In this document: one piece after another, positions 1 to 64,000 of the stretch
Layout: every line of letters starts with the position of its first letter
Position numbering within the stretch: the stretch's first letter is position 1
The notes under the pieces: model-generated
The model's database searches: none
What the model was told of the DNA's origin: nothing
The model's input: the letters and a program-made list of their open reading frames with translations, nothing else
Program-made: the position numbers and the translations under genes
IMG/VR virus record: IMGVR_UViG_3300047562_003246
Coordinates: 64,001-128,000 of that record
DNA length: 64,000 nucleotides
Origin: a virus
Direction: 5' to 3' (one strand)

Positions 1-1
1 G

Positions 2-1201
2 ACGCAGAAGATTGCTTCGGAGCTACGTGCTGAAGTTATTTCGCCGATGCCGATTCTTTTTTTACTCGATAAAGAAGCAGCAAGGTTAAGAGGAACCGGT
101 AGATCTGGCAGACGCGGAAGAGGGGCGAACCCTAATAACAATCGTGGTGTAGGTAATACACTCAGGGCTCCTGCGGCTCCAGCTGTAAGCGCGAGTCCAA
201 GTACTTATCTCACTGATTCACAGTTGTTGCCCAGGGGTTATTCCTTTGGACAATCCCGACTAACTAGATCTGGTGCAAGTTCTAAAACCGTACCAAGAGA
301 TATGGTAGATTTGGATAACGTTGATCCAAACGACATACACACTCCTGCTTTTACGTCGTCAACATTGACTTCTGGAGGTTCAAGAACTCCTGGTTCAGGA
401 CAATCTACGGCGTCTCCGCCAGGTACTAGAAGTGGACAAGGAACTAGCACTGGTGGCGGTCAAAGTACTGGTGGCGGTGGCGGTGGTCAAAGTACTGGTG
501 GCGGTGGCGGTGGTCAAAGTACTGGTGGCGGTGGCGGCGGTCAAAGCACTGGTGGTGGCAGTCAAAGCACTGGTGGTGGCAGTCAAAGCACTGGTGGTGG
601 CAGTCAAAGCACTGGTGGTGGCAGTCAAAGCACTGGTGGTGGCAGTCAAAGCACTGGTGGCAGCGGTAACCAAGGTAGTCGCAATACTAGAAATAATTCG
701 CCTACACCTATACCAGCGGATCCTGCGATGGACCGAGCAAAAATGCTCGGAGGTATTGGGGCTGGTGCAGTAGGCGGTGCGTTACTTAGCTCATATTTCG
801 GCGGCGGTGGCGATGCTTATGATGAGAATATTCAGGTAGCTGGACCCGATGGTAGACCTGTGCCGATTTCTTATTACACAAAGAGCACAGGGTCAGTGTT
901 CTCTCCTTCGTCCTGGGGAAAGACACAATACGAAAAGGATAAAGAAGTTATGGATGCAGCCAGAAGATTAGGCTGGGTTCCACCTACTCAATATGGACAG
1001 CAAGGTGAATATTACGGTGGCGGCAGCTTCGGTGGCGGTACTAGACTTCCGACCAGTCTTTACAGTATGACTCGCTGGCCAGATCCTCGACATTATCGTG
1101 ATATGGTTTTGAATAATCGAGGCGGTGTACAACCGATTCAACAGCCTCAACCAATCGCACAACCCGCGAACACTGCAGGATTTCAAAATACACTGATATG
1201 A
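2..1201 (+). CDS. 5'-truncated low-complexity Gly/Ser/Thr/Gln-repeat protein, probable virion-internal protein
   Basis: Frame is open from base 2 (TQKIASELRAEVISP-M47), so the gene starts before the window. It has KIAS and KEAA motifs, a TGnQS tandem repeat and a glycine-zipper-like segment MLGGIGAGAVGGALLS. Its stop overlaps the next start (ATGA at 1198-1201). Confidence 0.55.
   Translation, partial: TQKIASELRAEVISPMPILFLLDKEAARLRGTGRSGRRGRGANPNNNRGVGNTLRAPAAPAVSASPSTYLTDSQLLPRGYSFGQSRLTRSGASSKTVPRDMVDLDNVDPNDIHTPAFTSSTLTSGGSRTPGSGQSTASPPGTRSGQGTSTGGGQSTGGGGGGQSTGGGGGGQSTGGGGGGQSTGGGSQSTGGGSQSTGGGSQSTGGGSQSTGGGSQSTGGSGNQGSRNTRNNSPTPIPADPAMDRAKMLGGIGAGAVGGALLSSYFGGGGDAYDENIQVAGPDGRPVPISYYTKSTGSVFSPSSWGKTQYEKDKEVMDAARRLGWVPPTQYGQQGEYYGGGSFGGGTRLPTSLYSMTRWPDPRHYRDMVLNNRGGVQPIQQPQPIAQPANTAGFQNTLI
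449..664 (+). repeat. Coding tandem repeat: one 18-bp unit, three 27-bp units (TGGGGGGQS), five 21-bp units (TGGGSQS)
   Basis: Units read directly: actggtggcggtggcggtggtcaaagt-type at 467, 494, 521; actggtggtggcagtcaaagc at 548, 569, 590, 611, 632. Confidence 0.95.
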
Positions 1202-3741
1202 GAACTACTAGAACATTAACTAATCAGGATCAACAGTTAGTTTCTAAGATTGGACAACTAACTGGCAGGACTCCTGGCAATCTAGTTCGCGGTAAGTCTG
1301 CGCAGCATTTACATGCGATGAGTCGTGTCGCTGGTTCTAGGATCCGCGATCAAATTTCAAGCGGCTTGTCGAAACTCGCAGCTGGACCTAACACTACGCA
1401 GCAATTTAGTGAGTCTTTTGCTGCGATGGCTTTTACGTTTCTTGAAGAGCGTAGTCCAAGCTTGCGAGAATTTATGCTTGGATTTCAAGTAGTTGACAAA
1501 GATGACGAATTAAACACTGCTTTCGGTGTGTTTGGGTTTGAATTACCCAATCGCATTGTGCAATGCCCAGTGTTCTTTGTGCGAGGTCAAATTAAGGGTT
1601 ATCAGGTAATGTTCCTACCTGAGCAGCAATTGTTTTTGCCATCGCATGAAGGTTTCGTACAGCAACTTATCAACAGTGATAATAGCTCGAACGGAGAACC
1701 TGGACCAGTTTGGGGTGACATGTCAACGATGGCAGACCCTGGTGCTGTAGCTGGTCAAATGCCTCGCAGTATCAAGTACGCACAAATTCTTAAAGAGAAT
1801 AGTGCGATGCCGCCTTTGCCTTGGGCGGAAGAAACCAAACTCTACGAGTCTGTCGCTAGCTGGTTTACTGACCCAACAGCGACAAAACAGCTTTCTTCAT
1901 TACTGACAGAGGGTAATTACAAGTCAGCTGCTTGTAGTGCTGACGATGTTTTATCGTTGGGTTCCAGTGTTTTAGAAAGTGCCTTAAGTCTTGCTGTTGA
2001 ATATCCAGCAATGTACAAAGCGATGCGAGGCAGCGAAACGGATCGATTGCAAAAGATTGCTGAAGTCGCCGAGCGTAACGATAGCGAACGAGTCGTCAGT
2101 TCTCGGATTACGTTTGCTGGAGCAGACTTGCCGAAGCTTATCGGTAAGAAGGCGCAGGATCCTACGCAAACCAAAGTTGCTGTATACATTCAGCCTGAGC
2201 CTCCTAGGCTTTTGGACAAGCAATCAAAGGATCAGTATCGAGACAGTATTAGCACGCACGGTATCTACGTCGTAGATAACCGCAGCGAAACTGAAAGAAG
2301 TGTTCTTGAGAAGTTCTCGATTGACGTTGCACAGGACTTTCAGTCTCTCGCACTTACAGAAACAGTAAGTGGCGATGTGCTCATGGAAAACGGCGAAGTC
2401 AAATCTTGTGTGATCGTACCGAAAAATTACGTCATGCAATTTTCGTGGGCGGGCGACCGTACACCAAACATCGTTTTAACATCTGATGGGAAGTCTTTCC
2501 AAGAAACACATGGCAATCCTGTAGTTACTAACGTTAACGAAGAGTCAGCTGCTAATCCTTTGTTGTCGATGGGTTCAACCGGTATGCCAAAGACTCGCGG
2601 AATGTATTTCGCGGTGACACCCAAAGGCAAACTCATCGGACCTTTCTGTTTGCGTAAAAACAGAGACTCAACGGACAAAGGACCGATATCTGTCAGTCGA
2701 TTTAGTCGTATCGATTACATCATGGAAGTCGAAGAGACTGACGAGATATACACAGCGTTTATCGATGGACAGGATTGCGATAATGTACCAATGTCTACGA
2801 GCGCCAATCGAGATAACTGTTTAGTGCTGCCAACAGACACGCGGTATATCAAGATTGATACCGGTAACGATTCGACTCCAAAAGACGAATACGAGTATTA
2901 TTCGCCTAAGCAAAAATCGCCTATCTATCCAGAGACGTACGATACGATCTCGCCAAAGAAGCTTACCGATATCACTTTGTCGATTCGCAAAGAAGCCGAA
3001 GGTTACATTGCAATCGAAAATAAAGTGATCACTGAAAAGATTGCTAAGGCTATCTTGGTCGGCAGTATTGGGTTATCACTTGAAGACGCATCGAAAACTT
3101 TGACAGGTCTGCACACGGGACACCGTCAAAGATTCTTAATCAAGAATGCTGCCACACAGGTGATGCAAAAGCATAATCCTAACGCAGTTTTTCCAATGCT
3201 TGAAGGCCCGGTCGGCGCTAGCGAAGGTAGTCGTGTTCCTTACATAGTTGATAGTCCTGAGTACGCTCAGCAACCTATCGAAACGCCAGCAGAACAGAAC
3301 ATGACTCCGGAAGAAGCTGGATTGCGGGATGCTATGGAAGGGCACCCGACCTCCGGAATGAATCGTGGTCCGATGGCTGCTGATGGAGGCATGTCAATGG
3401 ATCCTGAGATGCAGCAAGTTATGCAGTCAGGCATTGAGGGACCAATGGACATTTCGATTGTTGCTTCTAGCTTAAGTAACGCTCGCGTCGACGGTGCGAT
3501 CACTCAAGCTATCAGGCATTTGCTTGCAGGTATTAGCGAAACAGGACGATTAATCCTGTTGCTTAACGCACAGCGAACAGCTTTTGAAGACATGTATCCA
3601 GAGAACGATATCAAGCCGCTAGAAGATACTCTGCTATCATCGTTTGAAACAGCCGGTGACGCTTACTTGCGTCTGAAGCAAAAAATGGCAATATCTGATC
3701 CAGCTGCAGATGCTGCTGTGCCCTTTGAACACGCGATGTAA
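1198..3741 (+). CDS. Large hypothetical phage protein (847 aa), likely head-associated
   Basis: Long ORF coupled to the upstream gene. Several KxA motifs (KSAQ, KLAA, KYAQ, KSAA, KIAE, KNAA) and a Met/Gly-rich segment near the C terminus. No catalytic motif recognised. Confidence 0.5.
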   Translation: MRTTRTLTNQDQQLVSKIGQLTGRTPGNLVRGKSAQHLHAMSRVAGSRIRDQISSGLSKLAAGPNTTQQFSESFAAMAFTFLEERSPSLREFMLGFQVVDKDDELNTAFGVFGFELPNRIVQCPVFFVRGQIKGYQVMFLPEQQLFLPSHEGFVQQLINSDNSSNGEPGPVWGDMSTMADPGAVAGQMPRSIKYAQILKENSAMPPLPWAEETKLYESVASWFTDPTATKQLSSLLTEGNYKSAACSADDVLSLGSSVLESALSLAVEYPAMYKAMRGSETDRLQKIAEVAERNDSERVVSSRITFAGADLPKLIGKKAQDPTQTKVAVYIQPEPPRLLDKQSKDQYRDSISTHGIYVVDNRSETERSVLEKFSIDVAQDFQSLALTETVSGDVLMENGEVKSCVIVPKNYVMQFSWAGDRTPNIVLTSDGKSFQETHGNPVVTNVNEESAANPLLSMGSTGMPKTRGMYFAVTPKGKLIGPFCLRKNRDSTDKGPISVSRFSRIDYIMEVEETDEIYTAFIDGQDCDNVPMSTSANRDNCLVLPTDTRYIKIDTGNDSTPKDEYEYYSPKQKSPIYPETYDTISPKKLTDITLSIRKEAEGYIAIENKVITEKIAKAILVGSIGLSLEDASKTLTGLHTGHRQRFLIKNAATQVMQKHNPNAVFPMLEGPVGASEGSRVPYIVDSPEYAQQPIETPAEQNMTPEEAGLRDAMEGHPTSGMNRGPMAADGGMSMDPEMQQVMQSGIEGPMDISIVASSLSNARVDGAITQAIRHLLAGISETGRLILLLNAQRTAFEDMYPENDIKPLEDTLLSSFETAGDAYLRLKQKMAISDPAADAAVPFEHAM
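2152..2165 (+). repeat. Dispersed 14-mer GCGCAGGATCCTAC, exact copy
   Basis: Read directly; in-frame as AQDPT. Confidence 0.95.
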
Positions 3742-3744
3742 ACT

Positions 3745-4104
3745 ATGCCACTGATTTATGGAAACGTACCGAGAACACTACCAGGGTCATACCGGTACGC
3801 TAATTCTGCTTTGGTAGACGAGACCCTGACACAGGGTCAAAATACGACACCAAGTTATTTTGAAGTCGCCAAGCATTTACATGACGAAAACAAAGTAACG
3901 CTTGCAATTACTGCCAGCGGTAACTACGAGTTGCTTATTGAAGTTTCCATTGATGACGGCGTAACATTCAAGACGCTTCGGTCAGTGACTCAAGCGGACC
4001 CAGCAATCATACCTATTAGCTACGTTGATTCAAGTATGAAACTGCGAGTTAGGGCCGTGACGCTTACCGGTAGTGCTAGGGTAGTATTAAGACAAGGAGG
4101 TTAG
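3745..4104 (+). CDS. Small beta-rich hypothetical protein with an Asp-box-like motif
   Basis: VSIDDGVTF resembles the SxDxGxTW/F Asp-box; alternating beta-strand pattern. Confidence 0.4.
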   Translation: MPLIYGNVPRTLPGSYRYANSALVDETLTQGQNTTPSYFEVAKHLHDENKVTLAITASGNYELLIEVSIDDGVTFKTLRSVTQADPAIIPISYVDSSMKLRVRAVTLTGSARVVLRQGG

Positions 4105-4165
4105 TCACTGACTAACCTTTGATTTTGGTTTGAAAAAATGTTTCCTGTTTGTTAAAGGAATGAAG

Positions 4166-4573
4166 ATGGATTTGCTGAATTTTCTGATCCGCTTTGGGCA
4201 ACAAAGCATGGACAGCCTGAAAGAAATCATCGCGCTGATTGAAAAGATCACAAAGAGCGAAGATTTGGAAGAGCAGGTCAAGCTCGTACTTGAGATGCTC
4301 AAGATTGCTGTCGAGCTTACACCGACCGAAATGGATGACAACATTGTTGATCTGATCAGCAAGCTGACGGATTCGCCGCTGTTTGACATTCTGCTTCGCA
4401 TGATTAAGCGAAATGACCCGGCTACTTCTGTTGCCTACTTGACGACCGCACAAGTGCAAGAAATCGAAACAGTTCAAATGCAAGGAATTAACTTCCTGCA
4501 GCTTGTTTCGCTTGCTAATCTTGTGATGCAAATTTTGAAGACGATCAAGAAGTCACGACAAGCGACTCTGTAA
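4166..4573 (+). CDS. Hypothetical amphipathic helical protein (holin-like role possible, unproven)
   Basis: ORF track 4130..4573; AAAGGA at 4154-4159 favours ATG 4166. Amphipathic helices; followed by a terminator. Confidence 0.4.
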   Translation: MDLLNFLIRFGQQSMDSLKEIIALIEKITKSEDLEEQVKLVLEMLKIAVELTPTEMDDNIVDLISKLTDSPLFDILLRMIKRNDPATSVAYLTTAQVQEIETVQMQGINFLQLVSLANLVMQILKTIKKSRQATL

Positions 4574-4605
4574 GTCTTCAAGCAAGTTTAAGCTTTTGAT
4601 CTGAT

Positions 4606-4647
4606 ATAAACGGGTAATGCTCTTGGAACATTACCCGTTTATTTTTT
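4606..4647 (+). terminator. Intrinsic terminator
   Basis: Perfect 14-bp stem ataaacgggtaatg / cattacccgtttat followed by a T run. Confidence 0.85.
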
Positions 4648-4655
4648 GATGAAAT

Positions 4656-5738
4656 ATGTACACTTTGCCATCAGATCTACCGGAAGATATTTGTTATATC
4701 CCTCCGGTTATCGTGCATCCTTTTGTTTTTACGGAACTTGAAAGCGTTCCTTGGCACATCGCTGACAGAAAGCTACAAACTTTCTGGCCCATTAGTGATG
4801 GCGGTAAGGATGTTAAAGTCGGCGTGATTGACACCGGTATTGATGCTAATCATGCCGAAATCAAACATGCTTTTGAAAAAGCTGTAGACTTTACCGGTAG
4901 CAGTCGCGGAGCCCGAGACGTACAAGGTCACGGCACTCACGTTGCTAGCAGCATTGTCGGCAAGCAAGTCGGTGGTGCGCCTAACGCTAGGCTTTATGTC
5001 TATAAGGCACTTGGCGATGAGGGCTGGGGCCAAAGCAACTGGATCGCTCAAGCTGTGCTGGCAGCGATTGCCGATGGCGTTGATATTATCAACATGTCTT
5101 TAGGCTCCGATTCGCCTTCTTCCACGATTTACAATGCGCTCAAGAAAGCACACGCAGCTGGGATAATCATCTTTGCCGCGACTGGTAACAACTCTAGTCG
5201 ACGCAATAGTTATCCAGCAGACTTCAACGACGTATGTATGGCGGTAGCTGCAATTGACCGCAATAAGAACCGAGCTTCTTTTTCAAACGCCGGTCAAGGT
5301 ACTGATATCTCTGATTACGGTGTACAAGTCATCGGTGCGCGGGCTGGCGGCGGACTTATCGCTATGTCAGGCACTAGCATGGCTACGCCAGTCTGTGCCA
5401 GCATGGCAGCTAATCGCATTTCGTTCCAGAAGAAGTACGGATTGCCGACGTTGAAAGTCAATGATTGGTATGCCGAGTTTCAGACTTTTTGTGATGATCT
5501 AGGCTCAAGAGGTAATGATCCGTTTTACGGAGCTGGTCAGATCAATCCAGAGAAGGCTTTCGGCGTTGCTCCAAAGAAACCCAAGCCGGATCCTGAGCCA
5601 GAACCGAAACCAGATCCCAAGCCGGATCCTGAACCGGGACCAACTCCTGCGTTCGAGCAGATTGGACGAATTATTAAACGTGATTCCGATGGGGCCATCT
5701 TCGTAGCAAACAACAACGGACTCACTGTTGCTCTATAA
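4656..5738 (+). CDS. Subtilisin-like serine protease (peptidase family S8) with C-terminal PKPDPEP linker
   Basis: Catalytic motifs VGVIDTG (Asp), GHGTHVA (His), ATGN (oxyanion Asn) and SGTSMATP (Ser) are all present in canonical order. Confidence 0.95.
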   Translation: MYTLPSDLPEDICYIPPVIVHPFVFTELESVPWHIADRKLQTFWPISDGGKDVKVGVIDTGIDANHAEIKHAFEKAVDFTGSSRGARDVQGHGTHVASSIVGKQVGGAPNARLYVYKALGDEGWGQSNWIAQAVLAAIADGVDIINMSLGSDSPSSTIYNALKKAHAAGIIIFAATGNNSSRRNSYPADFNDVCMAVAAIDRNKNRASFSNAGQGTDISDYGVQVIGARAGGGLIAMSGTSMATPVCASMAANRISFQKKYGLPTLKVNDWYAEFQTFCDDLGSRGNDPFYGAGQINPEKAFGVAPKKPKPDPEPEPKPDPKPDPEPGPTPAFEQIGRIIKRDSDGAIFVANNNGLTVAL

Positions 5739-5778
5739 TCAGTAAACGCTCTCTCGTTTCCGTGGTTTAGGGAGCTTT

Positions 5779-5826
5779 ACCCGCTTTGGTACCTTGCCGC
5801 CTGTGGTATCCAAAGCGGGTTTTTTA
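5779..5826 (+). terminator. Intrinsic terminator
   Basis: Stem acccgctttggtacc / ggtatccaaagcgggt followed by TTTTT. Confidence 0.8.
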
Positions 5827-5910
5827 TTGCCTGCATCGAATATTTTGTAAATCTGCGACCGTATGGCATGCTTAATTAAACGTAGAGTTTGTTTCTTTAC
5901 AGGCGAAAAA

Positions 5911-7758
5911 ATGAAAATCACGTATTTACTTTTGTTGTGGTTATTTTTGGTATCGACAGCGATTGCTCAGGAAGATCTTGCAGCTCCTGTTGACGATAAA
6001 CCGAGAATCATAGGTCGACCTGATTTAGCTTTAAAGGTTACCGCTCAAAGTGCCAGGGACTTAACCAATGTTGATCCTGCGGCAGCTGCTAATTCTTTTT
6101 ATGTGTGGATTCGAGATCCACAAGATAAAGAGTTTGATGCCATTTATGATTTTGTGCTTAATACGGCTGTCAGTCATGCGGCTGTTTTACTTAAGGCCGA
6201 TCGCATACGTAGCGAGCCAGCAGGTATTATTCTGCGATTAGATCTAAGGCAGTGGATACCCGACGAGAAGCTTCGAGCCAATTTTCGCAAGATCATTAAC
6301 GAAGAGTATTTTGATCCTGCGTTTTATGTGAAAGGCAAAGAGACAATCGGTGCCGCCGCAGAAGTTGCGTTTACTCCGACAAACTTTGACTACATTCAGA
6401 AGCTTTTCGGCGAGCAACATCCAAATTTAATATTCAAGAACGTTATTACGGACTCTACAGAAAATGACTTCAATCGAATTAAAGTAGCAACAGAGCCTTA
6501 CGTAAAAAACGGTACGTTATATCAGGCCGCTTATGTTGTTAATGAGGTTGTCGACTCGCCGGTAACTAACGGTGTGATCTTCGGCCCGGCCCTTCAAGAT
6601 CTGTGTTCACAAGATATACAGGATTTGACAACTATCAGCGGAATGACCATACCGATCGTGGAAGCTGAAAGGTTTATGGTTTTTGCGCTTAGAACACTTG
6701 AAGGCGGTCTTTATTACAAACTTCAAGGACTAATAGATGCCGAAGGTAAAAGACTATCTCAGGAAGAGTGGCTTAAAACTTTCGGTGCTGAAGAAAACGT
6801 TAGTGATGACCTGGGTGGACGCGAATTTGTCGGCATGTGGCACAGCGGTGTTACGAGCAAGCCTAGAAAGATTTCTTTCTTCTACGGTAGAAACCTGCGA
6901 CCATCGTCAGGTCTGCCGTTAGTTGTAGTTACGCAAGATAATTTGGACGAAACAGACGATACGGCGGTGCATCCGATGTACTCCCTATTAGATGTTAAGT
7001 TCGATGCGGCAGAAATTTTGGCGACAAAGCCGAATGGGATGATCGCTTATGGTCTCTTTGACGGTAACGGAGTTTTACAAGACCAAGCACCTGACAATCT
7101 GGTAAGAGATCACACTGTGCCTAGTCCGTTTACAAGCAGATTAGAGTGCGCGATTTCATGTATCAGATGTCATGGTCCGCATGACCAATGGATTCCAGTT
7201 AAAAATCACGTTAAGACATTGTTGTCGAACCTTGATAAGCAGGGACAAAAACTAACTGTCGTAGGTGATCTTACTGAGGACCTAGATATTGCCGAGCTAC
7301 AAGTTAGACTTGCGCACCTTTACAACGGCGATATCGACAGCGCATTGCAATTAGCAAGAGATCAATTTGAAAAAGCTTGCGCTAAAATGAGTCCGCTTGT
7401 TAGGCAAGAAGCTGATTACGCAAAGTGGACCGTACAAGTTCTTTCAGAGCGTTTTGAGAAATACCGGTATACTTGGATAGATCCTCAAGAAGCTCTAAGG
7501 ACGCTTGGCGTGGTAGTTTCTCAAGATCAAGCCAATGACTTATTTGCTCAGGTTGTTCCTGGCGTGGCAAAAAATAACGGACCAGCGTTGTTTGATATTG
7601 CTCTATTCACATTACGTTCACATGCGACTGATAGAGAGCTTGTTATCAGTCGGGAAGACTGGGAAAGAATTTATCAAGCTACTCTGGCGTATGCTATACA
7701 AAATGGATCGTTTCCTTTACCTGAAGAGGTTAAACCAAATGCAGAAGCTAACCAGTAA
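5911..7758 (+). CDS. Exported protein with a CxxCH heme-binding motif (planctomycete-type cytochrome c-like family)
   Basis: Signal peptide MKITYLLLLWLFLVSTAIA; SCIRCH motif; segments HSGVT..R and EILATKPNGMIAYGLFDGNG..D.AP recall a planctomycete monoheme family (from memory, not searched). ORF track start 5863; ATG 5911 preferred. Confidence 0.65.
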   Translation: MKITYLLLLWLFLVSTAIAQEDLAAPVDDKPRIIGRPDLALKVTAQSARDLTNVDPAAAANSFYVWIRDPQDKEFDAIYDFVLNTAVSHAAVLLKADRIRSEPAGIILRLDLRQWIPDEKLRANFRKIINEEYFDPAFYVKGKETIGAAAEVAFTPTNFDYIQKLFGEQHPNLIFKNVITDSTENDFNRIKVATEPYVKNGTLYQAAYVVNEVVDSPVTNGVIFGPALQDLCSQDIQDLTTISGMTIPIVEAERFMVFALRTLEGGLYYKLQGLIDAEGKRLSQEEWLKTFGAEENVSDDLGGREFVGMWHSGVTSKPRKISFFYGRNLRPSSGLPLVVVTQDNLDETDDTAVHPMYSLLDVKFDAAEILATKPNGMIAYGLFDGNGVLQDQAPDNLVRDHTVPSPFTSRLECAISCIRCHGPHDQWIPVKNHVKTLLSNLDKQGQKLTVVGDLTEDLDIAELQVRLAHLYNGDIDSALQLARDQFEKACAKMSPLVRQEADYAKWTVQVLSERFEKYRYTWIDPQEALRTLGVVVSQDQANDLFAQVVPGVAKNNGPALFDIALFTLRSHATDRELVISREDWERIYQATLAYAIQNGSFPLPEEVKPNAEANQ

Positions 7759-8845
7759 GCTACTTGTCGTAGCTTCAATTTTCGCTGTTGGATTGTCTTG
7801 CCTGCAAGTTGCAAAGGCTGGTGATCCATTTTTTCGCAGTCGAGCAGTCGTATTAGGGCACGGACACTGCGTGACTCCAGTTCAGAGCTTTCATCAGCCG
7901 GTCTTTAATTATTCTTCGCCGGTTGTTGTGAAGTCTCATGTTGTAGACTCGCACGTTGTCAGTTCTCACGTCGCTCATCCTGTTCATCATGTCGATAAGA
8001 CTGATGATGTAACTGCAGCGCTCAAAGTCATCACTGACTTCAAGCTCAAACAACAAGCACTCGATCAAGGTCTGAACGCACTAGGCTACACACCTAGTCA
8101 AGCTGCACAGCAGTACGCTCAACCGCAATATGCTCAGCCGCAGCAAGTTTACGGCGGCAATATTAATTACGGTTTGGCTCCTTACGCACAAGGTGCTACT
8201 CAGTATCAGGTTGAATCACTACAGCTGTCGTCGTTTACTGATAATGTTGACGGGGTGAAAGAGCATATCAACTCGCTAATGCGTTTAGCCGAGAATATGC
8301 AAAAGAATAGCCTGACCGTCGGTACTTCTGTACAGTCGACGGTGCAAACACTTGCTGACAGTGCAAGTAAGCAAGCGGAGTCTCAAGTAGAAGTCGCTCG
8401 CATTACTTCTGAAGCCGCAGCTAGGGTTGCTATGATCCAAGCGGCTGCTCAACTTGTTAGCGAAAGCAAACTGAATTCCAAGATTGATCTGAATATCGAA
8501 AGATCTTCTGGTGGTCAGACCGGTGAAGGTACTGTCGGCGAGCCCATCGTAGTCGAGTCCGTAGAGCAAGAAGTTCAAACGCAAGAAATGCCTCAAGCAG
8601 CTATTCCAGCTGGTCTCGACCAAATGACAGCCGTCAAGCTTGTGACCGAGTCTTGCGGAGCTTGCCATATGGGCGGAAAGACGAAAGGTAACTTTTCAAT
8701 GTTAGAGGGACAGATGTCCCAAGCTGATATTGATACTTCGATTGCTGAAGTATTTACCGGTGAAATGCCGAAGCAAGCAAAACTGACCACCGCAGAGCGG
8801 CTGCAGATGGCAGAAGCAATTAAACTTTTTGGCGCTGCTAAATAA
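7739..8845 (+). CDS. Exported protein with His/Val-rich region, coiled coil and C-terminal class I cytochrome c domain
   Basis: Signal peptide from ATG 7739 (MQKLTSKLLVVASIFAVGLSCLQVAKA); C-terminal SCGACH plus distal GEMPK Met ligand, the layout of the planctomycete cytochrome C domain. Overlaps the upstream gene by 20 nt. Confidence 0.75.
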   Translation: MQKLTSKLLVVASIFAVGLSCLQVAKAGDPFFRSRAVVLGHGHCVTPVQSFHQPVFNYSSPVVVKSHVVDSHVVSSHVAHPVHHVDKTDDVTAALKVITDFKLKQQALDQGLNALGYTPSQAAQQYAQPQYAQPQQVYGGNINYGLAPYAQGATQYQVESLQLSSFTDNVDGVKEHINSLMRLAENMQKNSLTVGTSVQSTVQTLADSASKQAESQVEVARITSEAAARVAMIQAAAQLVSESKLNSKIDLNIERSSGGQTGEGTVGEPIVVESVEQEVQTQEMPQAAIPAGLDQMTAVKLVTESCGACHMGGKTKGNFSMLEGQMSQADIDTSIAEVFTGEMPKQAKLTTAERLQMAEAIKLFGAAK

Positions 8846-8847
8846 GC

Positions 8848-9408
8848 ATGAACGCTTTACTGGCTTTATTCAAACTAATTGTTGCGGTGCTGGATTTATT
8901 TGCGCCTCCTCCGGTGAAACCAGATCCAGCGCCTCCTGAAGACAATCCTGACCCTAAACCTCCGGCTCCACCTACGCCTCCTGCTCATCCACTACCAAGT
9001 CCTCTTCCTCCTTCTGTTATTGAGCTACAGACATCTTTGCTTGTCGCTCACAATAGAATGCGAAAAGAAGCCGGTATTAACTCAATGCTTTTGCATAATG
9101 TTGAACTTGCAGCATTAGCACAAAAACAAGCTGAGTATCAGGCTTCCATAGAAGGCTGGAGAAATTTGCATGCAAGGCCAAACGGTGGTAGTCTGACAAA
9201 AGATTTAAAAACTTTATCGTTTGCGATTAGCGGCGGTGGAGAAAATGCAGCAGCTGGATATAATCGGGTTGCTGATGTAATGCAGGGATGGAAAAATAGT
9301 CGAGGTCACTACCAAAATATTATTCGTAGAAATTACACTCTTGTAGGTTTTGGATTTGCCAAAAGTAAAAAGGGTGTTGCCTACTGGGTAGCCATCTTTG
9401 TAGACTAG
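8848..9408 (+). CDS. CAP/SCP (YkwD-like) domain protein with hydrophobic N terminus and Pro-rich linker
   Basis: AHNRMR, LAALAQKQA, GENAAAG, WKNSRGHYQNI, VGFGFA and YWVAIF match the CAP consensus (HN..R, GEN, W..S.GH..N). Confidence 0.9.
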   Translation: MNALLALFKLIVAVLDLFAPPPVKPDPAPPEDNPDPKPPAPPTPPAHPLPSPLPPSVIELQTSLLVAHNRMRKEAGINSMLLHNVELAALAQKQAEYQASIEGWRNLHARPNGGSLTKDLKTLSFAISGGGENAAAGYNRVADVMQGWKNSRGHYQNIIRRNYTLVGFGFAKSKKGVAYWVAIFVD

Positions 9409-9456
9409 ATGTATCAGACCTTTAGTTTCGTTATTCGCAATTCCAAGGAGAATAAA

Positions 9457-9948
9457 ATGCGAAGTATCTCAAGTCTCGGGTTGGCCTGCGTGGCCATGAT
9501 CGCAGTGTTTGTTTGCGCGCTTACAGCAAATGTTGCACACGCCGGTAATGGATCAGTTGTCGCAGACGTTCAGCTTCAGCCTTGTGTTGGTCCTAACTGC
9601 AATGCAAGTTTGAGTCAAGTTATTCAGCAACAAGCACAATTACAAAACGCTCAGCATCATTTTGTTTCGCATGGCGGCTTTGGCGCTGCAAACGTTGTTA
9701 AGCGACAAGTGGTTGTACAAGCTGTGCCTGTTCAGCAGCACGTTGTGCGTCAGCAATTTGTTGCGCCTCAGCGCGTTATCGTTCAGAATGTGCCTGTACA
9801 TCGCCAGCAAGTAATTGTGCAAAATGTACCGGTACATCAGCAGCGAGTATTAGTACAGTCGCACGGCTTCGGCGTTCAAGCCAACAATGTTCGTGTTCGC
9901 AGCGTTGAACGTGTTCGTGTTTCGAGGTTCCCTCGATTGTTCAGGTAA
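9457..9948 (+). CDS. Exported low-complexity Q/V/H-rich repeat protein
   Basis: AAGGAG SD at 9445-9450; signal peptide ending AHA; repeats such as VIVQNVPVH x2. Confidence 0.7.
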   Translation: MRSISSLGLACVAMIAVFVCALTANVAHAGNGSVVADVQLQPCVGPNCNASLSQVIQQQAQLQNAQHHFVSHGGFGAANVVKRQVVVQAVPVQQHVVRQQFVAPQRVIVQNVPVHRQQVIVQNVPVHQQRVLVQSHGFGVQANNVRVRSVERVRVSRFPRLFR

Positions 9949-9983
9949 GCTACCATCGCTTGACTGAAGCACTCTCTCTTATT

Positions 9984-10023
9984 AAAAAGGCTGGCTTGTT
10001 AATTCAAGTCAGCCTTTTTTTTT
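9984..10023. terminator. Bidirectional intrinsic terminator
   Basis: aaaaaggctggcttg-ttaatt-caagtcagcctttttttt, with A and T tracts on the two sides. Confidence 0.85.
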
Positions 10024-10037
10024 GTAGGATCCTGCGC
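10024..10037 (-). repeat. Dispersed 14-mer, exact copy (reverse), between terminator and ATG 10038
   Basis: gtaggatcctgcgc read directly; its AGGA lies 8 nt before ATG 10038. Confidence 0.95.
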
Positions 10038-10310
10038 ATGCCAGCGATCAAGTTGGACGACCATCAGGTTATGCTGTTAAATCGACAATTAAACGCAGTA
10101 CAAATGGAGCAGCAAGCTTTCAACGTACTGGTTGCTTCTTTCCTGTCGTTGGGTGGAATCCACAATCAAAACTTAGAAGATATAAGTTATGACCAAGAAA
10201 ACAGGTGTATCAGCTACCACGTCTCAGGCACTTACAAAGAAAACCAGGAGACCCAAGATCAGCAACAAGGCCAAGAAGATCAAGGCCGAAGAAATCAAAG
10301 CGACCGCTAA
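10038..10310 (+). CDS. Small hypothetical protein
   Basis: ORF track 9960..10310 runs through the terminator, so ATG 10038 is the plausible start. Confidence 0.5.
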   Translation: MPAIKLDDHQVMLLNRQLNAVQMEQQAFNVLVASFLSLGGIHNQNLEDISYDQENRCISYHVSGTYKENQETQDQQQGQEDQGRRNQSDR

Positions 10311-11433
10311 AACGAAATCAAAGAAGGTTCGTAAAACTAATTTCGATAAGTCAGAGACAGTCGAGCAATCAGAACGAGTTTATGTGCCTCTGTTACCGAA
10401 AAAGAAAACAGCAAAATATTACTTTGACGCAGCTGAGACCAATTCACCGGATTGGCGAAACAGGCAGATCGAATCGATTTTGAATTTGACGCCGGATAAG
10501 TATTCGCTGGCGAACTATTTGCCCAAAGATGTTGCCAAGGCTTTTTATTTTCGAGAAGCCTGTAATCGTATTCGAGTCGATTGCGAAGATCACCGACAAG
10601 CAGAAATGATTTGTTGTAATCTTAATCCTGAGCTGTATTCTGCTTATAGGATTTATGAGCAACCAAGCGACATGCGTAGAGTAATGCTCGAAGCAAGGAT
10701 ACTCTCCGGACAGTCTGTCAGCGAGATAGCAAGACTAAGTGCGATGGATGACGAAGTCGTTGAGACTTATATGTCATTGTTTTTCGATGTGCAGAGTCGA
10801 CTGGAAGCTAAAGACTGGATTTGCAGCGAAGTACTCGGAAGAGTTTTTCAGTCCGGAGATACGCATTGGCATTATGCGATGACAGCAAAGTACTTTGCTT
10901 ATTTTGGTGGGCCGCAAATTTTAGAGTCAGTGATGTATGGTGCCAACCCGCTCCAATCACGCTGCAGCGGCGGTGACAGTATTTCTGGTTGGATCGACGG
11001 CGCTACGAGATTCAGAATTCGTGTTCAGTCTCTTGTGGCTGCCACGACTTACCAGCCTAATAGATTCGATGTGACAGATTTGCTTGGCGGTTATATGAGT
11101 TTGGTAGCGCTGGAAAACCGCGAGAAAGCTCTTGACGGTGAAGATAACGTGCTCACGAAAATCCTAGAAGCTGTGAAAATACAGAATCCTGTTTTGCTTG
11201 GTGATAAGGCTAACCCGGTAAAATATGGCCAAGACGTGATTCACCCATCTGTGGTACCAAGACCTGTAGAAAGAATGTTGTTGGCGCATGGCGAGGTACC
11301 TGAAACACTCAGCAGGTATACTGACAGTGAATATTCGTCAGAATTGACGCTGCGTTATGCACGAAAAGCAAGCGGTACAAAACAATTACCACCTGCTGAA
11401 GAAGTCAATCCAGCACCCGAACAGCCGCAGTAG
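10189..11433 (+). CDS. Hypothetical phage protein with Lys-rich N terminus
   Basis: 414 aa ORF; basic N-terminal tail; LEARILSG..EIA..YMSLFFDV segment is HTH-like. Start uncertain because it overlaps the previous ORF by 122 nt. Confidence 0.5.
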   Translation: MTKKTGVSATTSQALTKKTRRPKISNKAKKIKAEEIKATAKTKSKKVRKTNFDKSETVEQSERVYVPLLPKKKTAKYYFDAAETNSPDWRNRQIESILNLTPDKYSLANYLPKDVAKAFYFREACNRIRVDCEDHRQAEMICCNLNPELYSAYRIYEQPSDMRRVMLEARILSGQSVSEIARLSAMDDEVVETYMSLFFDVQSRLEAKDWICSEVLGRVFQSGDTHWHYAMTAKYFAYFGGPQILESVMYGANPLQSRCSGGDSISGWIDGATRFRIRVQSLVAATTYQPNRFDVTDLLGGYMSLVALENREKALDGEDNVLTKILEAVKIQNPVLLGDKANPVKYGQDVIHPSVVPRPVERMLLAHGEVPETLSRYTDSEYSSELTLRYARKASGTKQLPPAEEVNPAPEQPQ

Positions 11434-11444
11434 CGCATTAAAAA

Positions 11445-12842
11445 ATGAATTCAGCTGTAAACCAATTAAGTGATGCCACCAAGCGACGGATCGTATCAGC
11501 AATTACGAGCATGACGGATCATTACAAACAAGGCAGTTCACCTAATGAGGCACTTGAAAAAGTAGCAGCCGAATTCGGATTGTTACCTTATCAGCTTCGT
11601 ATTGTCGGTCGAGGTTTTAACTCGGGACAAACGCAGACGGAGCTGTCTCGTGGTCAAACCATTGCAGAGAAGACTGCTGGTGCGTACCCGCTTGCCGATA
11701 TCGAGGGGACGATTAAAAAGATCTACACGGATAGTCCTGTCGCCAAAGCTGCACAGAAATATGTGGATGACGAAGTGTCTCCAGTTTATGCGCAGGATCC
11801 TACAGTTTTGCAATCGAAAGCAGCCAGTGTTGTCTCTTCTCCGAGAAACGCCGAGCCCGTCGACGATGCACCAAGTCGTCCTCCTGTTTGGGTAGCTCCG
11901 CATCTTTATGATGCAGCTGAAAAGACTTCAACAATATTTCAGTTGCGAGACACCATCATCGCAGCTGACAGAGAAGCGGCGGAAGCTGATACAGAAGCTA
12001 GAGTCCAAGAAGCTAGTTTCAAAGAAGCTGTCGCTAAGTACGCTCATGATGTAGACGTACTGCGTGATTTGTTGTTTGACGCTGAAAGGTTCTATGGACA
12101 AGAAGGTACTGAGCTATTTAAACAAGCCCTCGGTAGTTTTGCAGATTCAAGATATTCAAAGCAGATCAAACAGGTTACTGAACTGGGACCTAGTACGCTA
12201 CGAAAAATCGCATCGTCTGATAAGCATCCGGTTATTCAGAAATTGGCTGGCTGTATGGGCTCTAAGAAGAAGAGCAAAAAGAAGTATCTCAAGAAAGTTG
12301 CTCAGCGGATGATCGTAGCTAAGTTGCAGAGAATGATTCTTGGCAAAGAAAAAGTCGCAAGGTGCTATGGCGTAGAGGTAGGTAGCTACGGTCAGCAAGT
12401 TGAATCACATCTCAATAAGTTCGCAACCAACGTGAAGTCCATGCTGGCCGGAATCGCCGCTCATCGAGCTTCCAGTGGGATTGACCCAAATACATCAAAG
12501 TTTCGTGAGGCAGAACTGCAGATCGAAGATCCTGAGCATGAGCAAGCTCTTAGACAAATTCGGTTGCAAGCAACTTTGCAATCCTTACTGAACTACGATC
12601 CGATCGTGCAGTCCTATGATCCTGAAGAAGTGATCGTTGCTTTTAACGAACTCAGTCAAGCTGCCCCGGCCACGCTGGATAATCCTGTAATGCTTCGAGC
12701 AAATCTTCGAAGATTACTTCAAGGAGATATTGCCACGCACGAAGCCAACCAATTGCAATCTGCTGACATCGAACCACGCAAGCTTATTTCTCCGTTAGCC
12801 GCTCAGGTATCCCAAAGCGTTAAGCCAAGTAAAACTGTCTAA
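11445..12842 (+). CDS. KxA-motif-rich helical protein, probable internal head protein
   Basis: About 12 K-x-A sites (EKVAA, EKTAG, SKAAS, RKIAS, QKLAG, KKVAQ, NKFAT and others); position in head module. Confidence 0.5.
   Translation: MNSAVNQLSDATKRRIVSAITSMTDHYKQGSSPNEALEKVAAEFGLLPYQLRIVGRGFNSGQTQTELSRGQTIAEKTAGAYPLADIEGTIKKIYTDSPVAKAAQKYVDDEVSPVYAQDPTVLQSKAASVVSSPRNAEPVDDAPSRPPVWVAPHLYDAAEKTSTIFQLRDTIIAADREAAEADTEARVQEASFKEAVAKYAHDVDVLRDLLFDAERFYGQEGTELFKQALGSFADSRYSKQIKQVTELGPSTLRKIASSDKHPVIQKLAGCMGSKKKSKKKYLKKVAQRMIVAKLQRMILGKEKVARCYGVEVGSYGQQVESHLNKFATNVKSMLAGIAAHRASSGIDPNTSKFREAELQIEDPEHEQALRQIRLQATLQSLLNYDPIVQSYDPEEVIVAFNELSQAAPATLDNPVMLRANLRRLLQGDIATHEANQLQSADIEPRKLISPLAAQVSQSVKPSKTV
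11790..11803 (+). repeat. Dispersed 14-mer, exact copy
   Basis: Read directly; in-frame AQDPT. Confidence 0.95.
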
Positions 12843-12844
12843 TT

Positions 12845-14071
12845 ATGAGCAATAGCAATACAGTTAAGTTAGTTGCCAAGTACTATCGGGCTCAAGAAAA
12901 GCGAGCCGGTATGGAACTGTACCAGTTTGTGAAATTTGCTGGTGATAAATTTCAAAAACAACTGGCAACAAATCTTGAGAAAAATGCTTCAAGTAGTCGA
13001 TCTTTCGAGTACCTGCAAAGCGTGCTGCAACAAGCAAAACGAAACATCGAAAAAGCCGCTTTTGATATTCCAGAAGGAATACAGAAGATTAAAGACATTT
13101 CTCAGAATCCAGCTTATGCGGCTTTATTGGGTGGCGGTGCTGGCGGTTTGCTCGGCGCTGGTATCGGCATGGCTACAGGAAATAACACGCTTAGTAAAGC
13201 ACTGCAAGGAGGTATTGCTGGTGCAACGCTGGGCGGTGGTGCATCACTTATTGGTAATTCTTTGTCCGGTAGAGGCGACGGCTATCAAGATGGTATTAAC
13301 CAACTTAATAGCGCTATTTCTGACGCTCAAGAGGCTAACCAAGATACGAACTGGACAGCAAGACTGATGGGTCTAGCTGGTACATCTAAAGCCATGAACA
13401 TGGCTGATAATTTTATGGCTAGAAACGTTCCATCGCAAACGTTTCTAGCTCAGAACATGAATACGACTAGAGATCGAATGGATCTAATCAATCGTCTCGA
13501 AAGCTGGCTTCAAGATGGATCTAGCTCACGTATCGGTGACGAACCTGTAAGAGACTTCGTTGATCTGCTACAGAGAACAGATAAACCTGATGAGATCAAT
13601 AGATTGTTTCGAGACCTATCTAGCGTTGTAAATCAACCGAAGGGTGTTTCGTTAGCTAATCAGCTTTTGCAAAACGCAGGTTTAAGTGAGTCAAGTGCTA
13701 ACATCGATGCGATCATGCGGGCCATGCAAGAATCTCGCGCAGACGGTTTCCAGATCTTACCAGCTAACTTGGTTGACAGGTTGCAAAATCTTACAAACTG
13801 GACATCATCTGCTTTAGGCAAAGGTAACATTTTGCCGCAAGGAAGACTAACTGGAGCAGTTCGAGGTTCGAAAGGTTTAGTCAGCTGGGATGCCTTGAGA
13901 AATGCCAATTCAGCACTGAGCAACCCGTTCTTACGTGGCCGTAGCGGGTTGTACGGTGCTGGTTTGGGTCTTGGCTTATTTGGTCTAGGCGAGCTTATGA
14001 TGGGTAATAATGAGAAGGTCGATACTTCTTTTGACCCAGAAATTTTGGAACGCATTCGATCAAAGTTATGA
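12845..14071 (+). CDS. Glycine-zipper protein with N-terminal KxA motifs, possible ejected membrane-inserting protein
   Basis: EKRAG, VKFAG, EKNAS and EKAAF precede LLGGGAGGLLGAGIGMATG and GGIAGATLGGGASLIG; second zipper GLYGAGLGLGLFGLG near the C terminus. Confidence 0.5.
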   Translation: MSNSNTVKLVAKYYRAQEKRAGMELYQFVKFAGDKFQKQLATNLEKNASSSRSFEYLQSVLQQAKRNIEKAAFDIPEGIQKIKDISQNPAYAALLGGGAGGLLGAGIGMATGNNTLSKALQGGIAGATLGGGASLIGNSLSGRGDGYQDGINQLNSAISDAQEANQDTNWTARLMGLAGTSKAMNMADNFMARNVPSQTFLAQNMNTTRDRMDLINRLESWLQDGSSSRIGDEPVRDFVDLLQRTDKPDEINRLFRDLSSVVNQPKGVSLANQLLQNAGLSESSANIDAIMRAMQESRADGFQILPANLVDRLQNLTNWTSSALGKGNILPQGRLTGAVRGSKGLVSWDALRNANSALSNPFLRGRSGLYGAGLGLGLFGLGELMMGNNEKVDTSFDPEILERIRSKL

Positions 14072-15570
14072 GCCAATTAATTAAAATCGCTTCACTTTCT
14101 GACTGGGGACTTGGCGACGAGGGAGCTGTCCTAGCCAAGTATTCCAGCTTTGGTCTTAAAAACGGCGACTACAAGCGTATGCAGAAAGTTGCCGGTGAAA
14201 AGTTTGCAGACGCTGCCAGAAACCTTGTCATCGAAGCAGGATTAGAGCCTGTTTATCAGGCAGCGCTGGCTTCTACAGAGTCCCACGGTTACAACCGAAA
14301 TGGCGACGGCTATAGTGCTGCAATGCTGGATAAGTGCGCCAGTACTTTTGTGGATTACGGCAGACTGTATCGCGGACACAATGCCAAAGATCCAAATAAA
14401 AGCTATGGCATCATCAAGCTAGCTCAGTACGATCCACGCATGGGCGTTGTGCACGTTATCGGTGGATTGTTTAAAGACGCCGAAACAGCTAAACGATTTG
14501 GTGGAGGCAATGCAGCGGATAAAGAGCTTGAGCTTCTTGCTAAAAAAGGCAGCTACCCGGTTTCGCAAGGCAGCTCGATCATCGGCGGCGACAAATGCGT
14601 TATCTGCGGCAAGGTGAGTACCAGTAAAAAAGATTACTGCCTACCAAAGACTGCCGGTGGAGTTTGTGATCTGTTCGGTTGTCGTGGTGGTCTTGGTAAA
14701 ATTGCTGATGACGGAAGGCACCAAGCCCTTGATAACCCTAACGGGATATTTCATGACTTATCCAATGTCGACTTCCCGGCAGATCGACAAGCGGCTGCTT
14801 ATCGTATATCACCTGATGAATTTGATAAGCAAGCGAGTTTACACAGATCGCTCGACAAGCAAGCCGGAACTGTCGATCTTGCATCAATGCAAAAACTCGC
14901 GGCAGTTATCCAAGAGACAAGTCAAACAATCCAGTACTTGCCGTCACAAGCAAAAACATATGCTGACGCGGCGATCAAGCTTGCACAGGTCGAAGGACAG
15001 ATTCGACATGAACTAGCCGGTAAGCGAGAAGATGTTCTTGCTTCGTACGCCGGTCTCAAGCAGACAGATGACGTGACGTTACTGGCCAAACATGCTGCGT
15101 CTGATATTGACAGTTATGTAGCTACCGCAGCAAGAATGTCAGCCAACATGGGTGTTTGCGTTTGTCCAATGGCATTCTTCAAGGCGGCTGGACTGTGTGA
15201 TGCGGATATCGCAGCAGCTACAAGTCGAGCCGCAACCTTGTACACAGATCTTGTATCTGATCCAGCAAGAATGCAGTCTGTATGTCAAAAGGCAGCGCAA
15301 GATAGTGTTTATTTGCCTTTGTCCGCTACGGATTACACAGCTCCAACTGAGCTGCCTTTGAATAGTCATGACGTTCGGCGCAGGAGCCTACAAAAAGTAG
15401 CCGAAGGCGAGACTGTTTCTCCGATAATTTTCAGTTCGCCTAGTTTATCGGTAGCTGCGTCAAAGGCACTAGATAAGTACGCTACCTATTCTTTGAGAAC
15501 TTTGGCTACACTTGTTGTATCCAATCCGCAAGTTGCGACTTTTGCGATAGCACAGTCCAACGTATATTGA
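14068..15570 (+). CDS. Prohead (capsid maturation) protease, HK97/herpes-type fold with Cys-rich insertion
   Basis: NRNGD, LYRGHN (His), PVSQG (Ser), CVIC...C...C insert and FHDLSNVDFPAD (like the E-x-S-x-V-x-x-PA motif); lies upstream of scaffold and capsid genes. Confidence 0.75.
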   Translation: MSQLIKIASLSDWGLGDEGAVLAKYSSFGLKNGDYKRMQKVAGEKFADAARNLVIEAGLEPVYQAALASTESHGYNRNGDGYSAAMLDKCASTFVDYGRLYRGHNAKDPNKSYGIIKLAQYDPRMGVVHVIGGLFKDAETAKRFGGGNAADKELELLAKKGSYPVSQGSSIIGGDKCVICGKVSTSKKDYCLPKTAGGVCDLFGCRGGLGKIADDGRHQALDNPNGIFHDLSNVDFPADRQAAAYRISPDEFDKQASLHRSLDKQAGTVDLASMQKLAAVIQETSQTIQYLPSQAKTYADAAIKLAQVEGQIRHELAGKREDVLASYAGLKQTDDVTLLAKHAASDIDSYVATAARMSANMGVCVCPMAFFKAAGLCDADIAAATSRAATLYTDLVSDPARMQSVCQKAAQDSVYLPLSATDYTAPTELPLNSHDVRRRSLQKVAEGETVSPIIFSSPSLSVAASKALDKYATYSLRTLATLVVSNPQVATFAIAQSNVY

Positions 15571-15603
15571 TTTTTGTCACAACCTCTTCACTAGAGAGTA
15601 AAT

Positions 15604-16905
15604 ATGTCTACTACACAGCAGAAACGAAGTAACATCCAGACTTTGCTTGCCGAGATGAACAAAGCAGCTGGTGTGGATGCGATCAATCCGCCAACAAGTC
15701 ACGAAAGTGGTGGTACGCCTGACGATTTGACAACCGTGACTACCGGCGAATATTTTGCCGAACAGTCTGCTGCCGATAAAGATCGTCCTGGTCCGACCGC
15801 TGAAGACAACAAAGTTACCGGTAACACCGGCGAAGAATCAGCAACGGTTCCGACGACAACCAAGCCGACCGGTGAGGATCCCAAGAACGAGCGTGATGTT
15901 ACCGGTGACATCAAGGATCCAAACCAAACTTCGCATCCGGCCAATGGTAATTTTGGCGAGAAGTATTCTTCGGATGATTTCTTGGCTAAGGCTGCCCAAA
16001 CCATTGAGAGTCTTGTGCAATCAACACAAAAGCGAATGACCGAGCTGGCTGTGCAGGGTCAAAACGGCGGACAAAACAAGTCTGCAGGACAACAAGATAC
16101 GCAGCAAACCGCGCAACAGTCGACCGAGCAAGGCAAGCAAGCTGGTGATGCGAATCAATCAGCCCTGTCTTCGGAAGAGCTGGCTAAGAATGCTGAGATC
16201 GTTGAAAGCATCCGTCAGCAAACTGGCAATGATGCTTTGGCTGAGTTTTTCCGTGGTCGCTCTGAACAAGAGATCATGGAAATGCAAAAGGTTGCTCATG
16301 CCCGCGTGATAGAAGCTCGCGAATACGGTGATGTTTTGGCAACGATTCTTGCTGATAGCTACGATCAAATTAAGGTCGCAGCAGCACAACAACAAAAGCA
16401 AGCTAATCAGCAGAAATCCACCTCTTCGCAAGGTTTGAACTTTTTCTCTCAGCTGAAACGAGCCCTGGAAGAAGAAGGCGGCGATTATGAAGAGACCGAC
16501 GATGCAGCTAGCAGCGATGGCTCGGGCGGTGCTGCCGATATGGGCGGTGACAGTGCTGGTGCGATGGTTGACCCTACCGCAGTTATGGGCGGTGGTGGCG
16601 ACATGGGCGGCGGTGACGATGCTGCCATGGCCGCAGCTGCTGGCGAAGACATGGGCATGGGCGGTGGAATCGATCCAGAACTTATGGCGATGCTCGAAGC
16701 CATTGCCAAGCAAGAAGGTATGTCCGTTGAAGAGCTTTTGATGTTGCTTGCAAGTAAGCAAGCCTCAGAAGTTTTGCATAGCAAGAAGGCTTCAACTGAA
16801 AAGCCGATCGACAAGACCAGCGAGCAGTACAAGAAGCTTCATCAAATGTGCAAAACGGCGATTGAAGCAGCAAATGATTTGCTTAATCGCGGTCAACGCA
16901 AGTAA
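15604..16905 (+). CDS. Putative scaffolding protein
   Basis: Acidic, low-complexity, Gly/Met-rich, many KxA sites; classic position between protease and capsid genes. Confidence 0.55.
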   Translation: MSTTQQKRSNIQTLLAEMNKAAGVDAINPPTSHESGGTPDDLTTVTTGEYFAEQSAADKDRPGPTAEDNKVTGNTGEESATVPTTTKPTGEDPKNERDVTGDIKDPNQTSHPANGNFGEKYSSDDFLAKAAQTIESLVQSTQKRMTELAVQGQNGGQNKSAGQQDTQQTAQQSTEQGKQAGDANQSALSSEELAKNAEIVESIRQQTGNDALAEFFRGRSEQEIMEMQKVAHARVIEAREYGDVLATILADSYDQIKVAAAQQQKQANQQKSTSSQGLNFFSQLKRALEEEGGDYEETDDAASSDGSGGAADMGGDSAGAMVDPTAVMGGGGDMGGGDDAAMAAAAGEDMGMGGGIDPELMAMLEAIAKQEGMSVEELLMLLASKQASEVLHSKKASTEKPIDKTSEQYKKLHQMCKTAIEAANDLLNRGQRK

Positions 16906-16926
16906 CCGATCCTTGTGTGGGAGGTT

Positions 16927-16965
16927 AGCCGGTGTTGGAACGAAAGTTCTGGCACCGGCTTTTTT
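16927..16965 (+). terminator. Intrinsic terminator with GAAA tetraloop
   Basis: agccggtgttggaac-gaaa-gttctggcaccggct then TTTTT. Confidence 0.9.
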
Positions 16966-17073
16966 CGTAGAAACTCGGCGATAATGCTACATTATTGGCA
17001 AGCCAAGTAATAATAAAGCATCAGCAGATCTATCTGTTGTCTTGCTAATCAGTCAAACCTAACGAGGTTATAC

Positions 17074-17508
17074 GTGAGTAATACAAACACAGTACAGGTG
17101 CCAAGCGACGTTCAACGGGAGCTTGACGCACATAACACAACGATTGAACTAGCGAAGGTGGCACAAAGTGTTATCTCGCACGTTCATCAAGACAAGAAAG
17201 CTGCCGCAGAGCTTTGCGACAAGCTGATTTCTTTGGGCAAACAAGCTGGATTGATGACCGAGGGAGACATCCCCGCAATCAAAAAAGCGCTGTCAACGCA
17301 AGCCGGAACAGCCAAAATTGCTATGCAAATTTTGGAAGAAGTTGTTGAGCAAGCCAAGCTCAACAAGAGCGCTTCGGCGTCTTCCGGTAATAATAGCGTC
17401 AGAGGCAATGGTTTTGCTGTTGGCAATCCGACGATTAAGAAGACGGCTTCTTACGGCGGATATGACGGTGAAGACGTAATTGGTAGTGAAGCGCGTCGCA
17501 TGCGATAA
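17074..17508 (+). CDS. Small helical KxA-rich protein (scaffold/core component)
   Basis: GTG start with GAGG SD; AKVAQ, KKAAA, GKQAG, NKSAS, KKTAS. Confidence 0.5.
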   Translation: MSNTNTVQVPSDVQRELDAHNTTIELAKVAQSVISHVHQDKKAAAELCDKLISLGKQAGLMTEGDIPAIKKALSTQAGTAKIAMQILEEVVEQAKLNKSASASSGNNSVRGNGFAVGNPTIKKTASYGGYDGEDVIGSEARRMR

Positions 17509-17570
17509 GCTGCTTGTGACTTGTTTTTAGTAAGAAATTTTCCAACTCGACAACGAAGGTCGTTATTCAT

Positions 17571-18182
17571 ATGGATTACACACGCACAATGTACAGTTCG
17601 AAACTCGAAGTCAAGCGAGGTTTCGAAGGTATGGCAGATCATCGATATGACATGCTTATCGATGAAGCCGAAGAGGCACTCTTCCCCAACAAGTACATGC
17701 CCGCAGGTCTTGTATTCAGCCGCGATACCACCGGCAAGAAAGTCAAGATTGGCTGCGTAGGGAATAAGGTTCCTTACTTCTTGTTCAACCCAACCGATCG
17801 TCCGATGGCCGCTATGAGCGGTATCGTACCAAGCAACACCGCCGCAGCATCTGGTGGATTCTTGGGCGCTGGCGATCGCAAGATGCGATTCTACAGTGGT
17901 ATGGGTCACTTTGAAGTTTCAACCACCGAGTACGCCAAGCCAAGTAGCTACAGCTACGCAGTCGATGATCCATTGACTGCACCTGGATTTGCTACCCCTG
18001 CAACGTACGACGTGAATGCTGGTAAAGTCGCCAAGACGACTTACACCGGCACTGCCGTGATTGTCGGCATTGTTTCTCTGCCTTGTACCGAAGCTTCGCC
18101 TTCGACCAACGAGCACAAGACTCCTGCTTTGCACTTTACGACTTGCTACATTCCAAACCGCAAGGTAAACGCAGCGTCGTAA
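17571..18182 (+). CDS. Putative capsid decoration/cement protein
   Basis: 203 aa beta-rich protein directly upstream of the major capsid gene; positional inference. Confidence 0.5.
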   Translation: MDYTRTMYSSKLEVKRGFEGMADHRYDMLIDEAEEALFPNKYMPAGLVFSRDTTGKKVKIGCVGNKVPYFLFNPTDRPMAAMSGIVPSNTAAASGGFLGAGDRKMRFYSGMGHFEVSTTEYAKPSSYSYAVDDPLTAPGFATPATYDVNAGKVAKTTYTGTAVIVGIVSLPCTEASPSTNEHKTPALHFTTCYIPNRKVNAAS

Positions 18183-18201
18183 TCGTTCTGTTTTAGTTTA
18201 A

Positions 18202-18300
18202 AATCGACTGTGAAATATCAGTCGATTATCTGATCCGCGATAAGCGGGTATGAATCGTCAGTTAAAGTGTTCACAACCGCTTATCGCGGAAGGTAATAAT
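18202..18300 (+). promoter_or_regulatory. Structured 5' leader of the major capsid gene
   Basis: Hairpin aatcgactg/cagtcgatt (18202-18227) and 14-bp inverted repeat 18234-18247 / 18277-18290 whose 3' arm overlaps the GGAAGG SD (18288-18293). Confidence 0.6.
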
Positions 18301-19257
18301 ATGCTAGAAACTATGGAAAAAATGTCGCGAGCAGAGTATGAGGCTTTTTCTGAAAGCACATACGAAAAGTTTGCTTCAGGCACTCCAGACCTTGATAAGT
18401 CTGGTGCAGCCGATATGGACGTTCTCGTCCGAAAGATGGTTCGCGAAGGCTCGTACTTCGATTCGATTCTGACACCCAAACAGATCAGTCCTGAAGAGAA
18501 CGTGATCACTGTTGATACCGATCAACACATCATCCTATTCCCTTTTGAACCAGATTCTCCTGGTGCCGTGTCGACGTACTTGGACGGTCCAAGTGACCAG
18601 TTCTATATGTACGGTAAGTACTTTCCGTTGTTCCTGCGAGAGTTCAACACTCACGAAGTCGTGAAGACTCTACTCGAACTGGAGTCGTACAAGTACGATA
18701 TTCGCCAAATCATCGGCGATAACATGGTCAAGGACTTGATCGCCATGACGGATTATCTGGGCATGGATCCGATCAACCGTTTGCTTGGTGCAGCTAACTC
18801 GACGAACTATTACGTCAATCGTCCGCTGTACCACGTACAAAACTCCGCGATCACTTTCAGCTCGTTGAAAGATGCTCAAAAGCCTTTGTACGATGAGCCT
18901 TTCAACCTGGAACCTACTCGGTTCTTGATTGGTCGAACGACTTTGCCTGAAATCGAAAAGACCGCGATTGACGAATTCCGTGGTACTAAGATTGCGGAAG
19001 ACATTTTCAACGGCTCGCTCAAGAGTGGTGAATGGAACGGCATGCCGTTTGTATCAACCACCAAGAAAGCGTTGGTCCCAGAAGGGGCTGTGTTCTTCTT
19101 CCCAGACGAGAAGTACATGGGCCACAGCCGCGAACACACTCCGCCGACCATGTCGGTTCAGCGTAAGCGTGGTCGTATCGGCTTCAGCTACTTCATGATC
19201 AAGGGTATTGCTATCGGCCACTTGGCCTGTGCGACTCGAACCGACTTCCGGTTCTAA
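18301..19257 (+). CDS. Major capsid protein (HK97-like fold)
   Basis: Last gene of the protease-scaffold-decoration block; own SD and strong terminator; REGSYFDSILTP...EPDSPGA...ELESYKYDIRQ..DNMVKD pattern recalled from large-phage capsid proteins. Confidence 0.75.
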   Translation: MLETMEKMSRAEYEAFSESTYEKFASGTPDLDKSGAADMDVLVRKMVREGSYFDSILTPKQISPEENVITVDTDQHIILFPFEPDSPGAVSTYLDGPSDQFYMYGKYFPLFLREFNTHEVVKTLLELESYKYDIRQIIGDNMVKDLIAMTDYLGMDPINRLLGAANSTNYYVNRPLYHVQNSAITFSSLKDAQKPLYDEPFNLEPTRFLIGRTTLPEIEKTAIDEFRGTKIAEDIFNGSLKSGEWNGMPFVSTTKKALVPEGAVFFFPDEKYMGHSREHTPPTMSVQRKRGRIGFSYFMIKGIAIGHLACATRTDFRF

Positions 19258-19288
19258 TCGCTTTGCAGTACGCTTACTGATACCGGAG

Positions 19289-19318
19289 CGGCGATTGGTT
19301 TTCCGGTCGCCGTTTTTT
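19289..19318 (+). terminator. Intrinsic terminator
   Basis: cggcgattgg-tttt-ccggtcgccg then TTTTTT. Confidence 0.85.
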
Positions 19319-19355
19319 ATTTAGCAACAAAGAAAAATTTCTTGAAGGTTCTCAT

Positions 19356-19757
19356 ATGTCACAGAATCAGCAACCACAATGGACCGAAGAAGCGGTTGAT
19401 GCTGTTTACTCGCCTTTCAATGATCACTTGAAAGACCAATTCGTCATGACGTTAGGTGCACGAGGCTATATGCCCAAGACCGCCGAAGAAGCAGAAAACT
19501 GTCTTCAAACGGCGCTTGCACTGCATGAAAAGATTGCCTCCGGTCAAATACAGGCTCCGAGCCGTCATCCTTCGCAACTTGAAATGCTTAACGAAAAAGT
19601 CGCCAGCGCAATCGGTGGATCTCCGCAAGATCAGCACATGCAAGCGCTGTATCAAAACATTCAAGAGAAGGTTGCCGCATCGGTTTACGATCCGTTTACG
19701 TTGTACGCTAGCATCGCAGCCGACAGCCTCGAAAACCAACAACAACAAGCTCAGTAA
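19356..19757 (+). CDS. Small KxA-motif protein, probable head component
   Basis: 4 of its 5 lysines are in K-x-A (PKTAE, EKIAS, EKVAS, EKVAA). Confidence 0.5.
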   Translation: MSQNQQPQWTEEAVDAVYSPFNDHLKDQFVMTLGARGYMPKTAEEAENCLQTALALHEKIASGQIQAPSRHPSQLEMLNEKVASAIGGSPQDQHMQALYQNIQEKVAASVYDPFTLYASIAADSLENQQQQAQ

Positions 19758-19837
19758 TTTGTTGTTAGTGAGCAGCTACAATATAGCTAGCTCTAAAACG
19801 TTAAACAAATCAACCTGATATATAAAGGTATTTGCAT

Positions 19838-20176
19838 ATGTCGGCATCGATCACCTGTCTGTACACCACAGTTGTGAATTCCAGTGGTGCAGAAAGAATT
19901 TTTGGCTTCTTGCCTCCGCGAGGACGCAAGCTAGCAGCAGACGCTGAGTTCGCTGAAATCGGCAGTGTCGTCGATTGGATGCAAGGTCGTGGTGGTTTAT
20001 CGCCGCTTCCTGAAAAGCAATTCAAAGCGTTTAATCGGGCAATTGTAGACGGCGACTTGTACATCAAGTCGACACCGGCAGTTGCTCTTTACGATGAAAC
20101 AGCGACTCAAACTCAGATCCTGACCTTGGATGATGGTTCATTTGCAGCAGCTGATCCTTGTTGGGAACCGGCTTAA
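19838..20176 (+). CDS. Hypothetical virion protein
   Basis: ORF track 19832..20176; ATG 19838 with AAAGG upstream. Confidence 0.45.
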   Translation: MSASITCLYTTVVNSSGAERIFGFLPPRGRKLAADAEFAEIGSVVDWMQGRGGLSPLPEKQFKAFNRAIVDGDLYIKSTPAVALYDETATQTQILTLDDGSFAAADPCWEPA

Positions 20177-20212
20177 GCTGTAACCGTCGTTACCTCTGTC
20201 TAACGTCGTCTT

Positions 20213-20255
20213 ATAAAGGTACTAAGCGATAATAAGCTTAGTACCTTTATTTTTT
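20213..20255 (+). terminator. Intrinsic terminator
   Basis: Perfect 15-bp stem ataaaggtactaagc / gcttagtacctttat then TTTTT. Confidence 0.9.
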
Positions 20256-20272
20256 GTTTACCGAGGGCTCTT

Positions 20273-21112
20273 ATGTCAGATCTTATTCTCCCAGGGCAGT
20301 CCAGCTTAAATGATTGCCCGACTATGCCGCTGGATCTAGGCTACCAAATACCTGCAGGTATATCAGCTACGCTGTGCGTGCCGGACGGACAAAGAGAGCC
20401 TGGCGCATATAAAGCAATCTTTACGCCTGTTACTTGTGGCGGCGAACCCATTGATGTTGATATCGCTATTGACGAAGTTATCGTTGATGACTGTGGATTT
20501 AAAATTCCTGTACCAAACGAAGTTGCCGACAACGTAGGTATTTACAGCGTCGAGTTTGCCAAAATGGTCGACGGAAGACCCTCAGGTATTAAGTCCGCAG
20601 TAATCAGCGTCGAAGAGTCTGCATGGGCGCAGGATCCTACAAAACCAGTCGGGATTACGATCGACCGAATCCGCATGCATATGCGAGATACCGAAGCCGG
20701 TGGTGCTGTAATTGAAGGCTACGAGTATTCCACCAAAGAAATCATCAGCTGCTTACTCAGACCAATCGAGTACTGGAACGACACGCCGCCTCCGAACTCC
20801 ATAAAGTTCAGCTCACCTCAGTCTTTCCCATACACGTACAACTGGATGGAAGCAACGATCTCTTGTTTGCTTAAGATCAGTGCCACTTGGTACCTACGAC
20901 AGAGTAAACGAATGACTTACAGTGGTGGATTAACTACGGATGATCGCGATAAAGCAGACAAGTATTTGGCGCTAGCCATGCAAATGTGGGCCAAATACGA
21001 GATGTTTGTGCAACAAACTAAGTTAGCAATTATCCGCAATCAAGGAATCTATCCGACTCCTAGTGCTTTACCGGTGGCTGACTTCGGTTCTTCCATGCCT
21101 CGAAGGTGGTAA
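20273..21112 (+). CDS. Head-tail adaptor (neck) protein
   Basis: C-terminal RMHMRD...EYSTKEI...YWNDTPP...YSGGLTTDD.DK...Y pattern of head-completion proteins; position after capsid gene. Confidence 0.6.
   Translation: MSDLILPGQSSLNDCPTMPLDLGYQIPAGISATLCVPDGQREPGAYKAIFTPVTCGGEPIDVDIAIDEVIVDDCGFKIPVPNEVADNVGIYSVEFAKMVDGRPSGIKSAVISVEESAWAQDPTKPVGITIDRIRMHMRDTEAGGAVIEGYEYSTKEIISCLLRPIEYWNDTPPPNSIKFSSPQSFPYTYNWMEATISCLLKISATWYLRQSKRMTYSGGLTTDDRDKADKYLALAMQMWAKYEMFVQQTKLAIIRNQGIYPTPSALPVADFGSSMPRRW
20627..20640 (+). repeat. Dispersed 14-mer, exact copy
   Basis: Read directly; in-frame AQDPT; followed by AAAA. Confidence 0.95.
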
Positions 21113-21114
21113 GC

Positions 21115-21927
21115 ATGTCTTGCGATTGTCCAGTCGATCAAATCTTTATCCTGCCATATGTAGACGGTGGGACGATTCTTTCGTGGTCGTTTCGTAAAGG
21201 TTTGACATTCTCACCGAGTGACAGTATCGAGATCCAGGTATCCAGACACGATACAACCGATGACGCTGCTTGGTCTGTTATAGGTACTGTGCCTATCGAA
21301 ACGCTACAGTATGTTGACTCGCCGAGAAGATCTTACGGTAGCCAGGAACGTGTGTATTACCGGCTAAGAATACTGCCTTACAATTGCTACACCGAAAGCA
21401 AACCGATGCTTGCCGGTGTAACCGATTGTCGCGTTAGAGGCGACATTCGTGAGATTATTCGTCGCGAGCGATCCCGACATAAATCCGGAGAAGCTCAAAA
21501 AGGCGTACTACTCAAACGCAAATATTCCGGCGTTAGATGCACAACCTGCTCTGATCCTGATTACCCAGACAGACTAATTAATTCAGATTGTCCTGTTTGT
21601 TTTCGTACAGGCTATGTCGGTGGTTATTTTTTAACGCCCAATTTTTTTGCTGACTTAAATCAGTATGGGTCTGCGGGTCAGCGAGGCGAGTATCACGACA
21701 TTGAAGGAGCGGACTCAACCACGTCACTACAGTACTTAAACATTCCCGATGTTCAAGTCGGTGATGTCTGGGTGGACACACAATCTGATCAGCGTTGGTT
21801 AGTCGATCAAATTAAAACAGTCGCCAGAGTTGGTAGCTATATTTTGATCGCTGCTGCTGGAGTGACAAAACTTAATACCGATGACATTGTTTATAAAGTG
21901 CCGGTACCGCTCGAAATGCGAAGGTAA
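21115..21927 (+). CDS. Neck/head-closure protein with Ig/FN3-like N terminus and Zn finger
   Basis: RCTTCSD...CPVCFRTGYVGGY Zn-binding motif; C-terminal GDVWVD..QRWLV beta-barrel pattern. Confidence 0.55.
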   Translation: MSCDCPVDQIFILPYVDGGTILSWSFRKGLTFSPSDSIEIQVSRHDTTDDAAWSVIGTVPIETLQYVDSPRRSYGSQERVYYRLRILPYNCYTESKPMLAGVTDCRVRGDIREIIRRERSRHKSGEAQKGVLLKRKYSGVRCTTCSDPDYPDRLINSDCPVCFRTGYVGGYFLTPNFFADLNQYGSAGQRGEYHDIEGADSTTSLQYLNIPDVQVGDVWVDTQSDQRWLVDQIKTVARVGSYILIAAAGVTKLNTDDIVYKVPVPLEMRR

Positions 21928-21930
21928 CCT

Positions 21931-22101
21931 ATGCCCAAACCTATTCCAGGAATGACCGATTTTGTTAAGCAATCGCAAGAATTTCCTAAAAAAGAAAACC
22001 AAGAAAGACCTGAGAAGACCTATAATAATCAAACAGCGGTCTACTCTCTTTATGACGACGTAGATCCTAAAGAAGTAGCCCGTATTCTAGGTGCCAGGTA
22101 A
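21931..22101 (+). CDS. Small hypothetical protein (56 aa, below the ORF-track cutoff)
   Basis: MPKPIPGMTDF...RILGAR; fills the gap exactly, AAGG SD, TAATG coupling to the next gene. Confidence 0.55.
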   Translation: MPKPIPGMTDFVKQSQEFPKKENQERPEKTYNNQTAVYSLYDDVDPKEVARILGAR

Positions 22102-22721
22102 TGTCAGAAGCCGTTTACACCTCTCCGGAGCAAGTAAGAAATGCTTTGGTAAGTCAGTGCTATCTACTCACTGGCTTTCTTAGTAATTTGCTGCGTAGAC
22201 GGTTTGCTGTGAATACCTCTCTTCCTTCATCAATCGGTCGACTTCGCTATGCTCCTGAAGTCGCCAACAGGACGATTGAAATTGGTACGCGTGACGAAAT
22301 CAAACGCACCGATTGGCAGTTGAGGCCCAGCATTATTATTCGTCGCAACAGTCTGACGACAAAAAATCTAGGCATCGATGAAGGTAAACTTGTTACTTTT
22401 GGCAACGAAGTTTACTCTTCTCACAACACGCTATACGTCGGCAGTCACACAGTACTGTGTTTATCAAAGACTGAAGCTGAGAGTGAATTGATCGCACTCG
22501 ACACACATCTTTATATAAATCGTTTTCAAGCCCAGATACGCAAAGCTCTGTGCTTGCTTAGAATACGGGTAAACGATATCGGACAAACGGGGCTGTTAAA
22601 AGAGGACACTCAGGTATTCGCTACCCCGTTTACAATATTTTATGCGTATGATCAGCCCTTCGTCAGGTACCCGATCACACCTAACATCAGATTTATTAAC
22701 GTCAATTCGACTATAGGATAA
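22101..22721 (+). CDS. Putative tail terminator/completion protein
   Basis: Size and position immediately before the sheath gene. Confidence 0.5.
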   Translation: MSEAVYTSPEQVRNALVSQCYLLTGFLSNLLRRRFAVNTSLPSSIGRLRYAPEVANRTIEIGTRDEIKRTDWQLRPSIIIRRNSLTTKNLGIDEGKLVTFGNEVYSSHNTLYVGSHTVLCLSKTEAESELIALDTHLYINRFQAQIRKALCLLRIRVNDIGQTGLLKEDTQVFATPFTIFYAYDQPFVRYPITPNIRFINVNSTIG

Positions 22722-22727
22722 GCAGTA

Positions 22728-25487
22728 ATGACCGGTTTTGCTCCTGGTATTGAACTACGTCGTGTTTTTGAAAACATCACTTCTGTAGCTGCTTCACGGT
22801 TAGGTGCCTATTTCTTTGGACCTGCTGCTGATGTTTACGACTACGTTGCCGGAGGTGACAACGTCGGCAAGCTTGGTCAGTATAACCCTGAAGCCACGAC
22901 TCTTGTTGATGGTGTTGCGAAAAACGTTTTTACGTATCCAGAAAAGCGTCTCGGTGGCACGGTGGATTTAGATACAACTAAGTTGTACATCACCAACGCG
23001 CTACTAAAATATTTTGAAGACACAGGCGGAAACGCTGTGAAAAAGTCGCGTAATTCAATTCATTTGGCTGACACTGTGGTGAGGTCAGGAAATGGTGCAT
23101 TTGCCGATGTCAATTTGCCTAGTCGTGAAGTACAGATTGGCGATGTTGTTCGTATTAAAGCAACTATCCCAGAAGTAGGCGCATACGAGCTTAATAGCTA
23201 TATCACCGGTTTCATCGCAGATAAAAAAGCTGTTGTTATTGGCAGCCCTGTTGCTGGCGCGGCAAACGCAGTAGAACCAGCAGGTGCGCCTGTTTCAACA
23301 GTAACTGCTGTAGCTAACGGCGCGATCGCAGCAAACTCAACGATTGAGGCAGTTGGTGATATTGAAAACTACGAAGGCTACGCTTCCGGTAGGTTACAGG
23401 AAACCTACACAATCGAAGCACTAAACAGTTCTGTCGCAGGATCTGTCGCCAACACTCGGTTTCGTATTACAAGTGCAGACGGACAAGATAACGTCGCTGA
23501 TACTTTGATCGGTAGCGGTGGTGTGCTGACAGTCGGTACCCGAGGTGCGACAGTAACTTTCACAGCTGAAGCCGGTGAATCCATTCTTATCGGACAACGA
23601 TGGGTTTTCTCAATCAAGCAAGAATACGAAGCACCTACAGTGACTATCACTGGCGCTTACACTGGAACGCGTTCACGTACTTACATCATTGAAATCGTAG
23701 AAGGTGGTGTGTTAGGGGACGATATTGTTGCAAGAGTGCTTACTGAAGACGGAAGTGACCAATCAGGACCGTTCACTCTCGTTAAGGCTGTAGGTGCTGC
23801 GACTGTACCGGTAGCACTTGGTAACTACGGGTTGTTGTTCTCTCTGGGAACTACATTTGGTTTGGTGACCGGCGATCGGTGGAAGGTTACTGCAACTGCT
23901 GCTGCGGATGACAAGATTCGAACCATCGTTTTGGCTCATTCATTAAGTGAGGCGATTACGGTCGATACGCCGATGAATATTCAAGTGGAGTTCATGCTGC
24001 GTCGTAGTATTGAAGTTCCAAGGATGCTTGGCGGAACAACAGTATGGGAAGCACGAGAAAACGACATCTTGGTTAGCCCAGGTATGACTGTTTATTTGAG
24101 TGATGTTACTGACAAGAACGGAGCTGATCTGCCACTTGAAGTGGTCAGGCCCGTTGTCAATAACGCGGATAATCAAGCCGAGCTTGCTTATCGCGTTTTT
24201 CATCCCCGATCGACCGAGCTGTTGACACTTTCGTCCGAAACGTCACTCGATACTGCTGTGCCGGGGCCGACCAGTGTCGATAATCCGCTGAAGTTAATGC
24301 TGAGCGTTGCCCGAGCAGACGCCGGTGGTGTGCCGCTTTATTATTTCTGTGTCGGTGATCCATCTGTGGAAGCGAACTGGGACGCTGCACTTAAGGCTGT
24401 CACGTTTACAACGCAAGTCAACGGTCTTGTACCGTTGACACAAGATCCTGTGATTCAGCAAAAAGTACACGCTCACGCTGTTGCGATGTCAGGTCCTCTA
24501 GTCAAACGATGGCGACGTGCTTGGTTGTCTTTGTCGATGAACAAAGTCAAACAAATTACCAACGCCGACGAAGTTGAACTGGCAACTATTCTCGATGACC
24601 CAGACACCGCCGGACTCCAGTCGACTCTGGTAGGTTTCACCAGCGAAGTTGATTTGCTGGACCTAGGAGTACGTCCTGGTGACGTGTTGCGATACAACTA
24701 CGGAATCGACCTACATGGGAATGTCACTTACGACGAAGCTGTGATCGATCGTGTTATCAACGCTGACACGCTAAAGCTGAAAACTTCGATCGGCGAACCA
24801 GAAATCATTGCTCGCAAAGTTGAAATCCATCGCAACCTACAGGGCGCTGATTTTATTCCAGAGTTTCAATCGAAGCTTACGGCTTACGATGAGTTTGCCC
24901 GAGTGTTCATGCCTGAGTATCAGATCGGTACGCAGACTGTACCTGGGTTTTACGCCGCAGGAGCCATGGCCGCTCGAAGATCTGGTTACCTGCCACATCG
25001 TCCTATGACCAATACGGATGTAAACACTTTCACAGGAACACCGTGGGAAGACTTGTTCGAAGAAAGCGACATTAACGACCTAGCTTTTGCAGGTATGTTC
25101 TTGTTTACCCGAGACCCGGCTTCTGGTCTGATAACGGTTCGTCACGCAATCACGGCTGGTGATTACACTAATGTGCTGTTACGAGAAGAATCGGTCCAGG
25201 CCAATGCTGACGACTTGTCGTTTAGAGTCGCGGCAAAGTTGTCGCCTATCTTTGGTAAACTCAACCGAAACACTCAGACACTAGCGAGGATCAATACAGA
25301 GATTGCTTCGCTGGCTAACGAGATCGCAAGTGAAGGCATTAATAGTCCCTACGGGCCGCAGGTTATATCACTCGATTCGTCTGGTTCCAGATTTTCACCC
25401 GCAGAACGAGATACCATTCTTGTTGATATAATCGGTGAAACGCAGGTACCTGCCAACAGAATCAGAACGACTATGTATTTCGTGTAA
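22728..25487 (+). CDS. Contractile tail sheath protein
   Basis: 919 aa; inserted beta-domains; C-terminal LVPLT, PHRPMTN, VRHAIT, REESV..NAD pattern typical of sheath; followed by a tube-sized gene. Confidence 0.8.
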   Translation: MTGFAPGIELRRVFENITSVAASRLGAYFFGPAADVYDYVAGGDNVGKLGQYNPEATTLVDGVAKNVFTYPEKRLGGTVDLDTTKLYITNALLKYFEDTGGNAVKKSRNSIHLADTVVRSGNGAFADVNLPSREVQIGDVVRIKATIPEVGAYELNSYITGFIADKKAVVIGSPVAGAANAVEPAGAPVSTVTAVANGAIAANSTIEAVGDIENYEGYASGRLQETYTIEALNSSVAGSVANTRFRITSADGQDNVADTLIGSGGVLTVGTRGATVTFTAEAGESILIGQRWVFSIKQEYEAPTVTITGAYTGTRSRTYIIEIVEGGVLGDDIVARVLTEDGSDQSGPFTLVKAVGAATVPVALGNYGLLFSLGTTFGLVTGDRWKVTATAAADDKIRTIVLAHSLSEAITVDTPMNIQVEFMLRRSIEVPRMLGGTTVWEARENDILVSPGMTVYLSDVTDKNGADLPLEVVRPVVNNADNQAELAYRVFHPRSTELLTLSSETSLDTAVPGPTSVDNPLKLMLSVARADAGGVPLYYFCVGDPSVEANWDAALKAVTFTTQVNGLVPLTQDPVIQQKVHAHAVAMSGPLVKRWRRAWLSLSMNKVKQITNADEVELATILDDPDTAGLQSTLVGFTSEVDLLDLGVRPGDVLRYNYGIDLHGNVTYDEAVIDRVINADTLKLKTSIGEPEIIARKVEIHRNLQGADFIPEFQSKLTAYDEFARVFMPEYQIGTQTVPGFYAAGAMAARRSGYLPHRPMTNTDVNTFTGTPWEDLFEESDINDLAFAGMFLFTRDPASGLITVRHAITAGDYTNVLLREESVQANADDLSFRVAAKLSPIFGKLNRNTQTLARINTEIASLANEIASEGINSPYGPQVISLDSSGSRFSPAERDTILVDIIGETQVPANRIRTTMYFV

Positions 25488-25511
25488 TTCACGATATCAG
25501 GATTTTCCAAT

Positions 25512-26024
25512 ATGAATGACGTATTCGGCGCAAAGAGTCAGGTTTTCGGTGGAGCATTTTCTGCCGATGAATCTGAAATTCAGTTCGGCCTATCTAACGG
25601 CAATCAAGACAGTGACGAGCTGGGTCTAGCGATCGAGCAAGCACAATTCCAGTACATGCAGCGTATTGGTAAAGCATTCGATATCACTCGAAACGCTGTT
25701 TATGTCATTCGTGGTCGCAGCGAAGGTAACGGCACGTTCAACCAAATTGCTGGTGTGCGAGCTATCACTGAAGAGTTTCTTCGTACCTACGCTGATGTCT
25801 GTTCGATGGATAAGAACATTTTGAACTTTGAAACAAGTTCAGGCTGCGGTACGACCCGAGAAGTTCGGGAAGCTTTCCGATTGCAGTCGTTGCTTTTGAT
25901 CGGCATCAGCCAACAGGTTTCTGGTGAAGATATGATGATCCGCCGAGGTTTGCCATTTACGTTCTTATCGCTTGAACACCAAACGGCTCAGGCAACGCGA
26001 ACTGCTGTTAATACCTTAGTCTAG
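25512..26024 (+). CDS. Tail tube protein
   Basis: 170 aa beta-rich protein directly after sheath. Confidence 0.7.
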   Translation: MNDVFGAKSQVFGGAFSADESEIQFGLSNGNQDSDELGLAIEQAQFQYMQRIGKAFDITRNAVYVIRGRSEGNGTFNQIAGVRAITEEFLRTYADVCSMDKNILNFETSSGCGTTREVREAFRLQSLLLIGISQQVSGEDMMIRRGLPFTFLSLEHQTAQATRTAVNTLV

Positions 26025-26107
26025 CTGTAGCTGTCAGCGAGTTTATCTCTAAACTTAAGCTAGCTTACGTTAGAATACGTCTTGTTTCTTTTATACAAGG
26101 CGTATTC

Positions 26108-28720
26108 ATGACAAAAAACTCTGATTTCGGCGCAGGGATTATTGACGAAGTTCTATTCGTTATGGCTTCGATTCCTGTCTATGATCCCAACGAACCTTAC
26201 AGTGACGTTTTCGGCTTAAGGGCCTCTGCGGAAAGGTCTACGCTTCCAGACGCACAGCTTGTTACCGGCACTGTTCATTTGGTTTTTCCTTACGTAAGTT
26301 ACGCCAAGCTCCAGGGAGACCATGGTCGCGGTGTTATAAGATGCTTCACAGGTTCGCTAACCCAGGTACCTAACCATCTACAAGCGTTCCATGTGTCTGC
26401 TGACCTAGACACGAATATCGGTACGCTTGTACATAAGACACCGCAAAATAGAATCCTTAGCCGTGACAGCTACAGTGACGTTGTTGTACACGGTTCAGGT
26501 GTAGGATTTTACGCACAAGAAGTTTATCGAAAACAGTTTGATACTTACGACAACTGCGGTGTGCTGGATTTTAATACCGGTGAACCGTTCGATCAGTTAC
26601 CGGGAGATTGGGGACATATTTTCAGTACAGGCGTAGGTATACATGCAGATGAATTGATGTTATTTATGCGTGTGAGCGAGACCTGCGGTGTGTTTGGTTA
26701 TTACATTGATTCGGTTTTGCGTATCGCTGGTGAGCAATTAGAGATAGAGTCCGACGCTCACTTACAGAAATTTGGGAATGACACGGGTGAGCTATATCAG
26801 GAAAGTAGCTATTTTTATACGCCATGGGAGATGCAAGGATTTTTTGATCCCAACTACCAACAGGACAATATCAAAACAAACGATCCAGCTAAGGTTGCCC
26901 GTGAAGGTGGGTTTGTATGGGAACCGAATAACTCAGACCAGAAACAGTTTGCAAGGTTTACCGAATACGGAGGCTATCTCAGTCAAGGAAGCCTACTGGT
27001 TTGTGGAGCAATATCTGAAGATATCAAAGAAATTACACAGTCCGATCTTGAAAAACAAAGTGGACTAGCTAAACAGTATTTTGGTGTCGGTGGTCAAGTA
27101 TTAATCGAGTCAGCTAAACGTATCACTATTGCAAAATCGGCTGTAGGTTATGTTCCTGTAAGAAAACAAAATCCGGACAGTACAGCCGAGGAAGCAGACA
27201 ACCTGGATAACTATAAGTTCAGCGGTGTATTTGGCGAAGGAGATGACCATGTTTATAAGGATCTTCGACCGACTCACGAGGATCCACATATACGTGCTGC
27301 TGGCGATCAAGTTTATGCGATGGATTTGTTTGCCATCGATAGTGCGTATAGCTGCCTACATGTATTTGCACAACATAAAAATGATTTTGCAATTAGCTCT
27401 CCGGCAACGCTTCAAGAAAACGCTGGATTAGATTTTTCTAGTTTATCCTCGTCCGATAGGATATTACCGCCAGCAGGCTCAGATCTACATTTAGATCGCG
27501 ATAAACTGCAAAAGCTTTTTCAGTTGGCTAGCCTAATTCAGCTTACTGACGAGGGCGCAATAATTATTCAGGAAGCTATGGGCGGTAGCATTACGCTCAA
27601 AAACGGTGTAATTACACTCAGCGGTACATCTATTCGATTGCACGGAGGCAAAGCTGTTCATATAGCAGGTGGTAGAGTTATTTCTAGATCTGTACTCGAT
27701 ACTGACATACTGTCAGGACATGGACGTGTTCGCATAAAGTCCGAAAAAGACTTCATGCTTGTGGCTGCATGCGGTGGTACTGGAGGAGTACTTATTGAAA
27801 ATCGCGGAACAGGAGCTACACATAGTTTTCCAGCTGAACCCGATGATATTCAGGTAGCTGGTGTAGTTATTAAAAGTTCAAAGACCCCGTTTCAAGTCTT
27901 ATCTGCCGGGACTTATATTCGTTCTGGTATAGATGCGGCGAAAGTTTCCCCTGGCGATATTATTCTTGACGCTGCTGCTGGTAAGTCAAATATTATTACT
28001 AGATCTTCAGAGATAAATCAATTTGTCTCCTCACATGTTTGGACGTTGTTTGGTACTTCGCCCAATAATATCTCTATAGCAAACGTATCTAACAGTACTT
28101 ACAGTAAATTCGGTGCTTGGCTAGGTATTGACGGTAGTGTTGTTGTTAGCGGAGGTATACAAGCGCAAGACAACATCATTTCAGCCGGGGTTGTTGGTAC
28201 GGCTCAGTATCCGCAGAAAGTCAAAGATGCTGTCAATCAAATGAACAAACAACTAGAAGACGATATCAAACGTTCGAGGGAAGTTTTAACGTCTAGAGTT
28301 GAAGTGCAGTATGAAAAGGCCGGTAAAGCAGGTAATAACACAACAGCTGCCAGTATTAGCTTCGGTTTCCCATCTTCCGATCGCTACAACGCCGGTAAAG
28401 TTGTTTTTGCTGAGCCTTATTGGCAGAAGCTTGTAAATGCGACGAGCAGTAACATCGCTCAAGGCTGGCAAGAACCGGTAGTTAAGTACAAACCCGATAG
28501 AGATAGCCGTGATACTCACGCTTGGCCTGGACAAGAAGCTTGGTCTGAGTCCAAAAACTGGGTAAAGTCAGATGATACAAAAGTTGGGCTGTTTGATGTT
28601 AAAAAGCAAACGCCGAAGCACCCCGTTACAGACAAAGAAAAATATCTTACTGTGATGGAACAAGAAGAGTTACCACTTAAAACCGACACGATTGCAAACG
28701 GACTGAAGTATTTACCATGA
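26108..28720 (+). CDS. Putative baseplate central spike / VgrG-gp5-like protein
   Basis: OB-fold-like N-terminal part and long beta-strand repeat region (GAIII..MGGSITLKNGVITLSG.SIRLHGG); positional inference. Confidence 0.5.
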   Translation: MTKNSDFGAGIIDEVLFVMASIPVYDPNEPYSDVFGLRASAERSTLPDAQLVTGTVHLVFPYVSYAKLQGDHGRGVIRCFTGSLTQVPNHLQAFHVSADLDTNIGTLVHKTPQNRILSRDSYSDVVVHGSGVGFYAQEVYRKQFDTYDNCGVLDFNTGEPFDQLPGDWGHIFSTGVGIHADELMLFMRVSETCGVFGYYIDSVLRIAGEQLEIESDAHLQKFGNDTGELYQESSYFYTPWEMQGFFDPNYQQDNIKTNDPAKVAREGGFVWEPNNSDQKQFARFTEYGGYLSQGSLLVCGAISEDIKEITQSDLEKQSGLAKQYFGVGGQVLIESAKRITIAKSAVGYVPVRKQNPDSTAEEADNLDNYKFSGVFGEGDDHVYKDLRPTHEDPHIRAAGDQVYAMDLFAIDSAYSCLHVFAQHKNDFAISSPATLQENAGLDFSSLSSSDRILPPAGSDLHLDRDKLQKLFQLASLIQLTDEGAIIIQEAMGGSITLKNGVITLSGTSIRLHGGKAVHIAGGRVISRSVLDTDILSGHGRVRIKSEKDFMLVAACGGTGGVLIENRGTGATHSFPAEPDDIQVAGVVIKSSKTPFQVLSAGTYIRSGIDAAKVSPGDIILDAAAGKSNIITRSSEINQFVSSHVWTLFGTSPNNISIANVSNSTYSKFGAWLGIDGSVVVSGGIQAQDNIISAGVVGTAQYPQKVKDAVNQMNKQLEDDIKRSREVLTSRVEVQYEKAGKAGNNTTAASISFGFPSSDRYNAGKVVFAEPYWQKLVNATSSNIAQGWQEPVVKYKPDRDSRDTHAWPGQEAWSESKNWVKSDDTKVGLFDVKKQTPKHPVTDKEKYLTVMEQEELPLKTDTIANGLKYLP

Positions 28721-29628
28721 ACTCTGATTTTATGTCGTCAAGTAGGCCAGCTTCTTTGATCCCAGTCAAAGAGTTATTATCTAACGAGCGAGAAGCCTTG
28801 ACCAAGTTGGGATTAGCACTCGATCAACACGAATACGTGGCAACTGACCTTGCGTCCCGCTTAGACAAAAACCCAGGACTTGATGCGAATCAGGTTAACT
28901 CACTGGCTCTCGATGAATGGAGAGACGAAGATGAGCTATCGACGCTACATCCAGACATCGCAGCTAGTCTGCGTGAAACGCTCGGACAAGAAACAATCAA
29001 AAGTCGTCCGCTTAATGAAATCGTGCAGGATCTTGACGAACAGCCTGATGCGCCTAAAGAAAAAACCGCGCAGGATCCTACAAAACAGGATCAAGAGTCG
29101 ACTGAAGAAGCACTCGCCCAAGTGGTAAGTTCATTAAGTGAGCTGAGAAAGCGGGAGCGAGAGGCGTACCGTAAGCGTGTTAGTGAAGAAGATCGTAATG
29201 CCTTGCTCGAAGAAGCAATGACGGGCAAACAGTTTGAAAAGATATTCAAGCTGCTCAACGGTAAACTAATCATTTGCCTAAGCACAATCACCGCCGAACA
29301 ATCTGACGATATTTCAAAGTATTGTTCAAAACAAGTCAACGTTGTCGGCAGCATGACAACTGATAGTTACCAGATGATGCGGGCTAAGATCAAAGCCGCT
29401 GTCAGACTTAAATACGTTGTCAGTAACGGTAACTTTATGTACCAGCGAGAGGAAGGAAAAGCGGTTGAAGATATTCAGTCGCAGGTTTACAAGACTATCG
29501 CAAACAGTGAAATGTTTAGATTGATGCTTGCAAATTGCGACAAAGAATTCAACATGATCCTCGACTGCATCATGGAGGAGATGACTCGCGATGTTTTTAT
29601 AAATCCCGCGCTAGAAGGCATTGGCTGA
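28717..29628 (+). CDS. Putative tail assembly chaperone (G-like)
   Basis: Lies upstream of the tape measure gene and overlaps a start-less ORF in the -1 frame. Confidence 0.6.
   Translation: MNSDFMSSSRPASLIPVKELLSNEREALTKLGLALDQHEYVATDLASRLDKNPGLDANQVNSLALDEWRDEDELSTLHPDIAASLRETLGQETIKSRPLNEIVQDLDEQPDAPKEKTAQDPTKQDQESTEEALAQVVSSLSELRKREREAYRKRVSEEDRNALLEEAMTGKQFEKIFKLLNGKLIICLSTITAEQSDDISKYCSKQVNVVGSMTTDSYQMMRAKIKAAVRLKYVVSNGNFMYQREEGKAVEDIQSQVYKTIANSEMFRLMLANCDKEFNMILDCIMEEMTRDVFINPALEGIG
29068..29081 (+). repeat. Dispersed 14-mer, exact copy
   Basis: Read directly; in-frame AQDPT; followed by AAAA. Confidence 0.95.
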
Positions 29629-29644
29629 AATTACTAACGCGGGG
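29574..29644 (+). promoter_or_regulatory. Putative -1 programmed frameshift signal
   Basis: GGAGGAG (29574-80), T5 run (29594-98), 6-nt spacer, stem cccgcg.tag / cta.cgcggg (29605-29643). Confidence 0.6.
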
Positions 29645-30017
29645 AATTATCGCAGCACCCGTACCGTTGCCTCTCGGATGGAGAGGCGAAGTATGGAAGG
29701 CGATTCTTGATGTTGCTTGTGACAGACGTGTTGAAGAGGTGCTTACGATTGCACAAATCAATATGCTCAGTCATAGAACCAACGCAGCCGAAGCACTCAA
29801 CAATGCGTTCTTGTCGCTTAATAACATTTTGAAGTTCCAGAGACTTACTCCGAGTTTGATTAAAGAACTCAAATTATTCAAGCAACAAGAAAGATATAAA
29901 CGCAGATACGGGATGGACATCAATGATCCTGAAATGCAGCGTAGAATTGAGAAGACAGTGCAGGGTATGCGAAAGCGAAGACTACAAGCTCGCAAAGAAC
30001 ATTTAGATAAGAATTAA
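29598..30017 (+). CDS. -1 frame extension of the tail chaperone (GT/T-like)
   Basis: ORF track 29535..30017 is in the -1 frame; its listed TTG start has no SD and the first ATG is only at about 29763. Confidence 0.55.
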   Translation, partial: YKSRARRHWLKLLTRGIIAAPVPLPLGWRGEVWKAILDVACDRRVEEVLTIAQINMLSHRTNAAEALNNAFLSLNNILKFQRLTPSLIKELKLFKQQERYKRRYGMDINDPEMQRRIEKTVQGMRKRRLQARKEHLDKN

Positions 30018-30028
30018 ACGGTACTGCT

Positions 30029-32515
30029 GTGGACGAGTTTGAAATTTTCTACGGAAATCAATTTACAAATCCTCAGCAGTTCGCCGGAGACATGTACAAC
30101 TCAATGTCTGGCGGGAGTAGTCCATACAGATACACAGGTGGGTACGGTAGTCTCTTAGATTCTTTCACAGGAAGGACCCGACAAGAAGCTAGATTCGAGC
30201 TTCGTGACGCGATGAATCGTTACGAAGCTGAACGAATTATGCACATGACCAGAGCGGTGCTTAATTCTGGGGCGCAGGGATTAACACAGCAGCAACGAGC
30301 AATATTTGAGGACTTCTCAAGAAACGGTGTAACAGGTACAGGTATCATGGCTCTGTCTAGAGCCGGTATCGAGCTACCAACAGATACCGTAAGAGCAGCT
30401 ATGGGTATCGATCAAGCTTTAAGCTCGATGACAGACCCGATTTCTGGTACGTATTCGATGGACGCTACCCATCGTGCCAAGATAGCTGCGCATACAACTG
30501 CAATGCTGTATATGCCTGGACAAGGCAGAATCATGGCTGGCGGTTTGTCTGGTGCCGAAATGTCTCACTTGGCTCAGTACATGGGTTCTCGTCGTGAGCT
30601 TGTCGGTGGCGCTGAAGTAGAAGCAGATATCGACGCTTATATGCGTATGCGTAACGATGTCACTGCTGGAGGCAAGTATGGACCAGAACTAACAGCCGAG
30701 CGAGCTGAGAAACTTGACACGATGTTAGATCTTGCCACTAAGCGAGCAGCTGCTTCGGATCCGGACGCGTCTCAACAAGAAATAGACGATGCAGCAATAG
30801 AGTATGCCAACGCTTTAGATGCAGAAATAGCTAAGCGTATCGCAAAAAATTTATCGGAGAGAGCAAAAACAGTTTCAGTTATGAAAAGGCACTTTCGTAA
30901 TCACGAAGGTAGAGAATTAACTGATCCTGAGGCAATGCAATTTATTGAGGCAATTACTGGTGGTACTTCGATGATGGGAGCCGCCGAGGCTACCAGAGTC
31001 GCTGCTATGACGAGTCAGCTTTCTATTGCGTCAGGATTAACTGGCGAGCAAGTAACACTTCTTCACCAGCGAGCAAGACAATTTGTTGATAGTGGTCGAA
31101 TGGCAAATACCGGACTAGGTAATTACGCTGCTTTATCTGCTGGCGCACTTAATACCGCACAACAATCTCTGGGAACATTTAGCGGAGAAAACCCGTTATT
31201 TGGTATCGGTTCTGCAAATGTTGAATTAGAAGAAGAAGCTTATCGTGCTTCAATGTTTGCTGGCAGCGATATGAATCAAGCAAAAATTGCGATGTATCGC
31301 CTTCGAGGGATGGTTGGGAATTTAGAAGACGGCAAGGTTAAAAACCTACTAACAAAATTAGATCAAGGACAACGCTTAAGTAAAGAAGATATGGATTTTC
31401 TTAAAGATCCATCGGCTGTACAAATCGAAATGGAAAAAGCAGCACCAGGCGTAGGTAGTTCATTTGTAGCCGGGCTAATTGGTGATGAGCGTGGAAACGC
31501 AGAATATGCTTTCTACAACAAAGAAAACGCTATGGCCGGTCAAAGAGATATTCAGTACCAAGATATGCGCAACGATTTAGATGAAAATATACAAGGTATC
31601 GTAGCGTCCTATCAAGACGAAGGCGGCATACTTGGCACAAATCTTACAGAAGAACAGCAGCTAGGGCTTACTCGAAGTGTTGTCGATGACTTCACACGCA
31701 TGACTCCGGAACAGATCGGACAGGTCATGGGTGAGACCGAGGAAGGTAGAACGCTCGGTATTCAATATGCTAAACAAGCTTTGCTCAATGCGATCGATCG
31801 TGGTGAAATAGCCCAAATGTCTGATGCTGAACTAGAACAGGCAGCTAGGGCAACGTACTTACAAGCAAGAGGTGCTGTTGGTGCGACGACCGGTTACGGA
31901 GAAAGCTCTTCTGAACTTTTGGTTGACTTAAACCCAGATACGCAGCGTAAGGCTTATCGCACCGAAAAAGTCATGCAGGTCATGGCCGACATTGAAAAAG
32001 AATCTGCCAAGTTTGCAGGTGAAAAAGGTGTAGCCGGTGCTATGGCATTGCTTGAAGCTGCAGACATGGATGGCACCGGTGTTGATATGACGCAAATCGG
32101 CGCTGCTCTACTTAGCGGTGCTGCCGACGAAGAACAAGCTGCGCTTGTTCGAGGTTATCGAGATCAATTACAAGAGCGACTGCACGGATTAGAAGGCGTT
32201 CGATCTGGCATGACTACAGACGAGCTAGCTAGCGACACAGGACAGCAGCTTGAAGATGATATTGCTGTTACAAGAGCCGTCATTGAAAAAGTTGACGCAG
32301 CCCTTAATTATGACGATAAGAAAACAGAGCAAGATGGCGGTGAAGGCGGCGAAGAAGGTGGCGATGTGTACGGTCCTGGAGGCGGAAAAGGATCAGGTAC
32401 AATGACATTTAGTAATGTTACTATCGTGATTAACGATAATACGGCGGTTCAAAATGGTAGAGGTACGGGTTCTTACGGAGGTAAGACAGCTGTACCTACC
32501 GGACAAAATGCATAA
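30029..32515 (+). CDS. Tape measure protein
   Basis: 828 aa Ala/Gly/Met-rich helical protein after the chaperone pair and before baseplate genes. Confidence 0.7.
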   Translation: MDEFEIFYGNQFTNPQQFAGDMYNSMSGGSSPYRYTGGYGSLLDSFTGRTRQEARFELRDAMNRYEAERIMHMTRAVLNSGAQGLTQQQRAIFEDFSRNGVTGTGIMALSRAGIELPTDTVRAAMGIDQALSSMTDPISGTYSMDATHRAKIAAHTTAMLYMPGQGRIMAGGLSGAEMSHLAQYMGSRRELVGGAEVEADIDAYMRMRNDVTAGGKYGPELTAERAEKLDTMLDLATKRAAASDPDASQQEIDDAAIEYANALDAEIAKRIAKNLSERAKTVSVMKRHFRNHEGRELTDPEAMQFIEAITGGTSMMGAAEATRVAAMTSQLSIASGLTGEQVTLLHQRARQFVDSGRMANTGLGNYAALSAGALNTAQQSLGTFSGENPLFGIGSANVELEEEAYRASMFAGSDMNQAKIAMYRLRGMVGNLEDGKVKNLLTKLDQGQRLSKEDMDFLKDPSAVQIEMEKAAPGVGSSFVAGLIGDERGNAEYAFYNKENAMAGQRDIQYQDMRNDLDENIQGIVASYQDEGGILGTNLTEEQQLGLTRSVVDDFTRMTPEQIGQVMGETEEGRTLGIQYAKQALLNAIDRGEIAQMSDAELEQAARATYLQARGAVGATTGYGESSSELLVDLNPDTQRKAYRTEKVMQVMADIEKESAKFAGEKGVAGAMALLEAADMDGTGVDMTQIGAALLSGAADEEQAALVRGYRDQLQERLHGLEGVRSGMTTDELASDTGQQLEDDIAVTRAVIEKVDAALNYDDKKTEQDGGEGGEEGGDVYGPGGGKGSGTMTFSNVTIVINDNTAVQNGRGTGSYGGKTAVPTGQNA

Positions 32516-33372
32516 TGCCAAGAAGTTTATTTCTAAACAGTAATGGTAAGAGCGTTGTAGCGCTTCCTGATCCGCATTTTGGTCCTAATGCGATCGGACT
32601 CATTACGTTCACAGAACTGACCGACACATCTGCGGCGATAGTAATCACCAGCATGTCAGATAAAGTCAATCCTAGGTATCAAGTCACAGATACTCTGGGT
32701 GAGCGTACGATTTTGAACACCTTTGGTCGCTCGATGGACACTCGACTATTAGAAGGTGTGTGCTACGAGGCGTTTTGCGCTCCCGAACGTAATCAAGATG
32801 AGAGTGGTTTCGAGAAACTCATGCAATTCTTTGATAGTAATCACGCTGGGGCAAGAAATACTCCGGTGATTATTACTATCGGTAAAGCGTTTACTAGGAA
32901 TTGTTATTTATTAGAAATGGAAGTAACGCTGGCTGACTCAACTGCAAGAGTATGGCAGTTTTCGGCAAAGCTAATTGTAGAACCAGAGCGTGACCAGAAT
33001 GATTTGAGAAGACAGGCTGTCCAACCTAGGAATGTTCCAGTTAATCCGGTTCCGCAGCCTGTACAACCGCAACAAGAACAGCCACTGCAATTTTTTCAAA
33101 CGCCGCAAGAAGCTAACAATATTATTTATTTGTCCCGAGCGTTTAATTCAAAAGATTTCACTACTTGGAATAGACAGCCAACTGTTTCGCCAGCAACTCA
33201 AAGCTCTTCTAATTTCTCAGGTGATACATTCTCGGCTGCATCAGGCTTGACAGTAAGAACAACTACAACATCGAACGTGACCCAAAGCGGTGATCCTGTA
33301 TCGTTGAGTAATAACGTAATCAGCAGAACCAATCGAGCAACTTCTGGGCTGAATCCATTTGTGGTGGCTTAA
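32515..33372 (+). CDS. Tail tube initiator / baseplate protein
   Basis: Coupled to the tape measure gene; tube-fold-like N-terminal domain then Q/P/S/T-rich tail. Confidence 0.45.
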   Translation: MPRSLFLNSNGKSVVALPDPHFGPNAIGLITFTELTDTSAAIVITSMSDKVNPRYQVTDTLGERTILNTFGRSMDTRLLEGVCYEAFCAPERNQDESGFEKLMQFFDSNHAGARNTPVIITIGKAFTRNCYLLEMEVTLADSTARVWQFSAKLIVEPERDQNDLRRQAVQPRNVPVNPVPQPVQPQQEQPLQFFQTPQEANNIIYLSRAFNSKDFTTWNRQPTVSPATQSSSNFSGDTFSAASGLTVRTTTTSNVTQSGDPVSLSNNVISRTNRATSGLNPFVVA

Positions 33373-34117
33373 CATGCTAATGAACTTGTTGCACTGTGCA
33401 ATTGCTGATCCTGAGCTAGACGACAACGACTTGGATTATATTTGTCCGCAGTACAGCAGGACAAATATGACGCAAGACGAAATGAAGTTGCGGGCTATTC
33501 TCATTGGAGAGCGTAAACCAAGCAAAGAAGCAAAACTCTATACCAGTGTCACACTGAGACACGCCATAGGGGAAGGGCCATTTGCACACATTGGTAATCG
33601 TTTCGGGTTAGAAGAAGGCTACAGCCTTGAACAACTAAGGCAAAGTATTTTCAGTGCTTATAAGCCAAGGCTAGACGACCAAATATTCCTTTCTTCTGTG
33701 GCTACTTATCATAGGTTTCCGACTTATAAACAACACGCAATTAGTTGCCAAGTCTTGGGAAGCCAGGTGACAGTTCATCACGAGACGTACGGAAGCAATA
33801 CTGGCTTAGTTGATTCGCCTATCGCTATTGCTGGGTTTCCGCAGGCAGCGACAGTAACTGTTCAAGCAACAGACGGTGTGTATACCGGTTATTGGGCCAC
33901 TCAGCCTAGCATATCGATTGGCTCGATCGCTGAGACGCTTGCTGTTGAAGGTTTGTTGTTTCTCAATTCATTAGCAAATAGTCAGGGCCGCATTTTTTCT
34001 GATGAAACGCATATGCTCATTGAGTGCGTAAAAACCAGTCCAGTACCAATGGATAGGGTATGTGCCGCTTGCTTAATACTAGCTAATGCTGTGTTCGTGA
34101 GGCATGGATTTAATTAA
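33359..34117 (+). CDS. Hypothetical baseplate protein
   Basis: Coupled ORF within baseplate module; true start possibly ATG near 33374. Confidence 0.4.
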   Translation: MWWLNMLMNLLHCAIADPELDDNDLDYICPQYSRTNMTQDEMKLRAILIGERKPSKEAKLYTSVTLRHAIGEGPFAHIGNRFGLEEGYSLEQLRQSIFSAYKPRLDDQIFLSSVATYHRFPTYKQHAISCQVLGSQVTVHHETYGSNTGLVDSPIAIAGFPQAATVTVQATDGVYTGYWATQPSISIGSIAETLAVEGLLFLNSLANSQGRIFSDETHMLIECVKTSPVPMDRVCAACLILANAVFVRHGFN

Positions 34118-35802
34118 TGTCCGTATACAAGCAAAACATTCGAGCCTTCATGACTTATGGAGGCGATAATGCAGATGAGCGACGTGTAGAGATATCTTCT
34201 CTCAGTGTATCTTTTGGGGTTCAAGAATTACCTGTAGCGATTGTTCAAGTTGGTGTCGGCGCTGATACTTTTGACGGCAGGCTACAACCAGATATCGACG
34301 TGGATGTAGATCCGGACATTCCTGCGAAACTTTATGTGCGTTTGGAAGGTACTCGAAATGAGACAAACGAAGATTGGCCTGAAGAAGATTTACTGCTTTT
34401 TAGCGGTCACATAACTAATGCAGCGTCGACGAGACTATCCAACCAGTCATCTGGGAATATTACTATTCACCATGTGTTAGCTAAGCTAGCTTCTTCTAGT
34501 TTAATCGCTTCTTACGCTTTCCCTGGATCATCTGCTGAGCTGGTCTTACCTGCCTATCGTCGCTGGAAAAACCGTAGCGGTGCAAAGAACGGTTCTAATC
34601 CACCTGTCGGTGCTTTGCTTGGAATTCTTTCTGAAGATATTTTTTCTTTGAAAGACTTTAAGTTACGTAAACAAGATTTATGGGCAGATATTGCTAAGCC
34701 TTTTTTAATTCGAACAGCACTACAAAATCCGTTTTCAACTACGACGCAGTTTCCTTCTTGTTTTCCCGAAGCGGGTGGCAACAACGAAGAAGCTTTGAGT
34801 GCCCTAGCAACTATCGAAGGTGAGACAGAAGACGAGTACACTCTTGCACCTGATGCTTACGGCACACCCTTGTTACTTCCAGAAGATGTGCCGCAGTCTA
34901 TCGTTGCGGCAATCAAAAGCGATCTAACAAGTCCCAAAGTAAAAGATTTACTACAACACACAGCGTGGTCGTACATCGTGCAGAATTTGTGTGGCGCGTA
35001 TATGGCTGCAGTTATTCCAGGTATCGACAGATCAAGAGTCGTGCCTATCACGCCAACGCTTAATACGCCGTATAAAGAATTAACTGTCAATTCTATCCAG
35101 GTGTCTGATAGAAACCGACCAGTCTCTCACTCGCTGCTAGCTGTAACAATGTCAGCCGGTACATTGTCGACTTCAGGTGCCGCACCAGGAAGTATCGGTA
35201 ATCCGTTTGCTTTTGGTCCCTGTTATTCTCCAGAAGCAGCTTCTCCTAAGGGTAAAGTAAGAACCGTCAGCCCTCCTGTTTGGCTGAGGAAAATGCGATT
35301 TACTGCTTTTCGGGCTAAAGAATCAACAAAGTATTCTGGAGGCGTAGGCATGGGCTCTTACGCTGCAAATCCAGATGTCAAAACGACGGAAGATTTTGAA
35401 GACAATACCGATAGTGATCGAGACGCAGCAGGAGATCGCGAAGATATTCGTAATCATATTAATGACTATGGGCAACGTTACGTAAAAGCTGTATACGGAG
35501 CTGACGTTACAGGTACTCGTACGGTCAAACTTGTATCGCATCTACGAATGGACATAGGTCCAGGCTCTCAGTTAAAAGTGACAACCGATAACGAGATGCC
35601 CATATTCGGCAACGTTGTCTACGGTATGGTCGCTAGAGTTACAATTATCATTGACGTTAATAAGCCGTTTGCGGGTACGTCGATGTTGTTGTCTCATATA
35701 CGTAGTGAACAAGAAAATGCCTTGGAATATATCGGAACCTCGACTCATCCGCTCTTCCAAACCGCTTACAAAGGCGGACCCCTATCAACAATCTTTGAGT
35801 GA
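34117..35802 (+). CDS. Putative baseplate hub (gp27/gpD-like) protein
   Basis: 561 aa; N-terminal barrel and C-terminal LRMDIGPGSQLKV...YGMVARV pattern; positional inference. Confidence 0.5.
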   Translation: MSVYKQNIRAFMTYGGDNADERRVEISSLSVSFGVQELPVAIVQVGVGADTFDGRLQPDIDVDVDPDIPAKLYVRLEGTRNETNEDWPEEDLLLFSGHITNAASTRLSNQSSGNITIHHVLAKLASSSLIASYAFPGSSAELVLPAYRRWKNRSGAKNGSNPPVGALLGILSEDIFSLKDFKLRKQDLWADIAKPFLIRTALQNPFSTTTQFPSCFPEAGGNNEEALSALATIEGETEDEYTLAPDAYGTPLLLPEDVPQSIVAAIKSDLTSPKVKDLLQHTAWSYIVQNLCGAYMAAVIPGIDRSRVVPITPTLNTPYKELTVNSIQVSDRNRPVSHSLLAVTMSAGTLSTSGAAPGSIGNPFAFGPCYSPEAASPKGKVRTVSPPVWLRKMRFTAFRAKESTKYSGGVGMGSYAANPDVKTTEDFEDNTDSDRDAAGDREDIRNHINDYGQRYVKAVYGADVTGTRTVKLVSHLRMDIGPGSQLKVTTDNEMPIFGNVVYGMVARVTIIIDVNKPFAGTSMLLSHIRSEQENALEYIGTSTHPLFQTAYKGGPLSTIFE

Positions 35803-36511
35803 TCCGGTCGCCAACATCACTAACTGGCAGCAAGATCCTACTCCAGGTAACGCAAAGATCATGCTTGATTCTTTGCAGCCTTTTATCGTAGCGTCTACCA
35901 AAAGTTACCTACGTACAGACTCGCCGCTAGCGGTTGGTAAAGCAAAATCAGTCGTACTTCAGGCGATGAAAACGTATGATCCTACGAGATCACAGCCGCA
36001 AACATTTATCTCGCAACACGTTCAGGGGCTGCAAAGATGGCAAGCGGCTAAGAATAACGGACTTCGAGTTCCTAGTCGTGTTTCTTCTCAATCTTTGCTT
36101 TTGGACAAAGCAGAAGAAGATTTACTTGACGAGCTTGGGCGTGCTCCATCGACGGCAGAGTTAGCTAAACGAACTAACTTAACTGCTAGCGCCATCGAAA
36201 GAATACGCAGTTTTTCTAGACCAACAGTAGGCTCCCAAGAATCTCAAGGATCCGACGACGAAGACCTGTCTGTTGCAGAAGATCAGATTCTTAGACCGCA
36301 GGACGACAAAGCGTGGTTAGAGCTGGTTTACGACGACTTGCCTGATAACGATAAAGTCGTCATGGAACATACGATCGGAATGTTTGGTAAATCCAAACTT
36401 AGTACATCCGAGCTAGCGAAAAAACTAGGTGTGTCATCCGGAGCGATCAGCCAAAGACGTGCCAGAGTTCAAGCTTATATTGATCGAGCACTTGAGGTTA
36501 ATCCACTATGA
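35795..36511 (+). CDS. Sigma-70 family RNA polymerase sigma factor-like protein
   Basis: Region 2 (AMKTYDPTR..TFI), region 3 (ELGRAPSTAELA) and region 4 HTH (STSELAKKLGVSSGAISQRR). ORF track start 35615; TTG 35795 overlapping the upstream stop is my preferred start. Confidence 0.75.
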   Translation: MSDPVANITNWQQDPTPGNAKIMLDSLQPFIVASTKSYLRTDSPLAVGKAKSVVLQAMKTYDPTRSQPQTFISQHVQGLQRWQAAKNNGLRVPSRVSSQSLLLDKAEEDLLDELGRAPSTAELAKRTNLTASAIERIRSFSRPTVGSQESQGSDDEDLSVAEDQILRPQDDKAWLELVYDDLPDNDKVVMEHTIGMFGKSKLSTSELAKKLGVSSGAISQRRARVQAYIDRALEVNPL

Positions 36512-36957
36512 CGACTGATCAACAAACTTTCGTGAAGTCAAAAGCTGTAATCGCTGAAGACTTTCTTAAGACAGTTAATTTTCTTGCAAGTAAAGCTGGC
36601 GCTCGCGTTGATGTGACTCTCGGCAGACAACCGCGTGAAATAACACAACTACAGGCTGATCACACAGACGTAACTAAAGTGCGAGAAGCTTTTAGCTTCA
36701 AAGAAATTGACGAACAATTAGAGAACATCGAAGGTGACGACGCAGAGGTAGGTACAGTTGGTGACATTGCTGTATTGGCTATTCAAAGCGATCTACAGGC
36801 CAAATGCATCAGAGCGTCTATGAGTCGTCACAGCTCCAGAGCCCAAAGAAAATTGGCCGCTGCTTACCGACTTAAAGGTCATGCGGCTAACGACGGCATG
36901 TGGAGGCAAATTTACGTAGACAAGTTGCAATCGATCCTGGGCGCGATGCAGAGTTAG
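36508..36957 (+). CDS. Hypothetical protein
   Basis: 149 aa, ATGA-coupled. Confidence 0.4.
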   Translation: MTTDQQTFVKSKAVIAEDFLKTVNFLASKAGARVDVTLGRQPREITQLQADHTDVTKVREAFSFKEIDEQLENIEGDDAEVGTVGDIAVLAIQSDLQAKCIRASMSRHSSRAQRKLAAAYRLKGHAANDGMWRQIYVDKLQSILGAMQS

Positions 36958-36958
36958 C

Positions 36959-37360
36959 ATGAGAAACATTTCCGTATTCTATACCGATCAGAGTAATAAC
37001 CCGTTGCGGTACTCTTTAGCTAAAGCTGTAGAGTCGACGGGTATACTACGTCTTAGTGAAAGAGTAATTTTTCGCCTGTTTACAGGTGCCGGAGCTGCTT
37101 ACGGTCAGCCAAGCTTCGGTAATAGTTTTATCGAGAACATACGCAAAGGACTTTACAGGACGACAACTTCGCTGCAACAAGGATTTTCTGTCGCGAGACT
37201 ACAGTTACTTAAACAAGCTGCGATCGATGAAGCTGACGATGAAACGACCATGGTGGATATTGAACTGCTAGCCGCAGCAATAGTAGCAGATACTGTTGAT
37301 CTCCGACTGAGAATTACCAGCAAATCCGGAGGTACGGCTGTTTTTGATGTAGAGGTTTAA
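36959..37360 (+). CDS. Baseplate wedge gp25-like protein
   Basis: 133 aa; GILRLSERVIFRLFT..G..YGQPSFG pattern; precedes J-like gene. Confidence 0.65.
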   Translation: MRNISVFYTDQSNNPLRYSLAKAVESTGILRLSERVIFRLFTGAGAAYGQPSFGNSFIENIRKGLYRTTTSLQQGFSVARLQLLKQAAIDEADDETTMVDIELLAAAIVADTVDLRLRITSKSGGTAVFDVEV

Positions 37361-37369
37361 AAGGTATTT

Positions 37370-38941
37370 ATGGCGACTAAGCAAGAAATCATCCTGGCTA
37401 CGTTGGCAAATATTGTTAACGAGTATGACCCAACGGTAGATACAGGACCAGGACCTGTCAGGAGTATGCTTCTTAGTCCTGCGACCAGACTAATCGAATA
37501 CATCGAAGACGCGGTATCTGCTGTCATAGAGCGATATGATCTATCGCAGTTAAGTCAGATAACAGACGAAGCTACGCTAATTGATATTGCCAATCGTTAT
37601 GGTGTTGTAAGAAATGTCGCTGGTATAGCATCCGGTGTAGTCACTGTTGTGCTCGATGCAAGTTTTCCAGTTGTTATACCTGCCGGTACGCTAATTACAA
37701 GTCAGGGCGGAGACTATGTTACTCCTACCTCTTATGTGTTTCGAACCAGCTTTAGTTCGGTCATTAATTCCAACGATCGATTGCTTATTCAAAACGCTGA
37801 TGGCACGTACTCGGCCAATATTACAGTCAACGCCGTACAACCGGGCTCTGTGGCTAATTTGACCAGAGGACAAACGCTGACTCTTGCCGATGCAATACCT
37901 CATGTTATCGATCTGTACGCCGCTCAGGATTTTACAGGGGGCGAAGATCTTGATACCGGTAGTTCTTTATTGGAAAAAATTTCTAACTCCCTAGTCAAAC
38001 CCGGTACTGAATCTGCCTTTTCAATCAAATCACTGATTCAACATAGTACTGCTTTTCCGGCTACGGTAGCTGTCAGTGTTGTTGGCGCTGTAGATCAAGA
38101 ACTCAGAAGAGATAAACTTAACGCACTCGGTGTTGGCGGTGGTATGGCCGATGTTTATGTGCGTACACGCAAAGGCCCATCGACAATACAAATTACAAAA
38201 ACAGCTACGCTAGTTAGTGAAATCAATGGAATCAAAACTTGGAAGGTCAAAATTTCCAAAGACGATTTCCCAGGCTGGTGGGACATCGTTGAAATCATAT
38301 CAGCTAATAATCAACAAGCAGATCTAATTAGTGAAACAAGGTATGTCGAGCTTTCACCTGAGCAGGGACAGCTAACTCCATACATTCCTGATCCATCGTT
38401 TGGCATCTATTCTGCGTTTCAAGTAGCAGATGTTGTTGTCGAAACATCGGACGCTGTGGTCTCAGACAGTTTTGTCCTCAGCCTTCGAGGTATGCCAGAC
38501 ATTGCCAATATTCAAAGATTACTTGGTAGTCGGGACTTCAGGGCGGTTGGCGGTGACTTGCTTGTTAAAGCTCCGATTCCGTGCTTTGTTTCTATTAACA
38601 TCGAAATTGAGCAAACATCCACATCTGCTGTGATACCTGCAGACGTTGATTTTATTACAAAAGTTGTAGACACCGTTAACTCAACTGGTTTTATCGGCAA
38701 GCTGTACGCCAGTAATATAGCCGAGGCTATCGCTGGCTTTGGTTATACAGTAACGAAAGTGACTATGTTGGGCACGACTTATTTGTCGGATGGGTCACAG
38801 CGTAAAAGTGTCAGTGAATTTTTTATAGAAGCGCCTGTAGTTTACCCTGCTCAAACAAGCTGGCGAACTGTGATATTTGTCACGTCACCTGACCAAGTCA
38901 GCATCACAAAACGAACTCCTACCGCTGCTAACTTACTGTGA
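37370..38941 (+). CDS. Baseplate J / gp6-like wedge protein
   Basis: DTGPG.VRSMLL.P, IANRYGV.R..A..ASGVVT, IPAGT, AVQPGSVAN, FTGGED, GGMADVYV motifs typical of the baseplate J family. Confidence 0.85.
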   Translation: MATKQEIILATLANIVNEYDPTVDTGPGPVRSMLLSPATRLIEYIEDAVSAVIERYDLSQLSQITDEATLIDIANRYGVVRNVAGIASGVVTVVLDASFPVVIPAGTLITSQGGDYVTPTSYVFRTSFSSVINSNDRLLIQNADGTYSANITVNAVQPGSVANLTRGQTLTLADAIPHVIDLYAAQDFTGGEDLDTGSSLLEKISNSLVKPGTESAFSIKSLIQHSTAFPATVAVSVVGAVDQELRRDKLNALGVGGGMADVYVRTRKGPSTIQITKTATLVSEINGIKTWKVKISKDDFPGWWDIVEIISANNQQADLISETRYVELSPEQGQLTPYIPDPSFGIYSAFQVADVVVETSDAVVSDSFVLSLRGMPDIANIQRLLGSRDFRAVGGDLLVKAPIPCFVSINIEIEQTSTSAVIPADVDFITKVVDTVNSTGFIGKLYASNIAEAIAGFGYTVTKVTMLGTTYLSDGSQRKSVSEFFIEAPVVYPAQTSWRTVIFVTSPDQVSITKRTPTAANLL

Positions 38942-40227
38942 TTTCAAATATCGAACAACTTGATCTTTCAACAGGACTAGAATCTAGAAGAGCTACAGGA
39001 CTTCCTAAAGCTTTTCTGGATCGAGGTACGTACGGTATTCATGTAGGCATGTCGCAGTTACTTTATTCACTTCAACTAAGAAATAAAGAACTAGCAGACT
39101 GTCTGGCTGCTCGTATCACAAGTGATGACAAGTATTATCAGTGGTACCCTATCGATTTGTACTCCGATCAGATGCTGGCTGCGGACAATTGTGCTATTTG
39201 TCCAGACGGGTGTGATGATGCTTTTGGATACTTCCACCCAGCTCCTGTTGATTTGACTGGTTTCACTGTACTGCAATCATCAGTTGTATCTCCTGAATTT
39301 TCTTGGTCAAATGAAGTTCAAATAGTTACACACAAGTCACAAAGATTTTTTCAGTTTGCACTTAATCCTTTTTCGTTTGAAAACGTACCTTTCTCTGTCG
39401 TACGCAAATCCGGTAAAGAAATTAAAGTGCTTAGGCTTTGGGCATATCTAGCTAGGTTCGACGCGGACTATACATCAAAGTATTTGTCGCCACTAACAGG
39501 ACTACCGTCATCCGTACCTGCGGATGTACATATCAAATTGCTTGAATGTAAAAAGATTCCTAGCATATTAAACTTCAAAAAATTACTAGGAGCCATGACA
39601 GGTAGCCCAGTCAGCGAAGGTTACGGACAAGTAGAAGTAGTACTGCAGGCCGGAGAGTTTAGAACATTTACTGTGCTGAATGCCGGTAAAGCGTATCATG
39701 CCGGTAAATTTGTCATTCCAACTGTAAGCGCAGGATCCTACGTCATTCCTGGAGATAATTTATTCGATGGATTCGAGCTTGCAGAGCTATCGCATGAGAC
39801 ACCGTCATTCGAGTCTGATGTGATTATTCCAGGCGAGTACCTGCAAATTCCAGGCGTCGATAAGCTTGTGCTTTCAAATGACAACGTCGAGATAACTTAT
39901 CAAGATAGTAATCCACGTTTTGATCTGGGGCCGGATTCTGATGCTTACTGGGACTTTGTTTACACTAGGAATCCAGCGTTTACAGCCAAAGTTAAAGAGA
40001 TTATCAGCAACAAATACTCTGTCGTACCGTTTGAATTATTTCGAGAACATTACTTGCGATATGGTGCTGTTTATCTTCGCCTTCGCGGAGAGACCCTCGA
40101 ACACACAGCTCAAGCTGTACCTATCTTAAAATACCTACTGCCACCAAATAGACTGCTTTTGCTGACTATCACTGGCGAAGTACCTACGTACTTGAGAGAT
40201 AAGTTACCGTCTTGTTGCTTCCAATAA
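38938..40227 (+). CDS. Baseplate wedge subunit
   Basis: Follows J-like gene; ends LKYLLPP, like the P-x-H/T ending of gpI/gp7-type wedge proteins. Confidence 0.5.
   Translation: MISNIEQLDLSTGLESRRATGLPKAFLDRGTYGIHVGMSQLLYSLQLRNKELADCLAARITSDDKYYQWYPIDLYSDQMLAADNCAICPDGCDDAFGYFHPAPVDLTGFTVLQSSVVSPEFSWSNEVQIVTHKSQRFFQFALNPFSFENVPFSVVRKSGKEIKVLRLWAYLARFDADYTSKYLSPLTGLPSSVPADVHIKLLECKKIPSILNFKKLLGAMTGSPVSEGYGQVEVVLQAGEFRTFTVLNAGKAYHAGKFVIPTVSAGSYVIPGDNLFDGFELAELSHETPSFESDVIIPGEYLQIPGVDKLVLSNDNVEITYQDSNPRFDLGPDSDAYWDFVYTRNPAFTAKVKEIISNKYSVVPFELFREHYLRYGAVYLRLRGETLEHTAQAVPILKYLLPPNRLLLLTITGEVPTYLRDKLPSCCFQ
39728..39741 (+). repeat. Dispersed 14-mer, exact copy
   Basis: Read directly; here translated in a different frame (SAGSY). 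Confidence 0.95.
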
Positions 40228-40240
40228 TTCGATCGATAAA

Positions 40241-42079
40241 ATGACACAACTCAACGAATGCTTTGATCCTGAGTTTTCTCCTGTTACCTGTGCGGGAGTA
40301 GACCAGTTACAGCAACTAAACGAAGAGCTAGCAAGACTCTCAGGTAACGACTTGTTTTTAAAGGCTTTGTTTGAAATTACATTACAAGGCAAAGCTCTAT
40401 TTGTCTGTGACGCTGCCGTCACCGGTGTCAAAGTAGGTCAGCCTGTTTATTTCGATAGCGAGTCAGCATCGTTTAAACCGTCAAGAATTGTTATTTCTAA
40501 CGTCAACGGTGAGATTGTTTTAGGTCAATCATCCCAAGTTGACGGAATTATTTATAAACACGAAGAAGGAGCTGCGACAGCCACGGTACTACTTTACGGT
40601 TTAGCTGAACTAAACCTGCAAGAGTCCACCGGTTTTGCTTCTCCTCTCGGATTGTTTTATCTAACAAGAACAGCCGGAACGCTAGCAGCGACCGAAGACA
40701 TCGTAGTATCTGTGCCTGTTTTGCGTGCCTATGGAAATGGACAAGTTCTTTTTAGGCCGCAATGGTCAACAGCTAATTCGCTTTATCGTATTCGTTCGTT
40801 TGTGCTTAGTGCTTTACCTGCTGGCACTGCTATTACCGCTGCTGGCATTTCTCAAATTAGCGGGCAAGGAGATCCTGCAAAACGAGGATGGTTACCTGTA
40901 ACGTCGCCAGTGTTTTCAGGTAAAGTCATACCTGCCAACGCCAAATTTGGTTACAACCTGTCAGCACATTTTGATGTTGAAGAAATTTGGCCCCCGTCTC
41001 CGCTGTCCTTGACAAGATTAGAGTGGGAACCCGAAGGCGATGGTCGTCGGGGTGCTGGTGTCGTATCCAGTTCAATGTGCCAGCTTACCGATTCTGGTAT
41101 TTGGTGGATGCAAAACTGTGCCGACCAAGTTCCATGGAGCACGACAGGATCTGGATCATCTTGTGGTGTCAGGATTCCTGCCAGTATGCGACTTGTGTTT
41201 CCTGCTTTAATTGTTAACGACGCTGGCAGGGTGACTAGTTTAACAAGTAATAGTCCAGGGCTAAAGATATATCGAAATGGGACAACTGATGCAGCTACTT
41301 CTGGTGATCTAACAATTCAACAAAGTGCTGACTGGGCGCTAAGCGATGTTGTTAATGACTTGTCAGGTATTGCTGTTAAAGGAATTGATAATAGTGGATT
41401 ACTTACCAGAGGTCCTGTGGTTACTGGCATTCGGTCTGTGTCTAATGACTTGGTACTTGCAGGTGGAACAGAATTAACATCCGGCTATCGTAGTGGTCTA
41501 CTTGATATCAGTCTTGCTGGTCCACAAAAGTCCGAGTTATTGCCGCAAAGAGTAGCCTTAGACGGCGCTGCTACGGACGAAAGCTATGGAACGCACGTAG
41601 CAATAGGCTTACCACCGGCAAATAATTCTTCAATTCGAACACAGTATTTTGTTCCGTCTGAGAACACTAACAGTGATTTTTACATATTGCAGTTTGAATG
41701 CTGGTTAATGGCTGCGCAAGCAGGTATATTGCCCACACTTTCGCTAGTAGCAAGAGCCTACAATCGACCTGCCGCAGGAGAACCTCAAGCAAGTCCTCAA
41801 ATTGATGCAACTGTCGAGCTTGTAGTACCCAGCACAAGACTACTTATCAATCAGTACATCGAAGTAGTTTCTGCAGCTTTTGCAGTCAAAGCTGGTAGCA
41901 TGGTGATGATGCAGCTGGCCCGAAACGGTTTGAGTGGCGATAGATCTAGTATCGAAACTAGGCTTATCAAGCAAGTTCTTAGAATCGTTAGGCCCGCTAC
42001 AGAAGAAGACGAGGTCGATCCGGAGCAAAATCCGGATACTGGTATCTTCGATACAACGTTCTCTCCATTATTTGATTAG
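40241..42079 (+). CDS. Baseplate/tail-fibre attachment protein
   Basis: 612 aa beta-rich; position after wedge genes. Confidence 0.45.
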   Translation: MTQLNECFDPEFSPVTCAGVDQLQQLNEELARLSGNDLFLKALFEITLQGKALFVCDAAVTGVKVGQPVYFDSESASFKPSRIVISNVNGEIVLGQSSQVDGIIYKHEEGAATATVLLYGLAELNLQESTGFASPLGLFYLTRTAGTLAATEDIVVSVPVLRAYGNGQVLFRPQWSTANSLYRIRSFVLSALPAGTAITAAGISQISGQGDPAKRGWLPVTSPVFSGKVIPANAKFGYNLSAHFDVEEIWPPSPLSLTRLEWEPEGDGRRGAGVVSSSMCQLTDSGIWWMQNCADQVPWSTTGSGSSCGVRIPASMRLVFPALIVNDAGRVTSLTSNSPGLKIYRNGTTDAATSGDLTIQQSADWALSDVVNDLSGIAVKGIDNSGLLTRGPVVTGIRSVSNDLVLAGGTELTSGYRSGLLDISLAGPQKSELLPQRVALDGAATDESYGTHVAIGLPPANNSSIRTQYFVPSENTNSDFYILQFECWLMAAQAGILPTLSLVARAYNRPAAGEPQASPQIDATVELVVPSTRLLINQYIEVVSAAFAVKAGSMVMMQLARNGLSGDRSSIETRLIKQVLRIVRPATEEDEVDPEQNPDTGIFDTTFSPLFD

Positions 42080-42091
42080 CCGGGGTAGATC

Positions 42092-43090
42092 ATGCCAGGG
42101 GCACCACAAATTGCTAGAGTTCAATGGCCTAACCAAAATGCGTTAAGGCGATACCCTCTAGCAATCTCGGCTGATGGTGTTGCGATAGGTGAGAAGTTCC
42201 AAATACCTACGAGTACTTTCGTAGACGCTTTGATCGTTACCACCTTTGCTTCTAAATTACATTTCGCTGGATTTTTTATCAGCCAACTTACGATCGGGCG
42301 TGAAGCGTTTCAGTTGGCTATATCGCATGTTGACGAGGCTCTTCCTGTTGCGACAGTTTTTGGTCCAATGAATCTTACTGATGAAAATCAAGTACATACA
42401 CTCCGAGGAATTAACACACTATCAGGTACTAGAGGTTATTTAGTTACAGGCGACTTGAAACCTGTAGCTGAATTACCTCCTGGAACTTACAGCTTCACAC
42501 ACCAAAACGCAGCTTTTGATCCTGGAGTTATCTCTTGCGGCATCAGAGCTATACAAACTATTGGTGTTGAAGTTAGTGGTTCAAACGTTCAAGAGCTTAG
42601 CGGTAAAGTTGTGTTTCGGGCTGCAACCGGAACACAATTCAGAAAGATTGAAGAAGAGAATCGAACAGTTATCCTGTGGGACGCTATAGGTAACTCAGAT
42701 TTACAATCTGGGTGTGAGTGCGAAGACAGTGAATTAAATCCTATCTACACTGTTGGCGGATTACCGGGAGACGAAACCGGCGCGATTAATATTTTTGGAT
42801 CGAGATGCCTTGAAGTTCAATCCGAGTCAGCCGGTATTAATCTGACTAACTCTTGCTCGGAACCCTGCTGTGACTGTGCCGAAGATGACGGGTTGAACGA
42901 AAGATTGGACTTGCTTTATTCTCAGATTCTTACCATGGAAACACGCATCGCTACGCTAGAATCGAAGTACAGTCAAGTAGACGCACTTATCGAAGAAGCT
43001 AGTTGCGACGACGTACAGTGCCCTCCTTACGATCCAGAGACCGATGGGCCTTTGATCGACAGCTTCAAACTATCTGATCTAGTGGAATAA
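42092..43090 (+). CDS. Tail-associated paralog 1 (WxNxN..YP family)
   Basis: QWPNQNALRRYPL; SCSEPCCDC followed by coiled coil. Confidence 0.5.
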   Translation: MPGAPQIARVQWPNQNALRRYPLAISADGVAIGEKFQIPTSTFVDALIVTTFASKLHFAGFFISQLTIGREAFQLAISHVDEALPVATVFGPMNLTDENQVHTLRGINTLSGTRGYLVTGDLKPVAELPPGTYSFTHQNAAFDPGVISCGIRAIQTIGVEVSGSNVQELSGKVVFRAATGTQFRKIEEENRTVILWDAIGNSDLQSGCECEDSELNPIYTVGGLPGDETGAINIFGSRCLEVQSESAGINLTNSCSEPCCDCAEDDGLNERLDLLYSQILTMETRIATLESKYSQVDALIEEASCDDVQCPPYDPETDGPLIDSFKLSDLVE

Positions 43091-44628
43091 TGAGTGGCTT
43101 ACGCTTTGGACCTGGCGCTGCAGATGGTTATCCGTTTTTATCTCGAAGTGACGCTGCTCAGGCTGCTTGCTTAGTTGATATCACAATCACATCTCGATAT
43201 CCGATTAACACCGGGTTTAGGCTCAACGCCATCGATCCGCTGCGGCGCAGGATCCTATTAACTTGCGAAGATCCAGACGTTCGTTTGGAGCTAGAAAACC
43301 CTGAAGTTAAACAACTAGGGGAATTGTTTTATTGGCAGTGGTACTTAGAAGACTACGCAATAGGCGTTGCTGTTGATCCTGGTAAGCCTAGTTTTGCAAA
43401 CGGTAGCCTAATGCTCGTAAGCCGCGTCATTAACTATCTGGGTGACGATGTTAATGAAATTGTTTTTGATACTGTCGACGGCGAAGTATCTTCGAATGAA
43501 AAGCCGTTAGTTTTGCGGCAAGGCTTTAATACTGAAATCAACGTAGATAATGAGCTAGTATCGATTGATGTAGCTCCTGGCCTTGGACAAGGAACAGTCA
43601 GTAACTGTTTTGATAACCAAACTAGAGTTATACGCAAGTTGGCTCAAGCCACCGCAAATACTTCAGGTAACGTTAATCTTCGCGGTGACGAATGCTTCCG
43701 CGTGCAACCTGAACTAATTAAGACAGGTAACGGATATACAGTAAGCCCTGGTCGATTCTACCTGCACGACGACTGCGAGCAATGTTGTAAGTGCGAAGAG
43801 AAAGCAGAAGTATGGCGATTCGCCAAACAAATGCAAGATCGACTTATTCCGCTTGTTGACAAATATCATGAACTTCGCGAAATATATCAAAACAAAGTCA
43901 AAAGTATCCAGGCTGGTAATGACTGTATCACTAGGCCGCTGCTTAATGCCGACTTGGTGCTGCAATCTAACAACGGTTTGTATCTTTACATTACAGTGTG
44001 TAACGGTGGGCTCGAAAGCCTAACCGATGTTGTTATATCTGTATCACCGCTGTACATCACGTCGCATCAATTTCGAAAAAAATATAAAGATGTAGACCCT
44101 GAGTTTTTCGAAGAAAATAAAGGCATCATTGAAATACCAGATGACAGCGTTGAATTCTTTAGTCTGCATGAACAAATCAGATACGCCCGTCATTTACAGA
44201 TGCTTGTGGGTCTTGGTAATTGTAAAGTAGGTCAAACCTATTCCGTAGGTAAAAAAGGGCACTTGAAGTTTCCTGGTGATGTGCTTTGTGTTGTTAGAGA
44301 TTTCGATCCGTTTAATTATGAGATAACAACTAAAGGCAAACAGTTTGAATTTTTTGCTGATGGCGGCATGGAGTTTAATTTTCACTGTATCGAGCCAGGA
44401 GATACACGGTATTTCACTGCACCTGTAGAATTCGCTATTCCTCTTATTGATATTTATAACAATGGAGAGCGATTAACAACAGGCGGAAAAATGACTCCTT
44501 TTGAACACAAAAAAATTGCTTTAATCGTGCATTCTCCGAGTCATCCTGAAATTAGCGTTTCTGTAAAAACTGCTACCGGAAGTTACATTCCGTGTATTCC
44601 CGATCCACTTGAAGAAGATAACGAATGA
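43090..44628 (+). CDS. Tail-associated paralog 2
   Basis: GAADGYPF; DDCEQCCKC followed by coiled coil. Confidence 0.5.
   Translation: MSGLRFGPGAADGYPFLSRSDAAQAACLVDITITSRYPINTGFRLNAIDPLRRRILLTCEDPDVRLELENPEVKQLGELFYWQWYLEDYAIGVAVDPGKPSFANGSLMLVSRVINYLGDDVNEIVFDTVDGEVSSNEKPLVLRQGFNTEINVDNELVSIDVAPGLGQGTVSNCFDNQTRVIRKLAQATANTSGNVNLRGDECFRVQPELIKTGNGYTVSPGRFYLHDDCEQCCKCEEKAEVWRFAKQMQDRLIPLVDKYHELREIYQNKVKSIQAGNDCITRPLLNADLVLQSNNGLYLYITVCNGGLESLTDVVISVSPLYITSHQFRKKYKDVDPEFFEENKGIIEIPDDSVEFFSLHEQIRYARHLQMLVGLGNCKVGQTYSVGKKGHLKFPGDVLCVVRDFDPFNYEITTKGKQFEFFADGGMEFNFHCIEPGDTRYFTAPVEFAIPLIDIYNNGERLTTGGKMTPFEHKKIALIVHSPSHPEISVSVKTATGSYIPCIPDPLEEDNE
43245..43258 (+). repeat. Dispersed 14-mer, 13/14 variant
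   Basis: gcgcaggatcctat; translated in a third frame (RRILL). Confidence 0.8.
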
Positions 44629-45479
44629 ATACTGGTATAACAAACGTACGTGGTTGGCAAAATGACCAGGAAAGTCAGATCTATCCTTTGTTGCGGGCTT
44701 ACGACGTACCAAGAGCTTTACTAACGGACTTGTCTATAGCTGCGGAAGACGAGAACATTTTCATCGATACGCTTTACTGTGGCGATGGTCAGGTCTCTTT
44801 AATCTTGAGTGACTCGTCGGGAGTCGCAGCAGCACTGACAGTAGAAAATCCAGTACGAGGCGAGGTATACACGGTTGTCGATACTCGTTGTATGTTCTCT
44901 GTTAGTTTTGGACAAGCTGCTATCGAAGGGACGTATCGTAATAAAGAAAAACTATTTGTTTCACCGCAGTGTATCCATGTAACTGTCAGAAGTAACTTCG
45001 CAGTTTTCAGACAGGGTGGCCTTCCTTTAAATTCCCCGTTAAAGCTGACAGGTTCAAACGATATTTCCGTACGGTTAGGCTTCATGGACGAAGCTCAGAC
45101 AGAGCAAGCGTTATTTTTGTCGCTAAATACACAAGATGCAGGTATAGACGTACACGATAAGTACTTAGGATCCTGCGACCGCAGACCTGTCAGTCAAAAT
45201 TGCGAAGGCAATCAACCTATCAAAACTTTAAGTGGTGTTCCAAGCGATTGCTGCAACACGATATACATCGAGCTTCAGGGTGTATCGATCGCGCCGCTTA
45301 ATAACTACTGCGGTATCGCCATAGAGTCCGAGTTTACGCTGAAAGAGTCATGCCCAGCTCGGACGTTGACTAGCATAGTAGAAAGATCCGAAGAAGATTG
45401 TGAAAAAACAGACGAAGACGAATCAGACGATGTCGAGCAAGACGGCGCACCTGAAGGCGAAGAACCATTAACCAGCTAA
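44625..45479 (+). CDS. Tail-associated paralog 3
   Basis: GWQNDQESQIYPL; Cys-rich C-terminal part. Confidence 0.5.
   Translation: MNTGITNVRGWQNDQESQIYPLLRAYDVPRALLTDLSIAAEDENIFIDTLYCGDGQVSLILSDSSGVAAALTVENPVRGEVYTVVDTRCMFSVSFGQAAIEGTYRNKEKLFVSPQCIHVTVRSNFAVFRQGGLPLNSPLKLTGSNDISVRLGFMDEAQTEQALFLSLNTQDAGIDVHDKYLGSCDRRPVSQNCEGNQPIKTLSGVPSDCCNTIYIELQGVSIAPLNNYCGIAIESEFTLKESCPARTLTSIVERSEEDCEKTDEDESDDVEQDGAPEGEEPLTS
45165..45178 (-). repeat. Dispersed 14-mer, 12/14 variant (reverse)
   Basis: ttaggatcctgcga; central 12 nt match. Confidence 0.6.
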
Positions 45480-45486
45480 TTCGGCC

Positions 45487-46284
45487 ATGCCACTTAATAC
45501 ATCTACCTTTGCATCGCCGCAGTGGCGAAATCAAAACGAATCCAGCAAGTATCCATTTACCGACGCTTCAAGTCTGACAATAGCTGGATTGTTCGACCTA
45601 CCGGTATCTGTCTTTGTTGATGCTAGGATATTTATCCCTGGATTAGTTGGCGTAGCTAGTTTACTTTCGGTCGACGTGAGCATTGATTATGTCACGCTGA
45701 CTGTAGGTAACCAATCAGACCCGAATATCATCGGCATTGCGACCATTCGAACTGATGATCCTGCAGAAGTCGTTTCACTTCGAACAGTTAGCGGTAATGT
45801 GTGCGGTACGTTGGTAGCGGGTGTTAGTAGATGGGCGGAATTAATCGCGTTACCTGTGGGTAACTATACGTTTATTGCTGGTACTGCAGATTTTCTTCCA
45901 GCAGTCACTGTGATGGTACCGCTAACGTCGGAAAAACTTTTAGGTCCAGGCGGTGAATCACTTGGAGACATAATTCGCTTGGTCGGAGAAAACGGAGTCA
46001 GACTCGATTGTCAGTCTGACGACAACAGTACGGTGATTCATGTTCATGCTGTGGGCGATCCGCTATATAGAATCACTGAGTGCAACGTAGAAGTAGCTAT
46101 CGCCAGTCGTGTTATTGAAAACGTAGTATTTCAAAGCGGCGATACAACCGTGCAATGCTCGCCGGATCAACTTGGCAGGATCTTTATACTACCTGCTACT
46201 TACTCACAGCAAGATGTTGCTTTGCGAGTTATTACCACAACAGGCGGTATACGCTTTGCATTGGCAGGAAAAACATTGAGGTAA
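45487..46284 (+). CDS. Tail-associated paralog 4
   Basis: QWRNQNESSKYPF...LPVSVFVDARI. Confidence 0.5.
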   Translation: MPLNTSTFASPQWRNQNESSKYPFTDASSLTIAGLFDLPVSVFVDARIFIPGLVGVASLLSVDVSIDYVTLTVGNQSDPNIIGIATIRTDDPAEVVSLRTVSGNVCGTLVAGVSRWAELIALPVGNYTFIAGTADFLPAVTVMVPLTSEKLLGPGGESLGDIIRLVGENGVRLDCQSDDNSTVIHVHAVGDPLYRITECNVEVAIASRVIENVVFQSGDTTVQCSPDQLGRIFILPATYSQQDVALRVITTTGGIRFALAGKTLR

Positions 46285-46286
46285 TT

Positions 46287-47864
46287 ATGTTGTCTGCAGA
46301 TAACTTGGGTCGGGCTTATCCGTTTGTTTTTAATCCAACTATACCTTTACCTCCGGATAGCGCGATAGCCGACATAGACGCTATCGTTTACTCATCTAAA
46401 TTTGAACCGGCGATACATCCTATAATAGTTACGAGTATCTCGTTAACAAGATTAACTCTTGTTGTTCCGAGCCTTACAAACGAAACGATTACCTGCAACA
46501 TTGAAGACGGTATATGGGTTGTTACCTCCAATCAGTTGCTAAAAATAAGAGTGCTTGCAGGAAGAAGAGAGGCAAGACAGCAATTGTGGAATGGCCAAGC
46601 TGTTATTGAACCAGCAAGAATTGTCGTAATACCCGGCGCAAACCAAAGCATTGAAGTCTACAACAAGACCCGCACAAGAATGCCTGCTTTAGCTGGTTGT
46701 TTAGATTACGCTTTTGTAGACGATGTACAACCTACCTACGTCAAGCAATGCGATATTACAACGGGTGAAGTGGTACTTGCTGGTGGGTTTTCTAGTCGTG
46801 TTTTTCAGTACGACGCAAGCAACGAGTTAACCGTATTTGGTGACCCTGAAGGTGGAGAGGCTGGAAAGCCTTGTACCGGTCAAGTATCTTTATATTCTGG
46901 AGATGTGATTCCAGCTGGTAGAGACACACTAGACGGCGCACCACGATGTTCTGATGTTGTTAGAAGCATCAACGGTGTTAGTGTTGATAACTTTCAATTC
47001 GAAGCGGGTACAGGAGTCACTGTATTTGCACAGCCAGAAAAGAGCAGGGTTACTGTAAGACTTGACGGAGCTGGTTCGGCTATATGTCCTTTTCCTGAAA
47101 TACAGAGAGCACCATGTCCTCCCGGCCCAGACTATCCGTGTGGACCTGTTGTACCTACGGATTACTGTCCTGACGAGCCGGACGACCTAGCAAGTCTGCG
47201 AGTCAGAGGTACTATTCCTCCAATAGACTCGCTGCCTATCATCGGTCCTAGGGGAGGTACAAAAAATTTTACGGACAAATGCAAAGAGCTGCCTGAACAT
47301 CTAGAATTTCTAGCGCAAAGAGGCTGCGTCCCTGCTTTAGCTGTTTATGATTCGCAGGGTTGGAGGTTCACAAAACGTTGTCGATCTGCTTGCGATGCTA
47401 GCTTACCTACTGACAACGCAAAAATTGGCGATGAAAGAACCATACCGTGTGAATATGCTCCGCCTGACACAACAATAGGCGTGCGTAATAACCTGTTCAC
47501 AGGCTTCAAGTTTTGGGGTATAACAGGCTCGCCCGATATCATACAGTCTCACGCACAGCTTACTGCTGCCGATTTACCAGCTGTCAGAATTACTACCGGA
47601 CAAGCTGTTTATCAAACTCAAATATCTGTGGGGCATGATTCTGCACTCAGCTTTCGATTCATGGGTGAGCTTAGATTGTCTATTGTGGTTTTAGGTAAAC
47701 TGTGTGTAGACGTGTTACTCAACTCACCTTCAGGACCATCAGATTACGTTAGTGACTTTGTTGTGCCCGCTCATCGGGAAATAGCTATTCATTTCTCGGT
47801 AGAAGTCGGTAACAAATACGCTATCGTTTCTATGCCGTTCTTGGCTGCCATAGAATCACCATGA
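46287..47864 (+). CDS. Tail-associated paralog 5 with C-terminal jelly-roll-like domain
   Basis: [19 protein letters not shown]; C-terminal [12 protein letters not shown] pattern resembles carbohydrate-binding modules. Confidence 0.5.
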
Positions 47865-50401
47865 ATAAGATTGTTTTGTTCGAAGCTAGCTGGGGTGCTG
47901 GCGGTGGAACAACTTGGAGCATCACTGACGGACTGAGCATCAAACTTGAGTTGCAACCGTTGCCGTTTGATCTCGGTGAAAACGGTTCTGGACCTAATGA
48001 AAACGGCGTATTCTGTGTCAAACTGAAAGGTAAATATCCTGTCTTAAATAATTTCGTAGAAAGATCTCTCGATATAGCTTGCCAGTTAGAAGGTCAGTCT
48101 ACGCTTGTTGAAAGTATTGTTAGCGTGCGAGCCTATAACTACGGCTTGCTTGCTATCGTCAATACACCAGCAACCAAAGCAGGATCTGTAAGGTCTGTTC
48201 GAATTGAAAGAATCAATTCTGCTGAATTTAAAATGTATTTTTATTTCAGCGTGTCTACTAGCTCGGAGGATACAGATGGTGATGAAGATCCGCCGATTGA
48301 TCCTCCGACTGATCCGGTCGAATGCTCGACAGTTATTCAACTAGGTAGACAGGATTGCGGTCAGATCGAAGTCTGTGACTTGGTGCAGATTGACTTTGGT
48401 AGTTGTTACCTTGAAGAGCCTCCCGTTAGACGCGAGACGTGTTCTGCTATTTTTCCTGTCGGTCCAATGTCGGCACCACCTCCGCCTCCTTCAGAACCTG
48501 GACCACCTGGACCGCCCGGTGATACTGGCCCTGCGGGTCCTGCTGGTCCTGCTGGTCCCGCTGGTCCTGCCGGTCCTGCTGGTCCTGCTGGTCCACAAGG
48601 CCCTGCCGGTCCTGCTGGTCCCGCTGGCCCTGCCGGTCCACAAGGTCCCGCTGGTCCTACTGGTCCGCAAGGTCCTCCAGGACCTGGAGGCTGTACGCCC
48701 TTTGTCTATGTGTTTGGTCAGGTTAGGCACGTTCAAGAGTGCCCTACTCCGCCTATAACAATTAATGTCTACCCGATTCCAGAATGTAATTGGATCATTG
48801 TTTACACTTATTACGTATGTCCCGGCGGATACGGTGGTGGAGGCTGTTGCGATCTAATCTGTTGTGACGGAATCTACATACCCTATAACACTACGACAGC
48901 CGTATCTTTAGCGACACAGAACGTAGCTAACGATAGTCGGTTTATAAAAGAAACGTATCCGACGATGCATGCGGATAGACCGGGTTCTTTATCAATGCCG
49001 TGGTTCATTGGGTTCAAGCAAAGACCCGATGATCCGTATAACTGCGACCCGTGCGATATCGCTAGTCCTGCATATAATCCTCGATACTGCATCGAATGCA
49101 AAGATCCAAATAATGCTCCGGATTACTGCCGAGAATGTGATCCTTGCTCGGGAGAACCTATAGACGATAGAACCTGCGGACCATGTAATCCAGAGTGGGA
49201 AGGTTATGAAGCGGAAAAGTGTTACCCAGGTAATCCGTTTGGTTATGTTTTCTTACTAACAACTGACTTTGACAATAGAGATACCACAAGTATTCCAATA
49301 GATTACAACGTTCGAATTGCGCAGGATCCTACGATTTATCCAGCTACGCTGACACCTGGGCAGTGCGATGCGATTACTAATCCTGATGATCTTGTCGCAG
49401 AGTGTTGTGATCCTGCCGGGTATTACGTCGATCTTTGCTGTGACACGCAAATTTATTACTCGCCAGAGCGATGTTACGATCCCTGTGCCGACGACCCTAC
49501 TTCTCCAGGATGCCCAGAAGAACCTGATCCTCCAGTGGATCCTTGCTTGGATGTCGGTACTATTTCGTGCACACAAGAAGGCCAAATGCTGACAATATGT
49601 GAATGCCCAGGTGAGTGCATCGGAGAATGCAGCTGGGCATCTGCACAAACTACAGAGTACGGCGAAACTGTGTTTTACTGGGTCAATTCTGATGATCCGT
49701 GTGCACAAGATTGTGATTGTCCTTATCCAGGAACAGCGCCGACAGGGCTCGGCCAGACGGCAACAACTATTTGCGGAGATACACCGCAGCCGTGCGACAT
49801 GGTTTGTGAGTGGGTGACCGAACTTAGTAACAACGAGCCTACATGGTCATTGCCTGTAGATCCGTGTGATCCTAGTTGTCCTTGTCCTGCTCCTCCGAGG
49901 TTACCTTCTTCTTCAGAAGCTGGTCTTGTGTATTACACAGACTGTGGTGGTACTCCAGAGATAGATTGTGTCAACGGTTATTGCCAATACGAAGCCAATG
50001 CTAGTTCGCAGTGGGAGCTTATTTATAGTTCTTGTGGTGCGCTATCTTGTCCGTGTGAAGAGCCGCTAAGTCCACCTAGCGGTCCTGGCGATACTGTTAC
50101 GACTAACTGCGGAACGGTATCCAGTGGTACTTGTTGTGACGGTGAGACACCTAATACGCCGTGCGATCCAAGTGACTCAGATATAGGTGTGATATGTCTC
50201 GACCCAGACACAAGCGAAAACTGTAACTGCACTTATACGTGCGAAAATGGTCAATGGGTAGTTGCGAATGCAGACTGTGGTGGAGGAGGTGGCCCAGGAC
50301 CGCTGTCTGTATACGACGACGTAGATACTTCACAGCCGTCTCCTTTTGTCGAGATGAATAGTCTATTTGAATCCGTGAAAGAAGAAATAAAAAACTTATA
50401 A
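47861..50401 (+). CDS. Collagen-like fibre protein with Cys-rich repeat region
   Basis: 20 Gly-X-Y triplets; about 60 Cys by hand count; four copies of a C..W..C.C.P..P..G...T.C unit. Confidence 0.75.
48500..48679 (+). repeat. Collagen (Gly-Pro-X)20 coding repeat
   Basis: ggtcctgct-type 9-bp units. Confidence 0.95.
49319..49332 (+). repeat. Dispersed 14-mer, exact copy
   Basis: Read directly; in-frame AQDPT. Confidence 0.95.
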
Positions 50402-50412
50402 AGGATGTTACC

Positions 50413-50790
50413 GTGCGATCTATTAGACTCACTTTCGACGTAGCCGAAGCGCCTTACACTAACGTTGACAGAGTTTTTCACAGGCTAACGTGTACAGCCA
50501 GCGAGGCGGTTAATATTCCTGCTGAAGTTTTTGTGGTGGATACTTCGTTAGTTGAAGGCAAAGAAATCTATATGTACCCGGCCACACCGGCTGATCTACA
50601 GAACATCGGTGTAGACAATCCTACAGCTGACGGTTTGCTCAGAGTACTGGCGATCTCGATAGACTTGGATAACATGAACCAAGTCGACGAGTTCAAGGCG
50701 TCAATTCAAGCCAGGGTAGCCCTGCTTATTGATACGCTCAATAGACTCGACGAAACTGATGAATCTTTTTCTGTTGTCATAGGTGAGTGA
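50413..50790 (+). CDS. Hypothetical protein
   Basis: GTG start with AAGGA SD; 125 aa. Confidence 0.45.
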   Translation: MRSIRLTFDVAEAPYTNVDRVFHRLTCTASEAVNIPAEVFVVDTSLVEGKEIYMYPATPADLQNIGVDNPTADGLLRVLAISIDLDNMNQVDEFKASIQARVALLIDTLNRLDETDESFSVVIGE

Positions 50791-51095
50791 TGGCTACGTT
50801 CGTTTTGAGCAACGAAGAACTACTGCGAAAACTTGTTTACAATCCGAATGCTGTTTCCGCGTTTTCATTTTTAAAAACGCTTCAAGCCGCAGCACCACCT
50901 GCGGGGTGCCCAAGTTGTGTTCGTAAGAAGTACGAAGGCGGGTTTAGAAAAGCAGCGGAACAGACTAAGCTGCATATTGTAAACATGAGTCAAGACGATA
51001 TACTTCGACTCAAAGAATTTCTTGGTGTGTCAGCTGACACACAGGTTATCGTTTGGTATTTACATAACAACAAGACAGAAAAAAAGGTACTGTGA
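50787..51095 (+). CDS. Small CxxC protein
   Basis: GCPSCVRKK; coupled to neighbours. Confidence 0.45.
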   Translation: MMATFVLSNEELLRKLVYNPNAVSAFSFLKTLQAAAPPAGCPSCVRKKYEGGFRKAAEQTKLHIVNMSQDDILRLKEFLGVSADTQVIVWYLHNNKTEKKVL

Positions 51096-51520
51096 TGTTG
51101 CACGTTGAAAAATTTGACAAGCAGACCAATGCGTTGATCATCTTTAGCGATCTGCCGTCGCTAGAAGAACAAATGACCGAACTACGGTCGCCGGGTGTTC
51201 AAGACATTGCATATGACTACTGCAATAAAAACGGAATCAACATCGATGGCATTCGTGATACATCTGGACGCGACGTTAAATTTTTTGACAAACAAACAAT
51301 GCAGCCTATTCGATTGGTGCAGGCACTTAGCGCTGACGAAAAAAGAAAAGGCGCAGATTCTAATGTGATTGTTCGCAGATTGATTACACTAGCAGTCAGC
51401 TCAGTGGGTCCATCCTCACTGTCTCAGTTGCTAGGTAACAAGTACGGAACAACGACGAATGTTAAAGAACCAGTTCCCGCAGAAGTCGGCAGCACTAGGA
51501 AGACCAAATCCAAGAAGTGA
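51092..51520 (+). CDS. Hypothetical protein
   Basis: 142 aa coupled ORF. Confidence 0.4.
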   Translation: MMLHVEKFDKQTNALIIFSDLPSLEEQMTELRSPGVQDIAYDYCNKNGINIDGIRDTSGRDVKFFDKQTMQPIRLVQALSADEKRKGADSNVIVRRLITLAVSSVGPSSLSQLLGNKYGTTTNVKEPVPAEVGSTRKTKSKK

Positions 51521-52136
51521 TGTTTACGCTGCTTTAACAAATCCCGAGTCATACGGGATGACTCTTTTTACTGCTGTAGCACAGATCATTGATATCGGCG
51601 AATTGAGTCAAATGTCTTTCGACTCAATTCTGATGGAGATCGAAGACGAGGTTAAAGTAGACCTGAGCGATACACGCAACGGTCTACGCTTGCAAGCCGC
51701 AGTTAGCTTAATGTTTACGCCTTCGATGTTCTACGAAGACGTTACTGGTTTCGAGGATATCTGCAACGCGTTATCGTTTCAAGATATCGATCCGGATGTA
51801 TACGACCCAGCAGAGCCTGACGAAATGGCTTGGGCTATCGCTGAAGCAAAGATCATGGATCCACCTGATCCAAACGAAATGCGATGGTCAACGGATGTGC
51901 GGCTCTACATGGGAACAGCCCTATCGTACTTTGGCGTCCCAAGACCGCCGGTGGGTATGGACGCTGCAATTTACCCAGATCAGTCGGTAAACCCGGCTAT
52001 GCTACTTGCAGACGAACCGGATTTAGTGTCTGCTGTATACGAGCTGCAATCCTCTATTACGCAGCAGATCAATCAATCTGTGCAGGAGCAGCTTCGTGTG
52101 TTGTATTCTCAGTTACAGGTGTTTAGTAAGGAATAG
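51459..52136 (+). CDS. Hypothetical acidic protein
   Basis: 225 aa; start may be 51558. Confidence 0.4.
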   Translation: MLKNQFPQKSAALGRPNPRSDVYAALTNPESYGMTLFTAVAQIIDIGELSQMSFDSILMEIEDEVKVDLSDTRNGLRLQAAVSLMFTPSMFYEDVTGFEDICNALSFQDIDPDVYDPAEPDEMAWAIAEAKIMDPPDPNEMRWSTDVRLYMGTALSYFGVPRPPVGMDAAIYPDQSVNPAMLLADEPDLVSAVYELQSSITQQINQSVQEQLRVLYSQLQVFSKE

Positions 52137-52139
52137 ACA

Positions 52140-52709
52140 ATGACTGAATCTGCGGTAGGTAATCAGTATGTCAATCTAGTTGGGCTTGGTGCTTCCATGG
52201 ACGAGAAGGCTAGAATCGAACTTTTGAGTGCGTCCACTTGTATGTACGATATTCTCAACCATAGAGAATATTCTCCGAGTATTCCTATTCTCGTTGATGG
52301 GCTGCAGGCGAGCTATCGAACGTTGTGCGATAAGCGAAATAAGTGGCATGATTTCAAACTACATTTCATGTTCACCGAGCGACGTATTGAGCTGGGTGCC
52401 CACACCGAAGTCTACTCCCACTTGCCTTATCAAGGGGCAGGAACGCAAGACGTAAAAGAAAGTGACGAAGAGCTGTTCGGATGTTTCCGTACAGGCTTAG
52501 TATCCTTGCTAAACTCGAACCAGTCGAACATGAAAGAAGCGTTCGAATTTTTGTGCAAGCATACCTATCCGGCTATGACTCGCTGGAGATTCAAGTACAG
52601 CAATCGTTATCGTGGTGTCCCGATATTCACGATAACAGCTAAAGACATCCGTGTCTTTGGATTTGAGACTAGGCGATACGACAAGCCGCTTGTAATCGCC
52701 GCTGCTTAA
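52140..52709 (+). CDS. Hypothetical protein
   Basis: 189 aa with AAGGA SD. Confidence 0.45.
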   Translation: MTESAVGNQYVNLVGLGASMDEKARIELLSASTCMYDILNHREYSPSIPILVDGLQASYRTLCDKRNKWHDFKLHFMFTERRIELGAHTEVYSHLPYQGAGTQDVKESDEELFGCFRTGLVSLLNSNQSNMKEAFEFLCKHTYPAMTRWRFKYSNRYRGVPIFTITAKDIRVFGFETRRYDKPLVIAAA

Positions 52710-52717
52710 TTCTTCAC

Positions 52718-53812
52718 CTAATCAACGGCATCGGAACCTAACGAGTCAATCAAAAGCGCCTGGAGGACAGTACTTCCAGGTGCTTTTTTCGTTTGCACCC
52801 TCGATTCTGATTTGTTATTGCTCTTGTCATCTTTTTTGCATGCGCAGGATCCTACAGAATTTTTGCACTTCTTGCAGGACTCCGGTTTCATATCTGCAGC
52901 TGCGGCTTTTTGCAGCTCAACCGGAATTTGATTCGCTTTCTTGGCAATCTCTTTGATGCGACTTGGGCCAAAGAAATTTTCAAGTTCGATGTACTGCAGG
53001 AACTTACCAGGAATGTTCGCAAACTCTGATTGCTTGTAGAACCCGCCTGCAAACGGATAGACCGGTTCGTCGTGCTGAATGATATCGTCCCACGGTGCTC
53101 CGTCAGGGCGAATCTGACAAGCAGCTTTAACGATTTCGGGTAAGCTTTCGTTAATCTCGATAAGATCTTCTTTGTCCAAGACAACTGTTGCAAACTTTTG
53201 TGTCATAAGCATTGTGGCGTTGTCGGTCTCGAAACCATCGAATACCAATCTTCCTCCGACGGCTCGGCTGAATCCTTCGAGATCAGATACGCCGCCGAAG
53301 CCTGCGATCTTGGTAATCCTTGGATCGGTTTCAGACTGTAACGTTGCGGTGATTCTCGTAGCTAGGTCGTGGGCATCGATAGCATCGATAGCCTTTGTCC
53401 CGGCTGCTTTAATTAACCACTGCTGCGCTGCGCGAGCTTCTTTAGCATTGCGAACGGGGTATTTTATGCTAGACGCTGCCGCTTTGTCCATAGCTTGCTT
53501 GTACTGCGAGATACTTGCAGTAAGATCATCTATGATACCGAAGTAACAGGCGCTTTTCATCAACCTATCTTTGACGGTAGGATTGGTACGGTTGTTTTCT
53601 TCCGCGTCCAAAGCGAAAGAAGCAAAACTCAACCAACACGCAGCTTTATTATGAGTTGGATAACGAAGCTGCGGTAATCGCTGCGCAAAGTATTGAGGCG
53701 ACAGCGAAGGGGGTGCCAAAGATTCGGGATCAGCTGTTTTGACGTACTCAGGTAATTCAAAAGCAGCCGCGATTTTGGTTAGGTTAGCTCCCGAAATTTC
53801 AGGCAGGATCAT
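52718..53812 (-). CDS. KxA-motif-rich protein with C-terminal CxxC..C.C cluster
   Basis: TKIAA, VKTAD, MKSAC, DKAAA, IKAAG, TKIAG, QKFAT, VKAAC, QKAAA; CKKCKNSVGSCAC. Confidence 0.55.
   Translation of the reverse strand: MILPEISGANLTKIAAAFELPEYVKTADPESLAPPSLSPQYFAQRLPQLRYPTHNKAACWLSFASFALDAEENNRTNPTVKDRLMKSACYFGIIDDLTASISQYKQAMDKAAASSIKYPVRNAKEARAAQQWLIKAAGTKAIDAIDAHDLATRITATLQSETDPRITKIAGFGGVSDLEGFSRAVGGRLVFDGFETDNATMLMTQKFATVVLDKEDLIEINESLPEIVKAACQIRPDGAPWDDIIQHDEPVYPFAGGFYKQSEFANIPGKFLQYIELENFFGPSRIKEIAKKANQIPVELQKAAAADMKPESCKKCKNSVGSCACKKDDKSNNKSESRVQTKKAPGSTVLQALLIDSLGSDAVD
52752..52789. terminator. Terminator for the + strand operon, overlapping the 3' end of the antisense gene
   Basis: aaaagcgcctgga / tccaggtgctttttt stem 43 nt after stop 52709. 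Confidence 0.7.
52842..52855 (+). repeat. Dispersed 14-mer, exact copy
   Basis: Read directly; lies in the minus-strand gene and is translated as VGSCA. Confidence 0.95.
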
Positions 53813-53813
53813 T

Positions 53814-56366
53814 GTGATTTCTCTATTACGTGACTTAGATTTTCAAGCAATTGCTAGACACTTACAACTAAATATACAAAGATTTTCATTACCCACATCG
53901 TCCAATTGTCCTTTATGTCGTGTAGGTAAAGTCCGGTACCTTCAGGACATGTGTAGTGGAGGAGTAGTTTTTTGTTGCTCAAAATGCAATCAGTCTGGTG
54001 ACTTGATCGATCTACTGTCAAAGATCTGGAACAAAAACGACATGTCAGTTTGTTACGAGCTGCGTCGTTTGCAGCTCAGTCACATGGGTAACTTCGATCC
54101 GTTTAAAGTTGTCGAAGACAGAAGTAAGTTTAAGGCATTACTGCAGAAAAACGAAAGGGTACTGGCTACCATCATGAATCCTGGTTTGCGTGACAGTGGC
54201 GCAGCCCAGGTAGCTGTGCAGCGACTAGGTGTTCGCATCGTGCATTCTTACGTCGACACCAAGGATTACTGCCCAAATATTTTTGGTTGTGCGTCTAGAA
54301 GTCAAATCAAGGCGGCGGAACAAAAACTCTCGACCAAGAATATTAAGCACGATCTACGCAGCAGATCACAACGCCCAATGCTTGCTGTCCCTTTTAGAGA
54401 CCTACCTAACAGACTTGTTGGGTACACACTGATCGATCGAGACGAAGTAGAACTGCGACCTGATTCACTCAATTGCACGCTGAAGATTGGACAATACAGC
54501 GAAGACGGTGTAGCCTGTCATCCGTCTTTGTTCTTTGAGAATCGGGGTTCAATACTGATAACGACTAACGTGTTTATCGCCGTTCAGCTTTGGTCTAAAG
54601 CCGCGTTTCAAAACTACACTAAACTACCTTTGGTAGCTGCCAAAGAACAAACATCTTGTTGGCAATTGTTTGGCGACAAATTCAAAATAGTGTTAGCTTT
54701 TGGCAAAGCAGATCTATCGGCTATCAGGCTCGCAGTAAGACTAGACTGTCTGCTTTACGTCGCAGAGCTTAAAGGTACGTTTGAAAAGTGGATGCATAAC
54801 CTGCGTGTAAGCAGGTTACATAAAACAGCGCAGTCAGATAAAAAGCATTGGACGGAAGCTATCGCCAGCGTTGTTAATAAAATGCAACTCGACGAAGCGA
54901 GCGAGTACTTACTTAAACTTGGGCTGCAACCAGACGAACTTGATAGGCTCAAGCAAACTGGCAATACGAAGTTAATCAAAGCTATCAGATATTTTGGTAG
55001 CACGAACCATAATATTCGCTCAGTCAACTATCGTAGCGGCGTCATCGAACAATCTGCCGGTGCGTGGTACTTCTGCTACAAGAACAAAAAAGAGCAGATA
55101 TCTAATGCCATTATTACGCTCAAAGAGATAATCAATTACGGTAATCAGTCAATCGCCACTGTGATTATTCACTATCACGAAAAGGTTGTAGAGTTTCAAG
55201 TTGACTATGAAGAGTTTCAATCGAACACTTTTAAGATTATTCACAACCAGTGCTTGAAGAATCAGTTTACGTTTGTCGTACCTAAGCATTGGCAGTCAGC
55301 GTTGCATTCTGTGATGCTGCATTTCTACAAGCCTGACATTCGAGAAGGTGATGCTTTTGTTGGTTACGATCATGTGACGCGGAGCTGGACAACACCAACG
55401 CATACTGTTGTTAATAACAAAATTTATAAAAAGCCTCCGATGCCAGCTTGGATCGATATTCCTGGCAGTATGCGAGTTAAAAATGCAGGCTGGACAAAGC
55501 ATATACGTGGTAGTTCTCCTGTGGTTGTTGCGTCCATTATTGCTGCGGTCAAACAAGCAACATGTTCTGCTGTCGGGGCAGTCAAGCCTCCTCTATTTTT
55601 TACAGGGCACACTTCGCTTTTATGTATGCGAGAGTTGGCAGAAGCTTTGGGAGCTATGGTCGACGTTAAAGATGTACACGATTGGTTTGTTGTCAAAAAG
55701 TCGATCAACGAAAGTACGAAGCAACCATCTATTAAACAAATCGACCAGGCTTATATCGACTCTGCTTGGATGCTAGTTACCGATGCTCAAAGATGTTTCG
55801 GCGCATTTAACGGCGCGATGTCTTTACACGATGCAGGTAATGAATTATTTGTTCCACAAAACAACCATCGAGAATATCTAGCTACAGCGTTTCTGTATTT
55901 ACTTAAACATTGGCACGGAGAAACCGATATCGTTGATTACTGTTTAAAACGATTGGCGACTAGGAATATTCACTTCGTCAAGAAAAGCATTGAAGCATGT
56001 TTACACTTAGACGTAGATCCATGCACAGCGTTGGTAGCACTACTAAAGGAAATTCAAAGTCGCGGAACTTTACTCTATGGAACTGACGCCGAAGTCTCTA
56101 AGAAAACAAACGTCGTCCGCACCATGCCCGACAAGCGCACGGTCATTGTTCCGACCGCCGTGATCGAACGAGCAATTAATTCGATGTCGCTTGGCACCTA
56201 TGACTCCGTGAAAATTATTTACAGGTTGTCTAAGAGTCCAAGCTACAAAGGATTCGATAGGCTAAACGGCATGCAAGGTTGGCTTATAGATAAGTTGTTC
56301 TTTGACCAAGCAATAAACGATAAGCGTATCAAGGTTGACTCATTTCAGCTTAGAATCGTTGGCTAA
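53814..56366 (+). CDS. Primase-like protein with N-terminal Zn-binding domain
   Basis: CPLC...FCCSKCNQSGDLIDL resembles the DnaG zinc-binding domain; no intact TOPRIM or Walker A motif recognised. ORF track start 53739; GTG 53814 preferred. Confidence 0.5.
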   Translation: MISLLRDLDFQAIARHLQLNIQRFSLPTSSNCPLCRVGKVRYLQDMCSGGVVFCCSKCNQSGDLIDLLSKIWNKNDMSVCYELRRLQLSHMGNFDPFKVVEDRSKFKALLQKNERVLATIMNPGLRDSGAAQVAVQRLGVRIVHSYVDTKDYCPNIFGCASRSQIKAAEQKLSTKNIKHDLRSRSQRPMLAVPFRDLPNRLVGYTLIDRDEVELRPDSLNCTLKIGQYSEDGVACHPSLFFENRGSILITTNVFIAVQLWSKAAFQNYTKLPLVAAKEQTSCWQLFGDKFKIVLAFGKADLSAIRLAVRLDCLLYVAELKGTFEKWMHNLRVSRLHKTAQSDKKHWTEAIASVVNKMQLDEASEYLLKLGLQPDELDRLKQTGNTKLIKAIRYFGSTNHNIRSVNYRSGVIEQSAGAWYFCYKNKKEQISNAIITLKEIINYGNQSIATVIIHYHEKVVEFQVDYEEFQSNTFKIIHNQCLKNQFTFVVPKHWQSALHSVMLHFYKPDIREGDAFVGYDHVTRSWTTPTHTVVNNKIYKKPPMPAWIDIPGSMRVKNAGWTKHIRGSSPVVVASIIAAVKQATCSAVGAVKPPLFFTGHTSLLCMRELAEALGAMVDVKDVHDWFVVKKSINESTKQPSIKQIDQAYIDSAWMLVTDAQRCFGAFNGAMSLHDAGNELFVPQNNHREYLATAFLYLLKHWHGETDIVDYCLKRLATRNIHFVKKSIEACLHLDVDPCTALVALLKEIQSRGTLLYGTDAEVSKKTNVVRTMPDKRTVIVPTAVIERAINSMSLGTYDSVKIIYRLSKSPSYKGFDRLNGMQGWLIDKLFFDQAINDKRIKVDSFQLRIVG

Positions 56367-56484
56367 ATTTTTAGCTATTTTGCGCCATATATCTTTGCTT
56401 CACTATTAGCTAGTAACGCAGTCCAAAAAAAAAACATCAAATGAACTCCACTCATTTGATGTTTTATTTGCAGCATTACTTGCG

Positions 56485-57258
56485 ATGGAGTCTTCCAATT
56501 TTTTTAACTACCAAAGGAATGCCATGGGCAACGAACAGCAAAAACCCAAAGATCCGCAAAACCAACATGCAGAGGAGTTATCGCAGCTATACGCAAAACT
56601 GCAAGAGGTATCTCGGGCTATCCGAAAAATAGAATCTGAGCAGCATATTTATTTTGGAGAAGATGTTGCCAAAGAGATATGCGAGCAATCGTTCATAAAA
56701 GCAAACAACCAAGAAAAATTCAGAGTCGATCAAACTATCGAGCGTAATTTTTACACGGCAATGTCGTACTTAGTTCTCTCTGTTATGGAGGGAAAAATGA
56801 GTCACAGTTTAGCTCTTCGATGTATACCTACGCTTTTAGACAAAGCACTAACAGAACTGATGGCTACAAAAATGGCCTCAGTTCTTACGTCTTCGCTGCA
56901 GGAAAACTACCCAGCGATAGCTACACTTATCGAGTTTCGCGTTCCGTTTCCTTACTCAGAAACATCGACTTGTCCTGTGTTTGTGAGCGTGGCAGGTCCT
57001 CCTGAAAACAGATATCACTCTCTCGGCATTCTTGGAATATTAAACGGCATGCTGGCAGAGTCGCAAAAAGTTAACGACGTTCCCATCCCAAAGATATTAC
57101 TTGAAGCTGTCTACGGTGAATTCGAACACGCTGATGGACAAAAAGAAAGCGGTTTAATCGCATTTGCTATAAAGTCCATGACTCCGAAACAACAAGAGAC
57201 AACAGATGCTGTGCTCTTAGGAGACGAGGCTGAACCTTTAGACGATGCGATAAATTAA
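56485..57258 (+). CDS. Hypothetical protein
   Basis: 257 aa; probable start ATG 56524; convergent 4-nt overlap with terminase. Confidence 0.45.
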   Translation: MESSNFFNYQRNAMGNEQQKPKDPQNQHAEELSQLYAKLQEVSRAIRKIESEQHIYFGEDVAKEICEQSFIKANNQEKFRVDQTIERNFYTAMSYLVLSVMEGKMSHSLALRCIPTLLDKALTELMATKMASVLTSSLQENYPAIATLIEFRVPFPYSETSTCPVFVSVAGPPENRYHSLGILGILNGMLAESQKVNDVPIPKILLEAVYGEFEHADGQKESGLIAFAIKSMTPKQQETTDAVLLGDEAEPLDDAIN

Positions 57259-59192
57259 ACACCAAGTGCTTCCCAAATTTCTTTAACGCGGCTGCTTAAA
57301 CTCTCAGAAAGAATGAAGCTTCCATCGTTTAACGCAGCTGCGTCTTGTGGTGTAAAGAAATCATCCAGCATCAGGTTGATATCCGGATAACCGAACTGGT
57401 GCCAAATTGCAACCGTCCCAAAGTTGACAGCATTTGCAAAATCATCACTAGTACCTACTAACTTTGTGATAATCGAGAACGAACCACCACCAGCTCTTTC
57501 TATCTGTTCTTGCTTAAGGTTAGTAAAGTCAGACAACAAGGCTCGTCCCATTGTTTGCAGCGTATCTTTTTCGTCACCCATGTACGGATTGAAGAATCGA
57601 ACCCTGCCAGCTTTGATAGCCTGAGCGAGTAATATCAAGCTTCTTGTTTTATCTAGTGTGTAATAAACACCTTCACCTGTTTCAGGATTGGATGCGTGTC
57701 TGCAAAATAATTCTTGTTTTAGGTTTGCGCCGTATCCAATACGAAAAATATTTGTATGTACAGAGGCTTGCATTTTCATAATCATTTCAGAAAAGTAACC
57801 GCCGTTACCTGTGTCGTAGGCAAGCCCATTACATCTGAATCGATTGAGTGTTTCAAGCACCATGCGAGTTTCTAATTGTCTGTCTAATGGGTTAGCGTTT
57901 TCCCAGCCCCATAAGACATCCACAGTACCGTGGTGCGATAGACCAAGCACAGCTATTTTTGTTCGAGAAAGCGGAGCAGGTCCTGCGTCATTTTTGTCTA
58001 GATACTTTAGCGAACCACCACCCCAGTCAATCGCCAACATGCGATAAGAATAATCTTGCACTAAATCTTTGGCGCGATTGACATTGTAGGGAATCCTCAA
58101 ATTAGCTGCTCGCTTGATATCCATTTCACCAAGCAGACCTGCCCCTGAGTCAAACGGTTCTCCGTAGACTTCGTTGTAAAGTCTGTACTTAGGTAACAAT
58201 GGATCTTTGACAAGCTGAATAATCTGCGCCCAGCGAGTTTGACTTTGATTGTGCCAAGGCATGATGGGTTGAGGAATATGGATACCTCGTTTTGTGAACC
58301 ATCGATCAGGATATCTAGATTGCCAGTGACCGTCTTGAACAAAGATAGGTTCTTTGCATTTAGCACAAATAATACCAGGACGCTCTGGACTGATGTCTGG
58401 TCGCCACGGACCAATCATTTTTTCAAGATCGTATTCAACGCTGCAAATGTTTTCTTTTTTGCACGTCTTGTTTCTACATGGAATTACCCATTCACTTTGG
58501 CTGCTTTCTTTCCACTTATGTTGCAGCGTACCATTAAGAGTGAGTGGTGTTCCGCTGTAAACTTCGTAGTTGCCATGCTCGCTACCGTCCATCGTACGCT
58601 GAATAACGTCAATCACATCTAGTAATGTCAGCTGGACTTCGTCAATACGAATCTTGCGAGCACTAAGACCACGAACACGGTTCGCATCGTTGTATGCGTA
58701 AGCTAAAACAATGGTTGACTTGTTTGGAAAAGATCTCTGCAAAACTTGGTTAGCAGCTTTACGATCTATCAGCATCTTTTTGACCGGTGAATCTTCGATC
58801 ATTGGCTGAATGTAAATCGAACTAAGACGCCGAATCATTTCAAAAAATGGCATCACGTAAAGTGTCTTGTAGTTATCGACCATCACAGACTCGATGATCA
58901 TTTCAAGCACGTTGTGAAACGTCTTACCAGTTTGCCGAGCGCACATTTTGACCATGAGCATAACCATGTCCATGTCAAAACAGACTTCAAACGGAAAGTG
59001 TTTCTCTAGTGTGACTTGCTTACCTTCGTATCGAAAAAGTAACGGCAGCAGAGGTGCATAATTTCGCTGATCGCCGCTAAGCTGGAATAATGTAACAAGC
59101 GGTATTAGATCTGGATTAGCGTCAGCAGCTTTCTTACACCAAAGCAGCGCTGGGTTTTCCGGATTGCTAAAGTCTACAGGTTGGATAGCCAT
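57255..59192 (-). CDS. Terminase large subunit (lambda GpA-like motif layout)
   Basis: ARQTGKT (Walker A), RVRGLSARKIRIDEVQ (Walker B), YSGTP coupling motif, CKKENIC/CAKC Zn motifs, LAIDWG, AYDTG and SDDFANA nuclease acidic residues. Confidence 0.9.
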   Translation of the reverse strand: MAIQPVDFSNPENPALLWCKKAADANPDLIPLVTLFQLSGDQRNYAPLLPLLFRYEGKQVTLEKHFPFEVCFDMDMVMLMVKMCARQTGKTFHNVLEMIIESVMVDNYKTLYVMPFFEMIRRLSSIYIQPMIEDSPVKKMLIDRKAANQVLQRSFPNKSTIVLAYAYNDANRVRGLSARKIRIDEVQLTLLDVIDVIQRTMDGSEHGNYEVYSGTPLTLNGTLQHKWKESSQSEWVIPCRNKTCKKENICSVEYDLEKMIGPWRPDISPERPGIICAKCKEPIFVQDGHWQSRYPDRWFTKRGIHIPQPIMPWHNQSQTRWAQIIQLVKDPLLPKYRLYNEVYGEPFDSGAGLLGEMDIKRAANLRIPYNVNRAKDLVQDYSYRMLAIDWGGGSLKYLDKNDAGPAPLSRTKIAVLGLSHHGTVDVLWGWENANPLDRQLETRMVLETLNRFRCNGLAYDTGNGGYFSEMIMKMQASVHTNIFRIGYGANLKQELFCRHASNPETGEGVYYTLDKTRSLILLAQAIKAGRVRFFNPYMGDEKDTLQTMGRALLSDFTNLKQEQIERAGGGSFSIITKLVGTSDDFANAVNFGTVAIWHQFGYPDINLMLDDFFTPQDAAALNDGSFILSESLSSRVKEIWEALGV

Positions 59193-59203
59193 CAGTCATC
59201 AAC

Positions 59204-59416
59204 GTGAAAGTAATGAACGAACCTAGATACAACACACAGACTGACACGATTATCAATCTTGGCGAACTCTATCCTAGCGGCAAACATGTCGGCGATAGAA
59301 CAAACCAAGAGCGTATCAAACAACTTATAGATTTACAAGATAAAGGTGTGATACTAACACCTGCCGCTAGGGAAGAAATAAAGCAGTATCTTAAAAACAG
59401 AGTATCCACAGAATAG
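59204..59416 (+). CDS. Small hypothetical protein
   Basis: 70 aa; divergent from terminase with an 11-nt gap. Confidence 0.4.
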   Translation: MKVMNEPRYNTQTDTIINLGELYPSGKHVGDRTNQERIKQLIDLQDKGVILTPAAREEIKQYLKNRVSTE

Positions 59417-59419
59417 TCC

Positions 59420-59746
59420 TTGCGTAACGGCATACACCGTGTAGTTGTATGCGACAGCCGCATGTCCTCTGCTGGAGAGAGTGTCGTGGGAAAGTATGCC
59501 AACGACAGAAAAGCCCTGGAAGATCGCTTGATTCAACCAGGCAACCCCGAGGTTTCAGAAGCAACGTATGTAACATGCGCTGCGATGATCGGATTGGGTT
59601 ATGTTTTTGGAAGTGGACTTCTTGCTATCGTTGGTCTCGGTGCGCTCGTAGCGCGCGTCATTGTTGAAAGTCAACATGACTTGAGACAACGAGCAGCGGC
59701 TCAATCTTCCAAAAATCAACATGACTCTAACAATCAGCAGCCTTGA
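59420..59746 (+). CDS. Small membrane protein
   Basis: Hydrophobic segment MIGLGYVFGSGLLAIVGLGALVARVIV. Confidence 0.45.
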   Translation: MRNGIHRVVVCDSRMSSAGESVVGKYANDRKALEDRLIQPGNPEVSEATYVTCAAMIGLGYVFGSGLLAIVGLGALVARVIVESQHDLRQRAAAQSSKNQHDSNNQQP

Positions 59747-60092
59747 ACTTCTGATAGCGATCCTCGGCGTTTGTCAAATTCTCGAAGTTTGGCGGCACGG
59801 TTCTATCTGTGCAGAATTTAAAGCCAAACTAGAAGCGGGATATTACATGTCCCCAGATAGTTTTCTAGTCAGATTACTCATGTGTAATTTCTGTCTGAGC
59901 GTCTGGGTGACAGGAGTGGTCGTCTTACTATTAGTTCTTCGACCACTCTTTCATGAATACGTAGCAAACGTAATCACGTTTTTGATATTGGTAGCAGGGT
60001 TGACGCGGGCATCTAATTTGTTACATGATGTTACCCGTCCCTGGAGTCGTACACCAAACTCAAAAGCTGTTGAAGAGAACAGCAAAAAATAA
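59721..60092 (+). CDS. DUF1360-like membrane protein
   Basis: Three hydrophobic segments and LLMCNFCLSVW, matching the LL.C..C.S.W signature. Confidence 0.6.
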   Translation: MTLTISSLELLIAILGVCQILEVWRHGSICAEFKAKLEAGYYMSPDSFLVRLLMCNFCLSVWVTGVVVLLLVLRPLFHEYVANVITFLILVAGLTRASNLLHDVTRPWSRTPNSKAVEENSKK

Positions 60093-60098
60093 GTGAGA

Positions 60099-60133
60099 AG
60101 AGCCGCACAAGGTCACCAGTCTTGTGCGGCTCT
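60099..60133. other. Perfect 13-bp hairpin upstream of the HUH gene
   Basis: agagccgcacaag / cttgtgcggctct with 9-nt loop and only a weak T tract. Confidence 0.8.
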
Positions 60134-60188
60134 GATTTTGACTTCAGGCTAATTTCCCAACCCCAAAGCCAAACCTCAATCAATCACT

Positions 60189-61229
60189 ATGAATGTACCC
60201 GACAGGAAGTCTCGGGTCAAGAGCGTTCTCTCGCGATCCGTCAAAGAATTCGAAGAAATACAAAAGATAACAGGAGCTAAAAACCTACCTAAGTTCGAAC
60301 TGCTGATGCAAAACAAAGCACGAATTGTCCAGCAAACCAAAGCTGTTCTAGAAGAATCTTGGAACAATAGACTAGATGCTATATACCGAGGCGACATAGC
60401 GGACTCCCGCATGTTTCCTATCAAAGAGTTTCACGACAGACTCAACGATGTGGAACGCTGCTGCACAGAGTACACACGTTATGGTCCTGTGTTTGCGTGC
60501 CAGCAAAGTCTCGCATGTCCCATCTGTAACAGCCACGCTGCGTACGCTTTTGCTTCTCAAAGAACAGCGATGCTTTTTGAACAACTTGGAAAAGTAGATT
60601 ACGTCAAAGTTTTCGAAATCGTAATTAACTTTGGCGATGTGTACATGAGTTTTGCTCCAGAACGATTCGACGAACTTAGCCAAGTGCGAACAGACATACG
60701 AGACTTCTTCGCTAAACGCGATAAAGCTTTTCTGCTACAGGGTTCGAAACGAGGCTATCCAAAAACGTATCGACTACTCGATATGTTCATTCACTCTGCA
60801 CCGTCAACAGTAAACACGCAAATGATCTTCCCGCATCTGCATGTTGTCGGCGTACCTGTATCCACAAGAACAACGCTAGATGATTTTGTCGACGCAGTAT
60901 ACGCCGCTTGCAAAAACTGGAATATTCAGGCTGGGGTAAATTTTTCACCTTCAGAAACTTTCTACGCGAAAAAAGCTTCAGGCAAAAAAACAAAAAACAC
61001 CAAAGACTTTTTCAGAAAGATGCACTACTTAGCGAGGTGTATTAAACCAAGTAGTCACAACGGTAATTCGTATCTGAGCACCGTGACAAGCGTACCTAGA
61101 ATCTTGCGGCAGCGAACAAGTAAATCAGGTACCACAGTGAGCGAGCAATACCGAAAAATTAAAGCTGCTGGTAACGCCAAAATAATCGCTAGGTTTGATA
61201 GCCAGGTTTCACAGTTCCGAATAGTGTAG
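60189..61229 (+). CDS. HUH-superfamily endonuclease-like (Rep/IS91-type) protein
   Basis: CC...CQQSLACPIC Zn-binding region, FEIVINF (motif I-like), FPHLHVV (HUH), HYLAR (catalytic Tyr, Y-x-x-K-like). Confidence 0.6.
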   Translation: MNVPDRKSRVKSVLSRSVKEFEEIQKITGAKNLPKFELLMQNKARIVQQTKAVLEESWNNRLDAIYRGDIADSRMFPIKEFHDRLNDVERCCTEYTRYGPVFACQQSLACPICNSHAAYAFASQRTAMLFEQLGKVDYVKVFEIVINFGDVYMSFAPERFDELSQVRTDIRDFFAKRDKAFLLQGSKRGYPKTYRLLDMFIHSAPSTVNTQMIFPHLHVVGVPVSTRTTLDDFVDAVYAACKNWNIQAGVNFSPSETFYAKKASGKKTKNTKDFFRKMHYLARCIKPSSHNGNSYLSTVTSVPRILRQRTSKSGTTVSEQYRKIKAAGNAKIIARFDSQVSQFRIV

Positions 61230-61279
61230 GATCCTGCGCAGTCGCTTAGGTAACTCAAAATGCGGCAGTCCTACTACTA
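61222..61279. other. Long imperfect hairpin at the 3' end of the HUH gene
   Basis: tagt-gtagga-tc-ctgc-gca ... tgc-g-gcag-tcctac-t-acta. Confidence 0.6.
61226..61239 (-). repeat. Dispersed 14-mer, exact copy (reverse), overlapping the HUH gene stop codon
   Basis: gtaggatcctgcgc; TAG 61227-29 is the stop. Confidence 0.95.
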
Positions 61280-61714
61280 ATGGAAACAATTCCTCTAGGC
61301 GCGAAAAGTTTTTATAAAACAAATCGCGAATTTTCAAAATTTCATTGGGTTTTTTGGAACTTGTTCAGCAATCCCCATCAGGAGTATCTACCCTTGTCCA
61401 CACAAACCTTCAGACACACGCACTCAAACCCACACATCACTGCAATTATGAAAGTAATAACCTCTTGGTCCACTGTGAAACCCAACGACCGAATCATCTG
61501 CAAAGTATCCGTATTCGAACCGACTCTTATCCCTGATCAAAAACCCGGTAGTTGCTACTACCTCCGAATCACTTCAGTAAACCAAACCGATACTGACTTC
61601 GTCTTTGATACCCAGTACGAAAACCAAAACTTCGAACCTATTCCAGGCTTAACCAAACTACTCACCATCCCGCTTGGCGAAGATAACCGCTTCATAGTTC
61701 TTCGTAAGCCGTAA
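61280..61714 (+). CDS. Hypothetical protein
   Basis: Probable start ATG 61448 (MKVITSW...), SH3-like beta pattern. Confidence 0.35.
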   Translation: METIPLGAKSFYKTNREFSKFHWVFWNLFSNPHQEYLPLSTQTFRHTHSNPHITAIMKVITSWSTVKPNDRIICKVSVFEPTLIPDQKPGSCYYLRITSVNQTDTDFVFDTQYENQNFEPIPGLTKLLTIPLGEDNRFIVLRKP

Positions 61715-62035
61715 TGCTTTTAACTCTCGCACACAAACTTGTAGCATGCCAAAAGTAAACCAACCCAAATACGACATACCTACCGACCTACCAACCTACT
61801 GAATCTGCTTAAAGCAAACTGCTCTGTACACACAATCATCCAGTACAAAAACGGACGCATCTGGCTTTACTGCCACAACCATGCCTACGATCACAACGGC
61901 GTACTCGCCGATAACTACCTGCGACAACTAATAAACCAGTTGCCTCCAGGCTCACTTGCAGGTCACGACAATAGCCCAGCACTGTTCAACCTCAGAAACA
62001 GACACGGCAAACGAATTTAGCTCAGTAATCACTTT

Positions 62036-63277
62036 TTGTTCACTCCACTTAGTCCAGGATCAAACCAAATGTCAACAACAACAAAAAGCAATCACCCACT
62101 CGCAGATCTGTGTCTACCAGTCGAACAACTCTACGCAGAAGACCACATCTACCAACTTGTATCCTCGCAAAAACTAATCCAAGCTATTCCGACTCTAGAA
62201 CACTACATACCGCAAGTGCTATTCATGCACTCGAACCAACCAGAACTAACCAATCTGTACCTGCAGGCAATGCTGCTAAAGCACCAAAACCAAAATCTAG
62301 ATTTAACTCAGCCACTTCAAAAACTTCACTTAACAGCCGAGCAGTTCAGCAAGCTCGATCAGTACATCGCCGTCATTCCTAAATGGGTCTACCCACCACA
62401 AACAAAAGCACTCAAAATGACAACGCCGCCTGATTGTCATCCAGTTGTCGAACCGATTTACCAGTTCGCGCAGCTTCTAGACATGCCTGCCTCGGGTACC
62501 TACGCCCAAGACTACATGGACGATCAGCAATACACGATATTTATGCAAAGTCAAAAACCTGAAACGAGTCAATTCAAAAAACATCTGGTGACCAGGATCT
62601 TCGAAACACTCCACAACCAGTACGCTACAAACAATCCGGTTTACAGCAAAAGATATTTCTTGCGAACAGAAACAGATCTGGCACTGTACTCTTTACAGGG
62701 CTCCTCACGTATTACTGAAACCCAATTAAACACAGTACAAGATTTGCTTTATGCAGAGAACGTACTGACCCGTAAAGAACATCTTATGGACTACCGGCCA
62801 CTGAAGTTCATTCGGTTTTTGCTTGCAAGCAGACGCTATTTCTGCTTTGAGTTTTATAGGGTTTCACTTCATCGTGTCTGGTCGAGTAACAATCCATCTT
62901 TGTTCAGCGAGATTGACTACTCGAAACCAGAGAAAATTACACAGCAGTTATTTCATAACCTCGATAACATGCGTCAAGACTTCGAACTTGAAGTCACTTA
63001 TGATCGTCAGAAATTTCATGAACTTACTACAGGAAAAATCACTGCACAGCAAGCTGCAGAGACAACCCTGTCGGCAGATCTAGATGCTTATCCGGCAAAT
63101 AATCTGACCGTGACTCTGCCGATGTGTACAGCCACAACCAACGCAGTAGCCTTGCTGTTTAGTTTGGCGTCTCAGTTGCCTAAGTACACCATGTACCATT
63201 CGTACTTGGCTAAAGACTTCAAAACCCTTCAGCAAAACCTGGAACAACCCACGATGACCGTAAGCTCCGTTTTGTAG
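62036..63277 (+). CDS. Hypothetical protein (Q/L/T-rich)
   Basis: 413 aa; probable start ATG 62069 after AGGA; stop lies inside the 20-bp palindrome. Confidence 0.45.
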   Translation: MFTPLSPGSNQMSTTTKSNHPLADLCLPVEQLYAEDHIYQLVSSQKLIQAIPTLEHYIPQVLFMHSNQPELTNLYLQAMLLKHQNQNLDLTQPLQKLHLTAEQFSKLDQYIAVIPKWVYPPQTKALKMTTPPDCHPVVEPIYQFAQLLDMPASGTYAQDYMDDQQYTIFMQSQKPETSQFKKHLVTRIFETLHNQYATNNPVYSKRYFLRTETDLALYSLQGSSRITETQLNTVQDLLYAENVLTRKEHLMDYRPLKFIRFLLASRRYFCFEFYRVSLHRVWSSNNPSLFSEIDYSKPEKITQQLFHNLDNMRQDFELEVTYDRQKFHELTTGKITAQQAAETTLSADLDAYPANNLTVTLPMCTATTNAVALLFSLASQLPKYTMYHSYLAKDFKTLQQNLEQPTMTVSSVL

Positions 63278-63289
63278 GATCCTACAAAA
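63270..63289. repeat. Perfect 20-bp palindrome TTTTGTAGGATCCTACAAAA, symmetric form of the dispersed motif
   Basis: Read directly. Confidence 0.95.
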
Positions 63290-63334
63290 TAAAGCTCTTT
63301 AAAAGTTTACTTACACACACACGAGTTAAAACCC

Positions 63335-63568
63335 ATGACAAGAAAAACCTTTAGCGACCTGGACTTTATTAGCAACAAAGCAGCATGGCCAAACGGCGTA
63401 TGCTGCCTGCTCAAAGAAACTAGCTCAGGTCGCGAGTTTGGATTTCTACAAGCAAGCGACATCCAGCTCACTGTTAACCTGGGGATGATCTGGGAAGGAG
63501 GCACAGGCGAAACGAAAACCTATAACTCAGTAGAGGAGTTACTCTCTGACGGCTGGTTAGTAGACTAG
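63335..63568 (+). CDS. Small hypothetical protein
   Basis: 77 aa ending WLVD. Confidence 0.45.
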   Translation: MTRKTFSDLDFISNKAAWPNGVCCLLKETSSGREFGFLQASDIQLTVNLGMIWEGGTGETKTYNSVEELLSDGWLVD

Positions 63569-63606
63569 CGATAATAGACTAACCTAGCTAAATAGGCCCC
63601 AGCGTA

Positions 63607-64000
63607 ATGAGCAAAATAAAACGACTAAGAAAATCCTTAGTTAAATCTAACCAAGATATTAGTACTACTAGAACAATAAAAGATTTACTTCTTGCGCTAG
63701 GTTATTCTCAAGCACTGTTCGACGTGGTTGTAATCACGGACGGTAGTGGGTCAAGCTGGCCAAAACCTACAGGATCAGCTGCCCTTGTTGCTGTTAGACA
63801 TCAAGAAGAAATTTTATTACATAGTTCTAGTAGTGCAGGTACTAACCAGACCGCAGAACTTGATGCGGTCTGTCTTGCAATGAGATACCTTTTAAGTCAG
63901 AATCATCACAAACAAAAGAAAGGATGCCGAGTACTTGTAATCACTGATAGTTTGCTGGTAGAAAATACTCTTAAGGGTATTGCAGAAGATCCAATCAAGT
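63607..64000 (+). CDS. rnhA: Ribonuclease HI-like protein, 3'-truncated
   Basis: Translated by hand from ATG 63607: VITDGS, GTNQTAELDA, VITDS, which are the three conserved RNase HI acidic motifs; runs off the window. Confidence 0.85.
   Translation, partial: MSKIKRLRKSLVKSNQDISTTRTIKDLLLALGYSQALFDVVVITDGSGSSWPKPTGSAALVAVRHQEEILLHSSSSAGTNQTAELDAVCLAMRYLLSQNHHKQKKGCRVLVITDSLLVENTLKGIAEDPIK

What the first reader, a model, noticed from the sequence alone, without database searches (positions are those of the whole stretch)
2152..63289. Genome-wide dispersed 14-bp motif GCGCAGGATCCTAC, conserved at DNA level inside genes
Seen: exact copies at 2152, 11790, 20627, 29068, 39728, 49319, 52842 (+) and 10024, 61226 (-); variants at 43245 (13/14) and 45165 (12/14); a symmetric form at 63270. 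A given 14-mer is expected about 0.0005 times in 128 kb at equal base frequencies. It is translated as AQDPT, AGSY, RRIL or VGSCA or is intergenic, so protein coding cannot explain it. Its core is near-palindromic (GYAGGATCCTRC), often followed by AAAA, and copies recur every 2-10 kb. Inference: a site for a dimeric protein that organises, partitions or represses the phage genome (compare parS, matS, or the intragenic stoperators of mycobacteriophage L5), or a recognition site for the HUH protein at 60189. I do not recognise it as a known site.
Basis: partly seen in the sequence, partly recalled or inferred. Interest (0 to 1): 0.9.

Follow-up and report, generated by a model that had tools for sequence, protein, structure and literature searches.

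The report
Evenly spaced phage motif tied to nickase
An uncultured 185-kb phage carries 30 exact, evenly spaced copies of one 14-base DNA word, many written into its own genes. In the phage and its three closest known relatives, a copy of each genome's own word sits at the stop codon of a rolling-circle-type DNA-nicking gene, so it is probably that enzyme's recognition site.

Summary
The window holds 9 exact copies. The whole 185,237-bp phage record holds 30 exact copies, 2 one-mismatch variants and a few two-mismatch variants. Copies lie 6.2 ± 3.1 kb apart, far more evenly than chance (CV 0.50 against 0.97; 0 of 20,000 simulations).

Synonymous-codon shuffling removes the intragenic copies. 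Two alignable copies arose by substitution in conserved coding sequence, not by insertion.

The exact word is private to this lineage. The closest relative (L204, TerL 68%) has the same word. Two others carry their own GCGCAG-headed palindromes: GCGCAGATWATCTGCGC and GCGCAGGCGCGCCTG. Three distant relatives show no such motif in the 22 kb examined from each.

In all four motif-bearing genomes, a copy overlaps or abuts the stop codon of one fast-evolving gene (window 60189-61229). That gene has an invariant Zn-finger Cys cluster, an HUH motif and a downstream Tyr. Its modelled fold best matches viral HUH Rep nucleases, at middling scores.

Best reading (about 0.45): the word is the cognate binding and nicking site of this Rep-like HUH endonuclease, spread genome-wide in this phage. 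The first 7 bases equal the phage T5 nick consensus GCGCRGG, but T5 has no homologue of the protein.

Nicking is inferred, not shown. The scan had flagged a similar HUH-plus-palindrome arrangement in another phage.

The parts
2152..2165 (+). exact motif copy, in frame 0 (AQDPT) of the 847-aa ORF 1198-3741
10024..10037 (-). exact copy, intergenic, directly after the T-run of a strong hairpin terminator downstream of ORF 9409-9948
11790..11803 (+). exact copy, AQDPT in ORF 11445-12842
15378..15391 (+).
20627..20640 (+). exact copy, AQDPT in ORF 20273-21112
29068..29081 (+). exact copy, AQDPT in a low-complexity stretch of ORF 28717-29628
39728..39741 (+). exact copy, AGSY in ORF 38938-40227; aligns without indel to PQQT in the L183-genome homologue
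43245..43258 (+). 13/14 variant GCGCAGGATCCTAT (RRIL) in ORF 43090-44628
45165..45178 (-). 12/14 variant TCGCAGGATCCTAA
49319..49332 (+). exact copy, AQDPT in a variable segment of the tail-fibre-like ORF 47861-50401
52842..52855 (+). exact copy, antisense (VGSCA) near the 3' end of the minus-strand ORF 52718-53812; the L184 relative has a copy just past the 3' end of the homologous gene
60099..60133 (+). perfect 13-bp-stem hairpin 55 nt upstream of the HUH gene (dG -16.1, z -5.8), probably the terminator of the preceding gene
60189..61229 (+). Rep-like HUH endonuclease gene (P0052, 346 aa): Cys cluster C91/C104/C110/C113, PH216LH218, Y280; candidate enzyme for the motif
61226..61239 (-). exact copy whose TAG is the stop codon of the HUH gene
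61261..61274 (+). degenerate inverted partner (TGCGGCAGTCCTAC) that can pair with the copy at 61226 in an imperfect hairpin (z -3.1)
63270..63289 (.). fully symmetric variant TTTTGTAGGATCCTACAAAA at the stop of ORF 62036-63277

Best explanation
GCGCAGGATCCTAC(R) is most likely the double-stranded recognition site of the phage's own Rep-like HUH endonuclease (window 60189-61229).

Proposed mechanism: the enzyme binds the near-palindromic core, probably as a dimer, and makes a site-specific single-strand nick. This gives about 30 defined nicks or 3'-OH ends at roughly 6-kb intervals along the 185-kb genome.

The ancestral arrangement is still seen in relatives: a cluster of sites just downstream of the HUH gene, like the origin next to a rolling-circle rep gene. 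In this phage, selection has written further copies by point substitution into permissive places all over the genome. These places are gene ends, intergenic spacers, and loop-like or low-complexity stretches of proteins.

The likeliest uses are nick-primed, strand-displacement or recombination-dependent replication by the phage's PolA-type polymerase, or T5-style localised nicks in packaged DNA.

Shown here:
- the motif statistics;
- the even spacing;
- origin of two alignable copies by substitution in place;
- clade-specific motif divergence with a shared GCGCAG head;
- HUH-type motifs, with fold matches that are only suggestive;
- the 4-of-4 adjacency of a motif copy to the HUH gene's stop codon.

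Inferred only: that this protein binds the motif, that it nicks, which strand it nicks, and the biological use.
For: 1. DNA-level selection.
- There are 30 exact and only 2 one-mismatch copies.
- A synonymous shuffle removes the intragenic copies.
- Copies occur in several reading frames, on both strands, and in non-coding DNA.
- The helicase copy (RRILR against RRQLR) and the copy at window 39728 (AGSY against PQQT) align to relatives without indels. These two arose by substitution.

2. Even coverage. The spacing CV is 0.50, with 0 of 20,000 simulations as low.

3. The system is conserved while the word drifts.
- L204 (TerL 68% identical) has the same 14-mer.
- L183 (60%) has GCGCAGATWATCTGCGC five times.
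- L184 (45%) has GCGCAGGCGCGCCTG six times.
- TerL relatives at 34-38% show no over-represented word in the 22 kb held for each.

4. Link to the HUH gene.
- G000: the stop codon TAG lies inside the motif.
- L204: the stop TAG lies inside the one-base-longer variant GCGCAGGAATCCTAC.
- L183: the stop TAA is the centre of the palindrome.
- L184: the motif starts 2 nt after the TGA.
- In L183 and L184, 4 of the 5-6 copies cluster within 2.5-4 kb downstream of this gene.
- In the held 22 kb around TerL, the three distant relatives lack both a homologue of this gene and a dispersed motif.

5. Nature of the protein.
- The family has 11 representatives among 1.8 billion proteins.
- C104, C110, C113, P215-H216-x-H218 and Y280 are invariant.
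- The most distant member is a bona fide Rep_1 (PF01446, 2e-59). Two members touch PF23343.
- hhalign of the family against that member gives E = 5e-5 and probability 67%.
- The AF2 model has pLDDT 79.6 and pTM 0.80.
- The best structural match is the SIRV1 ORF119 Rep (Z 7.3, 113 of 116 residues). MVM NS1, B19 NS1 and Helitron HUH domains score Z 6.0-6.4.

6. Precedent for nick sites. The T5 major nicks are R/GCGCRGG (PMC3517423). The T5 record shows a/GCGCAGGGCAATTGCCCTGC and related sites. This is the same 7-base head, and one site has the same head-plus-palindrome layout.
Against: - No physical evidence for nicks or for binding was obtained.
- HUH enzymes usually cut single-stranded DNA, often in an extruded hairpin. 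The G000 word cannot form a hairpin, and the sites are no more foldable than random windows (p = 0.44).
- Known nick-site systems (T5, tf, phiKMV) keep all sites on one strand. Here the split is 20:10 (p = 0.10 against 1:1).
- The HUH proteins of G000 and L204 are only 30% identical yet their genomes share the same word. The specificity determinant is therefore not obvious.
- In L183 several neighbouring genes also end at a motif copy, so adjacency to the HUH gene is less exceptional there.
- The adjacency may reflect one inherited position rather than four independent events.
- T5 has no homologue of the protein.
- The fold-match Z scores are in the range the tool calls middling. Foldseek found nothing significant.
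Confidence: 0.45

Rival explanations
1. The word is a binding site for a different, unidentified dimeric DNA-binding protein. That protein would organise, condense or globally regulate the genome, working like matS/MatP, parS/ParB, Noc/SlmA sites or L5 stoperators. No cutting would be involved. The copy at the HUH gene would be only one of many gene-end copies.
For: - The core is a near-palindrome, and relatives carry perfect palindromes.
- Spacing is strikingly even, which suits a coverage function.
- Mixed orientation fits a symmetric binder.
- The phage has its own multisubunit RNA polymerase. A global regulator acting on it is conceivable.
Against: - No ParB_N domain is present, and Pfam or PHROGs found no candidate binder among about 50 proteins scanned.
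- In relatives the sites are not spread out. They cluster next to the HUH gene.
- The spacing between half-sites differs among relatives (CAGG-AT-CCTA, CAGA-TWA-TCTG, CAGG-CGCG-CCTG) while the asymmetric GCGCAG head is kept. That is odd for a simple symmetric dimer.
- The 4-of-4 overlap with the HUH stop codon is left unexplained.
Confidence: 0.25
2. These are T5-type localised nick sites, made late in infection by a nickase unrelated to the HUH protein. The T5 enzyme is also unidentified.
For: - The first 7 bases, GCGCAGG, equal the T5 consensus GCGCRGG (PMC3517423).
- T5 nick 1 has the same head-plus-palindrome layout.
- PolA is the one protein shared with T5 by tblastn.
- Sites inside genes are normal for nick systems.
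Against: - Apart from PolA, no protein is shared with T5 by tblastn.
- No HNH (PF01844) is present in the genome.
- The purine before the cut site is not conserved (12 of 30 copies).
- Sites lie on both strands, unlike T5.
- A 7-base resemblance can be coincidence.
Confidence: 0.12
3. The word is a selfish or neutral repeat family spread by the HUH protein, a phage version of bacterial REP elements with their RAYT. It would have no function for the phage.
For: - A single-copy HUH gene is flanked at its 3' end by an inverted doublet of the repeat.
- The reverse strand starts with GTAG, as REPs do.
- Earlier scan notes describe a similar arrangement in another RNAP-encoding phage (e1-5345922).
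Against: - The two alignable intragenic copies arose by substitution without indels.
- 60% of copies are intragenic, and the word does not form a hairpin.
- Even spacing and near-absence of decayed copies indicate purifying selection.
- The protein relates to Rep_1, not to the IS200/IS605 Y1 transposases that define RAYTs.
Confidence: 0.08
4. The word is a promoter, terminator or RNA-processing signal for the phage-encoded RNA polymerase.
For: - The phage encodes a beta/beta' polymerase.
- 12 of 30 copies are intergenic or overlap stop codons, against 7% non-coding DNA (p = 4e-7).
- Several lie 7-14 nt upstream of the next start codon or next to terminator hairpins.
- The L183 palindrome is a 7-bp-stem hairpin followed by TTT.
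Against: - 18 of 30 copies lie inside ORFs.
- Orientation relative to transcription is mixed in both intergenic (8:4) and intragenic copies.
- There is no excess RNA structure in G000.
- Short intergenic spacers make nearness to starts and stops unavoidable.
Confidence: 0.05

Closest known systems
Localised single-strand interruptions of phage T5/BF23 (consensus R/GCGCRGG), and of phiKMV-like and tf/LUZ24-like phages
   Same: - A long, specific word recurs along a virulent phage genome, inside genes as well as between them.
- The G000, L204 and L184 words start with the T5 heptamer GCGCAGG. The L183 word shares GCGCAG.
- T5 nick 1 is also head plus palindrome.
- In tf, the site sequence differs between related phages, as it does here (PMC3517423).
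   Different: - Nicks are not demonstrated here.
- Sites lie on both strands (20:10), not one.
- There are 30 evenly spaced sites, against 4-5 major sites in T5.
- No protein is shared with T5 except PolA.
- A candidate enzyme (HUH) can be named here. According to the papers read here, the purpose of the T5 nicks is unknown; no nicking enzyme was named in the passages read.
Rolling-circle Rep proteins of the HUH superfamily with their double-strand origins (pC194/Rep_1 family, phage P2 gene A, SIRV1 ORF119)
   Same: - The motif order is Zn-finger Cys cluster, HUH, then catalytic Tyr.
- The cognate site lies at or next to the rep gene.
- Relatives have a cluster of sites plus a compositionally odd non-coding stretch downstream, like an origin.
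   Different: - The host replicon is a 185-kb phage with its own helicases and PolA.
- There are about 30 sites rather than one origin.
- The G000 site cannot extrude as a hairpin.
- The protein itself does not reach any Pfam threshold.
REP elements and their RAYT (TnpA-REP) HUH proteins in bacteria
   Same: - A single HUH gene is accompanied by a genome-wide family of short palindromic repeats.
- A repeat doublet sits beside the gene.
- Read in reverse, the word has a GTAG head.
   Different: - The word is 14-15 bp, not a hairpin, and mostly intragenic.
- The two alignable copies were made by substitution.
- Copies are evenly spaced.
- The protein is Rep_1-like, not a Y1 transposase.
Stoperators of mycobacteriophage L5 (13-bp repressor sites, about 30 per genome)
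   Same: - The copy number is similar.
- The word is asymmetric.
- Sites occur inside and between genes.
   Different: - L5 sites keep one orientation relative to transcription and belong to a temperate phage's repressor.
- Here orientation is mixed, and no repressor or integrase was seen.

Membership tests
T5-type localised nick sites | Physical, ligatable single-strand breaks at the sites in virion DNA | not testable with these tools
T5-type localised nick sites | Consensus 5'-R/GCGCRGG-3' | tested here: inconclusive
   GCGCAGG is present in all 30 copies. The preceding base is a purine in only 12 of 30. The T5 sites were read from AY543070, and the consensus comes from PMC3517423.
T5-type localised nick sites | All sites on one DNA strand | tested here: not met
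   20 forward and 10 reverse copies.
HUH superfamily Rep endonucleases (for the protein at 60189-61229) | His-hydrophobic-His metal-binding motif and a downstream catalytic Tyr, conserved across the family | tested here: met
   P215, H216, H218 and Y280 are invariant in 10 sequences at 12-31% identity.
HUH superfamily Rep endonucleases (for the protein at 60189-61229) | HUH (RRM-like) nuclease fold | tested here: inconclusive
   The AF2 model has pLDDT 79.6. The VIA-align top hit is SIRV1 Rep 2x3g at Z 7.3 (113 of 116 residues). MVM NS1, B19 NS1 and Helitron score Z 6.0-6.4. These Z values are below 8, and Foldseek found nothing significant.
Pfam Rep_1 (PF01446, pC194-type initiators) | Score above the Pfam gathering threshold | tested here: not met
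   P0052 has no Rep_1 hit. Only the remotest family member, P0062, scores (2e-59). The profile link to it is E = 5e-5 with 67% probability.
REP/RAYT systems | HUH protein of the IS200/IS605 Y1 transposase type | tested here: not met
   Pfam scan of all 10 family members listed eight families, among them Rep_1 and REP_ORF2-G2P; Y1_Tnp was not among them.
REP/RAYT systems | Repeats are extragenic, hairpin-forming palindromes of 20-40 nt | tested here: not met
   18 of 30 copies are intragenic. The word is 14-15 bp. Folding shows no excess over random windows (p = 0.44).
REP/RAYT systems | HUH gene flanked by copies of the repeat | tested here: inconclusive
   The 3' flank carries a copy in 4 of 4 genomes, with a degenerate inverted partner in G000. 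The 5' flank carries an unrelated hairpin.
L5-type stoperators | Sites in one orientation relative to transcription | tested here: not met
   Intragenic copies split 15 sense to 3 antisense. Intergenic and stop-overlapping copies split 4 to 8.
parS/ParB partition sites | A ParB-family protein encoded by the replicon | tested here: not met
   No ParB_N (PF02195) match in six frames of the 185-kb record. The record is about 88% complete.

The most novel reading that the evidence does not exclude
A small clade of uncultured RNA-polymerase-encoding jumbo phages has turned a rolling-circle Rep/origin pair into a genome-wide system. One HUH endonuclease nicks about 30 evenly spaced, selected-in-place sites, creating many priming or recombination points (or T5-like structural nicks) on a 185-kb linear genome. 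If so, this would be the first case where a dispersed phage nick or recognition word can be assigned to a named enzyme class. It would also give a handle on the unexplained purpose of localised nicks in phage DNA.
Probability: 0.3. Interest if true: 0.85.

Novelty: new variant of a known kind. Interest (0 to 1): 0.74.

Why it matters
Dispersed, sequence-specific marks on phage genomes have been known for decades. Examples are the T5 nicks, the phiKMV and tf nicks, and the mycobacteriophage stoperators. According to the papers read here, the purpose of such nicks remains unknown, and no nicking enzyme was named in the passages read.

Here the word is extreme: 30 exact 14-mers, evenly spaced, written into conserved genes by substitution. 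The system is conserved in a clade while the word drifts. Comparative genomics points to one specific candidate enzyme.

That makes a direct test cheap: one 346-aa protein and one 15-bp oligonucleotide. If the protein cuts, it is a new long-site nicking specificity. It would also be a model for how a large virus distributes replication, recombination or packaging functions along its DNA.

The phage itself is very divergent. Most of the proteins scanned have no Pfam or PHROG match.

Tried and rejected
- **Host-derived uptake or Chi-like word.**
  - The exact scan of 185,579 species genomes showed only single chance hits in the 120 rows returned, and the scan was truncated.
  - The one double hit, L106, is a long duplicated segment with no similarity to the phage.
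- **Same word in other viruses.** 54 IMG/VR contigs carry single chance hits only. The relatives' words also gave only single hits in IMG/VR.
- **More relatives.**
  - TerL peptide scans of IMG/VR and JGI metagenomes gave only 25-30% relatives or a 1.3-kb fragment.
  - blastn against cultured phages gave nothing. tblastn gave at best 25% TerL identity.
- **Contigs of other HUH family members** (L193-L196). They are too short (1.3-2.4 kb) to reveal dispersed words, and no GCGCAG word lies at their gene ends.
- **A T5 homologue of the HUH protein.** None was found by profile search of six frames.
- **Other candidate enzymes in G000.** HNH and ParB_N searches were negative.
- **Foldseek against PDB.** There was no significant match. 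The PDB sequence-profile search returned noise only.
- **Hairpin or RNA-structure reading for G000.** Rejected by MFE comparison.
- **Mobile 15-bp insertion reading.** Rejected for the two alignable intragenic sites.
- **Records behind L183 and L184.** The genome search does not hold them, so those genomes were extended by walking with gene look-ups instead.

Full report
**1.

With up to two mismatches there are 13 matches, against 0.27 expected from dinucleotide shuffles. A third variant at 15378 was missed. The 'symmetric form' is TTTTGTAGGATCCTACAAAA at 63270-63289.

The window is bases 64001-128000 of a 185,237-bp IMG/VR viral record, estimated 88% complete. That record holds 30 exact copies (20 forward, 10 reverse) and only two one-mismatch copies. 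The reversed word occurs 0 times.

Aligning the 30 copies shows a sharply bounded block. All 14 positions are invariant, position 15 is a purine in 29 of 30, and nothing upstream is conserved. An A-tract follows in 10 of 30 copies, against a 6.9% background (p = 2e-5).

**2. The conservation is at the DNA level**

A crude ORF map gives 218 genes, nearly all on the plus strand, covering 93% of the genome.

- 18 copies lie inside ORFs. Eleven are read as AQDPT, and the rest as AGSY, RRIL/RILR or VGSCA.
- 8 copies are intergenic.
- 4 copies overlap a stop codon.

Shuffling synonymous codons within each gene, with intergenic DNA left alone, reduces the count from 30 to a mean of 9.5 (range 8-12). 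Protein sequence plus codon usage therefore does not explain the intragenic copies.

Many intragenic copies lie in low-complexity or linker-like peptide stretches. Two lie in alignable conserved sequence. The helicase-like protein reads NRRILRIF where the L184 relative reads FRRQLRRF. The ORF at window 38938-40227 reads SAGSYV where the L183 relative reads TPQQTL. Neither alignment has an indel. These two copies were therefore made by point substitution, not by insertion of a small mobile unit.

Non-coding and stop-overlapping positions are still strongly preferred: 12 of 30 copies against 7% of the DNA (p = 4e-7).

**3. The copies are evenly spread**

Successive copies are 6,188 ± 3,069 bp apart. 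The CV is 0.50, against 0.97 for random placement, and none of 20,000 simulations was as regular. The largest gap, 11,858 bp, is smaller than expected (P = 6.5e-4).

The strand split of 20:10 is not significantly different from 1:1 (p = 0.10).

The 60-nt windows around the copies fold no better than random genomic windows (p = 0.44). In this phage the word is therefore not a hairpin element.

**4. It is not borrowed from a host and is not an artefact**

- An exact scan of IMG/VR found only single chance hits in 54 other contigs.
- A scan of one genome per prokaryotic species returned single hits in the rows shown; that scan was truncated at 120 rows. The only double hit is a long duplicated segment unrelated to the phage.
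- Reading frames pass through the copies.
- An independently assembled relative carries the same word (section 5).

**5. Relatives have the system, with a drifting word**

The phage has no cultured relative. blastn finds nothing, and the best TerL match among cultured phages is 25% identical. TerL homologues from metagenomes led to contigs of relatives.

| Relative | TerL identity | DNA held | Word and copies |
|---|---|---|---|
| L204 | 68% | 5.9 kb | One exact GCGCAGGATCCTAC, one GTGCAGGATCCTAC, one one-base-longer GCGCAGGAATCCTAC |
| L183 genome | 60% | 31.5 kb | Five exact GCGCAGATWATCTGCGC plus one variant |
| L184 genome | 45% | 41.5 kb | Six exact GCGCAGGCGCGCCTG plus variants, all intergenic |
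| Three relatives | 34-38% | 22 kb each | No over-represented word |

A narrow clade therefore shares a dispersed motif with a constant GCGCAG(G) head and a variable, more or less palindromic remainder.

In L183 and L184 most copies cluster in the 2.5-4 kb just downstream of one gene (section 6). Only G000 shows the genome-wide, evenly spaced pattern.

**6. The gene the motif is tied to**

In all four motif-bearing genomes, a copy of that genome's own word overlaps or abuts the stop codon of the homologue of window 60189-61229:

- G000: ...AGTGTAG|GATCCTGCGC
- L204: ...TTTGTAG|GATTCCTGCGC
- L183: ...GCGCAGATAA|TCTGCGC
- L184: TGA|CA-CAGGCGCGCCTGCGC

In G000 only about 5 of 218 genes end at a copy. 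In L183 and L184 gene-end copies are commoner, so the coincidence is weaker there. The position may also be inherited rather than independently gained.

The protein (P0052, 346 aa) has no Pfam or PHROG hit of its own. An exhaustive profile search of 1.8 billion representative proteins found a family of only 11. In the alignment, the Cys cluster (C104, C110, C113; C91 nearly), P215-H216-x-H218 and Y280 are invariant despite 12-31% identity.

Links to known HUH proteins:

- The most distant family member is a clear Rep_1 (pC194-type) initiator (PF01446, 2e-59), with the FLTLT, HPHLHII and KYxxK motifs.
- Two members touch PF23343 at 3e-4.
- hhalign links the rest of the family to the Rep_1 member at E = 5e-5, probability 67%.
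- An AlphaFold model built on the family alignment is confident (pLDDT 79.6, pTM 0.80).
- Foldseek found nothing significant.
- An all-against-representatives structural search put the SIRV1 ORF119 Rep first (Z 7.3, 113 of 116 residues). MVM NS1, B19 NS1 and a Helitron transposase scored Z 6.0-6.4. All are HUH nucleases, but the Z values are middling.

Taken together, I regard 'Rep-like HUH endonuclease' as well supported and 'member of Pfam Rep_1' as not shown.

The gene is single-copy in G000. In the held 22-kb loci of the three motif-less relatives no homologue was found, and no gene of comparable size occupies the corresponding position beside TerL.

G000 and L204 share the word although their HUH proteins are only 30% identical.

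**7. Features around the gene**

- A perfect 13-bp-stem hairpin precedes it (60099-60133, z -5.8).
- The copy at its stop can pair with a degenerate inverted partner at 61261-61274 (z -3.1). I checked this after an earlier scan note pointed to it.
- GC skew is positive in every 4-kb bin of the genome except 120-128 kb, and strongly negative only at 124-128 kb. That bin holds the HUH gene and the 2-3 kb after it (-0.25 at 1-kb resolution). The same dip follows the HUH gene in the L184 and L183 genomes.
- In L184 that stretch is about 4 kb of non-coding DNA. It holds four motif copies and some 25-30 copies of a second hairpin repeat.

This layout resembles a rep gene followed by an origin region.

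**8. The T5 resemblance**

I had nick sites in mind before seeing this. The tf paper states that the T5 major nicks share 5'-R/GCGCRGG-3' (PMC3517423).

The T5 record AY543070 annotates the nicks. The sequences are a/GCGCAGGGCAATTGCCCTGC, a/GCGCAGGGGG, a/GCGCAGGGCT and g/GCGCGGGC. The G000, L204 and L184 words begin with the same heptamer. T5 nick 1 has the same head-plus-palindrome build.

Against a direct relationship:

- Only PolA is shared with T5 by tblastn.
- T5 has no homologue of the HUH protein.
- The purine before the head is not conserved here.
- T5 keeps its nicks on one strand.

The papers read here describe the purpose of the T5 nicks as unknown (PMC3517423, PMC8545432); no nicking enzyme was named in the passages read.

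**9. Other context**

- The phage encodes its own multisubunit RNA polymerase: a beta plus beta'-N fusion at genome 170093-174508, and a beta'-C piece at 61025-62950.
- It encodes a PolA with an N-terminal UDG-like domain, an SbcC/SMC-like ATPase and helicases.
- No ParB_N or HNH domain was found in six frames.
- Most proteins scanned have no family match.

**10. Reading**

The best-supported explanation is that the word is the cognate site of the Rep-like HUH endonuclease, and that the enzyme nicks there.

The ancestral state would be a rep-origin module with a few clustered sites. In G000, selection has added sites by substitution at roughly 6-kb intervals across the genome. I favour nick-primed or recombination-dependent replication, or T5-like structural nicks, as the use. 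That step is pure inference.

The main rival is a separate, non-cutting dimeric binder that organises or regulates the genome. A non-HUH T5-type nickase, a REP-like neutral repeat family, and a transcription signal are less likely, for the reasons listed under the rivals.

**11. Novelty**

I found no paper describing a dispersed recognition word tied to an HUH gene in a large phage.

Earlier notes of this scan flag the same gene in this genome. They also flag a comparable arrangement in another genome: a dispersed palindrome with inverted copies bracketing the only HUH gene of a phage that encodes its own RNA polymerase. I did not check that other genome.

I class this finding as a new variant of a known kind (dispersed phage recognition or nick sites). 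It has unusually clean statistics and a directly testable enzyme candidate.

Noticed in passing
L213:3400-7300 (ENA ERZ18242361 NODE_116, downstream of the HUH gene of the L184 relative): About 4 kb with almost no called genes. It holds some 25-30 copies of a second repeat, a hairpin of the form (G)CTCAGTGG-TTTCATNA-CTGAG(C), interleaved with four copies of that phage's GCGCAGG word. It could be an origin region or a small-RNA array.
   Followed up: partly
window 60001-64000 (genome 124-128 kb); also R184 24-26 kb and R183 24-26 kb: GC skew is positive in every 4-kb bin of the genome except 120-128 kb, and strongly negative (down to -0.25) only in the HUH gene and the 2-3 kb after it, where AT skew is positive. 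The same dip follows the HUH gene in both relatives. The ORFs called there (61280-61714, 62036-63277) have no family hits and are barely conserved in the closest relative, so their reality is uncertain.
   Followed up: partly
genome 170093-174508 and 61025-62950 (outside the window; L211:8093-12508, L208:9025-10950): The phage encodes a multisubunit RNA polymerase. One gene is a 1471-aa fusion of beta (Rpb2_6) with the N-terminal part of beta' (Rpb1_1, Rpb1_2). A separate 641-aa gene carries the beta' C-terminal piece (Rpb1_5).
   Followed up: no
genome 138701-141841 (L209:12701-15841): The family A DNA polymerase carries an N-terminal uracil-DNA-glycosylase-superfamily domain. The same fusion is present in the L184 relative.
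   Followed up: no
window 540-660: Six tandem 21-bp repeats (unit containing GTCAAAGCACTGGTGG) lie inside the ORF 47-1201, giving a 7-residue protein repeat. A similar 30-bp tandem repeat (GATGATGACTCGGATG...) lies at genome 128757-128943, just outside the window.
   Followed up: no
L184:13474-15279 (-): A 601-aa gene with a weak Cas12f1-like_TNB (TnpB-type) hit sits a few genes from the terminase in the L184 relative. It has no counterpart in G000.
   Followed up: no
genome 2113-2126 (outside the window; L001): Here the motif supplies one arm of a stem: GCGCAGG...CCTGCGC followed by a T-run on the plus strand. This copy doubles as part of an intrinsic-terminator-like hairpin.
   Followed up: no
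window 57255-59192 (-) and 52718-53812 (-): The large terminase (GpA-type, PF05876 in homologues) and one 364-aa gene are among the few minus-strand genes in an otherwise unidirectional genome. This inversion is conserved in all relatives examined.
   Followed up: no

What the first reader, a model, noticed from the sequence alone, without database searches (positions are those of the whole stretch)
60099..61279. HUH endonuclease-like gene bracketed by hairpins, with the dispersed GTAG motif at the hairpin foot: a REP/RAYT-like system in a phage?
Seen: a perfect 13-bp hairpin (60099-60133) upstream; an ORF with CxxC Zn region, PHLH and YLAR motifs; and at its stop codon a copy of the 14-mer pairing with a degenerate inverted copy (61261-61274) to form a 58-nt imperfect hairpin. 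In reverse orientation the motif starts GTAG. Established: RAYT/TnpA-REP HUH nucleases sit beside REP hairpins that begin with GTAG and are scattered through the genome; IS91 and IS200/605 HUH enzymes also use terminal hairpins. Inference: this enzyme may cut at or have spread the 14-mer. Caveats: the motif layout looks Rep/IS91-like rather than Y1-type, and most copies are intragenic and lack REP-length hairpins.
Basis: partly seen in the sequence, partly recalled or inferred. Interest (0 to 1): 0.8.

Follow-up and report, generated by a model that had tools for sequence, protein, structure and literature searches.

The report
Divergent rolling-circle Rep gene in phage
A 185-kb uncultured phage carries a very divergent plasmid-type rolling-circle replication initiator at the head of its replication genes, but nothing ties this enzyme to the 14-letter word scattered through the genome, so the proposed REP/RAYT-like system is not supported.

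Summary
The ORF at 60189-61229 is real. It most likely encodes a divergent Rep_1-like (pC194/pUB110 type) HUH rolling-circle initiator. It has a CxxxxxCPxC zinc knuckle, PHLH and a conserved Tyr280, all colinear with plasmid Rep_1 proteins (hhalign probability 84%). Fold and language-model searches also point to replication initiators, not to Y1 or Y2 transposases.

The family is tiny: 4 proteins among 1.8 billion representatives. The gene lies about 2.4 kb upstream of an RNase H, SbcCD, helicase, DnaB, primase and DNA polymerase module.

The upstream 13-bp hairpin is real but looks like one of the phage's dozen post-gene intrinsic terminators. The downstream "hairpin" is an ordinary copy of the genome-wide 14-mer next to a 3-edit look-alike, which is chance-level.

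The 14-mer has 30 exact copies, evenly spaced and enriched at gene boundaries. It is a genuine separate signal, already reported twice by this scan on this same genome. Two Rep-less related phages keep their own evenly spaced words.

Verdict: the HUH call is right and the REP/RAYT-like mobile or nicking system is not supported. The enzyme is most likely an origin nickase for sigma-mode replication, or a captured plasmid initiator. Its cognate site is unidentified.

The parts
60099..60133 (+). Perfect 13-bp stem, 9-nt loop, followed by GATTTTGA. It starts 7 nt after the stop of ORF 59721-60092. Most likely the intrinsic terminator of the upstream small-gene operon.
   Evidence: dG -16.1, z -5.4; listed first among the terminator-like sites; one of about 12 long perfect intergenic hairpins after gene ends, most with T tails; the sequence is unique in the genome.
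60189..61229 (+). Rep gene, 346 aa (P0001): a divergent Rep_1-like HUH rolling-circle initiator.
60459..60527 (+). Cys4 zinc-knuckle region (C91, C104, C110, C113; CQQSLACPIC). All four Cys are invariant in the 4 family members. It aligns with the C-x4-CPxC of plasmid Rep_1.
60600..60629 (+). Beta-strand 138-147 (VFEIVINF...), aligned with Rep_1 motif 1 (FLTLT).
60831..60842 (+). HUH motif P215-H216-L217-H218. P215, H216 and H218 are invariant, on strand 212-223 of the model.
61026..61028 (+). Tyr280 (MHYLAR), the only invariant Tyr. It lies on helix 271-282 and is the putative catalytic nucleophile. It aligns with the Rep_1 catalytic Tyr only in the extended, low-confidence alignment.
61226..61239 (+). 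One exact copy of the genome-wide 14-mer (GTAGGATCCTGCGC on the + strand). Its TAG (61227-61229) is the Rep stop codon. It is an ordinary member of the 30-copy array.
61262..61274 (+). 3-edit look-alike of the 14-mer in inverted orientation (GCGGCAGTCCTAC). It gives the weak 58-nt hairpin and is chance-level.
61230..61447 (.). A 218-bp non-coding stretch between Rep and the next likely start (ATG 61448), AT-rich and then CA-rich. It is a candidate location of the Rep's cognate origin, by inference only. No iterons and no pC194-type nick sequence were found.

Best explanation
ORF 60189-61229 encodes a highly divergent member of the Rep class of HUH endonucleases. It is closest to the Rep_1 (pC194/pUB110) rolling-circle initiators. 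Its order is an N-terminal helical region, a Cys4 zinc knuckle, a beta-alpha-beta-beta-alpha-beta core carrying HUH (H216/H218), and a helix carrying the single catalytic Tyr280.

By analogy with Rep_1, phiX174 gpA and P2 gpA, the inferred mechanism runs as follows:
1. The enzyme cuts one DNA strand at a specific origin site.
2. It stays linked to the 5' phosphate through Tyr280.
3. It leaves a 3'-OH that the phage's own helicase and polymerase extend.
4. This yields sigma-mode concatemers for the lambda-type (GpA) terminase.

The gene's position at the head of the replication module fits this role. The cognate site is not identified; the 218-bp non-coding stretch just downstream is the best guess.

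The two hairpins are not part of the system. The upstream one is the terminator of the preceding operon. The downstream one is a chance pairing of one copy of the 14-mer array. That array is a separate, evenly spaced, boundary-enriched recognition-site lattice for an unidentified factor.
For: SHOWN - identity as a Rep-class HUH enzyme:
- C91, C104, C110, C113, H202, P215, H216, H218, Y280 and K286 are invariant in the 4-member family.
- hhalign of this family against 10 plasmid Rep_1 proteins gives probability 84% and E 7e-6. The zinc knuckle, the motif-1 strand and HUH are colinear. Tyr280 falls on the Rep_1 Tyr in the extended alignment.
- ESM Atlas feature scores are 0.96-0.97 to Rep_1 clusters, and TM is 0.55-0.58 over about 260 residues. 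With Rep_1 excluded, the next families are REP_ORF2-G2P and RepSA.
- The AF2 model (pLDDT 60, core 70-87) has the Rep topology.
- The best solved-structure match is the SIRV1 ORF119 Rep (Z 8.1, 116/116 residues). MVM NS1 and AAV Rep are also listed.
- Of the six BFVD hits that carry names, four are replication or nonstructural proteins: a microvirus replication initiator, a rudivirus Rep, a densovirus nonstructural protein and a Parvoviridae protein. The other two are uncharacterized.

SHOWN - context and separation from the 14-mer:
- RNase H, SbcD, SbcC, a helicase, DnaB, primase and DNA polymerase follow, starting about 2.4 kb downstream and spanning about 14 kb. The terminase is GpA-type.
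- The upstream hairpin belongs to the class of post-gene hairpins with T tails.
- The downstream pairing is at chance level.
- The 14-mer array is evenly spaced (CV 0.50; 0 of 20,000 simulations reached it) and boundary-enriched (13 of 30 copies, p 2e-4).
- Rep-less relatives G005 and G006 have their own evenly spaced words.

INFERRED: the nicking chemistry, the role in sigma replication and the location of the origin.
Against: - No Pfam or PHROG model reaches significance. The homology rests on profile-profile, language-model and fold evidence of moderate strength: probability 84%, Z 8.1 among many ferredoxin-like folds, and Foldseek PDB with nothing at E <= 0.001.
- The Glu four residues before the Tyr, catalytic in pC194 RepA (from my own knowledge of that literature), is Arg here.
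- No pC194-type nick sequence and no iterons lie near the gene.
- Ten related genomes of 181-225 kb lack any homologue. Unfiltered profile and signature scans of eight of them were also empty. So the enzyme cannot be a core replication function of this phage group.
- Expression and activity are untested.
Confidence: 0.6

Rival explanations
1. Captured selfish replicon. The gene is the initiator of a small rolling-circle plasmid or ssDNA element, or an IS91-like unit, that integrated into this phage. It is a passenger, or it now serves some accessory purpose, and is not the phage's replication initiator.
For: - It is present only in this genome among 10 relatives and 80 terminase loci.
- The family has only 4 members. 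Two of them are known only from 2.1-2.4 kb contigs.
- The region 61-63 kb has aberrant strand composition.
- The nearest families are plasmid initiators.
Against: - There is a single copy and no recognisable element ends or target duplications.
- There is only one conserved Tyr, whereas IS91 TnpA has two (PMC5714925), and no Y2_Tnp match.
- The gene sits in the transcription direction of the phage at the head of the replication module.
- Short Logan contigs are the norm and do not show small replicons.
- One homologue lies on a 54.8-kb contig.
Confidence: 0.2
2. The HUH enzyme recognises the 14-mer (GTAG at the foot) and nicks it or has spread it, as RAYTs do with REPs. This would make the 30 sites strand-specific nick or initiation sites.
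For: - One exact copy overlaps the gene's stop codon.
- Both the gene and this particular 14-mer are unique to this genome among all accessible collections.
- Six other relatives show neither the gene nor an obvious array.
- HUH enzymes are sequence-specific nickases.
Against: - The enzyme is Rep-class, not Y1/RAYT.
- The 14-mer has no REP-like hairpin. Its 8-bp core cannot extrude, and flanking partners are absent in general.
- Copies are embedded in coding frames with unrelated flanks, so they were written in by substitution, not inserted as elements.
- Both orientations are used: 19 against 11.
- Even spacing and enrichment at gene boundaries fit a binding-site lattice.
- Rep-less G005 and G006 have analogous arrays.
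- The stop-codon overlap is shared with two other genes.
Confidence: 0.07
3. Not an HUH enzyme. The PHLH and Tyr motifs are coincidental in an unrelated alpha/beta (ferredoxin-like) zinc protein of unknown function.
For: - There are no significant sequence-family hits.
- Foldseek against the PDB gives only generic ferredoxin-like domains.
- The VIA Z of 8.1 is at the level the tool calls common.
- The model is of middling confidence.
Against: Four independent lines converge on rolling-circle initiators. Three motifs are colinear with the correct secondary-structure placement, and the Cys, His and Tyr residues are invariant across 20-31% identical homologues.
Confidence: 0.1

Closest known systems
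Rep_1 family rolling-circle initiators (PF01446; RepA of pC194, RepU of pUB110)
   Same: The order is the same: C-x(4-5)-CPxC zinc knuckle, motif-1 strand, HUH, then a single Tyr on a helix. The size is similar (about 230-470 aa for the ten plasmid proteins aligned). hhalign probability is 84%. These are also the nearest clusters in the ESM Atlas.
   Different: - It scores below the Pfam cut-off, with no hit at all.
- It has about 90 extra N-terminal helical residues.
- Motif 1 is not FLTLT.
- There is no Glu at Tyr-4.
- There is no CTTGATA-type nick site nearby.
- It is encoded in a 185-kb dsDNA phage, not in a small plasmid.
Phage rolling-circle initiators: P2 gpA and phiX174 gpA (Phage_GPA, PF05840), and filamentous-phage gpII-type REP_ORF2-G2P (PF23343)
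   Same: These are HUH nickases encoded by a phage to start sigma or rolling-circle replication. REP_ORF2-G2P clusters are the second-nearest in the Atlas, and one family member gives a weak Pfam hint at E 0.055.
   Different: There is no significant sequence match. There is one Tyr, not two as in phiX174 gpA (from my own knowledge). The host genome has a full DnaB, primase and polymerase set.
SIRV1 ORF119 Rep (PDB 2x3g)
   Same: It is the best solved-structure match to the catalytic core: Z 8.1, 116 of 116 residues, model residues 120-291. It is a Rep encoded by a large linear dsDNA virus.
   Different: Sequence identity is 11%. It has no zinc knuckle, it is archaeal, and it is much smaller.
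RAYT/REP systems (Y1 transposase TnpA-REP with GTAG-footed REP hairpins)
   Same: It is an HUH-superfamily enzyme in a genome with a dispersed short repeat that reads GTAG on one strand.
   Different: - There is no Y1_Tnp match, and the enzyme is Rep-class.
- The repeats are 14 bp without hairpins and lie largely inside genes.
- The gene is not flanked by inverted repeat copies.
IS91 family TnpA (Y2_Tnp with Zn_Tnp_IS91)
   Same: It combines an N-terminal zinc-binding region with an HUH domain. IS91 TnpA is related to pUB110-type Reps (PMC5714925).
   Different: Only one Tyr is conserved, against Y249 and Y253 in IS91. There is no Pfam match, there is a single copy, and there are no ori/ter ends.
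17-bp dyad repeat of Cluster O mycobacteriophages (TGTTCGG-N3-CCGAACA; PMC4351075), as a comparison for the 14-mer only
   Same: There are more than 30 invariant copies spread through a phage genome, many between ORFs or near ORF ends, and the function is unknown.
   Different: The word here is a 14-bp quasi-palindrome with a fixed asymmetric position and an A-tract flank. The spacing is about 6 kb in a 185-kb genome.

Membership tests
Rep_1 (PF01446) rolling-circle initiators | Match to the family profile above the curated cut-off | tested here: not met
   hmmscan at E <= 10 gave no Rep_1 hit. A PF01446 search of the whole genome found nothing. An unfiltered hmmsearch with my own 10-sequence Rep_1 profile also found nothing.
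Rep_1 (PF01446) rolling-circle initiators | Remote homology: colinear zinc knuckle (C-x4-CPxC), motif-1 strand and HUH | tested here: met
   hhalign of A1 against A3 gave probability 84.3%, E 7.3e-6 and 106 columns. The conserved columns are listed.
Rep_1 (PF01446) rolling-circle initiators | Catalytic Tyr on a C-terminal helix, with Glu four residues upstream (E-x-x-K-Y-x-x-K) | tested here: inconclusive
   Y280 is invariant, lies on helix 271-282 and aligns with the Rep_1 Tyr in the extended alignment. Position Y-4 is Arg, not Glu, and that part of the alignment has low confidence.
Rep_1 (PF01446) rolling-circle initiators | Cognate double-strand origin with a CTTGATA-type nick site next to the gene | tested here: not met
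   No CTTGATA lies between 58119 and 64000. No match to TTCTTATCTTGATA with up to 3 mismatches lies near the gene.
HUH endonuclease superfamily, Rep class | Beta-alpha-beta-beta-alpha-beta core with HUH on a central strand, and Tyr C-terminal to it on a helix | tested here: met
   AF2 model: E138-147, H153-183, E194-205, E212-223 (HUH), H230-247, E251-261 and H271-282 (Y280). The top VIA hit is the SIRV1 Rep at Z 8.1. Named BFVD hits include microvirus, rudivirus and densovirus replication proteins.
HUH endonuclease superfamily, Rep class | Metal-dependent ssDNA cleavage with a covalent 5'-phosphotyrosine intermediate | not testable with these tools
   This needs biochemistry.
RAYT/REP system | Enzyme is a Y1 transposase (Y1_Tnp, PF01797; IS200/IS605-like) | tested here: not met
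   There is no Y1_Tnp hit at E <= 10. All nearest Atlas families are replication initiators.
RAYT/REP system | Repeats are 20-40 nt imperfect palindromes (hairpins) with GTAG at the 5' foot, and are extragenic | tested here: not met
   The word is 14 bp with an 8-bp palindromic core. The folds of the 30 copies show no general hairpin partner. 19 of the 30 copies lie wholly inside ORFs.
RAYT/REP system | The gene is flanked by repeat copies in inverted orientation | tested here: not met
   There is one copy, at the 3' end only. The upstream hairpin is unrelated in sequence and unique in the genome. The nearby 'inverted copy' is a chance-level 3-edit match.
IS91 family (rolling-circle transposon) | Y2 transposase with two catalytic Tyr, profile match, multiple copies or element ends | tested here: not met
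   Only Y280 is invariant. There is no Y2_Tnp or Zn_Tnp_IS91 hit. The gene has a single copy in the genome. IS91 has Y249 and Y253 (PMC5714925).

The most novel reading that the evidence does not exclude
It would nick one strand at each GCGCAGGATCCTAC, about every 6 kb. That would give either T5-like programmed single-strand interruptions or many rolling-circle or strand-displacement start points in a 185-kb dsDNA phage. It would be a new use of an HUH initiator, private to this phage lineage.
Probability: 0.07. Interest if true: 0.8.

Novelty: new variant of a known kind. Interest (0 to 1): 0.3.

Why it matters
Plasmid-type rolling-circle initiators are not a standard part of large tailed-phage replication modules. 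This one belongs to a family so rare (4 sequences among 1.8 billion representatives) and so divergent that the standard annotation models tried here (Pfam, PHROGs) give no significant match. If it is active, it would mark a phage that combines a full DnaB, primase and polymerase replisome with an HUH nickase to start sigma replication, as P2 does on a much smaller scale. It would also add a new sequence-specific HUH enzyme. The negative result matters as well: the scattered 14-mer should not be annotated as a REP-like mobile repeat, and its reader protein remains to be found.

Tried and rejected
Sequence searches with the Rep protein:
- Pfam, PHROGs and PDB sequence searches gave nothing significant, either with the single protein or with the 4-sequence profile.
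- The single-sequence AF2 model failed, with pLDDT 37.
- Foldseek against the PDB gave only generic ferredoxin-like domains.
- tblastn of P0001, P0002 and P0004 against GenBank phages, and of P0001 against PLSDB plasmids, found no match.
- blastn of the 7-kb region against phages found no match.

Searches for relatives of the Rep:
- Profile scans of IMG/VR, JGI metagenomes and GTDB genomes found none.

Searches for genomes sharing the 14-mer:
- The exact 14-mer in IMG/VR gave 54 single, unrelated hits.
- The 17-mer in JGI metagenomes gave 33 single hits with no G000 homologues.
- So there is no accessible close relative, and the co-occurrence test at close range could not be done.

Other negative results:
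- The phyletic-pattern search for a protein shared only with the array-bearing relatives G005 and G006 found none.
- The synteny test for an insertion was uninformative because the relatives share only about 25% of genes.
- No iterons or terminal repeats lie around the gene.

Full report
CONTEXT. The window is bases 64001-128000 of a single 185,237-bp IMG/VR virus record. CheckV estimates it 88% complete, and its GC content is 44.7%. About 204 ORFs lie almost all on the + strand. A GpA-type large terminase lies on the - strand at 57255-59192. Starting about 2.4 kb downstream of the finding lie RNase H, an SbcD-like phosphoesterase, SbcC, a helicase, a DnaB-like helicase, a primase and a DNA polymerase. 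The ORF under study therefore sits at the head of the replication and recombination module.

OBSERVATION, CONFIRMED PARTS. The hairpin at 60099-60133 is real. It has a perfect 13-bp stem and a 9-nt loop, with dG -16.1 kcal/mol and z -5.4. The ORF 60189-61229 encodes 346 aa and contains CPIC, PHLH and YLAR. The 14-mer GTAGGATCCTGCGC lies at 61226-61239 and supplies the TAG stop codon. The word is the most over-represented 14-mer in the genome. It has 10 exact copies in the window, against 0.23 matches (up to 2 mismatches) expected, and 30 exact copies genome-wide.

OBSERVATION, CHANCE-LEVEL PART. The 'degenerate inverted copy' is GCGGCAGTCCTAC at 61262-61274, a 3-edit match. Such matches occur at 0.43 per kb. 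Four of the 30 exact copies have one within 100 nt, against roughly 2.5 expected from that density (my estimate). The 94-nt fold energy around this copy is -10.7 kcal/mol, inside the genome background of -9.1 +/- 3.2. It is the copy with the most motif bases paired to a flank (12). That is one best-of-30 observation and does not make a class.

THE UPSTREAM HAIRPIN. A genome-wide survey of perfect hairpins with stems of 10 bp or more finds 21. About 12 of them are intergenic, usually 26-39 nt after the end of a + strand gene and mostly followed by T5-T9. The 60099 hairpin starts 7 nt after the stop of ORF 59721-60092 and is followed by GATTTTGA. It is the first-listed terminator-like site in the consensus scan. 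Its sequence is unique in the genome and contains neither the 14-mer nor GTAG. I read it as the terminator of the upstream small-gene operon, at about 75%. A role as an origin hairpin for the Rep cannot be excluded.

THE PROTEIN, SEQUENCE EVIDENCE. Standard profile searches fail. An exhaustive phmmer search of 1.84 billion representatives finds only three relatives: P0002 (29% identity, E 4e-38), P0003 and P0004. All three are singletons from Logan assemblies. In the 4-way alignment the invariant residues are C91, C104, C110, C113, H202, P215, H216, H218, Y280 and K286.

I built an alignment of ten bona fide plasmid Rep_1 proteins, pC194 RepA and nine diverse PLSDB 'protein rep' genes. Their invariant columns include C-x(22)-C-x4-CPxC, FLTLT, HxH and E-x-x-K-Y. 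Profile-profile comparison gives probability 84.3% and E 7.3e-6 over 106 columns. It aligns the zinc knuckle, the motif-1 strand and HUH in the same order and spacing. With a relaxed threshold the alignment extends, and Y280 falls on the Rep_1 catalytic Tyr. The Rep_1 Glu at Tyr-4 corresponds to Arg here.

THE PROTEIN, STRUCTURE AND LANGUAGE-MODEL EVIDENCE.
- The ESM Atlas places the protein next to Rep_1 clusters, with feature scores of 0.96-0.97 and TM of 0.55-0.58 over about 260 residues.
- With Rep_1 excluded, the next clusters are REP_ORF2-G2P and RepSA, again rolling-circle initiators. No transposase family appears.
- An AF2 model from the 4-sequence alignment has pLDDT 60, pTM 0.63 and a core at 70-87. 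It shows beta-alpha-beta-beta-alpha-beta, with HUH on strand 212-223 and Y280 on helix 271-282.
- The Foldseek-independent search of 48,161 PDB chains ranks the SIRV1 ORF119 Rep first, with Z 8.1 and all 116 residues aligned. MVM NS1 and AAV5 Rep are also listed, among many generic ferredoxin-like domains.
- Against BFVD, named hits include a microvirus replication initiator, a rudivirus Rep and a densovirus nonstructural protein, at E 4e-4 to 1e-2.
- Foldseek against the PDB gave nothing specific.

Taken together I put about 0.8 on a Rep-class HUH nuclease related to Rep_1. IS91 membership fails on the single conserved Tyr. IS91 TnpA has Y249 and Y253 (PMC5714925), and no Y2_Tnp or Zn_Tnp_IS91 profile hit was found.

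THE 14-MER, ITS NATURE.
- Copies have unrelated flanks, apart from a frequent A-tract after ...CCTAC.
- 19 copies read GCGCAGGATCCTAC on the + strand and 11 read the reverse.
- 19 of the 30 copies lie wholly inside ORFs, mostly in the frame that reads A-Q-D-P-T.
- Three copies supply a TAG stop: the Rep copy, genome 145800 and genome 181555.
- 13 of the 30 lie in intergenic DNA or within 30 nt of a gene end, against 15% of the genome (p 2e-4).
- The spacing is much more even than random. The gap CV is 0.50, and 0 of 20,000 simulations reached it.
- The palindromic core is only 8 bp, and the copies have no general hairpin partner.

These are the properties of a lattice of recognition sites written in by substitution, not of inserted REP or MITE-like elements. 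This scan has already reported the array on this same genome (e1-5807520, e1-5807534). I re-derived the spacing and the relatives' arrays independently. I also checked the cited analogue, the 17-bp dyad repeat of Cluster O mycobacteriophages, which is present more than 30 times and has no known function (PMC4351075).

THE 14-MER, ITS LINK TO THE REP. No close relative of this phage is accessible. Exact-word scans of IMG/VR and of JGI metagenomes give only single, unrelated hits. The nearest IMG/VR genomes share 35-37% terminase identity and only about a quarter of the genes.

None of ten such genomes of 181-225 kb, seven of them at least 90% complete, has a Rep homologue (positive control). 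None of 80 terminase loci has one either. For the eight genomes I fetched in full (G002: the first 180 of 192 kb), unfiltered hmmsearch with both the family profile and my Rep_1 profile was empty. A zinc-knuckle-plus-HUH signature scan hit only G000.

Two of these Rep-less genomes nevertheless carry their own evenly spaced private words:
- G005: AAAATCC[G/A]GAATT, 19 copies, CV 0.54, p 0.003.
- G006: GGTAAATA[A/G]GAACC, 15 copies, CV 0.53, p 0.007.

The G005 word is, like the G000 word, a 12-bp quasi-palindrome with one fixed asymmetric position. The other six genomes show no obvious exact dispersed word of 10 bases or more. So such arrays exist in this phage group without this Rep. It does not fully meet it, because the words differ and their densities are 50-65% of G000's. 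I leave 7% for a Rep-14-mer link.

MECHANISM. Shown: the motif set, the fold class, the genomic position, and the terminator-like nature of the upstream hairpin. Inferred by analogy with Rep_1, phiX174 gpA and P2 gpA:
- The enzyme binds an origin, possibly using the zinc knuckle.
- The HUH histidines hold the metal.
- Y280 attacks one strand and stays on the 5' end.
- The 3'-OH is extended by the phage polymerase behind a helicase.
- The resulting concatemers feed the GpA-type terminase.

The cognate site is unknown. There is no pC194-type CTTGATA near the gene and there are no iterons. The 218-bp non-coding stretch at 61230-61447 is the most plausible place. Because the gene is absent from all relatives examined, it is an accessory or recently acquired initiator. 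The rival that it is simply a captured plasmid or ssDNA-element gene is given 0.2.

VERDICT. The HUH identification is supported, and the REP/RAYT-like system is not. The gene is a new, very divergent variant of a known kind, a Rep-class HUH initiator, in an unusual host genome. Interest is modest, at 0.3.

LIMITATIONS. Two tools that could have been decisive were unavailable: the look-up of encoding contigs and the look-up of sequencing runs.

Noticed in passing
window 61001-63000: Strand composition is strongly aberrant (GC skew -0.25, AT skew +0.16) relative to the rest of the genome. CA-rich leaders lie before Rep (60134-60188) and before ATG 61448. ORF 62036-63277 (413 aa) has no Pfam or PHROG match.
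   Followed up: partly
genome 2113, 21797 and 166465 (outside the window); window 10024: Intergenic copies of the 14-mer in the GTAGG orientation. Those at 21797 and 74024 (window 10024) sit directly after a terminator hairpin's T-run, and the 2113 copy forms a terminator-like hairpin of its own. The 2113, 21797 and 166465 copies lie 7-14 nt before the next start codon, while 74024 abuts an in-frame ATG. This suggests a preferred slot between terminator and start.
   Followed up: partly
G005 = IMGVR_UViG_3300034107_000725 (L196-L205); G006 = IMGVR_UViG_3300018080_000105 (L206-L215): Two related phages of 184-194 kb carry their own evenly spaced private words: AAAATCC[G/A]GAATT (19 copies) and GGTAAATA[A/G]GAACC (15 copies).
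   Followed up: partly
G008 = IMGVR_UViG_3300018080_000104, 185.0-190.2 kb (L145): A cluster of about 19 units, often about 100 bp apart. Each carries AAGTGTGCTTTG and, on the other strand, CAGAACATAATC. It looks like a promoter or small-gene array near a genome end.
   Followed up: no
window 57255-59192: The GpA-type large terminase is one of the very few genes on the minus strand of a genome otherwise transcribed in one direction.
   Followed up: no
whole window: CTTGATA, the pC194/phiX-type nick heptamer, occurs 19 times against 8.8 expected, but never within 2 kb of the Rep gene. This is probably a codon-usage effect.
   Followed up: no
window 61205-61215 and 61472-61482: A perfect 11-nt inverted repeat (GGTTTCACAGT / ACTGTGAAACC) brackets the non-coding stretch downstream of Rep. 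By my estimate, about 0.6 such pairs are expected by chance in the 2.2 kb examined.
   Followed up: partly
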